A stretch of 64,000 nucleotides of DNA from Amoebidium appalachense (taxonomy: Eukaryota > Protista > Ichthyosporea). The notes below the pieces were generated by a model. That model worked only from the letters and a program-made list of their open reading frames with translations, was not told where the DNA came from and searched no databases. The DNA lies in contig CAVNZM010000013.1 in assembly GCA_963693365.1 (NCBI GenBank), positions 8,122,940 to 8,186,939 of the forward strand, in the 5' to 3' direction. Positions 1 to 64,000 of the stretch are shown piece after piece. Every line of letters begins with the position of its first letter. Positions within the stretch are counted from its first letter, which is position 1. Both the position numbers and the translations under genes were made by a program.

Positions 1-693
1 TGGCCGCCCGGGGCGTACCAAACAGCTGGAGCACGGCATTCCATGCAGACAGGTGCAGATTATCCCCCAGAGGCATGGGTCAAGCTGTTTTGTTTCGTAG
101 GCCTTTGCTTAGTGGGATGGTAGTGGCCCGGTGACAATATTCACAATGGTGCACACGCTATACCCATTGCATTTGTGTATTGGCTTGCTGTGCTTAGAGT
201 GGGGAGCTTGAGAGCTGTGTGGATGTCCAGCTTACACTCTGGTCTTTCTCGGATCTTTCGTTTTCGTTGTGTTATCAGGAATGGAATGGGTCTCACAACA
301 GTGATTGTTGAGGCATTGGATTTTGCTTGGTGCTGTGTGGTTTTCATTTGTTGGATCGACCTTGCTTGCATGTTTATTTCTTTTCTCTAGTTACTATGCG
401 TGTTTTTGTTGGGCATGATGATGGGTGGTTGGCAGCTGGCGGATGTAAGGTTTTGCGGGTTCTGCTGATGGTGGTTTTATTCGTTTTTTATTGCCCACTT
501 CCTTTTTTTCTTTCCTTCTTCATCCCCCCCCCCCCCCCTCGGAGTGGGGTGGGGGATGTGTGTGCCAATGTGCATGTGTGCGCATGTCAGGGTGGGCGGG
601 CGGATGGGCACATGTGTATTCCTCGTACCCTCATGCATCACCACCTAACCCACCCACACACACACACACACAGGCACTAGTGGTGACGTCAGC

Positions 694-1389
694 ATGGACG
701 AGCTACCCCCCCTCAAGCGGCCAGGTGGAGGGGCAGTGGGGACTGAGACGGACGAGGAGCTATCAGGGCAGAGACAGTACATGCAGCAGACAACATATAA
801 CCACGAGACACAGACACTGGGCACTATATGCCGCCATGGCAAGGAGGCCAGGGATTGTAGCAAGTGTGGGGATAGCACGGTGTGCAAGCATGGCAGGGAG
901 ACACGTACGTGCAAGCGGTGCACAGAGCTGTGCATGCACTCCAACGAGCGTGCCAAGTGCATGGCCTGCCGGCTGTCGTACATGTGTGAGCACGACAATG
1001 TGCGCCACTATTGCAGGGACTGTCATGGCCGGGGCTACTGCGACCACGGTAAGAAATTGCAGCATTGCCGGCTGTGTGGGGCCGGGGCATTGTGCCCACA
1101 CGGTGAGGTCAAGGCGAGGTGTGGGGAGTGTGCACCGCAGAACTTCTGCATGCACGGGAAGAAGAGGGGCAAGTGTGATGTGTGCAACGAGATACCGGAG
1201 GTGGAGATTGAGCCTATTTTTATCGACACCACGGCAGGGGGCACACAGACACAGGAGGACATGAGCATGGCCGGGTGTGTGCGCAAGAGGCGCATCACGA
1301 TACTGGAGTGGGTGGATGAGGAGCCTGCTAGTGAGGAGAGGCTGCTCAATGAGTGGGCAGACTGGCAGGCTACCCTGTGCATGTCGTGA
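694..1389 (+). CDS. Intronless Cys/His-rich tandem-repeat (putative Zn-binding) protein, 231 aa
   Basis: About 8 repeats of C-x-H-G-x5-C-x2-C (ICRHGKEARDCSKCG, VCKHGRETRTCKRC, LCPHGEVKARCGEC, FCMHGKKRGKCDVC), acidic ends and GC3-rich codons. Resembles repeat proteins seen in giant viruses and protists. Confidence 0.75.
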   Translation: MDELPPLKRPGGGAVGTETDEELSGQRQYMQQTTYNHETQTLGTICRHGKEARDCSKCGDSTVCKHGRETRTCKRCTELCMHSNERAKCMACRLSYMCEHDNVRHYCRDCHGRGYCDHGKKLQHCRLCGAGALCPHGEVKARCGECAPQNFCMHGKKRGKCDVCNEIPEVEIEPIFIDTTAGGTQTQEDMSMAGCVRKRRITILEWVDEEPASEERLLNEWADWQATLCMS

Positions 1390-3501
1390 TCCATTGTCTT
1401 CGTTAAAGTCTTTTAGTTTTTATTATGGGCTTACGGCAAACTTGATTAGCTCCAGGAGGTTGCCGTTTTTTTTTCCCCCTCCGGTTTGTAATGGAGTGAT
1501 GGTGTGTGTGCAGTCACCACCTGACGGATACTTGGCGTGACATGGCTATACACAGAAGCGTGGCCTGGGGTGCACATATAATGGTATGCTGAGAACATAA
1601 GAGGGCTTGTGTAGGGTGGGTTTTCTTACTCCCCTTCTTATGTTTTTGTTAGCCCCCCCTCCCCTTCAACCTGGGGGGGGCATGCGTGATAGTTGGGTAA
1701 GCATAACATAAAGCATCATTAATGCGTAACCATATGTGATTCCTACGTAGCAGTTGTATGACTGCTTAGCAGACTTGATGTGATTCTAATCACACACCTC
1801 ACTGTAATGTGTCCAAGGCACATGTGCCTCAAGAGTCTGACAAAGTTCATTACCAAACTAATCTTGCCACATGACAGGCATGCATGAACGATGCAAAAGG
1901 TCGTCAGCCCACCCCTCCCTCTTCTAGCTGCTTCCCGGATGTGCGCCTCTCCTAATGAATCTCTTCCCTCGGATATCCACACTTCAACCCAAAATCCCCA
2001 AGTAGCCTCATACCCCCCCTCCCGAGTTCTCTTCCTTTTTAGAGATCTCCCGCGTCCCCAAGACCGTGGTCATATTGCAACTAATATTAGTACTAATAAT
2101 GGAATGAACCATTCCATGACATCGTGCATGATCATGACTGGATCGATATCCGGACATCCGGAAATATTTGAAAAATGGTGCACATGGTACCGGTGGTAAC
2201 GGTTATTGGTGGGGATTCTGGAGGGGTGCCCGGGAGAGCCTATGGCCTGGCGGCAGGGTCCGGCGGCTGTGTGTGTGTGTGACGTGTGTGTGTGTGTGTG
2301 TTGCAACTATAGGGGGGGGGGGGGGGGGGGGGGGGGGACGCTTTTGAGCAACACAGTTAATTAGTATTAGGGTGATCAGTGGCACTGATCACCCGATTCT
2401 ATAGCTGAACCTGTTGTCACAAGCGCGCTTAAGACCCAGGAGGGGTCCCGCAGGGGGCCGGGAGGGGAGGTGTTACTGCCAGCGTACATAATGCAGGGTT
2501 ACCATATTGGGAAACTGTGCTTTAGCGGCGGGAAATCGACAAAGTAATAGATCCAGAAGATTGGCAATGTTATGATATTTATTCGACAGTAGCGCTAGCA
2601 GTGTTTAAAAAATGAATAAAGCATGATATGATGCAAGAGTACCTCTAATACATTGCGCACCACATTGACACTATAAACATAAATACATAATTGGGCACAT
2701 AGGCGCACACAAAGATCACATATACAAGAGATCCCATATTATTTAAAAACTGCAGTGGTACGGCATATTATCCAACGGTTGGTCACCGCCTGAATCACGG
2801 TGAAGTGTTGCCCATCAATCGTGTGTAGCATATACGTCACAATGACATGACCATGGTAAACCCACAATAAAATAAAACCTACCATGTGAAGAACGTTTGT
2901 CCATTTACAACCCCTCCCCCCCCCCCCCCCCCCCCCCCCCCCGGGGGCCCCCTGCTCTCTCTCTCTCTCTCTCTCTCCCCCCCCCCCCCCCCCCCCTCCC
3001 CCCTTATCCCCCATTGCCCTTCTCCAAATTTCAATAACCCCACCAGCCCTATCACCATGCCCTCAATGTTACTGCTCGTGTGCGCGCCCACGTCATGAGT
3101 GCACTTTAGCTCTTTCAATCTGGGTGTGTGTGTGCGCGCTTGTGCGTGTGCGTGTGCGTGTGCGAATGTGACGGAGTGTCATGACTGTGTGCTTATAAGT
3201 GCAAGTGTTGATCGATATGATAGGCAGAAGCCATGACAAAATACATATCTGGCCAGACCTCGTAAACTTTGCCGCTTGAACCCCCTGCATAAAGTAAAAT
3301 CCATCCATATAACAAACCCACACACGGGACATAAAAAAACAAGAATCCCGTTCACCAGCGTCACCACTGCCAACCACCACTAACTCGTCATCACACACCA
3401 CACATAGAGCACATGCATCCCCCCCCCCCCCCCCCCCCTCCTTCCCCCTTCCTCCCCCCCCCTCTTCCCCTTCCTCCCCCCCCCCCCCCCCCCTCCCCCC
3501 C

Positions 3502-7376
<3,875 letters not shown>

Positions 7377-7800
7377 TTTTCTTCCACCGAGAAAAACTAG
7401 GCTGTTGGTGTCGGTTGACTTTTTGATCTCCAACACTATTTAGAAAAAGCGAATCCAGAAAAGTCGGGTTGGATTGCTTTTCAAGATCGGTCTTTGCTTT
7501 ACTATTACACTGGTTAATTTGCCCTGTGCTCTAATCTTACACAAAAGCCTCTTGTCTCTCCTATACTTTCTTATTTTCTCGTGTTTCTGTATTTTCTCTT
7601 ACACCTTCACACTCTCACTGTTGCATTGAGCCCACAAAGTGCTCACTTTTGCTTTTGCTGAGTTCGTGAGCCGCGGCTCAGTCCCGCTTTGGTGCGGCGA
7701 CAGGTCTTCCCAGAGCCTTCAATCATAGCACCGTTTCATTGGTTCTATACAGTTTACAAATTTAATATAAGTGATTAAAAGCATCTAAGATTTAAAGGTA

Positions 7801-8399
7801 GAGTGAGCCGCTTCACGTGGGGGCTAGAATTTAGAAATGCGACAAATCTGGAAGTTCTAACTTGTCTTTAGAACGTTCTAAATTGTTCCGGTTCGCACAG
7901 GTATGATTTAGATAATTTAGAAACTCTACATTGTTTCTTGCTTTGTTTAATAAATAAATGTAAAAACTTAACAACGAGACTGTGATAAATATTTTATAAG
8001 CTTATAAATATGCATATTAATATTTTTTGCAAGGTTTTTAAATAAGTATCGCTGAAAACTTCATAACAAAACAGAAGACAGAAACTACAGCATAGCACAG
8101 GTATGCAAAAAACCCCTTTTGGACCAATGATCTTCAATAAGGTCATTGATTGGTCTAGACAAAATGCAGCCGACCAATCGTAAATCAGTTCAATATCTAG
8201 ATTGGCTCCAGACATCTGGAAGACCCCCCCCCCCTCCCCCTTCTTCCAGATTGCGACATCTGGAAGAGGGGCATCCAGATTCTAGACCCCGATGGAATGC
8301 ATTAAACTTAAAGCGATCGATCGGAGTGGACATGTTTTAACGCTAATTATCTAGATTCCCATTATCTAAATTCTAGCCCCCCCGTAAAGCGGCTCAGTT
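7801..8399. mobile_element. MITE, Tc1/mariner-pogo-like non-autonomous DNA transposon
   Basis: 32-bp inverted repeats at 7804-7835 and 8365-8396 with 2 mismatches. TA lies at 7799-7800 and 8400-8401, and the AT-rich interior is non-coding. Confidence 0.75.
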
Positions 8400-9819
8400 T
8401 ATCATGCATACGTATGTACCAGAAGTATTTCGATTGTGTAACGATCGAAGTGTGGAACTCCGCAGCCGCTGTCACGGCCCGAACTCCACTGACTCACGGT
8501 ACGAGCTGCGCTGGCCATGGGGCACGACCGCCGGGTACACCTGAGCGCGTTTTCTTCAACGCGGCCACTCTCTTTCTTTCCTGTTCACCTCCGAGTCCGT
8601 GATTGACGCTAGCCCCCGCAACAAACGCAAAGAACCCCCCTCCCCGCCTCCCCCCCCCCCCCCCCCCCCCCCCCCCCAAATTTCTCCCCCCTCACCCCCA
8701 CCTCCCTCCCCCTCCCCCCCCCTCCCCCTCCCCCTCCCCCCTCCCCCCTCCCCCCCCCCCCCCCCCCGGCCCCCCGCGGGCTTCCACCCACCTACCGTAG
8801 GTAGCTCTTACAGTACCAACATACACTCCAATCCGACCATCCACCTGCACACACGCACACACAAAACAGCCACGCGCACATGCACAAAATCCGGAAACAG
8901 AAGCAAGCTTAATTTAAAAAAAACACGCACACCCGCTGTACAGGGATACGCGCACACAGGGGCGCGCACGCACAGCCACAAAGTGGTGCGTGCGCGAACA
9001 TACACACACCTCACATACACACGTACTGGCACCCGGCTGTGGCACGCACGCACGCACCCACTCATGCACGCACGCACGCACGCCGCACATGACCTATGTC
9101 TCATCACGGGTGATTTTATCACCGCTGGTTTTGCTTTTCGCTCTTGCACACACGTGCATTACTCGTGAGTACTACTATCCTCCCCCCTCCCCGTCCTCCC
9201 CCGCGCCCCGCCCCTCTCCCCCCCTTGAACTAGTTCCTGTGTATTTGTCTCTATAGGCTAGTTCGAAGTTGCTGCCAGGTTGGTTGCTACAATAAGCATG
9301 CTACTTACAGATAGTAGGAGGGTTCAACAAGTGTCCGTCTGCTTTTCAAATACGCTTGTCAGGCGATTATGTCTCAGCAGGAATGGACAGAAGCATTTGC
9401 ACTGTCAACACTTTTAGTCTAAGACTACATAGCCTTATCAGCTCACTATGTGATAAAAATGATTTTGAAAATGTCTATTTATGTATGTAATCTATTTAAC
9501 CGCACCGTCAACATCCCTAACCACTTTTTGTAGAGTGCAGCACTTCGAATCATGAAGTACATGTCTACGGTTGTGTCCACAGTGAGGATTCGTTACCGAA
9601 CCTCAACGTGAACTTAGGGAGTAGCGGTGGCTTCTTGAATGAGTGAAGGCTTTGTGTTGAAGCTAGTCTAATCTACTGTAAGAGCGAAGAGGGAGCAAGC
9701 GTCTTCTGAAGGAGGGATGCCATTGTGAGTGTGTGAGTATTGTGGGTGGCGTGGGTGGTGGTGGTGGGGTGGGGTGGGGAGTGATCCAGGACGTCGACGG
9801 TCTACCCGGGGCGGTGGTG

Positions 9820-9983
9820 GTGGTGCGTGCGTGCGTGCGTGCGTGAGTGAGTGCGTGCGTGCGTGCATGCGTGCATGCGTGGGTGCGTGGCACTGTGTGG
9901 GTGCGTGCGTATGTGCGTGCTTGCGTACGTGCACACGGTATGTGTGTGTGCGTGCGTGTGGGCATGTGTGCACGTGTGTGCAC

Positions 9984-10050
<67 letters not shown>
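9820..10050. repeat. (GCGT)n/(GT)n microsatellite
   Basis: Directly visible. Confidence 0.9.
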
Positions 10051-10051
<1 letters not shown>

Positions 10052-10267
10052 CGCACGTTTGCACCGGTGGGGGAGGGAGGGAAAGGGGAGAGGCTCTAAT
10101 AGATCGATCATCTTTTTTCTTTTCTTTTTTCTTTTTTTCGATTTTTTTACTTTTTATTAAGGTCATATTCAGCACCGATGCCTTTTGGTGGGTACCAGCG
10201 CCAAGAGACCTGCATGCCTGCTCTCTAGACTGAGCCCGTCAAACAGACATAGAGAGAGAGAGAGAGA

Positions 10268-10305
<38 letters not shown>

Positions 10306-10459
10306 GAGGGAGAGGGAGAGGGGGGGGGGGAGGGGAGACGGAAAGGGAGAGGGAGAGGGAGAGGGAGAGGGAGAGGGGGTGGGAGTGGGAGAGGGAGTGG
10401 GATAGGTATAGGGTGAGGGAGAGGAGAGGGAGGGGGAGAGGGAGAGAGGGAGGGGGGGG

Positions 10460-13400
10460 TGTAAACAACTGTACACATGAACTGTACATGTTTACTAAAG
10501 AATGTGATCTACTAGCACACGATTCGTGCTTTGTCATGAATATCACATAAATATTATGTCCGCACCAATAGGACTCACTCTGACCTAAGAATTGAACCAT
10601 ATATGAAACTATTGCTGCATACCACATAAACGAAGTGGACCAATAAGGGGTTTGCATAAATAGGACAAAGGTCTGACTGGCTCGGACCGCACCAGAATCA
10701 CGAATGGCATGTTGCCACCCGCGCTGGCCGCGGATGAACCAATCCTGGGCCTTGATCCAAAACCTGGGGGCTATATAAAAAAGCCGTCCCAGTACGGGGA
10801 TCACATCAGTGAAGTCTGAGACAGACTGAGTCGGCCCATAGTAAAAGCAACCTGGCCGCGTGTGCCTTTCTACCCGTTCTCTGTCTTTATTTTGATTCAG
10901 TTGTACTCTGCCTTATCCTAACTAGTCCAACTGTTTACATTGGCGACCGCGCAGTTCAAGAATCTCGCATCCTTCGAATCTCACATCTTTCAATCAGTTC
11001 AAGAATCTCACATCAATCTTTCAATCAGCTCAAGAATCTCCCATGGCCGATCACAATCCTTTTTACCCCGATGATAGGCACATCTTTCCTTGTCCGGCTT
11101 AGAATATATACACCGACAAGTTTGAAGTGGCCAGCCCACCTACACGGAAAGAATTGAAAGCATGTAAAACTTCTTTTGCTACGACACATCAAAAATGTGA
11201 AGAAAAACGAATACACAACGAAACAACGAATACACGAACAAACGAATAAAGAATTGCTAACGAAGCAATGAACCAACGAAAAACGAACCATCACGAATAC
11301 ACAATGAAATAAAGAATTAACGACAAGCGAATGCATAGAGGAAATACGAAATGAATGCAACACAAAACAAAACAAAGTAACGAAGTTATCAAACGACAAA
11401 AAACGAAAAACGAAAGCAAAATGAAATGGAAATACGAAAATGAAAGAACGAATGCACAACACTGCTTGGGTTGCAATGCACACAGCCCCCTCTATGTTAC
11501 GAAGAAAAGAAAACCGTTGCCCTTGCGTGCATTGCGCTATTGCACACTGTCATCGTGTCCATGCCACCGCATGCACGCCCACACTCGCAAGCCAGATCAT
11601 CATGATGCACGGCCACTTTCAGCACGAATGCATTTAAAGAAGAAGATAGTCGCTGTTCCTATAGCATTGAGGACATAAGGTGCTGTGAAAGTAGTTTTGC
11701 ATGCATGATTCGAATTTCTTGCTGTTTTCGAATACAGCATGCCCCATAGTTTAGCGCACAGGATGCACAACATGCGCATGAATGTATGCTGGCATGCCTA
11801 AACACATTACGAGCATATGCCTCATGTATGGCGGCCCTTCCTGGTGCCACGCCCTAACGAATTTGCACTCTTGGTGCACAAAAGGCATGTAATAAAGTCG
11901 ATGCAGAACTTTTGTTCATGCATGTGAAAAACAAAGAAGGTGTTGGGTACGAATTTTAAGGTGATTGCCCGTCAGTGGCAATACTGTGTAACATACCAAT
12001 TACACTGTCAAGCCTTGCACTAGCTGCCGGCACACCCCCACCAGAACAAAAGAATGTGGTATGGGCACCGCTCCCTCACAACCCCATCATACAGTGTCAG
12101 TATTTTGGCTAGAAGCCTTTCAGTTTCGAATTACGAATACCCTCCTTCACTACTGAAGAAAGTGACGTGGAAGACGAATACGAATACGAATGCAAGGTGT
12201 TGTTGACTAACACATCGGACCATCATGTGTACCTAGGCCCTGGTACGGAGGTGACCATGTTATTCCCTTGCAATATGATGACACTGTAACAATTTAGCAC
12301 GTGCATACCCCACCAATGGGCACATGCGGGAGACAACCCCACAAGCTACCTTATTGGGCACCTCTGCTAAAACGAATATTCCTCTCACGAAGGAACAGAA
12401 GAATGCCACGAACACGAACCACACACTCACCAGGCAGCTACTTACATCTAATGTATGTAAGAAGTAGGGTGTGTGAACGGGGTAACTTCATGAACACCAA
12501 CACGAAAGAAAGCACAGCACAAAGCAGTTCCACGAATACGAATGGTTTTGGTATTCCACACAACGAACAGAACCTACAGTAGGGCCACCTACAAATGAAG
12601 CAGAGGATGGGGCACCATCCAGACCTGCACTGGAGGATATGAATGTTGGAGTGCAGACTTACGCTCACTCCACAATATGTGTATGTTAGCTTTACAATTG
12701 GTTCCGTGTACACCGACACACGCTGACACTCGATCACCACATGCACATCTGCATAGTTGAGGAATGTTGCCAATTGTGTTTTGACTGCAAACGATTGGTT
12801 CACTGGTCCCAGAGATCTCTAAATGAAAGTAACCAATCCGATTAGCGCCTGGCATCCGGATTACATTCCAGACTGCTGCCCCACGGGTATATAAGCCACG
12901 TCTCTGCCAGGTGCAGACATGGAGTTCAGTCATGGAGTGCAGACATGGAGTTCAGACATGGAGTTCAGACATGGAGTTCAGACATGGAGTTCAGTCATGG
13001 AGTTCAGTCATGGAGTTAACACACTGAAAGCAGTAAAAAAACGGGTCAGCGCCCAAGCGCGCCACGACGACCCTAGTCACAGCGGACTCTACTTCCAACA
13101 ATGAAAACACGAAGCGCGCTCACGAAGTTGCTTACAAAAGAAAGGGCGACTGTGACGACTTTTCTTTTTAGGCCAAGCCTCCAGAAGAATGTATTATGCC
13201 TGGAATCCCCCTGCTCAACGAAAATGGCTGGCAAATGGGATACGAAAACTGCTCACGAATGGAAGCATGTGTTTTCTGAAGAAGGCTTGCTTTGCCTACC
13301 CTCTTCTTATGAATTATGAACCGGGTTTTTACTGGTTCTGACGGGCTGATATATTTCTTTATGTCGCCCAACGAAGAACACCTGGGCATTTTTATTCATG

Positions 13401-14476
13401 TTTTTCCCAGCTCCGATGATGCAGGGTTAAAGCTGAAAGGAAAGAAGTGCTATTTGTTCATGAAAGAAGTGGCTTTTCTGGCCATGGCGACTCGCCTTAC
13501 AGTCTTAAGGTAGAACCGGGATAAGGAGCAGTGGCTAAGCCTTGAAGCTATCCACCACTACCTGAGCTACGAAGTGACCTAAGGCTTGAGTTATATTCAT
13601 TATCGAATGTTTGGTATGATCATTCATCCACACAACTAAATTACTCGCAATTGAAAACGAATCTGCGGGAGTGTCCTAAAAAGGAAAATTCCCCAAAAAG
13701 GAAAATATTACTTCTACAGAAAAAGCCAAGCACAGAGACGAAGCGAAGAAATTGCACGCACACTCTGCAACAATCTTCGCCACGAAAATGAAATCACAGA
13801 AGAATACTGCATGAATTTGTGTTTTGGCAAATGAAGAAGTGCTCATAGACGTGCACAACACTATTCAACCGTCCTTGCTCTGTTCTGCCCAGCAGCTCGG
13901 CGCACAGGAATTCTCGCTGAAGGTTGTTTATCGCCTCACATCAGCCTGGTGGTTTGCTTGTCTAACGACACCACCAGGCTCCCGACAAGGGGGGAGTGTA
14001 AACAACTGTACACATGAACTGTACATGTTTACTAAAGAATGTGATCTACTAGCACACGATTCGTGCTTTGTCATGAATATCACATAAATATTATGTCCGC
14101 ACCAATAGGACTCACTCTGACCTAAGAATTGAACCATATATGAAACTATTGCTGCATACCACATAAACGAAGTGGACCAATAAGGGGTTTGCATAAATAG
14201 GACAAAGGTCTGACTGGCTCGGACCGCACCAGAATCACGAATGGCATGTTGCCACCCGCGCTGGCCGCGGATGAACCAATCCTGGGCCTTGATCCAAAAC
14301 CTGGGGGCTATATAACAAAGCCGTCCCAGTACGGGGATCACATCAGTGAAGTCTGAGACAGACTGAGTCGGCCCATAGTAAAAGCAACCTGGCCGCGTGT
14401 GCCTTTCTACCCGTTCTCTGTCTTTATTTTGATTCAGTTGTACTCTGCCTTATCCTAACTAGTCCAACTGTTTACA
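10460..14476 (+). mobile_element. Non-autonomous LTR retrotransposon (LARD-like), family X copy A
   Basis: 480-bp LTRs at 10460-10939 and 13997-14476 (TGTAAACA...TGTTTACA; I saw one difference). PBS TGGCGACCGCG at 10941, PPT AAGGGGGGAG before the 3' LTR, TSD GGGGG. No long internal ORF. Confidence 0.95.
12644..13100 (+). mobile_element. Solo LTR of a second family nested in copy A
   Basis: TGTTGGA...TCCAACA termini and TSD ATGAA (12639-12643, 13101-13105). Absent at the homologous point of copy B (about 18460). Contains TATATAA near 12888 and a 13-bp tandem repeat (CATGGAGTTCAG[A/T], about 8 copies, 12918-13020). Strand is inferred from the TATA box. Confidence 0.88.
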
Positions 14477-15738
14477 GGGGGGGGGGGGGGGGGGGGGGGG
14501 GGAGAGAGAGAGAGAGATAATCGAGTCAAGAAAGAGAGAGAGGGGATGGGGGAAAGTTTTATTTTGTGTGGGTAAACGGAGAAGCAGAGAGCACAGATGG
14601 GTGTTATGATATACACAACACAGAGACACACGGGAAAAACACAATCGGAGAGGAGGAACGATTTCTGGAACCATAGGAAATGAATACGACTGCTTATGAT
14701 TTATTTCAAGATGAGGTCCCTTTTATACTTGGGAATGTGAAACGATAAACCAATCAAAAGAACGAAAACTATGAGTGTAAAATATATCGTTTAAAATGTC
14801 TGTCGACACATAGAATATAAAACTCAATCCTCTAATGAAAGAAACTTCTAATAAAAGCACGGAAACATTTAACAAAATGAAACCACTTATGTAACTATTA
14901 ATTCATAACATACATTTATACATGTTCTTATCATAACACGTCTAAATATAATTATTCCTAATAGTTGAAGAACATAGCACAATGCTACGTCGTGGGAAAG
15001 GAATGAGAAAGGAATGTAAGTTACTATATTTGGGAAAATACAAACGAGATATGATTGGATGACATATATAGATTTTGACACAAACGACAATACGTGTGCG
15101 CGAGCTAAGTATGTCGATACGTACACAGATCTAAGATGTCGTGTACACGGAAACGGAAAAGAAAGAAAGAAATGAAGAAAGGAAAAGGAAACAAACTACA
15201 ACAACTAATAAATAAATACAAAACTCAACTTCTAAGTCTTGCTGAGAATCAAGTGAAGATGACATCCCCACTCAAGGGTTGGAAGTTGGGTTCTCGTGAA
15301 GTTTGTTGATGTGACTGTTGATGTTAATACTGTCACACATGAAGAAGCAGGTGCCGTGAAGTCACAGTCAAGTTTCCCCACTCGAGAAGACAATTGGAGA
15401 AGACTTGGAGGTGCAAGCCGGGGAAGAAAACCAAAACGGAAGAAGCACACAACGACGGTTGCCTCTGAAGACTCGGAAGATGACGGTAGCCAATGACGAT
15501 ATATAAATATATATAGAAGAAACAACTAGTGTATGTGTGACGTGTTGGTGTCTAATGATTTATACATTATGATGGTATATAAATAAACGACGGATGGTGG
15601 AGAAGAAATCCCCACTGAAGATGCACACACTGAAGATCGAAGAAGACAGCAGTAGACTTTCGTTGGGAGGTGTCTCTACACGGTGATGTGTAGACCACTG
15701 GCCAGGGCCCCAACCTACTTGAAGACCACTGTAGATGA

Positions 15739-15773
<35 letters not shown>

Positions 15774-15774
15774 C

Positions 15775-18700
15775 TCAGTCACGAAGACTGAGTGAATCAC
15801 GGTGCTGCTCGTGGGAGGGCCCGGGCAGGGGCTTGGTGAAGATGTCAGCCACGTTGTCTTTGCTGGACACGTAGGTGACGACCACATCCCCACTCTTGAT
15901 GTAGTCCTTCGTGTTGTGGTACCGGACTGCAATGTGTTTGGTCCGGTGCTTGATGCTATTGGTGTGCAGGAGGGCAATGGTGGACTGGTTGTCACAGTAG
16001 ACGGGGGTGGGGTCGGTCATCGGGTAGCCGAGTTCACGGTCCGGGAGGAGATCACGGTGCCAGATGACGTTTTGAACAGCAGCATTGATGGCCAGAAGCT
16101 CAGCCTCGGTGGTGGATGTTGCCGTGATGGACTGCAGCTTCGAATACCATGTGATGGGTATGCCCTTGAAGAAGATGACGTATCCGGTGGTTGAACGACG
16201 GGTGTTGGGGCAGTTGGCAAAGTCAGCATCAGAATAACACTCCAGCAAGGGGGTGTTGTCGTCGGATGCAGACTTGTCGTAGTGAAGGCCGAGGTTGGAA
16301 GTGCCGATGAGGTACCGAACTACACGGAGTAGACATTCCCATGCAAGTTTGGCGGGGTTGGCACTGAATCTACCGAGGTAGCCGATGGCAAAGGAGATGT
16401 CGGGCCGGGAACAACGAGCAACCCACAAAAGACGGCCGAGTAGTTCACGGTAGGGAACCTTGATGGGTGGTGAGTCGTTCTCGTTGATGGTGATGACGGT
16501 GCCGACGGGAATGGGAGTAGCCTTGGGGTGAGCATCGTTGAGGTTGAAGTCTCTGACGATGTCGTTGATGTAGGATTGTTGAAGCAGCTTGAGGTGACCG
16601 GGGGTGTGGATGAGCTGGGTGCCAAGGAAGATGTCGGGAAGGTCAACCTTGCAGAGAGCTGACTTCATGATGTGGTCTACTAGATCCTTGGTGTGGGAAG
16701 AGTTGGCCGTGCAGATGATGATGACGTCGTCCACATAGTTGCCGGTGAGGATGATGTCACCGTTGGGGAAGGTCTTGATGTAGACACATGGATCTGAACG
16801 GAGACGTTCGAGACCGTGAGCAAGGAGGACCTTGTCGAAGTACTCATACCATGCCAGTGATGCTTGCTTGAGGCCGTAGAGTGCCTTCTTAAGTTTCCAG
16901 ACCTTGTGCTCGTTGCCGGGGGTGATGAAGCCAGGACGGTGGCTCAATGTAGATGTCTTCTTGAAGAGGACTGTTGAGGAGGGCAGTTGAGACGTCGAGT
17001 TGATGAATCTCATGGTTGCCGTCCACACCGATGGCAAGGAGGGCACGGACGGAGGAGGACATCACCACGGGGGAAGAGGTTGTAAACAGTTGGACTAGTT
17101 AGGATAAGGCAGAGTACAACTGAATCAAAATAAAGACAGAGAACGGGTAGAAAGGCACACGCGGCCAGGTTGCTTTTACTATGGGCCGACTCAGTCTGTC
17201 TCAGACTTCACTGATGTGATCCCCGTACTGGGACGGCTTTCTTATATAACCCCCAGGTTTTGGATCAAGGCCCAGGATTGGTTCATCCGCGGCCAGCGCG
17301 GGTGGCAACATGCCATTCGTGATTCTGGTGCGGTCCGTGCCAGTCAGACCTTCGTCCTATTTAAGCTGTAAAAACATCTTATTGGTTCACTTCGTTGATG
17401 TGGTATGCAGCGGTAGAACCATATATGGTTCATTTCTTAGGTAAGATTGATTCCTATTGGTGCGGACATAATATTTATGTGATATTCGTTACAAAGCACG
17501 AATCGTGTGCTAGTACATCACATTCTTTAGTAAACATATACAGTTCATGTGTACAGTTGTTTACACTCCCCCCCTTGTCGGGAGCCTGGTGGTGTCGTTA
17601 GACAAGCAAACCACCAGGCTGAGAGGCGATAAACAACCATCAGCGAGATTTTGTGTGCGCCGAGCTGCTGAACAGAACAGAGCAAGGACGGTGGAATAGT
17701 GTTGTGCACGTCTATGAGCACTTCTTCATTTGCCAAAACACAAATTCATGCAGCATTCTTCTGTGTTTTCATTTTCGTGGCGAAGATTGTTGCAGAGTGT
17801 GCGTGCGAATTGTTCGCTTCGTCTCTGTGCTTGGCTTTTTCTGTAGAAGTAATATTTTCCTTTTTGGGGAATTTTTCCTTTTTAGGACACTCCCGCAGAT
17901 TCGTTTTCAATTGCGAGTAATTTAGTTGTGTGGATGAATGATCATACCAAACATTCGATAATGAATATAACTCAAGCCTTAGGTCACTTCGTAGCTCAGG
18001 TAGTGGTGGATAGCTTCAAGGCTTAGCCACTGCTCCTTATCCCGGTTCTACCTTAAGACTGTAAGGCGAGTCACCATGGCCGGAAAAGCCACTTCTTTCA
18101 TGAACAAAGAGCACTTCTTTCCTTTCAGCTTTAACCCTGCATCATCGGAGCCGGGAATAACATGAATAAGAATGCCCTAAATGTTCTTCGTTGGGCGACA
18201 TAAAGAAATATATCAGCCCGTCAGAACCAGTAAAAACCCGGTTCATAATTCATAAGAAGAGGGTAGGCAAAGCAAGCCTTCTTCAGAAAACACATGCTTC
18301 CATTCGTGAGCAGTTTTCGTATCCCATTTGCCAGCCATTTTCGTTGAGCAGGGGGATTCCAGGCATAATACATTCTTCTGGAGGCTTGGCCTAAAAAGAA
18401 AAGTCGTCACAGTCGCCCTTTCTTTTGTAAGCAACTTCGTGAGCGCGCTTCGTGTTTTCATATCCTCCAGTGCAGGTCTGGATGGTGCCCCATCCTCTGC
18501 TTCATTTGTAGGTGGCCCTACTGTTGGTTCTGTTCATTGTGTGTACCAAAACCATTCGTATTCGTGGAACTGCTTTGTGCTGTGCTTTCTTTCGTGTTGG
18601 TGTTCATGGATTTACCCCGCACACACACCCTACTTCTCACATACTATCAGATGTAAGTAGCTGCCTGGTGAGTGTGTGGTTCGTGTTCGTTGGACCCTTC

Positions 18701-21700
18701 CGTTACTTCCTAAGAAGAGCATTTCGTTTTAGCAGAGGTACCCAATAAGGCAGCTTGTGGGGTTGTCTCCCGCCTGTGCCCATTGGTGGGGTCTGTACGT
18801 GCTATAGGGTTACAGTGTCATCGGGTTTTGCCGGGGAATAACACGGCCATCTCTGTACCAGGGCCAAGGTCACATGATGGTTCAATGTATTAAACAACAC
18901 CACCTTGCATTCTTATTCGTCCCGCAACCACACTTTCTTCACTAGTGACGGGGGGTATTCTTTATTCGAAAGGCTTCCAGCCAAAATACTGACACTGTAT
19001 GCTGGTGTTGTGGGGGAACGGTGCCCATACCACATTCTTTTATTCTGGTGGGGTTGTGCCGGCAGCAATTTTTATTTTTTTGCAAGGCTCGACAGTGTAA
19101 TTCATATGTTACAGTATTGCCACAGACTGGCAAGTACCATTAAATTCGTACCCCACACCTTCGTTTGTCTTTCACATGCACGAACAAAAGTTCTGCATCG
19201 ACTTTATTAACAACATGCCTTCTGTGCACCAAGAGTGCAAATTCGTTTGGGCATGGCACCAGTAAGGGTGACGTGAGGTACTTCGTATTGTTTAGGCATG
19301 CAGGCATACATTCGTGCGCATGTTGTGCATCCTGTGCGCTAAACTATGGGGCATGCTGTATTGGAGAACAGCAAGGGATTCGAAGCATGCATGCAACACT
19401 ACTTTCATAAGATCTTAGGTCCTACATGCTATAGCAACAGCGACTATCTTCTTTGTTAAGTGCATTTGTGCTGAAAGTGGCCGTGCATCTGAGTTGCGAG
19501 TGTGGACGTGCACGCAGTGGCATGGACACGATGACAGTGTGCAATAGCACAATGCACGCAAGAGCAACAGTTTCCTTTTCTTCGTAACATTGGGGCTGTG
19601 TGCATTGCAACCCAAGCAGTGTTGTGCATTCGTTCTTTTCATTTTCGTATTTTCTTTTCTCATTGCTTTCGTTTTTCGTTGCTAAAGTCGGTTCGTTATA
19701 ATTACTTCGTTTTTTCGTTGTGTATTCGTGTTTCGTTAGTTCGTATTTCTATATGCATTCGTTTTTCTTTGGTTCGTTATTTCGTTGTATCTTCGTGAAC
19801 AGTTCGTTTTTCGTTGGATCGTTTTTTCGTTTATAGTTCTTTATTGGTTAGTTCGTTGCTTCATTGTTTCGTAATGGATTGGGAAAGTTTTCTTTGTGCA
19901 AAGTTTTGTAGTTCTCGTTATTTAGTTATGAGTTCGTTTTTCCAACTTTCCGTACTTTCTGTGTCTTGTCAGTGGGCTGGCCACTTCAGACGTGTCGGCG
20001 GATATTCTAGATAAGTCATTGATCGGCCATGATGAGCGATGGAGAATCTTGAACGGATTGAAAGATGTGAGTTTCGCATTCGAAGGATGTGAGATTCTTG
20101 AAATGATTGAAAGATGTGTGAGATTCTTGTCTGCGCGGTCGCCAATGTAAACAGTTGGACTAGTTAGGATAAGGCAGAGTACAACTGAATCAAAATAAAG
20201 ACAGAGAACGGGTAGAAAGGCACACGCGGCCAGGTTGCTTTTACTATGGGCCGACTCAGTCTGTCTCAGACTTCACTGATGTGATCCCCGTACTGGGACG
20301 GCTTTCTTATATAGCCCCCAGGTTTCGGATCAAGGCCCAGGATTGGTTCATCCGCGGCCAGCGCGGGTGGCAACATGCCATTCGTGATTCTGGTGCGGTC
20401 CGAGCCAGTCAGACCTTCGTCCTATTTAAGCTGTAAAAACATCTTATTGGTTCACTTCGTTGATGTGGTATGCAGCGGTAGAACCATATATGGTTCATTT
20501 CTTAGGTAAGATTGATTCCTATTGGTGCGGACATAATATTTATGTGATATTCGTTACAAAGCACGAATCGTGTGCTAGTACATCACATTCTTTAGTAAAC
20601 ATATACAGTTCATGTGTACAGTTGTTTACAGAGGTGTCACCGTAGTCAACACCGTAGACTTGAGTGAAGCCCTTTGCAACACCACGAGCTTTGATCTTGG
20701 TGTCACCGGCTGAGTTGAGGACTTTCTCAGTCACAATCCACTTGAACTTGATGATGTTGGCACTAGGGGGGGATCAACAATGGTGAAGACATCCTTGGTG
20801 ATGAAGGCTTGGTACTCGGAGGTGAGGGCAGCTATGACGGCATCACCGTTGGGACCGTTGCAAAGCTTTTGAATGCCCTTGGGAAGCTGGTCAAGGTTGA
20901 TGGTCGGTGCTACGATGCTGACCAGTGCCGTTGGAGTCTTGGTGAGACGTGTAGACCGACGAAGGTTGGGCTTGGGGGGGTCCTTGAGGGGGGTGGTGGC
21001 CGGGTAGGTGGTGGAGGCCGGGATAGGGGCATGGAAGCCAGGAATAGGACCGGTGGTGAGGGGGGCATCGGTGTCCACAGGGCTGCTCGAGGCCGAGTGG
21101 AAGGTGGGGGACCCAGGACGAACCGGAGTCATGTAGCCGGGTTGATGTACAGCAACGGGGGGGGCCGGCAGCAAGGGTTGTTGGCCAGTGGGGGGGTGGC
21201 TCGGGGGAGGCACGGGTTCAACCGGGGCTGGTTGGTTGTGCCAGGACGGTTGGGAGATGACCACAGACGAAGTTTCATCGTCGTCGTCGGAGGGGGGGTC
21301 CAATGTCGGCAGATCGGGTTTGGGGGGAACGGAGACCTGATTGGTGACGGTGGAGAAGGCACGGTGGCCGAGACGGTTGTGCCAAAGGGTGAGGTCGTTG
21401 GTTGGTTGAGTCCTTGCTGTGTAGGCTTGGACTCTCGGGTGTTTAGGAGTCTCAATCACATAGTCAGTGATGTAGTAGAGACCGTCGAGGGGGGTGAGAT
21501 CTGAAATGATGTCACCATTACGGCTGTAGAGGAACGACGGGTGGTTGTCTGTATCGTCACAATGACCCAGGAGGCCGGCAGCTGAGGCCATGGAGGTAGA
21601 CACGAGGAAAGACGGTGCCTCGGGTACGTAGTAAGCATTGATGCTGCACTGTGTTGGGTGGCCGTTGTAGTGCAGTGTCATGTTGATGATGCCACGTTGT

Positions 21701-22857
21701 TTGGCATTGACTGTGCCGAGGCCGTGAATGGGGGTGGGAGGACACGGGGTAAGGGAGGAGAAATACTCCTTGATGGGGCAGATGTGTGCATTACAAGCAC
21801 TGTCCCAGACGGGGTCGTTACTGTCAGGTGTGCCGGTGGAGGAGATGAGTGCAAATTTCACACTCTTGTCGCCTTTCTCCTGCTTGGCACGACGAGCAAC
21901 AGTACAGCCAGGCTCCGGGCATGCTGTGATGTGGTGGGGCTCATGGCAGTAGGAACACTCCACCTTCTTGGTGTTGTGCTGTCGGTTACGGTTGTCCCTG
22001 TTACCACGGTGGTAAGGGGAAGTTGAACGGGGGCCGGGTGACTTGGAGGAAGGACGAGGATCACGGGAACGGGACGGGGATCGGTGAGGTGTATGCTCAC
22101 GTCGAGGAATACGGTTACGGAGGTCACCGGGGGGAAGCACTCTGCTCTGGAGTGCACGGAGGGGACGGTTGTTGACGGTTGCACCTGTGCCTGCGTCGAT
22201 GAGGCCGGCACGGATTTCAGCTCCTCGGATGTCACTGATGAGCATGTTGAAGGACGGGTAGGCCTTGTTGTTCATCCAGTAGTCGGAGCAGAGACGTTCA
22301 ATGTCGGAGCAGACCAGGGCCGTGTTCTTCCGGAGGTGGAGGAAGAACTTACGTACGACATCCTTGTGCTGGACGGGCTCGTCGAGGCAGGCAAGTGTCG
22401 TAGCCAGACGTTGGAGACGGGTGAGGTATGCTGTGACGTTGGGGTAGTCTCGTAGTTCAAGCTCCTCGAAGGTGACTTGGATATGGGTGACTCGGGCCTC
22501 CTTCTCTGCTACATACGCCATACGTAGGTTGTGGAAGACTTCACCACCGTGGACACCGTCTTGCATCCGGCCGGAGTCGTAGAGCTCGGTCGGGTGGACG
22601 GACTGGTTGAGGATCTGGTCGAGGACGTCGGAAGCTTTCTTGTAGGAGTCCTTGGTGGTGTAGCCTAGCCACTGGTTGGCTTCAGCGCCGTCAACCCACT
22701 GTGGCCTCTTGATAGCGTCAACGAATTTCTCGGCAATGGTTGTTCTAATGAACCGGTGAATGAGTGGCTCCCACTCGAAATAATTAAGACGTTTCTCGTC
22801 TCGTTTCTCGGACGGATTCCATATTGGAAGGTTGATATACGACGGTTTGTCAGTCAT
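15775..22857 (-). pseudogene. copia-1 gag-pol polyprotein, disrupted
   Basis: Gag with Zn knuckle CSYCHEPHHITAC, protease WDSAC, GAG-pre-integrase LWHNRLGH, RT (KARGVAKGF, LYGLKQA, YVDD) and RNase H (YSDADFA, ADIFTKPL). The integrase core is deleted, frameshifts occur near 20770 and 16940, and a 3.55-kb insertion splits RT. Confidence 0.93.
17081..20630 (-). mobile_element. Non-autonomous LTR retrotransposon, family X copy B, nested in copia-1 RT
   Basis: 485-bp LTRs at 20146-20630 and 17081-17565, TSD GAGGT, PBS and PPT as in copy A. The copia frame GVDYGDTS|SPVVMSSS rejoins when the element is removed. Confidence 0.95.
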
Positions 22858-23803
22858 GATTGAAGCAGTTAGACTGAGGAATTTCGCGGTTGTAACGAGA
22901 TTGTGTGTTAGCGTGCAAAGGGGCCGTAAACCTGTTATTTTGTGTGGGTAAACGGAGAAGCAGAGAGCACAGATGGGTGTTATGATATACACAACACAGA
23001 GACACACGGGAAAAACACAACCGGAGAGGAGGAACGACTTCTGGAACCATAGGAAATGAATACGACTGCTTATGATTTATTTCAAGATGAGGTCCCTTTT
23101 ATACTTGGGAATGTGAAACGATAAACCAATCAAAAGAACGAAAACTATGAGTGTAAAATATATCGATTAAAATGTCTGTCGACACATAGAATATAAAACT
23201 CAATCCTCTAATGAAAGAAACTTCTAATAAAAGCACGGAAACATTTAACAAAATGAAACCACTTATGTAACTATTAATTCATAACATACATTTATACATG
23301 TTCTTATCATAACACGTCTAAATATAATTATTCCTAATAGTTGAAGAACATAGCACAATGCTACGTCGTGGGAAAGGAATGAGAAAGGAATGTAAGTTAC
23401 TATATTTGGGAAAATACAAACGAGATATGATTGGATGACATATATAGATTTTGACACAAACGACAATACGTGTGCGCGAGCTAAGTATGTCGATACGTAC
23501 ACAGATCTAAGATGTCGTGTACACGGAAACGGAAAAGAAAGAAAGAAATGAAGAAAGGAAAAGGAAACAAACTACAACAACTAATAAATAAATACAAAAC
23601 TCAACTTCTAAGTCTTGCTGAGAATCAAGTGAAGATGACAGAAAGAGCGAGGGGGGGGAAAGCCGGAGAGAGAGTGTGTTTGGGGGGGGGGAGGGAGGGG
23701 GAGGGGAAGGAGAGGAGCCGGAGAGAGAGAGTGGGGAGAGAACGGAGAGAGAGAGGTGGAGGGAGGGGGAGAGAGAAAGAGAGAGAGGTAGAGAGGGGGG
23801 GGG

Positions 23804-23836
<33 letters not shown>

Positions 23837-25167
23837 GGGGGGGGGGGGGGGTGGGAGGGATCCGGAGGGTGGAAACTTTAGGAGGGAGGGCCGCTGAGGT
23901 AGGGAGATCATACGGTGGATATCCGAGGGAGAGAGAGGGAGGGGGGAGAAAAGGGAGATAGCGTGAAGGAAAGAGGGAGTGAGGGAGGGAGGTGCGAGGG
24001 AGGGAGGGAGGGAGAAGGAGGGAGAGAGAGGAAGGAGGGGCTGTGCCCAGGGGAATGGGGGTTGGGGGAGGGGGCGGAGTCATGGAGGGGGAGGGAGGGG
24101 TGCGGCGGGGGGGGAGGGCCAGGGAGGGGAGGATGGGAGGGGGGTGTTGGAATACGTCACCATATATGACAGCAAGAGCCTTGAAGTATGTATGTGTCCT
24201 AGCTTGTTTGTATTCGTGTCTGCTTTCCTCCTTTGTGCTCTCTCTCTCTCCCTCTCTCTCTCTCCCTCTCTCTCTCTCTCTCCCTCTCTCTCTCCCCCCC
24301 CCCCCCCCCCCCCCCCCCGTATCTCTCTCTCCCTTGTTTCTGTGGGCACAGATATCTGTAGATCTGTGCACACCTGGCTCTCTTGCCTGATAAGAACTTA
24401 TTGTGTTTTTATTTCTATTTGCTCTCCTCTGTTTATCTGAGAGGTAGCGTGATTGGCTAGCCTCACTCGTTGTCTTTCCTTTATTTCAAAATGGCCTAGT
24501 TTTGTTCTCAAAAGGATGGTTCGCCAATAGTCGCGAGCGAGTACATCTGTAGATTGTGTTGTGCATTCCTGTCTGTTAATATATGTGTGTTGTGATTGGA
24601 CAATAGATATATATGGAATTCGGTTTATTGCAAAGTGTCTTCACTTTGAGAGTGTCGACTGTTAGGAAATATATGTATTTAAATAAGTTTCTTTATAGAG
24701 ACGAACATAAATATATATGTGAGTTAATAGTGACTAGATGTATAATTACTTAATTTATTTAAGTAAGAGTTTCTACACTTTAGTTTAATCGGAAAGTTGG
24801 AATGCGTATGCTCTGTCGGAATGTGTTTTTCTATCTTCTGATAGAACCGATTGGTTCTCCCTCTTTAGTTGTGATAAGGTGATAAGTCGCAAGTACAAAA
24901 GGAACCGAGAGCACAATAAAGATTCAGTTGTTGTTTGAAATCTTTCAATGTCTCGTGAACAACTCCGATTGCCCTCTCATTAATGTGTTAGTCGTGTTTT
25001 ACATGACACCTCTGTGCACTCTGCTCCCTTAGACCCGTACAAAACAACAGGTTAAAGGCCCATTTTCGCACGCTCTCGCAACACATACTCTCGCTGCAAT
25101 CAAAAATATTCAAATTTGAATACCGATCTGATTCCTCTCTCACGCATCATCTGACTGATTGATCACC

Positions 25168-28100
25168 ATGTCGGAGAAACCTGCGTATCTCAACCTCACC
25201 CCCTGGAAAGGGGATGACACCACGGACAAGAAGTCCGGCAAACGTCTCACCTATTATGAGTGGGAACCCGTCATCTTCCGGTACCTACGTACCACCACCG
25301 CGGCCAAGTTAGTGCCCGTCATCAAGGCCCCCGAGTGGGTCGACCCTTCCGACGAGAATGAGTGGCACGGCTACGACACTGAGGAGGCCTACACCGAGGC
25401 TTCCAACCTCCTTGAACAGATGTTTACTCAACTCGTCTCCAATGATGAGCTGTATAACTCTGGTCAAATCCACGATGATGTGTCACCTGCCCAAGCTTTC
25501 CACAACCTCCGTATGACCTATGCGGCTGAACGTGAAGATCGTGCTCGTCAAATCCTCCTCGACTACCATGAGCTTGAACTCAAAGACTTCAAGACCGTCA
25601 CGGCCTACCTCACCATGGCACGCCGTCTGTGCACTACCCTGCACATCCTCGAAGAGCCCATTCCTCACAAGACTATGGTTGATAACTTCTTCATCCACCT
25701 CAAGAAGAACCGTAAGTTAGTTTGTACCGACATCCAGGCCATGATTGCTGACTACTTCCGTCGTACCATTAACTACGAGACCTACAACCGTCTAATCAGT
25801 GACATCAGAGCTGCAGAGATCCGTGAAGGTCTCATCGACTCTGGGTCCGGGTCCTCCTCCACCGTCCGAACAGCACGTGCCCTGCAAAGCCGTGTACTCA
25901 CCAAGGACGACCTCAGACACCGGATCCCCCGACGTGACAGCTCCGTCTCCCGTCACCCCCGCGGTCGTCCCACCGATCGATCCCCCTCAGTTGACCGTGA
26001 TTACTCACGGTCCCGTTCCCCCGGCTATCGTTCCCGGTCACCCTACCCCCCACGTAAAGGGGGTAACCGTCATTCCCAGCCACCCCGAGCCAAGACCACT
26101 GGCTCCCTCGACTGTGCCTACTGTCACGAAGACCATCATGTCACACAGTGTGACAAACCTGGCTGCTCAATTGCCCGTCGTCACCGTGCCAACACCAAGT
26201 CTGGAAAAGAGGTGCATTTTGCCCTCGTGTCCACCACGGCCTCCCTACCCATGGACCCCTGCTGGGACTCGGCTTCAAACGTCCACGTGTGCCCAGTAAA
26301 AGAGTACTTCTCTACTCTTGAGCCATGCCCCCCGACTGACGTCCACGGCCTCGGCATCGTCACTGCACATCACCGTGGTGTCATCAACCTGGCCGTCACC
26401 TACAACGGAGTAACATCAGTACTGAGCCTCAACACCCTCTATGTACCCGACTCCCCAGCCTTCCTGATATCACCCTCAATGGCCTCCAAGTCGGGTCTCC
26501 TTGCCCACCTCGATGATGAGGATGCATTCCCATCATACCTCTGCACTCGTGGTGGCAACATCGTGTGTTCCCTCACAGGCACAGATGGACTGTACTTCAT
26601 CACTGACTATGAGATACGTCCCTCCATCCCTCGGACCGTCACTGCTCTGGTAGCCAACGTCAAGGTCAACAATGATCCTCAGCTCTGGCACCACCGTCTC
26701 GGCCATCGTGCCCTGTCCACCCTCACCAAGATGGTGAGAGGTGACCTCGTGACAGGCCTCCCCTCATCCCTCTCAGTGGCTGACACCACTGACTGCTTCG
26801 GTTGTGTCTCCGGCAAGACCACCAAGGCCCCATTCTCCGGCACCAGAACCCAGTGCCCCTTCCCCGGTGCCAAGTGGCACATGGACTTCTTCGAGCCTCC
26901 CTGTGCCTCCTATGGTGGCTACAAGGTGGCCCTCGTGTGTACCTGTGATGCCTCCGGCTACACCATCGTGTACCTCCTCCGTGATCGATCCGAAACTCTC
27001 GAATACGTCAAGGCCCTGGTTGAGACTACTGACAAGCAACCCGACAAGGTGGTGACCCACTTCCGTTCAGACTCTGGGTCCGAGTTCACCTCCCACGCTA
27101 TGGAGCAGTACTGCCAGTCCAAGGGCATCACTCAGGAATTTGCCCCGGTTGACTGCCCCCAACTCAACGGCTTCGTTGGGGTTGACTGCCCCCAACTCAA
27201 CGGCTTCGTTGACGTAAGATGAGGGATCTGCAGGAGATCGTTCGGTGCTTCCTTCATCAGCCTGGGACAAGGCCGACTCCCTTTCCCCCAAACTGTGGGG
27301 AGCTGCTCTCAAGCATGCTGCCTACATCATCAACGTGACCCCGGCCAGAGCTGCCAATGGCCGTACACCGTTTGAAATTTTCTACGGTGTCAAGCCTGAC
27401 ATCTCCCACCTGCACGTGTTCGGCTGCCCAGCCTATGTACACGTCCCTGCATCCAAACGAGACAAGTTGGCCTCTACCGTCAAACTCGGCACCTACGTGG
27501 GCTGGGATATCACCAACAAAGCCCACAAGATCATGAATCTACGTGGCAACACGGTCAACCTCTACCGCGATGTCGTCTTCGACGAATCACAATTCACCAC
27601 GGCATCCAATCAGATTTCTGTGCAGGCCACCAATCAGACGACCTCAATCGATTCATCCCTGCATTCCGGAAATTCCAATTCCGATGACGATGAAATTCCG
27701 TCGGTGATTATCCGTCGTTCCCCCCGTCGTGTACCTGCCCCCGTGGCTCCACCCACCCCCCCCCCCCACCGGTCAGCAACCCCTGCTGCCGGCCCCTGCC
27801 GTCAATGACCACGTACCTGGTCATCTCACCCCGGTTCGTCCTGGGTCTCCGGAGTTCCACTCGGCCCCGTCCAGCCCCGTGTTATCCGACTCCCCCCTCA
27901 ACACGGCACCCATCCCTGGCTTCCAGGCCCCCATCCCCGACCACCGAGTGTCTGTCCCAGACAACCCCCCGGCCCCTGAGCCCCTCCGTACCGTTCCCCG
28001 TCGTTCCTCCCGTCTCTCCTCCCGGCCTGCTATGGCTATGGTGAGCATCTCCCGACCCAGCCTTGATGTGTCTCAGCTGCCCCGGTCAATTCAGAAGCTG

Positions 28101-29407
28101 TGCTCTGGCACCAAGGGTGATGAAGTGGTGACTGCCCTCACTGCCGAGTACAAGGCTTTCATCGACAAGGACATCTTCGACGTAGTTGAGCCCCCCTCCG
28201 ATGCCAACATCATCCGATTCAAGTGGATTGTCACGGAGAAGGTCCTCAACTCTGCTGGTGACACCAAGATCAAGGGTCGTGGTGTGGCCAAGGGTTTCAC
28301 CCAAGTCTACGGTGTTGACTACGGTGAAAACTCTTCCCCCGTCGTCATGTCCTCCTCCGTCCGTGCCCTGCTTGCCCTCGGTGTGCAACAGGACCACGAG
28401 ATCCATCAACTCGACATCAGCACGGCCTTCCTCAACAGCCCCCTCGACGAGACTTTGTACATGGAGCAACCTCCTGGTTTTATCCTCCCTGGCAATGAAC
28501 ACAAAGTCTGGAAACTCAAGAAGGCCATCTACGGACTCAAGCAGGCATCCCTGGCATGGTACGAGTTCTTCAACTCCATTCTCATTGCCCACGGCCTCAC
28601 CCGTCTCCGATCCGATCCGTGTGTCTACTTCCGTCAGTTCCCCAACGGGCACATCATCCGTTCGGGCAACTACGTTGATGATGCCATCATCACCTGCACA
28701 CGGAACTCAACCATCATGCAGGGGCTTGTTCGTCACATCACGAAGTCTGCCGAGTGCAAGGTCGGTCTGCCAGACATCTTCCTCGGCACCCAACTGCTGT
28801 ACACCCCTGACTCCCTCAAGCTGCTGCAGTCCTCCTACATCAAGGACATCATCACCGACTTCAACCTGGTCGATGCCAAGCCTAAGGCCACCCCTATTCC
28901 CGTGGGCACCATCATCAACGAGACCTCCCTCTCATCCCTGCCCACCACCGTCCCCTACCGTGAACTCCTCGGCCGTCTGCTGTGGGTTGCTCGGTGCTCC
29001 CGGCCTGACATCTCGTATGCCATTGGCTACCTCGGCCGATTCAGCTCCAAGCCCACCAAGACTGCCTGGGAGCTTCTCCTCCGTGTCGTTCGTTACCTGC
29101 TCGGCACCATCAACCTCGGCCTCTACTACAAGAAGAAGGCCCCCAACAGCAAGGTGCCCATCCTTGAGTGCTACTCGGATTCTGACTTTGCTGGTTGCCC
29201 CACCACCCGTCGTTCCACGTCTGGGTACGTCATCCTCCTCGAAGGCTCCCCCGTCACCTACCACTCCAAGCTGCAGACGATCACTGCAACTTCCACGTGT
29301 GAGGCCGAGCTCCTGGCCCTCAATGCTGCCGTGCAAGATGTTGTCTGGCACCGTGATCTACTAAAGGAGCTGGGCTACCCCATGACCGAGCCCACCCCCG
29401 TGTACTG
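25168..29407 (+). pseudogene. copia-2 gag-pol (gag, protease, integrase, RT, most of RNase H), frameshifted
   Basis: Motifs CAYCHEDHHVTQC, WDSASN, LWHHRLGH..CFGCVSGK, WHMD..RSDSGSEF, IYGLKQA, YVDD and YSDSDFA. Frameshifts near 27210 and 27770. Cut at PVYC by the DNA transposon. Confidence 0.93.
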
Positions 29408-29907
29408 CATCAGCAATCTTGTCGAATCCATCCATAAGCCATCTAAGACGTCAGCATCTAATCAAAGTCATCTACATCCCACCCTTTAACCCTATCTACC
29501 CCATATCCCATCGAAAAGATGTCAGGATATTTTCGGACCATTTAAAGACGACTTTCAAGTTATCATAAAGATGTCTGGATATTTCCTGACATCTTTATAT
29601 ACATTTTTCCTGACATCGTTTTCTACACCTAAACCTAACCACTACCCATCCGTAACCCCCCCCAATCCCCACCTTTTCTACCCCTAAAATATAGGTATCG
29701 TAAGATCCTGCACATCAAGACCCTTTTATGTCATCTTTAAGGCCACTTTAAAGAGCTTAAATAAGAAATTAAGGCAACAAACAGACATCTAAACGATATC
29801 GTTAAAGGGACATCATGTACATTACCTTATTGCAACGAGAGGTGATTTAGAGGTCTTCATGTTGACTTTTCTGCATCTAAAAAGGCACATAAGGAGAACT
29901 AAATGTG

Positions 29908-30571
29908 TGTAAACAACTGTACACATGAACTGTACATGTTTACTAAAGAATGTGATCTACTAGCACACGATTCGTGCTTTGTCATGAATATCACATAAAT
30001 ATTATGTCCGCACCAATAGGACTCACTCTGACCTAAGAATTGAACCATATATGGTTCTTCAGCTGCATACCACATAAACGAAGTGAACCAATAAGAGGTT
30101 TGCATAAATAGGACAAAGGTCTGACTGGCTCGGACCGCACCAGAATCACGAATGGCATGTTGCCACCCGCGCTGGCCGCGGATGAACCAATCCTGGGCCT
30201 TGATCCGAAACCTGGGGGCTATATAAGAAAGCCGTCCCAGTACGGGGATCACATCAGTGAAGTCTGAGACAGACTGAGTCGGCCCATAGTAAAAGCAACC
30301 TGGCCGCGTGTGCCTTTCTACCCGTTCTCTGTCTTTATTTTGATTCAGTTGTACTCTGCCTTATCCTAACTAGTCCAACTGTTTACATTGGCGACCGCGG
30401 CAGGACACTGTTATACATTGCCAACTGTTTACATTGGCGACCGCGGCAGGACACTGTTATACATTGCCAACTGTTTACATTGGCGACCGCGGCAGGACAC
30501 TGTTATACATTGCCAACTGTTTACATTGGCGACCGCGGCAGGACACTGTTATACATTGCCAACTGTTTACA
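29908..30571 (+). mobile_element. Family X single LTR plus 4 tandem PBS/LTR-end units (copy C)
   Basis: LTR at 29908-30387 followed by a 46-bp x4 array. TSD ATGTG at 29903-29907 and 30572-30576 encloses both. Confidence 0.93.
30388..30571 (+). repeat. Perfect 46-bp tandem repeat x4: T + 18-nt tRNA-Arg complement + ACTGTTATACATTG + last 13 nt of the LTR
   Basis: Unit TTGGCGACCGCGGCAGGACACTGTTATACATTGCCAACTGTTTACA starts at 30388, 30434, 30480 and 30526. Confidence 0.95.
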
Positions 30572-31227
30572 ATGTGGCCTTTACAGTATCTCGGGGCATC
30601 GGAATCCTTATTTCACGATTCCTTTATGTCATCAAACGGATCTGTTGCCGACCATACAAAGATACCTTTTGGATCACTCTACATGATCTTTATTTCATGC
30701 ACACCGATTCACGACATACACATGTCACCTTTATGTTTACTTTGTGACAACTTGTGCAGCATAATAAGTCGACAAAACGATCACTACAAGCAATTTAATA
30801 TGATCATTATACTGTATTCTAATCGTCCAAAAATCTATATTAAAGCATCATTTTGTGCCCCGGTTGATGCCCAGATGATGTCAGTTCCCCCCAGTTTCCC
30901 CCCCCCCCCCTCCCCTTCCCTTTCCTCCCCGTGGCTGCACAGTGAAGTGTCGTTGACCGTGCTGAACAATCTTTAATTTCTTATGACACGTCCCACTGGG
31001 AGGTGTCTCCACTCTTTACATCTACGGGATGTCCCACTGGGACACCCCTCTACTGTCTCAACTATTCAAAACATTAAAATTCAAGAAAAGAAACACTATA
31101 AATTTATGAGAAAAAAACAAACTAAACAAAGTAAACAAACTTGCAAAATAAAATCCAAAATAATCCCCTACAAAAAAGGGGCAGTACATTTCTTGGGGGG
31201 AAGGGGGAGGGGGGGGGGGAGGGGGGG

Positions 31228-33436
31228 CTAAGGGGTGAATTTGGGCTTTTTGTGGGGGCTGGCATGACCCTGTTGGCGCCTTCTCTTCTTGGCCGACCTG
31301 GTAAGGGGGGTCTCTGCCTCAGCCTCGTTGAACTCAGCCGGAGAGTCCTCACCTTGAAACTCAGCCGCCTCCTCCTCCACCCCCTCCACCTGCTGCACGG
31401 CCTCGCTGTCACCCTCCGTGCCGCCCACAGCGACATCCTCGCCCTCCTTGCCGACCTTGGCCGCGTCCGTCTCGTTTTCACGTTGGTCCACCTTGGGGTC
31501 TGGGGCCTCCTTGTGCAGAGACGCGGCCTCCTTAGCGGCCTGCTCCTCCCGCTCCCGCTCCGCCAGTGCCTCTGCCTCCCTCTCCGCATCGGCCTCCTCC
31601 TGCTGCCTGCGCAACTCCTCCCCGGCCTCCCGCTCGGCTGTCACCATCTGGTCCTTCACGTAGTTGTCGTAGTTTGAGATGTACTGCAGGTAATGGCGGG
31701 CACAGAGTCAGATGCTTTACAGAAGTCAGTCTAGAAAACTTTTTCCAACGATGTGATTGTGTTGTTTGTGTTTTTTTTTTATGGGGGGGGGGGGGGGGGT
31801 TTGCAGATGTGAACAAAGAAGTCTTTTATAAAACAGAACAGACTAAATGCTAACTAGCTCGAGTGTCGGCACGCTATAGTGTAGTCAGCCATAATCACAC
31901 CATAAGGGGGGGGGGGGGGGGGTAGGAATTATAATGAACTTAGCGTAAGTCTCGTGAGCCATGATGAAACACCCCACAGCTCAAGTGTCAGCATCCTATT
32001 GCCTAGCCAAAAGGGGAGGGGGGGGGGGGGGGGGGACCCACCAACTTGATGTTGCCTTCGGCCGCAGCACCGTCATAGTTGGGGTCGTCACATTCGAATT
32101 TCACGGGGGTCCACTTGTTGATGAGCTTGTGTTGGTTGGGGTCTCGCAGCGACACCTGGAAGCAGTTGACGACCAGCCGGAAGAATGCCCTGTGGTCTCT
32201 GGCGATATCCTGCCCAGTGCTTCTTTAGTGATCTGTTTTCAAAAGAGGTAAAGTTCGGAAGGAATACACATAAGGAAGAGAACAGAAGAGACAGATAATG
32301 TTGTCGTCATATGGTCTTACTGACATCCAATGGATGTCATTAGGATCATATGACGACAACATTATGGCCCTTCATGATGTAAGAATGTGACCGTAATTCT
32401 CTATGATGATGCTTAAAACTGTCTTTATTCTTGAAATATTCCAAGCATTTGCAGACCTAGGAATATGCATCAATTTTTTTTCGATTCGATTCGTGGAATG
32501 TTCATGGTGGAGGGGAGCGCGGGGGGGGGGGGGGGGGGGGGGGGGGGGAAAGAAAGCGTTATGCAAGTAAATATATACGATGAAAGCAAGTTATTTGGGA
32601 AGTTAAACCGGTGATCAGAGGAGAACGTGGAAGGGTGAAAGGGAGTGTGTGTGTGTGTATGTGTGTGTACACACGTGTGTTGGTTGAAGAGCGAGTATGT
32701 GTGAGTGGGTGGTGGGCAGGAGGGAAGGGGGGGGGGGGGGGGGGGGGTCCTTTGATGTAGTCTAGACTCAGAATGTGTTGAAAGTGATTTGTTGGGGACA
32801 TTACATACCAAGGCAGTCTTGTTGCCAAGGACAAGCCGCACAGCCTTCAATGAGATGCTGCTGAACAGGCGGGAAAACGGCTGGTACCCGAACGGGTTGC
32901 CCGTTTCAGGGTCGACAGAGTACACGCGGCCGCACGGCTGGCCATTCAGCTTGACCTCATCCAGGAGGGCCAGCCACAGCGCTGGTCGCTCATCGGCAGT
33001 TGGGGCGTAGGCGACCAGCTGTGAATGTGTGTTTGAATGCAGCAAAAGAAAGGAAACAGAAGCGAGTGGTGGTGAAGCAGGTGGCGGTGGCGTTGTGGGG
33101 GGGGGGGGGGAGGAGGGGGGGGGGGGGGGGGGGTTAGTCCATGATTGTGTATTACAGAAGACTGTCAATAAAATATTATATAAATACAATGAAAAGAAAG
33201 TATTATTACTACATTACTACTTGAAACAGCTACAGATCTCCATCCCTGTACAAATGACGTTAATGGCATACAAGTAGATTAGAACAAAACAGCTACATAT
33301 CTCCATCCCTGTACAAATGACGTTAATGGCATACAAGTAGATTAGAACAAAGTAACCTGTGTGCTAGGATGCGTGTGAGAAGAGTTAAGCCCATTGTCAT
33401 AGAAGGAGTCCGTTGAGTACGGAGGCGGGGGACGCG

Positions 33437-33469
<33 letters not shown>

Positions 33470-34970
33470 AATACATCGAGATTGGTCCCAGGTACAACGT
33501 ACCCAGTCCTCAGGAAGTTGCGGACGTGCTGGTGGACATTGGACTTGATGGAGGTGATGCCCGTGCGGATTTTGGAGATATACTTCTGTGCGGGATCGCT
33601 ACGCACACAGTTGCGGATGATGTGGACCCACTTGGCCACGGCCTCCTGATTCAGCTTCGCGCTTGACGTCTCGACTTTCTGAAGAACCTCGACGAACTTT
33701 CCAGCCAGGTCCCCATCGTGGGCGTTGTTGATCTGGGGTGACTCCAGCACAAGGTGCTGGTAGATGTTGTGGGTCTTGGAGGACTTTTCCACATAGTCAT
33801 TCTGACGGTGATGGAAAATGTTAGAAAACAAGAATGACGATGTGAATAAATCTTGATGGAGCTATAAATCCTCCATGCTGGAAACGTGCTGTAGCAGTTG
33901 CTTTGAAATGACCAAGTTTGAATAGTTCCTTCGGTTTATCCACTTAGACAGAATAAGGGTGTGGATGTAGTAGGGATGGGTTTAGTGCGGGTAGGGGGGG
34001 GATGAATGCATTAGGAGGTGGCAGCATGAGGTGGTGGGATGGCAACAATTCCTCCACAAGGATGAGCTTTGATCACAGAGATTGGTGGGGGGAGGGTTGT
34101 TTGAAACATAACTACTACAATAGGTAAGAGAAACAAAATCAAAACGAAACCAAGGGAGGGATAGGTTGCCTACCAGGAACTGGGTGGTCTCCTGAAAGGA
34201 TAATGTCTCGGGGCGTTTCTTGGAGGGGGAGGGGGTTGGGCGACGGGAAGGGGTGGTAGGGGTGCGGCCCAGCCCAGGCCCAGATGGAGACGGAGGCGGC
34301 TCTGGATCATCAAGCACTGGCAGTCTCGCCTCCTTGCCCAGGAGGGCGCGCAACTGCTCCCTCATGGCGGCGCGACTGTAGGAGCGGATGAGCTTTCGCA
34401 TCCTCTGGGAGGTGTAGGTTGGGTGCTTGCCCGACAACACCAGTGTGTAAAAAAGGACCTCGAGCTGATCCTCGCGGTTGTAGGGGCATTCATCCTCGTC
34501 GTTGAAGTTGTTCTCGTCATCTTCCTGGACTTCTGTGACTGAAGAATAGTAGGACTAATGTTAGTACAATTGTTGGAATCGTAGAAAACTAACAGAAGTG
34601 CGGAAACAGGGCAACCCTGGCAACAGATAGTATTTTCCGGCATGATCCAGATAACTATTGGAGGTCATCATATGACCCAAAACACCACCGAATCCCCCCC
34701 TTTCCCAACCATTTCTACACCAAAAATGATCTATCGTATGGATATCCCCATCAACATATCGTGGGTGAAGGCAGAGGTTTCGAAAACACAAAAGAACTAG
34801 TTGACGTGGACAGGCGAGTGGGGGGAGCGAGTAAACCACACTAGCAGCAGGTGTGTTTAGAAAGAGTGGAGTGGATGAAGGGAGAGTATATAAACGGAGG
34901 GGGAGGGGGGGGGGGGGGGGGGAGGGTTGAATGCAGTCAACAGAACAAAAGTACAAATACAACGGGGAGT

Positions 34971-35029
<59 letters not shown>

Positions 35030-36407
35030 TTGACCAATAGCAACGGGTATGTTTTCCTGTGTAACTGACTGGAATCCCGCTATCATGTTCTCGACACTAG
35101 GCAAGAAGTGTTCCCGACACTCGCACGTGGGATACAGCGCAAGCTGGTCGATCCAGAGAAAAGTTGCGGTGTTCACTGCTAGCGCAATGTTCGGGCCAAC
35201 CTGAAAGCCATAGTGAAGCGCTCCAGGTGTGGTTTGTACCAAGTCGCCGGCGCGCTGTACGACTATGACAGGTGCCAACCCTATGGATGCAAGGTAACGC
35301 GGAGACCGAGGGATAAAATTTTTGTGCTGAATTGGGTTTCTGCACGAGCCTGGCAATTCGTTGCGGGCCAGCTGTAAGAGCCGTTTGTACTGGGAGGGAG
35401 GGTGGATAAACCACACCTTAAGGCCCCACAAAAGAAGGCTTGCTGAGGCCAGCGCGGCATCTTCAATGTGTGCACCAAACACTGTTAAACCCAAGACAGA
35501 CAACTGCGCGTACAACATGGCAACATTGATTCCTGGCATGGTTTCCCCGAAATGATTTCTTCCCAACGGCGTGAAGTCACTGATTGCAGTTACATTGAAA
35601 ACGCGTTCGTCGAATATTTGATCACCATCCACCTCGACATCGGATGCATAGACACCACCAACACCTTCGAGGTTTTCCTCAAACAACTGCGCTATCTGCT
35701 CACTGCTCATTTCACCCAAACCACTAACATCTTGAGGCAACGTTTGACACTTGGAAAGGTCCACGCTGACAGGCTCCCGGCTTATCTCGCACCATGACTC
35801 GGACACGCGAGTTACTGTTTGCCTACACGCTTGCTCTTTTATCTCTTTGGTCGAAAACTGTTCCATCGCATCACGAAAAGGAACAGGAGGTGCAAACCCC
35901 TCTAATAAACAACAGCCCTCCCGTTTCTCTTCAGCACTGTGCAGGGCACGAAGTGCCTTTAAAGCCTTTTCCCTATCCATGAAAGACGAAGCGCAATGTT
36001 GTTTTTATGTTTGAAGATTTTAAAAGTTTTTGATGTTACAGTGAGAAAGCCTAGGTGAAACTGACAACGAGCACACGCGTAACGACTATTTATGCAGCAG
36101 GGGGTGTAAAACACAAAAACAACCCACCTTTCCTCTTCGGCTGCAGCATGGCGAGGGCGGCCGGGGCCGTAACTGAGGTGATGCCTTTGAGGAGAATGCC
36201 GACTGACTGCCCAGTAGGGCTTTCAGCCTTGCTGGGATTCTCCCTGCCCCTACCCCCGGCCTTGCTATCCTTGCCGCCCTTGCCGCCCTTGCCGCCCTTG
36301 CTGGCGGCCACGGGCTCGCTGCAGTCCGAGTCGTCGAACGGCGTCTCAACCTTTTTGCGCTTGGGAAGCTTGGTCGTTGTGGCGCCCATTTTCGCGGTCT
36401 TTGGCAT
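31228..36407 (-). CDS. Multi-exon transposon cargo gene of unknown function (basic N-terminus, acidic coiled-coil and NLS-like C-terminus); exon model approximate
   Basis: GC3-rich coding blocks at about 36407-36129, 34540-34173, 33803-33410, 33019-32810, 32233-32042 and 31685-31228, mostly with AG/GT ends and separated by poly-C introns. The protein ends RSAKKRRRQQGHASPHKKPKFTP. Small frame disruptions are possible. Confidence 0.55.
32295..32365. repeat. 71-bp near-perfect palindrome (hairpin) in an intron
   Basis: 35-bp arms at 32295-32329 and 32331-32365 with a 1-nt spacer and 3 non-Watson-Crick positions. Confidence 0.9.
34937..35980 (-). CDS. JmjC-domain histone lysine demethylase, KDM4/JMJD2-like catalytic core
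   Basis: VYASDV, PGINVAMLY, FGAHIED (HxE), GLKVWF, CRNPIQHK, VVQRAGDLVQTTPGALHYGFQVGPNIALAVNTA and TCEC align by eye with KDM4 motifs, including the Fe triad, the 2-OG Lys/Tyr and the C-H-C-C Zn site. Confidence 0.9.
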
Positions 36408-37829
36408 GGTGGAGACGTGGAAGGCGTAAGCGCGAGACAGAGCGATGACGATATGTGGTCATATGGACCACAAAGATGTGTTATGTGGGGTTTCTGTTGC
36501 AGTTCTGGTTGGGAAATGGATTGCAATCCTATGCCCATGAAAAAAGTTTAATTGGTTGATCATCGCATAAGCTGAAGCCAATCAAACGCGTAACCCAATC
36601 ACAGACGGCGAAAACATATGATATGTTTTCCCCCCACACCTCCTGCAATTTGCTGAGGTTGGACCCTGGTCATCAAGACTTCTTGGCCATAAAATGACAA
36701 TACAATTACAGCAAAACATTCTGCAGAAACCCGATATTCTCACATTTTAAGTGTTTATAAAAAGCCTTAGTTTCAAGTAGAGGCATTTTTTTTCTTGCTT
36801 TGTGTCGACAACATCTTTTATCCGCTTGAAATTTGTCAGCACCCATAATTCTACTATTACAGTACGTTGTATGTGGGGATCACCATCCGTCTTTCCTGTT
36901 TTAACTCGCGCTGAGGCAGAAGTTATAAGAAGCAGACGTGGAAAACTCAGCATAAGAGATCAATGAAATGAACATAAATATTAAATTACCAGACAATTTA
37001 CAGTGCAAATTTTCTAGTAATTTCTAACGTCCATTACGAAAGAAAATAACCAACTTTTGACTTGCACCTGTTTTCCCTGCCGCGCTCAGGTATGTGGGTC
37101 TATCGGATGGGAAGGTGTGGACCTGACATTGAGCTTATCGAGTGGCCGCAGGGAGAATGAGCAATTAATATGATACTATTGGAATATTAATAGTTGAACT
37201 CTTCTGCATTTTTTATTGTTTTTTTGTATTTTTTACACTGTCCACATTTATTGACACTTATATAAGGACCGAACGATTAGGTAGGCTATGCCAGTGGATT
37301 CCCATGTTTACGAAGTGCGCGCGCTGCCTAGAGTGGCCACATGTATGCATGACAGATCACCAATGATATTTGCAACGCACGCAAACCAAACAACATACAG
37401 GTCGTTGAAATCTCCACGGTTGTTCTAATAACACATTCAGCTTGTATATTTACTTTTAAGTTTGTTATTTTTTATGTCAATGAAATATGGGCATGCGCAC
37501 CTAGTAGCATCAGTGTTGGACGAAGCAACGCAGCATGATAGAGTTTATGCCATAGCAGACCAATCGCCGCATTGGAACTATCCGAGTACGTGATAAATGT
37601 CCAATCACCACGATTAGGATTATTGGACATCTTCATGTTGTAGGAAACACCACCTGGGGGTCAACGCGGACTCCACGACATCAGGCAAGGGACATCATGA
37701 TCAACACAACCCATCCACATCCCAGCTGGACGCACACGAGAGATCTATCTGTACTATAAAATATATATGTATATACACTGTTTTGATAAACTTTGTGTAT
37801 GCACGTGATGTGCGGTAAAGCGCGTCAAA

Positions 37830-40119
37830 ATGCCGGGTCCTATACCATGCCCATTATGCCAAGATACGTTTCGAAACCGTGCCGGTATGGTTAGCCACCT
37901 TGTTCATAGGCATAGGTATACACAAGCAGAAATCGATCGTGCGAACGAAGAGAGCGAGGACAGGCTGACACGTGGCCTGCGTGCGGCACGGTCCGAGAAC
38001 CTGGCGCCTGAGTCAGAGAACGATCCTATGGACACTAGTGGAGAAGAAAACGAGGAGGATGCCTGGGAGCCAGACGAACCAGAGGGGGCGGCACATGGGG
38101 AGCTCGAGGACTCGGAAATGGAAGATCCCCACGCGCACCACAATCATATCCCATTCCCAGGCTGCACACACCACCTCACTTTCCTTAGGGACGGGGAGGA
38201 GTATCATGCCCTAAAGGAAAAACTGTTGAAGAGACAGCAGATGCAGCTTGTGGTGGAGGCCGGTAGCGATTCCAATTTAGGGAAATTACGGGGGGTTCCT
38301 GAGGGGCAGAAGGCATACATTCAAAAAGTCAGTGCACTCACGGAGGAGCTACGGAAAGACCCATACTACCCGTTCGCGAGCAAACCCGAGGTAAGCTGAA
38401 CAAGGCGCCCCCCCCCCCCCCCCCCCCTTCCAACCCCCCCCCCCCCCCCCCCCCCCCGGATCCGAGCCCCCCCCCCCCCCCTCACACACACACACACACA
38501 CACACACCTCCATCCCCCCCCCCCCCCCCCCCTGCCCTCCCTACCGTGACTGTACCATGAAAACCCGCATATGAAACCCGCAAGGTATTATGCGTGTGAA
38601 CCACACTGAAAGCTAGAGCGATGCACCGTGACATGCACATTTTGACATCCATGTGCTCTCCCCTTGTTTACACTGTCTGTACATGTGCAGGCTGATTTGG
38701 CCGAGTTCTTCCACGAGAACAAGACCTCGAATGCAGCCGCTGACCGCCTCCTGGGGATCATGGGAGAGCACGCCAGTGACATCCCCAACCCTCTTCCCAA
38801 GAAGGTCAAGCACATTCATGACAAGATAGACAATCTACTCCCGGCCTGGTAAGCTGTTTTACATCTGCATGCCAACCGCGTGGGTAGATCGGGTAGATCT
38901 TGATCCGCTCAGGCTATACTATAAAAGTAATGTTTAAGCTCTAGCCATTCGTCGATCTACTAGATCAGATCCATTTAGGTATGTCATTGGCGGATCTATA
39001 CAATTATCTAACCTCCACATTCCAATTAGATCCACGCAGGAACTTCAACGCCTAAAACTTTGTGCCTGCGTACGATCTTCCCGGTTTCTGCACATGCCTA
39101 ATTTAAAAATCGAACCTAACACAATATGCACACAGGAATTCTCGCGCTTGAGCGTGGATCTTGACATGCAAAACCCCTCGACGTCATGTATAGGGACATT
39201 GGAGACTGCATCCAACGCGTGCTCCTTCATCCCTCTCTAGGCCGCGAGGGCGGCATCACCTACAAAACGGAATTCCCAGTGGACGGGCTTGGGCGCCGGG
39301 TGTACAAGGACAACATGGATGGAGACTGGGCATTGAGGGAAGAATTGCAAATACCGGTCGGGGGCACTCTTATGTCTCTGATCATATACTCAGATCAGAC
39401 ACAACTGACGCAGTTTGCCGGCAAAAAGGCGTATCCGGTGTACGTGTCGTTGGGGAACATCAACAAGGACGTGAGGTCTGGCGATTGGTGCAGGTATGTT
39501 AAGCAACTCAGATCCCCAACGTTGTACTGGCGTGTTACTATGCATGCACCGTGCATGTACTATAAATGAAGCAATAACATCCCCATGTATACCTCCGGGA
39601 TGGAGATACTCATGATCACGCGTGCGCATGCATAGCGCGCAGCTGTGACCGGGGGGAGAGGGGAAGGGGGGGGGGGGGAGGGGGGGGGAGGGGGGAGGGG
39701 GGGGGGGGGGAGGGGGGGGGGGGGGGGGCTCACAAAAATGTATGAAGTATGTCGAGCATATGTATGTACGGTATGTACTAATACTAACCTGGTGATTGCA
39801 TGCATATGCATGCTAATGCAGGCTACCGGTTGCATACATCACAGAGCTGGAGTTCAAGGACAAGGCTTCAGAGGGCATCAAAACCAAGGCCCGGCTGAAG
39901 CTGTTCCACCACGTTCTGGACATGGTCGTCGGGGGAGCCCCTGCGGGAGATGAATGAGCGGGGTCGGTGGATGTTCTGTGGAAGTGACCACAGATGGCGG
40001 CTTTTCTACCCACGAGTGTCGTACTACATCACTGATTGGCCGGAGGGGCGCAAAGTGACCTATACCAGGTGCTCTTCCCACTCACACACACACACGCGCG
40101 CGCGCGCGCGCGTACACGT

Positions 40120-40177
<58 letters not shown>

Positions 40178-41223
40178 CACGTGTGCTTTTACCTCACATA
40201 TTTAGTGAATAAAATGATATGTTTCTGATGCTTTTATGTGCTCCATATCTACCCCACGAAGGCACATAATGTTGTCAGAAATCCAGTACTTTTACCAAAA
40301 CCATAGACTTCTTTCGTTGTAACTAATACCAAGTAACCTTTTCAGGAGTGGTACCACTACTTCGAGCCCTTGCCATCAGTGTTGGGAGAGTGACGAAACC
40401 CTGTATAGGGTTTGGGAGCCGGCCGACCTGAAAACAGAAGAGTCGGTGGCGCTGATTTACGAGAAAGTCGCTGAGCTGCGCGCAACCGGGCAATCGGCAG
40501 TAGCGACCGCTCTACTGAAGCGGGCCTCGCTTCAGGATTTCACGGACAATGCATGCCGTGGTTTCCCTGGCTTCAAATGGCTGTGGGGTGTCCCTGTCGA
40601 ACGCATGCACCAAGCCGACAGTGGTGTATACAAGCAGATGCTCGTCGAATACAAACTATACGTGAAGTACGTGTGCGAACAGCGACATGGTGGGGCCTGT
40701 CAGGCCGCCGACGCGGAGGCCAAGGATCTTATCCGGGAGTTTGATCGCCAATTCAACGACATCCCACGTTTTCACGGACTCAGACACTTCACCGGATCGG
40801 TGTCTGACTTGACCTTCCTCCGTGCCAACGAGTACAGAGACATCATGAAGGTACAGAGACTAAGCCCCCCCCCCCCCCCCCCCCCCATGTTTCATATCCC
40901 CCCCCCCCTCCCCCCCCCCCCCCCCCCCCCCCCCCCCAAAACCCTAACCCCCTTGAAGCCAAGCAAGGGTTATAAAGCAGAACCCTAATCACATTCCACC
41001 TTAACGCAGGTCATGCCTTTCGTGGTCCGTGACCTACTTCCAGACGCTTCGGCAAACATCAAAGCCGAGAAGGTTTTCGTTGGTTGGAATGAATGGTACA
41101 TGGCCGTCACCAAGAAGGAATATACGGATGATGCACTCGAGAAGATAACCGAGTTGTACAAGAGGTATGGTTATGAGTTCGTTAATACATTTTATTTTGT
41201 AATTTTCTTTTTTCCCTTTTTTT

Positions 41224-41270
<47 letters not shown>

Positions 41271-41737
41271 AAGGTTATCAGTAACACGAGCATTACAGGT
41301 TTGCACAGGATACATACAACTGCTTTTATATTTTCGGGATACCGTTACTTATTGTCCCCTTTTCTTTTTTGTTGGGGTGGTGGGGGGGGGAAGGGGGGGA
41401 GGGGGGAGGAGGATGGTTATCTAACACGCGTGTTTAAGGTTTGCCCAGGATGCATACGACTGCTTCAAGGACTCCTCCAAGAATGGCCTACGCACTTCCA
41501 AGTTTCATTTCGGTGGCCATTACGCAGACAACTACCGTCTCTTCGGCCCTGTTGAGACAGCTGAGAGCTGGGAGCGCGCACACAAGTACTACTGCAAAAT
41601 ACCGTATCGCTCGACAAACAAGAACTCCACATTCACGCTGCAGGTCAGTGGATATATAGGTGTCCGTGCCCGTGTCTTGTGTGTGTGCATATGTGACGGT
41701 GTGTACAGTCTGTTGTGTGTGTATGTGTGTGTATGTT

Positions 41738-41833
<96 letters not shown>

Positions 41834-44800
41834 CAGTGTGTGTGTGAAACAAGGGTGGTGGTGGTGGTGGGGGGGGGGGGGGGGGGGGGGGGGGCAGTTT
41901 GGTAACGACCTTTTTTGGTCAGGTGGCAAAAAAGGTTCGACGTTGGGACGGCATGGACCTGCGTAGGGCAACTCTTCAAGGCCTGGAAGAGGAGAAGTTG
42001 ATTGCAGCTGGGCTCCAGCCACAGGTTGAGGATGTGCTTCCCGACCTGACTGAAGAGGAACTGGCAGATGAGGAGGGCTCAGAGGACATTCCCGTTGTTT
42101 TGGAGCCAGAGATACCGGGAGATGCAGCAGCCGTGCTGGAGCAGGCGGATGCCACAGACACCGTCCTAATGTCAGGTATGCGGCCCCCCTCCCCCCCCCC
42201 CCCCCCCCCAAAAAAAAAAAAAACAAAAAACAACATTCCCACCCGAGGGAGTGTTTTTGGGAGTGTTTTTCCTATACATGCCCTCATGTAGCTTAAAACC
42301 CCATCAAGACCCCCCTGCGTGTGGGCCAAGTTACAGGGCTGCAGCCAAAATACCAAAAAAAAACCCCCTACATTTACACCCGTAAATGGTATTTTTTCTA
42401 CATGTGCAACATCAACCACTCAGGGCACCACCAGATAATGAATAAAACGTGTTCCACGTGCAAGTAGCAGTTGAAACTTGGTATAAAGTAGAATATGGGT
42501 GCTAGGAACGTGTGCACCGAGTTTTAGCCGTGCACCACAAACCCCCACTAAGCCCCCCCCACTTTCCCACCAGGCGGGTGCGTTTTTCCCATATGTGCCT
42601 TCATATGGCTAGGTGCACTTTTGTTGCCACCCACGAACCAATGGCCTGGGAGCATCCATGTTTTGGGAATAGCAGCATATAGTTACTAGGGAGGTGTGGG
42701 CCAAGTTACAGGGCTGCAGCCAAAATACCAAAAAAAAACCCCTACATTTACACCCGTAAATGGTATTTTTTCTACATGTGCAACATCAACCACTCAGGGC
42801 ACCACCAGATAATGAATACAACGTGTTCCACGTGCAAGTAGCAGTTGAAACTTGGTTTAAAGTAGAATATGGGTGCTAGGAACGTGTGCACCGAGTTTTA
42901 GCAGTGCACCACAAACCCCCACCAAGCCCCCCCACTTTCCCACCCGGCGGGTGCGTTTTTCCCATATGTGCCTTCATATGGCTAGGTGCACTTTTGTTGC
43001 CACCCACGAACCAATGGCCTGGGAGCATCCATGTTTTGGGAATAGCAGCATATAGGTACTAGGGAGGTGTGGGCCAAGGTCCAGGGCTGCAGCCAAAATA
43101 CCAAAAAAAAACCCCTACATTTACACCCGTTAGTAAATGGTATTTTTTCTACATGTGCAACATCAACCACTCAGAGCACCACCAGATAATGAATAAAACG
43201 TGTTCCACGTGCAAGTAGCAGTTGAAACTTGGTTTAAAGTAGAATATGGGTGCTAGGAACGTGTGCACCGAGTTTTAGCCGTGCACCACAAACCCCCACC
43301 AAGCCCCCCCACTTTCCCCACCCGGCGGGTGAGTTTTTCCCATATGTGCCTTCATATGGCTAGGTGCACTTTTGTTGCCACCCACGAACCAATGGCCTGG
43401 GAGCATCCATGTTTTGGGAATAGCAGCACATAGGTACTAAGCAGGTGTGGGCCAAGTTACAGGGCTGCAGCCAAAATACCAAAAAAACCCCCCCTACATT
43501 TACACCCGTAAATGGTATTTTTTTCTACATGTGCAACATCAACCACTCAGGGCACCACCAGATAATGAATACAACGTGTTCCACGTGCAAGTAGCAGTTG
43601 AAACTTGGTTTAAAGTAGAATATGGGTGCTAGGAACGTGTGCACCGAGTTTTAGCCGTGCACCACAAACCCCCACCAAGCCCCCCCACTTTCCCACCCGG
43701 CGGGTGCGTTTTTCCCATATGTGCCTTCATATGGCTAGGTGCACTTTTGTTGCCACCCACGAACCAATGGCCTGGGAGCATCCATGTTTTGGGAATAGCA
43801 GCATATAGGTACTAGGGAGGTGTGGGCCAAGGTCCAGGGCTGCAGCCAAAATACCAAAAAAAAAACCCCTACATTTACACCCGTTAGTAAATGGTATTTT
43901 TTCTACATGTGCAACATCAACCACTCAGAGCACCACCAGATAATGAATAAAACGTGTTCCACGTGCAAGTAGCAGTTGAAACTTGGTTTAAAGTAGAATA
44001 TGGGTGCTAGGAACGTGTGCACCGAGTTTTAGCCGTGCACCACAAACCCCCACCAAGCCCCCCCACTTTCCCCACCCGGCGGGTGAGTTTTTCCCATATG
44101 TGCCTTCATATGGCTAGGTGCACTTTTGTTGCCACCCACGAACCAATGGCCTGGGAGCATCCATGTTTTGGGAATAGCAGCACATAGGTACTAAGCAGGT
44201 GTGGGCCAAGTTACAGGGCTGCAGCCAAAATACCAAAAAAACCCCCCTACATTTACACCCGTAAATGGTATTTTTTCTACATGTGCAACATCAACCACTC
44301 AGGGCACCACCAGATAATGAATACAACGTGTTCCACGTGCAAGTAGCAGTTGAAACTTGGTTTAAAGTAGAATATGGGTGCTAGGAACGTGTGCACCGAG
44401 TTTTAGCCGTGCACCACAAACCCCCACCAAGCCCCCCCACTTTCCCACCAGGCGGGTGCGTTTTTCCCATATGTGCCTTCATATGGCTAGGTGCACTTTT
44501 GTTGCCACCCACGAACCAATGGCCTGGGAGCATCCATGTTTTGGGAATAGCAGCATATAGGTACTAGGGAGGTGTGGGCCAAGGTCCAGGGCTACAGCCC
44601 TAAAGCCCCCTAAACCCCGCCCATATGGTTACATACATCGTTTTATTCTCATTTTTTAAATGTAGCAAAGCTGACATTACGATGTCAGTTTTGGTTGTGT
44701 AATTGTGGGTGTGTGTATGTATTATGTGTGTTTGTGTGTGTGTGGTGTAGGGGGGGAGAAGGGGAAGGGGGACGTCGTGGCAAATTCCTAAGGTCTAGGG

Positions 44801-45550
44801 GGACACCAGCACCATATATGGTAAACGTAGCGAGTAATTGGTTTTTGAGGTTGTGTCTACCCTGCAGGTATAAAGATCAAGAGCCACCCGGGCCTCGATA
44901 AGACCGGTCTGCTGTGGTCTACCCTGGACAAGTTCTTTGTTCCCCCTGGCCAGGAGTTTGTGCCAAGCCCCTTCCTGGGCTCGGACCGCAGCAAGTGCCT
45001 CAAGTATCTGCCATTACAGACGCAGCTGCACCTGGCTTCCGTGTCCGAAGCACAGGCCCGCAACGTTGACCGTCATACACTGCCTGTTCCACTGGGCTGC
45101 AAGGTGAAGGTGTACAACAGCTGCTACATCAGGCTGGGAGTGCCGGATGAGAGGGTGTGGCATAGAGTGGTGGCGTGTGACCAGTTCTACGGGCGGCGTG
45201 ACCGGTACGACGACATCGTGATCCAGGGTCAGGACGGAGTTTGGTACGCACGGACGGTGCTCCTATTTACGTGCGAGACGGAGGAATGCGCTGAGGATGG
45301 CCAACCGGGGGCGTCGGAAAAGGTCTTGCACCAGCTTGCCTTTGTACGGTACTACACCGAGGTGGAGGTGGATCCCCTCACAGGGTGCAAGAAACTCCAA
45401 GTGGAAATGACAGGGACGGGTGCCCGGAGGAGGCCCAGATACGACGTCATCGACGTGGAATCCATACTGGGGACTTTCCACTGTATCCCCATGTATGCAC
45501 AAGACGGGGTGCAGAAGAAGTTCCTGGTTAACCGGTTCGTGAATATGTAG
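37830..45550 (+). CDS. Plavaka-type transposase, multi-exon, with N-terminal C2H2 finger and C-terminal BAH-like region
   Basis: Exons at about 37830-38390, 38691-38848, 39137-39494, 39821-40068, 40347-40850, 41010-41164, 41439-41643, 41923-42175 and 44869-45550. Motifs CPLC..HLVHRH, IYSDQTQL..KAYPVYVSLGNI, ITDWPEG, ERMHQADSGVYK, IPRFHGLRHF and SKFHFGGHY..WERAHK..PYRSTNK. Possible small frameshifts near 39170 and 39950. Confidence 0.88.
42321..44600. repeat. Tandem satellite, about 375-bp unit x6 plus a partial unit, inside the last transposase intron
   Basis: GTGGGCCAAG unit starts at 42321, 42696, 43069, 43447, 43822, 44201 and 44573. Units are highly similar. Confidence 0.95.
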
Positions 45551-45768
45551 AGGTAGCAATGGGTGAGGCTATGGGGTTTACGCTGTTTACTCGAGGCAAA
45601 GAGAACCAGTCTCAGGTATGGGGGGGGGGGGTTTGCTCGGAATATCCCCTCAGCGGTATATCATGATCACGTACATAGATGTCGGGTGGTGACTATATAT
45701 CAGGGTTTACTTTCTCTACGAGACACCATAAAGACTACAAGGAGAAATCAATTAGTTGGGGTTCCCCT

Positions 45769-45860
<92 letters not shown>

Positions 45861-45949
45861 TATTTTTTTATTTTATTTTTATTTTTTTATTTTTTTTTTT
45901 TATTTTTTTTTTTTAAGGGGCTCCCCTCGGGACACTCGGTATCAGCTGG

Positions 45950-46004
<55 letters not shown>

Positions 46005-46025
46005 GTGTGTGTGTGTGCGCGTGCG

Positions 46026-49000
46026 CTATAATTTTGTAGTGATGTGTTTCTCAAGCCAATCAATACATCTAATAAACAGGTCGTAGTTACGCGTGTTTAG
46101 TATAAAATCAAGGATGTTGTAATTTACAGGTAGGCTATCTTTCTGGGTGTCTGTTGTGAATGTGACGTGTGTGTGTTGCGGTATTATGTGGTCTATCAAA
46201 CTACATTTGGCGATACATGACCGGTTAAACTGGTGTGTGTGTGTGTTGTTTGGGCATGCAAATGATGCCACCTTATACTTATTAGATCTCCACTGTATAG
46301 CACGTGTACAGTAAAAGCGTGGTAATTGATCAATAATACCATCAGCTAGAGAAAGACCAGTTCTACAGGAAGGTAATATGTATTTAGGTGTTATACACTT
46401 GCGAGTGCCATATTTGGCAATATGGTTGAGGCGGTCAGTATATATAAAACGAGACATAAGGCTTAGTTTTTCAAGGTGTATGCTTTCATCGGGTCTAGTG
46501 TCGTGTGGTATCTTTTTCCATTTGTTATATTGCGTGATTATCTTGTGATTGTGTACATGTTTAATAAGTAAGTGGCAGTCCAAAGTCACACACACACTAT
46601 TGCGGGGTTTATTTGTATTTGTGCCCAGGGGAGAAGGGGAGAGAGAGGGGAGGAAAGAGGGGAGAGGTGAGGAGGGGACAGGTCGGATAGAGAAGAGAGG
46701 GTGGGAGGGCAAATACTTCTTTAAGCGGCTTATGTGCTTATTGAATTTCAGCGCGAGATAGGATACTCTAGCAGCTATTGGGACCAGACCATATATCGAG
46801 AGCGTTACAGGCCCAGGTTTACAACAGTTGTTAGATAGAAAGGAGGCAACTTCTGCTTCAAGGAAATTTGCCAAGGGTTTAAGCGCTCTAGTTCTCTCTT
46901 TCTTGATCCAAGCGGCGAGAAGGGGTAAACCATATTCACATGCCGGGAAGACAAAAGTGCGAATAAATGTAAGTCTAATAGAAGGATGGAGGGGTGTGTC
47001 TTTAAAAATATTAGCCGAGAAGAAAGCTAACCGCTTACGAGCCAACTCTACCCTCTTTTCGACCATATGGGGAAACATAACACCAACAGAATCAACCGGA
47101 ACACCAAGATATTTGTATTCTGGAACTATAGGTACAGGTTTAGATGATAATGTAAATGTGTGTAAATTGTTAGCTATATCAGGTACAAGAACACCACATT
47201 TGTCTATGTTAAGGATCATAAGGTTTGCCTTGCACCACTCTGACACTACATCGAACAATCTTTGCAGGCGTCTAGGGGTACGGGCAAGGAGGGACAGATC
47301 ATCAGCATAGAGAAGTGCAGGCGGAAAGTTATTAATAGGGTCATCGTTTTCGGCGTAAATCTTGACAGCCAAATCATCTATAAATAGGTTAAACAAAAAG
47401 GGGCTAAGCAATGAACCCTGCAAGAGACCTCTAGTACGAGCAAAACCATATGAAAGATGCCCATTAACCACAGCTCTACCATAGGTTTGAGACAAGAGTG
47501 CTTCTAACAGAACACCAATGCAGTGTGGTACACCCCGTGCAGCAAGCTTTTCCCATAGGAGACCAGGGGAGACAGAATCGTAAGCAGTTTTCCAATCAAT
47601 AAAGCCAACATATTGTGCACCAACTTGCATAGAATCGTGCAGTGCCATTATTTGAACATAACATGAATTGTTTTTACGAAAAGCGGATTGGCATGGGTGT
47701 ATGTGAAGAATAGATTGAAACCTAGGGTGATGTGCAAATAACCTAAGTAAGCAAGCTTCAAAGAATCTACGAACAACCTGGGTTAGTGTAATGGGGCGAA
47801 AGGATGATATGGGGCCCTCAGAGTCCTTCTTAACTATGGGGATCACTAAGGTATCTAACCAAGATGACGGGACATGTCCACATTTAACACACCAAGAAAA
47901 GAGAGAGCTTAACATGATAGTAAGATCAGGTTTAATAGCACGATCACTTTCCTTTTGTGGGTAGGAGGGAACAAGGATTTTAAGATACCCAGCAGGGAGT
48001 CCATCAGGTCCACAAGACTTACTAGAGCTATAACTAGATATCACAGACCATATGGCATCGGGACTGAAAAAGGGGAGGATCGATTCTATGGGGATAGATG
48101 GGTCTACAGGCCACACAATAGGTTTCTGAGCGGGGGTCCTATCTTTAAACAGTTCCGAGAAATACTTATCAGAGTCTATGAGGGGGTCTCCAGTGGTATC
48201 ACCAATAATACGAGCAGGGGGTCCAAATCGATTCATACTAGCAAGCCGGCGCAAGCTTTCCTTTTGAGACAGGGGTTCACCTAGTCTAGCGGGAGTGGTG
48301 TTTGGTAACAAGAGAGCATCGGGATATTCCTTCCTACCACCGCCAGCATAATCACCGAGATCTATCAAATCATCAACAATAAAGTTAGTGCATGTATCTA
48401 GTACGAGATGTGAATCTGGCCTGGCTTGTGCAGATTCTAATAGGCGCATATATATAGGGTGTTTCGTAGCATAGCATACACATACATCAACTCTACCCCA
48501 CTGTGACTTAAGCTGGGATAGACGGAGGCGAAAGGTGGGAGGGGGAGGGGGGAGCAGATCAAGGGAGATCTTAGGTAGGAAAAGGATAGGAGAGTGGTCA
48601 GATGACCTAGAGAGGTTAGGAGGGAGAGAGAGTTTTGACATGGTTGATGGCCAAAAGGCCACTCCCCAGTCGGTGTTGTGGGCATGGGATATTTGAGGGA
48701 ACCGCAAAGTGTGACTTTGGACATACCTTGCTAAAGGGATAGCACGCTCCGGGGGCTTAGATGGGTACCCGACACTCACTTGCAGTGTGTCTGTGTGGTG
48801 GAGTCGCGTGTTAAAATCACCTAAAATAACAGTGGACATTGGTAACTGTGACAACTCGTGAGTCAATTCGACAACCGACATAGATGGTGGGTAATATACA
48901 AAAGTAAAAACATTAGAAAGAAACTCTATAGAAACCGAGAATTCCGTTTTTGCTACCGGTTTGCACTTCACTCTCACGTGTGGTGCGGCAAGTACAATAA

Positions 49001-49219
49001 TGCCTCGGTTTTTCGCGTAACCGGGGTGTGTGGATGTGTCGACCAATGTAGAGTTGAATTTGTGGTGGTTTTTAAACTGTGTTTCGCAAATCACTGTAAA
49101 CGTGTGGTTGTTTGTCTGTTGTTGTATGTAGCTGATTTTATCGTCGAGTGTCCCGGGGGGAGGCCCTTTTGGGGGCCCAGTGTCCGAGCATTCCAGAAGA
49201 AGAAGGATAAATTAGGCAT
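46026..49219 (-). CDS. LINE ORF2: AP endonuclease plus reverse transcriptase
   Basis: MPNLSFFFWNAR start at 49219 overlaps the ORF1 stop, with a 1-nt frameshift in the C-run near 49155. Motifs ICET, ILGDFN, SDHSPI, GPDG, FRPITL, QGSLLSP, LYADD and YKYLGV. Confidence 0.92.
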
Positions 49220-50396
49220 CGGTTTGGTCCGACACCTGTGGGGTTGGTTCCCACTTGTCGCTTACGGGGTCGTATGCACGACCTTCCGCCAGCGCGAACA
49301 GTTCGCAGAAGAGCTCGATTTCCATCTCGCATCGGCGTTTGCGCTCGAGCAGTTTCTCACCAGAAAACATTGGTTCCTTCGTGTCCGTGTCTATCACGCT
49401 CGTAGCATCGTTTTCCAACTTTGCGAGGAACTCTTTTGCCTTGCTGATGCGTACACGACAACGTGTGGCGCACGCATTCTTAGCAGACACTTTACGTTCT
49501 TTGTCTGCTTTCTGAATGTTTTCCGGCGCGCATGGGTCGTAGCTTGGGAGGTGGGTGAAGAAGCTTCCACACCCCTTTGTCGCGTCACGGATGAACGCAC
49601 GGTTATAGTCGCCCCGTACTGCTACTTCCAGCACATCGTATCCAAAGAAGGACAGACAAAGGATGCGAGAGCACCGGAAGCCGAGAGCCTTGAAGATGGA
49701 CCACATGGCCCTGTGTGGGCGTCTGCCGTGCTTGACTTTGAAATACACCCTCTCGTATTTGGGTGGGATGTTGATGTTACCGTTTGCTTGGGTGTTCCCC
49801 TTAGCCGGCGGTTTGGGAGGGGAGTTGCGGCGGTACTCGTTGCCTGCAAGAATGCTGGCATATGTTTCCTTGGCAATTTGGCGGAGCTCGGGTGTTTTAC
49901 GAGAGTTCGCATATTCTAGGAACTCTGCCGGGAGCTGTGCTTCCGGTCCTGTGTTGTTTTGTGTTGGGGTGGAAATGTCTCCGTCGCGAGATGTTTGCTC
50001 ATGAGTTTTGGGGTTTTGCGATCCACTAATGTTTAGCTGGGCTGTGAGTGAATCAATGGTGAGCTTGAGTTGGGTATTTTCTGTTTGGAGTTTTTCTATC
50101 ATGTTCTTGAGTGGTAACAGCTCATTTAGCTGTTTCTTAACGAGGGCAAGTTCTGCCAGTACTGTATCAACCGAAAGTTTCGGCATGGTTGTTATTGTGT
50201 TTCTACGGAGTGGTGTGGTGTTATTCTGAATGGGTAGTGTATTGTAAATAGGTGTTGCGCTTAGTCTAAGGCGATGTTTTTCTGGTTGTGCATCTGTGGT
50301 AGGTGTATCTGCTGGACGTTTTAATGGTCGCACATGTGTGATGGGTGTAGATGGAACTTTGAAAGAGGTTCTGAAACGATTATAGGCATGTGCCAT
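49212..50396 (-). CDS. LINE ORF1 protein (coiled-coil, basic), 394 aa
   Basis: Intact ORF directly upstream of ORF2 with a heptad-like stretch (LAELALVKKQLNEL..IEKLQTENTQLKLTIDSLTAQL). Confidence 0.8.
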   Translation of the reverse strand: MAHAYNRFRTSFKVPSTPITHVRPLKRPADTPTTDAQPEKHRLRLSATPIYNTLPIQNNTTPLRRNTITTMPKLSVDTVLAELALVKKQLNELLPLKNMIEKLQTENTQLKLTIDSLTAQLNISGSQNPKTHEQTSRDGDISTPTQNNTGPEAQLPAEFLEYANSRKTPELRQIAKETYASILAGNEYRRNSPPKPPAKGNTQANGNINIPPKYERVYFKVKHGRRPHRAMWSIFKALGFRCSRILCLSFFGYDVLEVAVRGDYNRAFIRDATKGCGSFFTHLPSYDPCAPENIQKADKERKVSAKNACATRCRVRISKAKEFLAKLENDATSVIDTDTKEPMFSGEKLLERKRRCEMEIELFCELFALAEGRAYDPVSDKWEPTPQVSDQTDA

Positions 50397-51539
50397 GACA
50401 TGGATGGGGGTGTTCCCCGGCCCTTAGGGCCACGGATGGCCTGGTTTAGGGGTGGATGCGCGAAGGATACTATTTATTAGCAGATAATAAAGAGCGACAT
50501 TTGAATCGATGTGTGCGACTGAGGCTATGCAAATTGTCGTACCCTTAAAAGATGCCTTTATGGGGACTTGTAGACTACATTTTCCTTTTTTCCCATCTCG
50601 ATCACCCCCACATCCGAACCTTTCGGATATCTTTATGAGATCTGTTTGACAATATGTTGATGTCTGAATCGAGTGCATAATTTTTGTTTTCGGCTTGGAT
50701 TCACTTAATAATGCCAATCGTTGCCGCATCTATATGTATCTGTGGACCCTGTAGTGGCCACATCAGCTAACAAATAACGGAAAGGGTTGTGGCCATTAGT
50801 ATATCTAGTAACAATGCTGACAGTTACCGTAAGCCTGCCCGCCCACATGGGCCCGTATGGACAACTAAATGACGACTTAGTGGCGGGTTTATGATGTCTC
50901 GGACGATGGAATTTGTGCACGCGCACGTGCACCAAGTCTGTGACACAAGGGTGTTGCTCCTCTGCCATATCTGATACGACTTCTTTCATGAATCATTCAT
51001 TTATGCAACAATATTATTATCTGTTATAAATTATATCAAAATATATCTTTACAACCAAGGTTGTTGGTAATTATCTACACTAGCCATATGGGTGGAATGG
51101 CTGGCTCCCTTCATTTGCACGCCTCTGTCTGGCAACCTTTAAATGAATAATATAGGCGTGTTTTATCAAAGTATTACTTTTATAAATCTTATAATTTTCA
51201 GCTGTTAATTCCTGAGCCAGTTCTACCACATTAAAGCGTGATCAAAATCAATTTTGCGGTCTCCCGGCAAGGATGGTGGTCTGCTTTGCACGCCTCCAGA
51301 AAAATTATGTGATCCAATCACATGACGCGAAATCCTATCTCTCAAATCCGTGAATATTCATTGGCTTTCATTCCACGCCGCGCACCGCCCGGAGCGGCGC
51401 GCGGCGCGCGGAGTCGATCACACTGTGGAAACAATATCATCAGTCAGTCAGTCAGTAGGTTTGCATATGCTCACGGCCACACATGCACAGTAGCTTTTTG
51501 CTGCCTGGCATACTGCTATCCACCAATGATTGAACAAAA

Positions 51540-52703
51540 ATGGCGGCCCGAAACGTTGCTGTAAATGCACCCGCACATGCTGTTACACAGGGCTCACCAT
51601 TTACCTCAGAAATGGTGACTGCATACGTTAACTTTTACGTTGAACACCATGGTGAATACGTGGCATGTGACGAGGGTTCTAGGCACCCCGCGGGCTTCTG
51701 CGCCCTGTGTAATAAACAGGGCATCCGTGTTCTCTCTCAACACCTTATTGACGCCCACCGAGATACAATTCGCCATTACACTGGCTACGAAATAGGCATG
51801 CTGCTGCAGACCCATCGCGTTCCTAAGGCTGAGCATGCACTAGTGTGGGCCGTGAGCGATGATTCAGAATATGAACGCGCTACATGGATTGCTTACCGCA
51901 AGCGAAAAAACCAGACTGCATACCGCAAAACCGACAAGGGGAGGCGTACAAACCGCAGTCTACAACTGCTGAAACGGCAAGTGCTCAACGCCTGGGCCTT
52001 CCACACTGGCGCCATGGACGGTATTGGCGGGAACATAACACAGCGTATGGCCGTCGATACATACCGAATGGTCAGGGATGCTCATTTGGCAGCACAGACA
52101 GACATCTCCGCTTCGTTGAACGATGCCCAACAACGATTTATCACTGCATTCGCCGACCATATGGTTAGGCTCGCAAATATTGCCGTCCTTAACCGCGACA
52201 CGTCGGCGGCTGTACGACAACTCATGGTGCCAGGGGCCTGTAATTTTACATGGGAGGAAGATAAAGTTGTGGAGATATCCTTTATTGAAGTGCGTGGTTG
52301 GCACCTTCTCCACTTCGCTACAGGCCAAAAGTACTACACGCGGATAAAAATGGAAACTGTGCTGCCCAACATTAACGCCGAGATTGACTGGTCGCACCCG
52401 GACACAAAAGCCGAGGTAAACAGGGTGTTTCAAAAAAACCTGAAAGACAGGGAGCAACAGTTGTGGACGGCAATCTACCAATATATCACAGTCAGAGCCG
52501 CCAGTGGGAATTTCCGTTATAGCGACCCAATAGACATGGGAGAATACCTCCCTGGGCTAGTTGCAGAGATGGGCGCTTCAATGGACGACATAGAGCTTCC
52601 CTCATACCTTGCCGTGTGTGGCTTCGATGAGGAAGCACAAGAGTTGTTTCTCGGACAGGCTGGGCCAGACCCAGACGAGGAGATGGGCGAAGACGCAGAG
52701 TAA
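51540..52703 (+). CDS. Hypothetical 387-aa cargo protein with a C2H2-like finger and basic helix
   Basis: Intronless intact ORF with FCALCNKQGIRVLSQHLIDAH, YRKRKNQTAYRKTDKGRRTNR and an acidic tail. Lies inside the TIRs. Confidence 0.75.
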   Translation: MAARNVAVNAPAHAVTQGSPFTSEMVTAYVNFYVEHHGEYVACDEGSRHPAGFCALCNKQGIRVLSQHLIDAHRDTIRHYTGYEIGMLLQTHRVPKAEHALVWAVSDDSEYERATWIAYRKRKNQTAYRKTDKGRRTNRSLQLLKRQVLNAWAFHTGAMDGIGGNITQRMAVDTYRMVRDAHLAAQTDISASLNDAQQRFITAFADHMVRLANIAVLNRDTSAAVRQLMVPGACNFTWEEDKVVEISFIEVRGWHLLHFATGQKYYTRIKMETVLPNINAEIDWSHPDTKAEVNRVFQKNLKDREQQLWTAIYQYITVRAASGNFRYSDPIDMGEYLPGLVAEMGASMDDIELPSYLAVCGFDEEAQELFLGQAGPDPDEEMGEDAE

Positions 52704-52819
52704 ATTTTCTGTTTGTTGATGAGTGGGGGTGTAGGGGGTTTGGTTTTCACGTGTGTCAGTAGCCTGTAACATATAGGCGCTGTGCCGATGTCAGAATTTT
52801 AAGTGGACTGCAACCCAAC

Positions 52820-54470
52820 CTTTTAGGTATATATTGACATCCAAATAGTATAGGTTTACTACGAAAAAGATATCAGAACGTATCGTTATAGCATCTTTAC
52901 ATTCTCCTGCTGATATCATTATATACATGTTGACATCCAAATGGTATAAGTTTATGGCTAAAAAGATATCAGAACTTATCAAAATAGCATCTTTACATTC
53001 ACCTGATGTCCATCTTGCGATGCTTAAAAGTGCACGGAATCGATCTAGCCTGGGTCCAAAAGATGCCTCGAACCCATCCCAGGAATCTCATGATGACCAT
53101 CCAAAACACATCAAAGGGACAATTGCAAGACACCATAATGTGCATATATAGATTCATCTTCAGACAACTAACGGCTCCTGAAAAGTGCATACAAGGACCA
53201 CTTAAAGACCCTAGAGAGATGCTGTGGACTCCATTCTAGTATGAGAATTGCATCCAGCAACATTATAGCATCTATATATGCCTATCATGTGCACCGGGTA
53301 ATCCACAAACCATCTATGACGTCGTGGATGTGGACCATCGCAAAGATCACATAGAGACCCTAACTAGATATCATAAAGTGCACATGCTGTGCCTAGAACA
53401 GGGATAAATCAGGAATGATGATATAATATGCACCAGAAATACACTTAGACATCTGAGGGTACCTAGGGGGTACATATGGATGGGTAAAGGATAGGATATT
53501 CAGAGATCTGTAATACCACATCATCAACACCATAGGTCCACATGTAGATGCCTTCAAGTGCACGGAATCGATCGAGCCAGGGTCAAAAAGATGTCACAAA
53601 CCCATCCCAGAAACCTCATGATGACCATCCGAAAGGCATCTAAAAGACCACGTAAAGGCCATATAAGATGCAAATATGGTTTTCCCTCATGACAACTAAA
53701 TGTTCCTAAAAGGTTCATTAACAGACCACTTAAAGACGTCAAAAAGATGCTGTATACCAGGAATAGCGTCCAGCAACATTAAAGCAACCATATATGCCTA
53801 TCATGTGCACCACCCAATCCACATACCATCTATGACGTCGTGGATGAGGTCCATCTACAAAAGCACATAAAGACACTTTGTCGATCATTAAAAGTGCATA
53901 TGTTGTGCATATAACAGCGAAAAAACAATATGGATCGTATAAAATGCACTAAAACTAGTCTTGGACATCATAGGGGACTTAGGGGGTAGAAATGGATGGG
54001 AAGAAAATATGATCATATAAAGTGGTCCATATAATGTCTATGTGCACCGGAAATAAACTAGAAGTACACTTGGACGTCCTGGAGTACGTAGGGTGTACTT
54101 TGGGATGGGTACAAGAAAAGAGCATTTAATGTGGTCTTTAGATGGTCCATCTCACCACCCAAACCCCACCAAAATGTGTTTGGAAAATTTTGAACATCGG
54201 GGCATTTAATATGCATTTAGGATGGGTTGTAGATCAGTTCATGACACCATAGTAGATGCCTTGCGGTGCTGTTCTGGATGATGGATGATATCAAGTCCCC
54301 TTTATCCCCTCCTGGACATCATAGATGAGTTATGGATAGTGGCCATCCAAATTGTTTACGACCCCCACATCCCATCTAGATGTCATCATGTAGGTAGGTT
54401 GTGGTGGATGTGTGGGGTGGATATGGTGGGAGGACCCCCAAAAGGTGTCCTGGATGGGATCCGGATCGCC
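52820..54470. repeat. Degenerate subterminal direct repeats of the giant transposon
   Basis: Duplication with about 100-bp period near 52830 and 52930, and one with about 530-bp period (AAGTGCACGGAATCGATC at about 53028 and 53556). Similar GACATC/GATGTC-rich sequence at the left end, 29430-29900. Confidence 0.7.
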
Positions 54471-54487
54471 GAACAAGATTGCTGATG

Positions 54488-54709
54488 TGTGACAATCAGT
54501 CCACCATTGCTCTGGTCCACTCCAACACCATCAAGCACCGGACCAAGCACATTGCCGTTCGTTACTTCAACACAAAGGACTACATCAACAGTGGGGACGT
54601 CACTGTCACCTACATCGACACCAAGAAGAACCTGGCCGACATCTTCACCAAGCCTCTGGCTGGTCCGGCCCACGACACACACCGTGCCAACCTCAGTCTC
54701 CGTGACTGA
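54488..54709 (+). pseudogene. copia-2 RNase H C-terminal remainder
   Basis: CDNQSTIAL..HRTKHIAVRY..LADIFTKPL..LSLRD* continues the frame interrupted at 29407. Confidence 0.93.
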
Positions 54710-55537
54710 CCCGTGCACTGGTGTTCATCATCGAGTGGTTTCTGAGTAGGTTGGGGCCCTGGACAGCAGTTGACACACCTACGGTGATCAAGATGCCTCC
54801 CAACGAAAGTCTACTACTCCTCATCGTTTCTCTTCATCAGTGGGGACTCAGTCTTCCATCGTCATATGTGTGCATCTTCAGTGGGGATTATTCTCCACCA
54901 TCCGTCGTTTATTTATATTCATATCCCACCATATATATTGGTTTTCTTCTATATTCGACTTGTATATATGTCGAACTGGGATGGCGTCCCAGTATAAATA
55001 ATTATCTATAGCCATGACGTGCTGGTTGACTGCCAGTCTAAACCTAGTCCACGGGATGCACCTTCCCCGTGTCTTAACTGGTTGACCACCAGTCTATAAA
55101 TCAGTCCACAAGATGTTCATGTCTTGTGTTACCTGGGTGGTCCCCAGTATAAACCATTAGCCACCAACACGTCACACATACACTAGTGTTTCCTATATAT
55201 ATATATATATCACCGATAACCACCATGATTTCTTGTTTCGAGTCTTCAGAGGCAACCGTCGTTGTGTGCCTCTTCAGTTTTGATTCTCTCCTTCCCACCT
55301 CAAGGATCTTCGGTTTGCATCCTCGAGTGGGGAAACTTGAGTGTGACGGCCCCTCCTGTGTTTGGACCTCATCTACCGTCACATCAACAGACACGAGAAC
55401 ACAAACTTCAACCCCTTGAGTGGGGATGTTGGAATACGTCACCATGTATGACAGCAAGAGCCTTGAAGTATGTATGTGTCCTAGCTTGTTTGTATTCGTG
55501 TCTGCTTTCCTCCTTTGTGCTCTCTCTCTCTCCCCTC

Positions 55538-55581
<44 letters not shown>

Positions 55582-57340
55582 CCCCCCCCCCCCCCCCCCC
55601 GTATCTCTCTCTCCCTTGTTTCTGTGGGCACAGATATCTGTAGATCTGTGCACACCTGGCTCTCTTGCCTGATAAGAACTTATTGTGTTTTTATTTCTAT
55701 TTGCTCTCCTCTGTTTATCTGAGAGGTAGCGTGATTGGCTAGCGAGGCTCACTCGTTGTCTTTCCTTTATTTCAAAATGGCCTAGTTTTGTTCTCAAAAG
55801 GATGGTTCGCCAATAGTCGCGAGCGAGTACATCTGTAGATTGTGTTGTGCATTCCTGTCTGTTAATATATGTGTGTTGTGATTGGACAATAGATATATAT
55901 GGAATTCGGTTTATTGCAAAGTGTCTTCACTTTGAGAGTGTCGACTGTTAGGAAATATATGTATTTAAATAAGTTTCTTTATAGAGACGAACATAAATAT
56001 ATATGTGAGTTAATAGTGACTAGATGTATAATTACTTAATTTATTTAAGTAAGAGTTTCTACACTTTAGTTTAATCGGAAAGTTGGAATGCGTATGCTCT
56101 GTCGGAATGTGTTTTTCTATCTTCTGATAGAACCGATTGGTTCTCCCTCTTTAGTTGTGATAAGGTGATAAGTCGCAAGTACAAAAGGAACCGAGAGCAC
56201 AATAAAGATTCAGTTGTTGTTTGAAATCTTGCAATGTCTCGTGAACAACTCCGATTGCCCTCTCATTAATGTGTTAGTCGTGTTTTACATGACACCTCTG
56301 TGCACTCTGCTCCCTTAGACCCGTACAAAACAACAGGGGGTGCTGATATATATTCGTGATATCGATGGCATTTTTGACGCCACCTCGGTATGGCGGCAAG
56401 CACCGTTTTTCATACTGCCTCGCGCAGATTGAGAATGCCTGGCACTGCACTAATACATAGACATAGCCTCACTGGCCGGGCCCACTTCGAAGCCTCCTGG
56501 AAGATATGAGTTATAGCTAGATAAGAGGCCTTAGTGCTGGCTCACGTTCATGAACTTCATGTTGCCAACGGTCACAGAGCTCACTGACTCCGAGAACAGT
56601 TCAACAGTGTTTGGTGATCTATCATTATTGTAGCCAGCCAATAGTACACCAACATCGCACATTCATGAGCAGGGGGGGGATTACGAAAAATCGTCGTATT
56701 TACGATTAACGAAAGACCCCGATACGATTAAGGTTAGGGTGCCGTCGTAACAGGTTTCGTATCAGATGTAAAGCATTATAAACTTTAAGGCCCCCTAATA
56801 TCTAATTGTACCTAATTTTATCAATATTTCTGTTCAAGAACATATCTACAGCGCTTCTCATGAGCAATATCGAACCCCGACAAGTGTCCAGGGCTTGATT
56901 TGCGATACTTAATTTGTAAAAACGCGGATTTTGAGTTTTGTGACTTGAGAGGCGTTTTTAGCTGGGCTTGCAGATCCCCAAGAACCCCCCCGTTACGATT
57001 AAGAAACTGTCCGCTACGATTGGCCAAAGGACAATCGTTGATTTGGGAAATCCAGATTTTCTAAACTTAGTAGTGCCATATTGGGAGATCGAAGTGATCA
57101 CCCAATAGGCACAGTAGCAGCTTTTTACGGCAGTGTCCACGCAATAAGAAGTGTGTAAAATCCTTTTAGGGTACTATAAAAAGCGGGTGATGGTTAAATC
57201 ACCCTCACTTTTTGTCCCCTGTCGCTGCTCTCTCTAGCAGTGACGGTTGGTGATTAGGTAGCAATCTTGTGGCAGTGCGCCTATACTTATAACTTTCCGT
57301 CCTGCACGTCGTTGCTCCCGCCACTCTAGTAGTGACTAGA

Positions 57341-57890
57341 ATGGACGCCAACTACTCAGCTTATCTTGCGGAGCTCCGCCGCCTCATTTCTGGCGATGCT
57401 GTCGAGAGTAACGAGGCCCGCCGTGAGCGACTTGGGCGCTACTGGGGCTTCTCCGAACTGCCGTTGGTGCCGGTGCAACGCCAAGCTTTGGTAACCATGC
57501 ACCCTGCCTTTGGCGGCTTTGCCCGGTTCGTGGTGGAGGACTCCCACAGCAACGGGCCTGGTCCGATTCCTGTTGAGCACCTAGGGTTTGAGCGCAGTGA
57601 ATTCAGCCAGGCGGTTTGTGAAGAAGTGGAGTTTGCTGGGGGCTTGGGCAACGCCCTCCTGCATCTCTACAACGCCGTGGCTGCTATCATAATGCTGCGG
57701 CTGCCCGACGAAGACGAAGCTACCCACCTGCGGCGGCGGCTCGACTTGACATGGGGCATGGTGGGCGACATCCTGAACCTGGTAGGCGACCGTGTGACTT
57801 ACCAGCACATCAGGGCTACTGAGGGTGGTGCGTTTGCCCAGGTCGTGCGGGCCAATATGGAGCGCGACTATTACCCCCAGCTCTCGTCAA
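57341..57890 (+). CDS. gag-like ORF1 of the YR element (frame stays open to 58786; true end uncertain)
   Basis: ATG follows repeat A and a TATAAAA box. About 185 aa of protein-like helical sequence precede the overlap with the YR frame. Confidence 0.55.
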
Positions 57891-57891
57891 G

Positions 57892-59371
57892 ATGGTCCAG
57901 GACAACTTCCAGGAGTGGAAGGCAGCTGTGGTGGCCTCTATGCCGGAAGGGGTTCGGGCCGAGGCCAGTTTGTTGCTGGAGGGTTTTCTTAGCTACAAGA
58001 CCTGGAGAGTCTATCAGTCAGATGTGTATCGATACGTCCAACTTTGTGCCGCCAACCGTCTGCAGCCGTGGCCGACATCGTCCGGCACCCTGCTGGCCTA
58101 TGCTTCCGACCTGTTCAAACAAGGGTACGAACCTCCAAGTCTGGACAGCAAGTTTTCCGCCCTGCGCAAGGTGCATGAGCTCTGGCGTCTGCCATATGTC
58201 GACGCCTCCACCATCGCCATGGTCAAGAAGTCCTATTCGTCCGCCGTGCTCAAAGTTCGGCCCCCGCCAGCGGAGTTGTCGCGTTTCGACGCCCCCTGGT
58301 TCACCGGCTTGTTGCAGCGCGGGCACACGTCAGGCGACGGTGCCCGGTGGTTGGGGGCTGTGGCTGCCAGGGTTGAGTGTCTACGCTCCGCGGCGAAGAT
58401 GTTGTCGTCGGCCCGGTCAGTGCCGAGGGTCTTGCCCGTGTCACCCTCTCCTTTCAGGCTGTCAGGCAGGCAGGGGGGAAAGTTCTCCGTCCCCCCGTAC
58501 GGCATCGAGTCGTTCCGGCGGTGTATGCGTCGGCGTTCCACCACATGCTGGCAGCTCTACCCTCCCGTACTGCGCTGCTCGTGCCCAAAGCATCACCCAA
58601 AGTGGGAAACGATTGGCTGCGCGCCGAGTTGCGCCATGTGGGGGTGCTCGCCACCGAGGCTGCAGGCGTCACGTGGCACTGCCTGCTCCATGGCCTGGTG
58701 GGCGCCTGCCGTGCCCTGCTTGTGGACGAGGCGTTTGTGTCGTGGCTGGGTGTGTGGCAGCTTGGCAGCCGCGGCACCCCCTGTAAACAGTTGGACTAGT
58801 TGGGATAAGGCAGAGTACAACTGAATCAAAATAAAGACAGAGAACGGGTAGAAAGGCACACGCGGCCAGGTTGCTTTTACTATGGGCCGACTCAGTCTGT
58901 CTCAGACTTCACTGATGTGATCCCCGTACTGGGACGGCTTTGTTATATAGCCCCCAGGTTTTGGATCAAGGCCCAGGATTGGTTCATCCGCGGCCAGCGC
59001 GGGTGGCAACATGCCATTCGTGATTCTGGTGCGGTCCGAGCCAGTCAGACCTTTGTCCTATTTATGCAAACCCCTTATTGGTCCACTTCGTTTATGTGGT
59101 ATGCAGCAATAGAATCATATATGGTTCAATTCTTAGGTCAGAGTGAGTCCTATTGGTGCGGACATAATATTTATGTGATATTCATGACAAAGCACGAATC
59201 GTGTGCTAGTAGATCACATTCTTTAGTAAACATGTACAGTTCATGTGTACAGTTGTTTACACCCCCGTGTCCCACTACGGCCTCGGCCACATCCCTACGG
59301 CCGACGACTGGCTCTACTTCGGAATGTTGCAGGGTGCCCGGCCGCCCGCGTCCGCAGGTGAATTGGCGTAG
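57892..59371 (+). pseudogene. Tyrosine recombinase (DIRS/Ngaro-type), disrupted
   Basis: SAM-like N-terminal domain (SYKTWRVYQSD..WPTSSGTLLAY..FSALRKVH), then R (AARVE) and a frameshift near 58378. TWHCLLHG is an HxxR box with R replaced by L. LGVW and the catalytic Tyr (VSHY) appear once the LTR is removed. Confidence 0.8.
58782..59261 (-). mobile_element. Family X solo LTR (copy D)
   Basis: 480 bp, TGTAAACA...TGTTTACA, TSD CCCCC. Inserted in the YR gene. Confidence 0.95.
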
Positions 59372-60373
59372 CAATGTTGGGTTATATAAGCTTGTAGTTG
59401 GCAGAATTATGGACATAGCTAGCAACCTAAGTTGAAAATCGTTGATTTGGGAAATCCAGATTTTCTAAACTTAGTAGTGCCATATTGGGAGATCGAAGTG
59501 ATCACCCAATAGGTACAGTAGCAGCTTTTTAGGGTACTATAAAAAGCGGGTGATGGTTAAATCACCCTCACTTTTTGTCCCCCGTCGCTGCTCTCTCTAG
59601 CCCACCCTGCCGCCGGCGCTTTTTAGTCCCCCGTCTAGCTTCTTTGGGTTAGTATACGTCTTAGGGGCAAGGGTAGGTGTTTTTGGGGGGGGGGGGGGGG
59701 GGGGTAGGCACGTAGCCAGTGTGGATACGTGTGTATAAAGCCCAGACTTAGTCCATACAAGTTGATCGATCTGCGACCATAGGCATGTGTAACCGTATGT
59801 ATTGATGTAGTAGTTGGGGTCCCGGGGACCAGATTGTTGTGAGCCACAAGAGAGCAATAAAACCGACAGAAGCAACCTAAGTTGAAAATACAGTTAAGCT
59901 GGCCAACCCCAGCCCAACCCTGTCCATGAGTTAGCTTTATCCAATAGGAAGCAACATATTTTCTTCAGGGCACATTCCACAAGAGAAGGACAGTGCTTCT
60001 TTTATCCTCTGGGAGAGTCTTCCAAAGTTGTGACATAGATGTGCAGTACACTGTACCAGGGATTATTGTGACTGCCTCAGCCTCCTAAAATGCGAGAATA
60101 ATAAATAAAACTGCATGTTCTCAAGAAATCGTAAATTCTTGGTTTGGGGACATTCAGGAGAAAGAAAGCAAGAACTTTCACATAGATTGCCTGTCTCCCA
60201 TATTGTTTACCCACCTCTAGTCGAAGAAAAGTCACGGTATAAATACCTGAGCTCAACCGTGCCAAGCCAACTCGTTGACTTGGTCAAAGTTTTCCTTTGG
60301 ACGGTGTGCCTTTGTGCTATCCGACGTGGCTGCTTGCCTGTTCATGTTTATTTTAGGCACGAGCACCACAACA

Positions 60374-61220
60374 ATGCCGCGCTTCCACCTGTGCGTATGG
60401 CTCCTATTGGACCTCATTCACTCCTATGGCGCTTGCAGATGAAGACACCTCTGCGGAAGGGCCCTCCATTATTGAGCAGTGCAAAGAGCTCATGGCAAAA
60501 CTGAACACCACTACAGATGCACAAAAGGGAAACCTCACCAGCGTTACACAAACCTTCAGCGATTGCGGCGACGAGTTCAAAGAGTATGAACTGCGCAAAA
60601 ACGAAAACGCAACACAGTACCCAACACTAACCATCGATCTTACGAACTTTAGCACTACCGGCTGCCTGTGGTGGCCCATGACCACGTCGGGTTTCCTATG
60701 AATGGAGCCAGCTTGAGGAGTTGATGTAACACCCTGTCAAAGGCTGCGGTAATACAGCTATATAGAAACCTTGGGATCAACGGGTCACGTCCGGTAACCC
60801 TAATCGGTGGTAATTCAGGCATTGCCATGTCACGCGGCTACACTATGCAGGCTCGAAATTGCCCAGAACAAGGGATGCAAAGCAGGACATGACGGACGAG
60901 GAACTGCAGAGAATAGACAAGTTCAGTGATGAGACGGGCAGTAAATTGATCCTGGGCGTGCCCATGTGAATCCCGACCCGAAGTATGCCAGTGAGTTTGC
61001 CACGCAGGCACTACTGAAGAACATCAAGCCAGGGAACATACTGGCACTGGAGTTGGGCAACGAGCCAGACCACTGGCTGCTGGCCAAAAAGTGCTACCGC
61101 GTGAACTGGGCTCATGGTTATCCCGACTATCTCAAGGAATATCTCGCCACAGAGGAGGCTATCTCTGACGACTGGCCGGCTGGCGTTGAAAGAATGCCCC
61201 TGCAGGGCCCAGCCATATGG
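60374..61220 (+). pseudogene. Glycoside hydrolase family 79-like (beta-glucuronidase/heparanase) fragment, frameshifted
   Basis: Signal-peptide-like start, IGGNS near 60803, ALELGNEPDHW and LQGPA. Several frameshifts and stops, and a GTAAG donor at 61221. Confidence 0.65.
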
Positions 61221-61447
61221 GTAAGCGTGTGAGGAGGGCATGGGTGTCTTTTATTGGTGGAGAAGGGGGGGGGGGGGGGGAAGGGGGGGGGGGGAAGGGG
61301 GGGAAGGGGGGGGGGGAAGGGGGGGGGAAGGGGGGGGGGGGGGGGGGGGTTGCTGCTGCAAAATTTCCAAGGGTTTCTAGATGGCCTCTTTCTTGGTCAG
61401 AAGAGAGCACTAATTAAGTGCATATCTGTTTGCAACGTTACATCCAC

Positions 61448-61482
<35 letters not shown>

Positions 61483-61605
61483 TGCCGCCACCACCTCCGT
61501 TTGCTTGCCTTGAAGATAGCCGCTGCTGATTTGCATAAGCGCTGGACAATCAAGCATCCCACCTCGTGTTTTCATTGTGACTCACTTCGTACTTTAAAGT
61601 ACACT

Positions 61606-61644
<39 letters not shown>

Positions 61645-61691
61645 ACCCCCAAACCCCCAACCCCCAACAACCAACCAACCAACCAACCAAC

Positions 61692-61729
<38 letters not shown>

Positions 61730-61910
61730 TTGTTGGCACCACTAGTTTCCCTTACCCTTTCCATGTTTTGTCTTCACGTAATTCTACTCTCTAATTCCCC
61801 AGTTCCTCACTCTACCTATTTTCAGTTGTATGGACCTTCACCAAAATTTATTCCAACAACCCCCCCTCCCCCCCCCCCTGCCGTGTCTCCAACACACCCC
61901 AATTGATTGC

Positions 61911-62297
61911 TCAATTGAATCCTCTCTGCACATATTGTTGATTTTCCATCTTCTTCTCGCTTGTCAGTCTAGCTCTGCCACTTTGTCTCACAATTTTGAG
62001 CCTTCTGATCCGAGTCCCCCCTCCCCCCTCCGCCCCCCCTTTTCCCCCCTCTTCCCCCCCCCTCTTCCCCTCCCACCCCTCTTTCCCTCCAGGGCCTGCT
62101 TTAGTCTCACTAACCTTCCCTCTTTGCCTGCCCTCCCCTGTTCCAACCCTCCCCCCCCCCCTGTTGGACATCGTGTTCATAGAAGCTAGTTCTAGTGTAC
62201 GTTGTTCCTTCTGTAAGTCAGAAATGATTGCATCTTGTGAGGCCAACCTCTGCTCCAGTAGTTGGACTAGTTGCTGCAACTGTAAGTTGTCAGACAT
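61911..62297 (-). CDS. Possible first exon or ORF of a coiled-coil protein
   Basis: MSDNLQLQQLVQLLEQRLASQDAIISDLQKEQRTLELA follows a TATATAAA about 115 bp upstream. The rest is low complexity. Confidence 0.3.
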   Translation of the reverse strand: MSDNLQLQQLVQLLEQRLASQDAIISDLQKEQRTLELASMNTMSNRGGGRVGTGEGRQRGKVSETKAGPGGKEGWEGKRGGEEGGKGGAEGGGGTRIRRLKIVRQSGRARLTSEKKMENQQYVQRGFN

Positions 62298-63111
62298 AGT
62301 GTCGTGTATGATGGGTAACTTGTCTATGTGTTTTGTGCACTGAAAACGACAGTAGAAAAGTGTAAATCAAACGTTCTGCTTCCCATGTTTGTGACATGGG
62401 AGGCACTGCTTTATATAGTCGTTGGCCACCTCATGGTGGCCTCGTGTGCACCCTGGTGGTGGGCCATGTACAGCATGGCCGAAAAGAGAGCACAACGAAA
62501 ACAAGTCGTTAAAGATATAAAAGTTAACTGTGCACGTTGAGTGGCTAGTTAACTTGCACTAAAGCACACAAATAAACGTGTTTAACACACCAATTGCAGT
62601 TAAACGTAAATCTTACTTCACACAACTAAAAATATTCTGAGAATATCCGGGAATAAAGCACACTACCACTCTAAGAATAGAATCCTGTGGCAAATATAGA
62701 CATGACATCATCTGAACCGGGAATATTAATTAATGAGCACAATTAGCACGTTGCTAGTGAAGCTCGTCATTGGTACAGTTTTGGCTCAAACATATAACTA
62801 CCATATATGAATATGACCGTAAACAAAAGCTCTATGCACTCGAGTGAGTGTTGAAACAATTATTCAATTGCTCAGAAACTTTCTCTAACAGACATTGCTA
62901 GCCGGGAGTACCAGTGTACTCCAACACCCCTACTCAATTGGATAATTGTGGTATGAATTAATGCAACTGAGCTCGAGTGCTTCAGGTGCACAAAATACAG
63001 ACAATAAAGATTCCCCTACTCAATTTTAGTATGGTACACGTAGTTGCACAGTCGGATGCAACTCTCTCCCCCCCCTGAAGTATGAGGGCGCAGTTGGTTG
63101 ATGACGGGTGC

Positions 63112-64000
63112 TCAGCACATGTTGAGCATCCCCACGGCCTTGGTGAAGAAAGAGGCAGACAGGGCCTTGGTGAACATGTCGGCCTTGTTGTCAGCAGAAG
63201 CCACCGGGACCACAGTGATGTTGCCCAGCAGGTGATGTTCCTTGACGGAGCAGTAGCGGACGTCGATGTGCTTGGTCTTGGGCTTAACCCCTAGGGTGTC
63301 CAGCAGGGCCCGGGCAGACTCATTGTCCCCATGGATGGGCACCGGGGTGGGCTCATCGATAGGATTAAGGCCCAGGTCGTCCATCACATAGTTGAGCCAT
63401 ATGGCCTCGTTCGTAGCAGCAGACATGGCCACAAATTCAGCCTCAGTGGAGCTGTGGGTGGTGATGGACTGGAGCCGAGACACCCAGGACACAGGGGAGG
63501 AGTTGATGAAGAAGACATAGCCCGTGGTGGAGCGCCGGGTGTCGCGGTCCTCGGCGTAGTCGGAGTCGGAGTAGCCAACAAGGGTGGGGGGGCCGGGACG
63601 GTAGACAATACCCAGGTCGATGGTGGCCAGCAGGTAGCTTACAACTCTGGTAGCCATAGTCCAGTGGGTGACGGTGGGCGCATGAATGTGTCGAGTAAGG
63701 ACTCCCAGAGCCTGGGAAATGTCGGGGCGGGTGGTACGCGCAATCCACAGCAGGGCACCGACCAGGCTGGCATAGTCCTCCTTCTTGCTGTGGGCTGGGG
63801 TCTTGTTGCTTTCACTGGCCTGGCCCGGGACGATGGGGGTCTTGGTGCCGGACGTGTGGGTGAGACGAAAACGGGCAGCCAAGTCGATGATGTGTTGACG
63901 ATGGCCCAGACGCAGAGACCCGTCCTCCAGCCAGGTAAGAGTGTGCCCGATGAGCAGGGTAGGACGACCCAGGTCCTTGGCAGAGAAACGAGCATCCAGC
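63112..64000 (-). mobile_element. 3' part of a third Ty1/copia element (RT C-terminus and RNase H), runs off the window
   Basis: YASLVGALLWIARTTRPDI, YSDSDYA..RRSTTGY, SSTEAEF, KTKHIDVRY and ADMFTKAL, with a polypurine tract at 63064-63075. Confidence 0.92.

Follow-up and report, generated by a model that had tools for sequence, protein, structure and literature searches.

We describe a DNA transposon of the PlavakaB type which carries a KDM4-like JmjN/JmjC reading frame as cargo. The element (29408..54487, 25,080 bp, no strand assigned) lies in the pol gene of a copia retrotransposon, within a window (the whole stretch of DNA that was analysed) of 64 kb. It is a real, mobile unit bounded by terminal inverted repeats (TIRs), and a KDM4-like JmjC frame nested in an intron of a passenger gene, here called ORF-B, appears to be new as the cargo of such a Plavaka. 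Our preferred interpretation, to which we give a probability of about 0.48, is that this copy belongs to a likely multi-copy family of what is probably Amoebidium, in which the nested frame probably serves as an alternative 5' coding exon of a JmjC-ORF-B fusion protein, a predicted H3K9/H3K36 demethylase that would let the family escape silencing.

The sequence-only reading had called a Plavaka/CMC transposon with exact ends, and these ends have held. In the comparison of the window sequence the 15-bp inverted repeat (29408..29422 and 54473..54487, both listed on the + strand) is perfect, and the TIR has no other match in the 64-kb window than the two ends and one site with three mismatches. 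The termini, CATCA…TGATG, are those published for PlavakaB (PMC12730594, accessible text), and TG is duplicated at 29406-29407 and 54488-54489. Removing the element restores the copia reading frame (...PVYCDNQSTIAL...), thus the codon that was said to rejoin does so in the sequence; moreover, a contig of run X1 represents the empty copia site, passing from 29407 to the post-element sequence with a single TG. The right end was placed from the window sequence. It is very improbable that there is no mobile unit here and that its appearance is due to repeats that arose by chance or to a false join in long-read assembly; this explanation is already largely refuted by the perfect 15-bp TIR with published PlavakaB ends and a 2-bp duplication, by the rejoining codon and the empty site in X1, and by the internal transposase.

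Several contigs point to other insertion sites of the same family, although the runs may come from other strains. One contig of run X6 starts exactly at the left TIR (29408), and in a contig of run X9 the 27 letters beyond 29407 match nothing in the window, i.e. the left flank is foreign. In the DNA-type runs X1 and X6 the left end, ORF-B, the JmjC frame and the transposase exons were covered in 30/30 bins, and the two runs agree with each other at letters where they depart from the window. A multi-copy family, which would occupy several insertion sites, is likely; that other copies also bear the JmjC gene, as had been anticipated, is supported less strongly, by the X1 and X6 contigs that cover this frame with shared differences.

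The host copia (24140..56337, + strand) has LTRs at 24140-25051 and 55422-56337, which differ by 6 substitutions and 3 indels (98.8% identity), in agreement with the earlier suggestion of a recent move. The place where this copy inserted is a nest of LTR elements. Two insertions within the transposon, an LTR and a LINE, had been subtracted from it in the first reading. The first (29907..30570, + strand) consists of an LTR, a primer-binding-like site and a 46-bp x 4.3 array with a 5-bp duplication, and it is missing in the X6 family contig, which joins 29901 to 30571. The second is a LINE (45770..50423, - strand, 5' end approximate) with ORF1, ORF2 and a poly-A tail; Pfam recognised a reverse transcriptase domain in ORF2. 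The LINE is presumed to be a secondary insertion; a target duplication was looked for at the insertion and not found. Provided that the LINE starts near 50420, the native length of the element is about 19.8 kb, close to the 19.7 kb first estimated. A satellite, also noticed in the first reading, forms a 374-bp x 6.1 array (42319..44599, no strand assigned) within the last predicted intron of the transposase gene.

The transposase gene (37830..45550, + strand) was delineated from Pfam matches, motifs and contig differences, and its nine exons were predicted from splice signals. In the profile search that had been suggested for Plavaka and JmjC, both domains scored above the curated Pfam cut-offs: the Plavaka domain PF18759 with E 3.8e-21 (76 bits against a cut-off of 26.3; a second stretch was weak) and the JmjC domain with E 2.8e-14. 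By eye, the exon translations contain a C2H2-like N-terminus and YSD, TD, CxxC, HxxxH and E motifs. Compared with the family contigs, the transposase of the window copy has three frame-changing differences (near 38839, 39170 and 39931), two of which fall in homopolymers, where an assembly error could explain them; this is less likely for the 7-base change. The window copy thus lacks the unbroken transposase frame of an autonomous copy, it is not the self-contained system that had been imagined, and renewed movement would need enzyme from other copies.

ORF-B (31228..36407, - strand), defined by contig joints and an open frame, has six exons (36407-36128, 34538-34174, 33801-~33475, 33018-32809, 32209-32042 and 31683-31228) and encodes about 581-601 amino acids, depending on the choice of the intron-3 donor. 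The predicted protein has a basic N-terminus, an acidic C-terminus and NLS-like ends. CT..AC joints bridge four of the five introns in X9 and three of the five in X16, and it was solely from spliced joints that these two runs were taken to contain RNA. X16 does not cover the JmjC and the 5' transposase bins, and was given no evidential weight there. The earlier description of ORF-B and the orphan ORF (see below) as other chromatin-type cargo was not borne out, as neither matched a chromatin domain. For ORF-B, no family or chromatin-type domain was found in Pfam or, with exon 3, in the Atlas; exon 3 gave 0/59 candidates among longer proteins, and no DNA- or chromatin-binding domain was found in any of the cargo in Pfam, PDB and Atlas.

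The JmjN/JmjC frame (34937..35980, - strand) is inside intron 1 of ORF-B (34539-36127), on the same strand, and the contig joint 34538/36128 skips it. The assignment of a JmjC gene and a multi-exon gene to the minus strand was thus correct as to strand, but the JmjC does not form a gene of its own: it occupies an intron and is absent from one spliced form.

By sequence, the frame is KDM4-like with intact catalytic residues, a predicted demethylase, as first proposed. The H-x-E...H iron triad (H171, E173, H256), the C-H-C-C zinc site (C213, H219, C286, C288) and the 2-oxoglutarate residues Y/K/K (Y111, K188, K220) are all kept, as are D114, G150, Y157, D174, S179, A268 and N270 in the 2-oxoglutarate/methyl-lysine pocket. 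Residue 181 is changed from N to S, and the same change occurs in 14/143 aligned sequences. In KDM4A numbering, N198 is replaced by Ser, Y175 by Met and E169 by Pro. Among solved structures the sequence search ranked KDM4 first (E 1e-17), followed by Rph1 (8e-11) and KDM5 (1e-7 or weaker). The predicted structure (pLDDT 86.5) matched KDM4 structures in 37/37 of the listed Foldseek hits; a single-sequence prediction (pLDDT 35) was set aside. The frame thus shares with KDM4A-D (JMJD2) and yeast Rph1 the JmjN-JmjC fold, the metal triad and the zinc site, and differs from them in its low identity (about 24% to KDM4A), in several peptide contacts, in a possible fusion to ORF-B and in the C-terminal PHD/Tudor reader domains of canonical KDM4, none of which was found by Pfam in the JmjC frame or the ORF-B exons. 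Because of the low identity and these residue changes, the histone substrate cannot be read from the sequence.

How the JmjC frame might be expressed is central to our interpretation. Unspliced, the frame reads through a 57-base C run. Just ahead of this run there is a GT which resembles donors 3 and 5 of ORF-B, and its phase is the one required by exon 2; this candidate phase-1 donor, after 35035, would fuse JmjC in frame to ORF-B exons 2-6, giving a protein of about 823 amino acids. The phase match alone has a one-in-three chance, because 3/10 GT sites near the end of the frame are in phase 1. Among the 15 joints listed of 2314, none connects JmjC to ORF-B. Splicing of exon 1 directly into the JmjC frame was considered and set aside: there are seven in-frame AG sites, but every one falls within JmjN/JmjC coding sequence and the listed joints bridge none of them. 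One unspliced X9 contig covers the JmjC region (35057-36127), and it may be pre-mRNA, read-through or DNA; its nature is doubtful because X9 also covers non-coding parts.

These observations bear on a somewhat unlikely alternative, namely that the KDM4-like gene is a passenger captured from a giant-virus insertion or a host paralog, which is normally spliced out and useless to the element, and whose active site is intact because the capture was recent. The contig-supported splice form does drop JmjC. If the intron is retained, the exon-1 frame meets a stop at 36090, and the JmjC ATG (35980) comes after three others, from 36407 on, thus translation of JmjC from this form would be poor. Raw material for capture is ample, since KDM4-like JmjC genes are carried by 39% of the giant-virus insertions of Amoebidium (Sarre et al. 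2024, PMC11244446, accessible text). Against a mere passenger, the JmjC frame shows neither gap nor stop among the differences listed for X1, X6 and X9, whereas the transposase of the same copy is broken three times. Selection on JmjC cannot be demonstrated, because there are only five listed variants (2 silent, 3 conservative).

One relative of the JmjC also argues against the passenger alternative. The nearest found among 1.84 billion representatives, P0002, is just 39% identical, yet every Fe and Zn ligand is conserved in it and its exon layout is apparently the same. P0002, which has a basic low-complexity stretch upstream, and P0003, the two nearest relatives, have, 16-26 residues past the Zn motif, a tripeptide that would fit a phase-1 donor; 6/130 matches have one, a post hoc comparison made on protein only. 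In a FastTree phylogeny of 143 sequences (midpoint root; P0001 and P0007, which were tandem-repeat artefacts, and sequences <170 aa dropped) support was restricted to the grouping of the query with P0002 (0.93) and then P0003 (0.77). A word-index protein search with JmjC returned 0/3478 candidates, and metagenome contig loci 0/226 and 0/241. On viral contigs one search found relatives in 0/76 candidates, and another found 2 weak loci out of 7 (31% over 56 aa), which we judged to be chance. None of the 19 JmjC matches looked up was named as a KDM4-like gene of an Amoebidium endogenized giant virus (GEVE), and the Pfam scan for viral hallmark genes detected no viral family among the element's ORFs.

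The sequence-only reading had mentioned JmjC genes in giant repeats of Amoebidium. Such genes do exist in Amoebidium; the carrier is a different one, as Sarre et al. (PMC11244446, accessible text) place them in giant-virus insertions. Their text describes 'Plavaka giant repeats' as intron-poor, tyrosine-recombinase-rich clusters and mentions neither JmjC nor TIRs, although the figures of that paper may bear on this. Like the GEVE genes, our frame is KDM4-like, lacks PHD/Tudor, sits on mobile DNA, has been proposed to act in anti-silencing and likely comes from the same genus; its carrier, in contrast, is a TIR-bounded transposon. The element is a second, non-viral carrier of KDM4-like genes, for which Sarre et al. 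did not settle an origin.

Epigenetic cargo of Plavaka elements (TET/JBP, SET, 2OG oxygenase) is, as far as the accessible texts go, already known, as are the KDM4-like genes in Amoebidium viral insertions. PlavakaB (CMCT) has 5'-CATCA..TGATG-3' ends and a 2-3 bp duplication, with TET/JBP-bearing families in Agaricales (Kojima 2025, PMC12730594, main text). Our element resembles it in the ends, the 2-bp duplication, the C(2)C and H(3-4)H motifs of the transposase and an epigenetic 2OG dioxygenase as cargo, and differs in its host, which is likely an ichthyosporean, and in the cargo being a KDM4-like JmjC that lies within an intron of a second cargo gene; the term 'jmjc' has 0 occurrences in the main text of that paper. 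The giant Plavaka elements of the red alga Bostrychia (17-19 kb, three accessory genes) encode PAG1-3, a methylase-SET protein and ParB-2OG oxygenase types (10.1101/2025.02.11.637652, accessible text). They share with ours internal tandem repeats and a chromatin-type enzyme proposed to act on the element; however, none of the PAG Pfam domains matched in the present element, and 'jmjc' has 0 occurrences in the bioRxiv text. In the literature searched, which lacked Repbase and most subscription papers, no KDM4/JmjC gene was described from Plavaka or any other TIR element.

Anti-silencing is the likeliest role of the predicted demethylase. Translation would start from the JmjC ATG (35980), downstream of the short exon-1 frame, the donor after 35035 would join JmjC to ORF-B exon 2, and the fusion may strip repressive H3K9/H3K36 methylation, which would help the family escape silencing; the window copy would move again with transposase supplied by other copies. 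No targeting domain was found in the cargo, and the silencing mark demonstrated in Amoebidium is 5mC, not H3K9me3 (PMC11244446, accessible text), both of which count against this role. According to the same text, the KDM4-like genes of the viral insertions are reactivated upon 5mC loss.

An active enzyme with another job is quite unlikely in our view: instead of the element's own copies it might act on the genome at large or on target sites, where it would open heterochromatin to insertion or lower H3K36me and gene-body methylation, or it might demethylate a non-histone lysine, e.g. in the basic tail of ORF-B. The want of a DNA- or chromatin-binding domain and the departures from KDM4 at the peptide contacts would fit such a role, as would the landing of this copy among nested LTR elements and the possible tie between H3K9me3 loss and integration that was raised in PMC11244446 (accessible text). 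On the other side, global demethylation would be costly to the host, and the intronic satellite and the repeated subterminal motifs resemble putative VANC target arrangements (PMC5735166, accessible text).

VANC, an anti-silencing protein encoded by VANDAL transposons, acts on DNA methylation and its function has been demonstrated; 'demethylase' has 0 occurrences in the accessible text of PMC5735166. The present element is similar in having an accessory protein on a transposon and intronic tandem repeats as possible targets, and it differs in carrying a predicted histone demethylase. Counter-silencing by transposons has been demonstrated with VANC and is a proposal in the case of TET/JBP, in both cases at the level of DNA methylation. 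VANDAL itself is a Mutator-like carrier. With its exact ends, its recent move and an intact KDM4 frame, the element is a direct test case for histone-level counter-silencing; its likely host is a culturable relative of animals with published methylation-inhibitor data. Starting from our preferred reading, one can imagine a splice switch, in which transcripts from a single promoter would encode ORF-B on its own or else a KDM4-ORF-B fusion that ORF-B guides to the element's repeats, and which would correspond to VANC at the level of histones. Plavaka elements of this kind might also have carried KDM4-like genes back and forth between the genome of Amoebidium and its giant viruses. We regard this extension as quite doubtful.

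On the right side of the element there is an intronless orphan ORF (51540..52703, + strand, 387 aa). The C2H2-like motif for which it had been called Zn-finger-like is visible by eye and has no Pfam support; the ORF had no match in Pfam or the Atlas, and the PDB sequence search gave at best E 1.7. Its only homologue in the homologue search is a protein from the Amoebidium parasiticum transcriptome (52% identity over 213 aa). The adjoining right subterminal region (52828..54487, no strand assigned) contains a pair of imperfect direct repeats, together with short motifs that recur at the left end; CATCTA, one of these motifs chosen post hoc, occurs 6 times in the left and 11 times in the right subterminal region, and 24 times in the other 60.6 kb.

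The 25-kb transposon at 29408-54487 is a precisely bounded, genuine PlavakaB copy, whose KDM4-type cargo is intact and, unexpectedly, lies nested within an intron. Its ends form a perfect 15-bp inverted repeat (29408-29422 vs. 54473-54487) with TG at either flank, the copia reading frame is continuous again (PVYCDNQSTIAL) once the element and a single TG are taken out, and a contig of sequencing run X1 represents the empty site, running from 29407 into sequence beyond the far end of the element. These data bear out the exact ends (15-bp terminal inverted repeats, TG duplication, rejoined copia codon) proposed in the sequence-only reading. In section 3.2.2 of Kojima 2025 (PMC12730594), termini of the form 5'-CATCA..TGATG-3' and duplications of 2-3 bp define PlavakaB, and the element agrees with this definition in both its termini and its duplication length. 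Over 917 columns, 6 substitutions and 3 indels separate the two LTRs of the host copia; since the transposon was inserted into this copia, we infer that it is younger than the LTR divergence. Short motifs such as CATCTA, selected post hoc, occur in both subterminal regions at about 15 times their density elsewhere. In CACTA-like elements subterminal motifs are expected as sites of the transposase or of an accessory protein.

The JmjC frame matched the Pfam JmjC family with E 2.8e-14. Its best solved relatives were KDM4C, D, B and A (E 1e-17 to 4e-15), followed by Rph1 (8e-11) and KDM5 (1e-7 or weaker), and all 37 Foldseek rows listed for its AlphaFold model (pLDDT 86.5, built from a 74-sequence alignment) were KDM4 (TM ~0.70, 22-25% identity). 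The Fe ligands (H171/E173/H256), the Zn ligands (C213/H219/C286/C288), Y111/K188/K220 and most pocket residues are retained, residue roles being assigned by KDM4A numbering; the 2-oxoglutarate Asn is replaced by Ser, a change shared by 14 of 143 aligned sequences. Judged from sequence and model, JmjC is likely an active KDM4-type enzyme. Together with the Pfam Plavaka match of the transposase (E 3.8e-21), these results uphold the claim of a KDM4-like JmjC in a Plavaka element. The closest relative among 1.84 billion representatives was the Logan protein P0002 (39% identical). Three other matches (P0004, P0005 and P0009, one from the thrips Frankliniella) are short KDM4-like JmjC proteins with zinc-finger-like C-terminal motifs by eye, possibly further mobile JmjC lineages; P0001, a Bemisia tabaci protein with ~15 tandem JmjC half-domains, is a tandem gene array or an annotation artefact.

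The position of the JmjC frame was established from the joints of ORF-B, a six-exon minus-strand gene. Contigs of X9 and X16, runs of one study recorded as 'DNA?', contain CT..AC joints, i.e. minus-strand GT-AG introns, at 31683/32042, 32208/32808 and 33801/34174; a further CT..AC joint, 34538/36128, was present in X9 only. Given these joints, and with the third intron predicted, the ORF-B frame stays open for ~581-601 aa from the ATG at 36407. The entire JmjC frame is enclosed by intron 1, therefore one spliced form lacks the enzyme; of the two minus-strand genes described from the sequence, the multi-exon gene stands, and JmjC, lying within its intron 1, is not a separate gene. It is conceivable, if somewhat unlikely, that JmjC is a passenger removed by splicing. 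On the sequence, its translation would be opposed by a stop in the exon-1 frame at 36090 and by three ATGs, from 36407 onward, upstream of ATG 35980, and no JmjC-ORF-B fusion junction was found among the joints listed (15 of 2314). An unspliced X9 contig (35057-36127) extends from the intron-1 donor across nearly all of JmjC, and could represent an isoform, pre-mRNA or DNA. Read without splicing, the frame passes through a run of 57 C bases. GT and then a C run open several of the element's introns, and the GT after 35035 matches this pattern. This candidate donor is in phase 1, and its predicted join to ORF-B exon 2 would give an open 823-aa frame, the phase alone being weak evidence because 3 of 10 GT sites near the JmjC end share it. 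In the two nearest homologs (P0002 and P0003) a tripeptide that would fit a phase-1 GT(A)(A/T)GT donor lies 16-26 residues past the Zn motif and the protein ends soon beyond; such tripeptides occur in 6 of 130 matches, a post hoc observation at the protein level only. ORF-B intron 4 contains a 71-bp near-perfect palindrome (32295-32365), which could be a tiny MITE or the footprint of an excision; intron 3 has a 63-bp tandem duplication (33224-33351).

The transposase gene (37830-45550, plus strand) has nine exons predicted from splice signals; no joint bridging them was among the 15 of 2314 listed for contigs over 29150-41700. The exon translations show YSD, TD, CxxC, HxxxH and E motifs. The window is 1 base short near 38839 (vs. 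contigs of X1, X6, X16), 7 bases short near 39170 (vs. X1, X6, X16, X9) and 1 base longer near 39931 (vs. X1, X6), and the frames shift near 39170 and 39931. Two of the three differences fall within homopolymers and could stem from assembly error; this copy is likely non-autonomous. The last predicted intron holds a 374-bp satellite, and the LINE sits downstream of the gene. The ORF-B exons and the orphan ORF (51540-52703) had no Pfam match above cut-off and no Atlas match, a search of longer proteins with ORF-B exon 3 gave no homolog, and the orphan had no PDB match, its sole homolog found being a transcriptome protein of Amoebidium parasiticum (52% identity over 213 aa). The label of other chromatin-type cargo is not supported, its basis being charge and NLS-like ends only.

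Contigs of the four runs (X1, X6, X9, X16) were compared over 29150-41700, where X1 and X6 each covered all 30 bins. One X6 contig begins precisely at 29408, an X9 contig spans 29407-29901 plus 27 letters without a place on the window, and in an X6 contig the LTR insertion is absent, 29901 being joined to 30571. X1, X6 and X9 share many non-window letters, including 4 of the 5 JmjC sites among the differences listed. These data are consistent with a family present at several insertion sites, all with JmjC, part of the evidence possibly stemming from strain differences; that the arrangement is an artefact appears extremely improbable. Of the 24 runs listed, 11 contained at least half of the sampled window words; they bear three organism labels. 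Together with the homolog of the orphan ORF, this makes Amoebidium the likely host. In X16 one contig carries a stop at 31275, near the ORF-B end, and letters differing from X9, therefore at least two ORF-B variants occur in that study's runs.

In the searched literature we found no report of a JmjC, KDM4 or Jumonji gene in such an arrangement in Plavaka or another TIR element. According to the available parts of Sarre et al. 2024 (PMC11244446), 39% of giant-virus insertions contain multi-exon genes that are KDM4-like and JmjC-only, and a separate passage describes tyrosine recombinase-rich giant repeats flanked by Plavaka; the supplement text, as available, does not link the two. The sequence-only reading, which placed JmjC genes in Amoebidium giant repeats, was right about published Amoebidium JmjC but misplaced it, the genes being described there in giant-virus insertions. 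Accessory genes are otherwise described in the accessible text on PlavakaB (TET/JBP; Kojima 2025, PMC12730594) and on 17-19 kb Bostrychia Plavaka elements (SET and 2OG-oxygenase; 10.1101/2025.02.11.637652), and VANC targets are frequently located within tandem repeats, introns included (in the portion available of PMC5735166). Most likely, with a probability of roughly 0.48, the family keeps JmjC as a working accessory enzyme, which would be produced fused to ORF-B or beside it and would lower repressive histone methylation, making transcription of the copies possible. For Amoebidium, section 9 of PMC11244446 demonstrates 5mC as the silencing mark, and a role of H3K9me3 is, in the parts available, proposed rather than measured. 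An active JmjC whose role is global, at target sites or non-histone seems rather improbable.

Young insertions are nested within one another in the surrounding region. A second copia on the minus strand (706-bp LTRs, 14559-15264 and 22935-23640, 99.6% identical) is itself broken by an LTR element. A ~490-bp LTR occurs in six copies, 94-99.6% identical (10451-10939, 13988-14476, 17081-17573, 20146-20630, 29907-30387 and 58782-59266); two pairs enclose oppositely oriented elements of ~3.5-4 kb that have no long ORF and are possibly non-autonomous LTR elements. At 30375-30571 a 46-bp unit (LTR end, primer-binding-like site and 15 more bases) is repeated 4.3 times with 100% identity, perhaps by repeated template switching; the insertion with this array terminates on an LTR end and has a 5-bp duplication. 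Outside transposon and copia, degenerate tyrosine-recombinase-like frames at 57293-58824 (plus strand; Phage_int_SAM_1 E 4e-4, below cut-off), broken by one of the 490-bp LTR copies, are reminiscent of the recombinases in the published Plavaka giant repeats.
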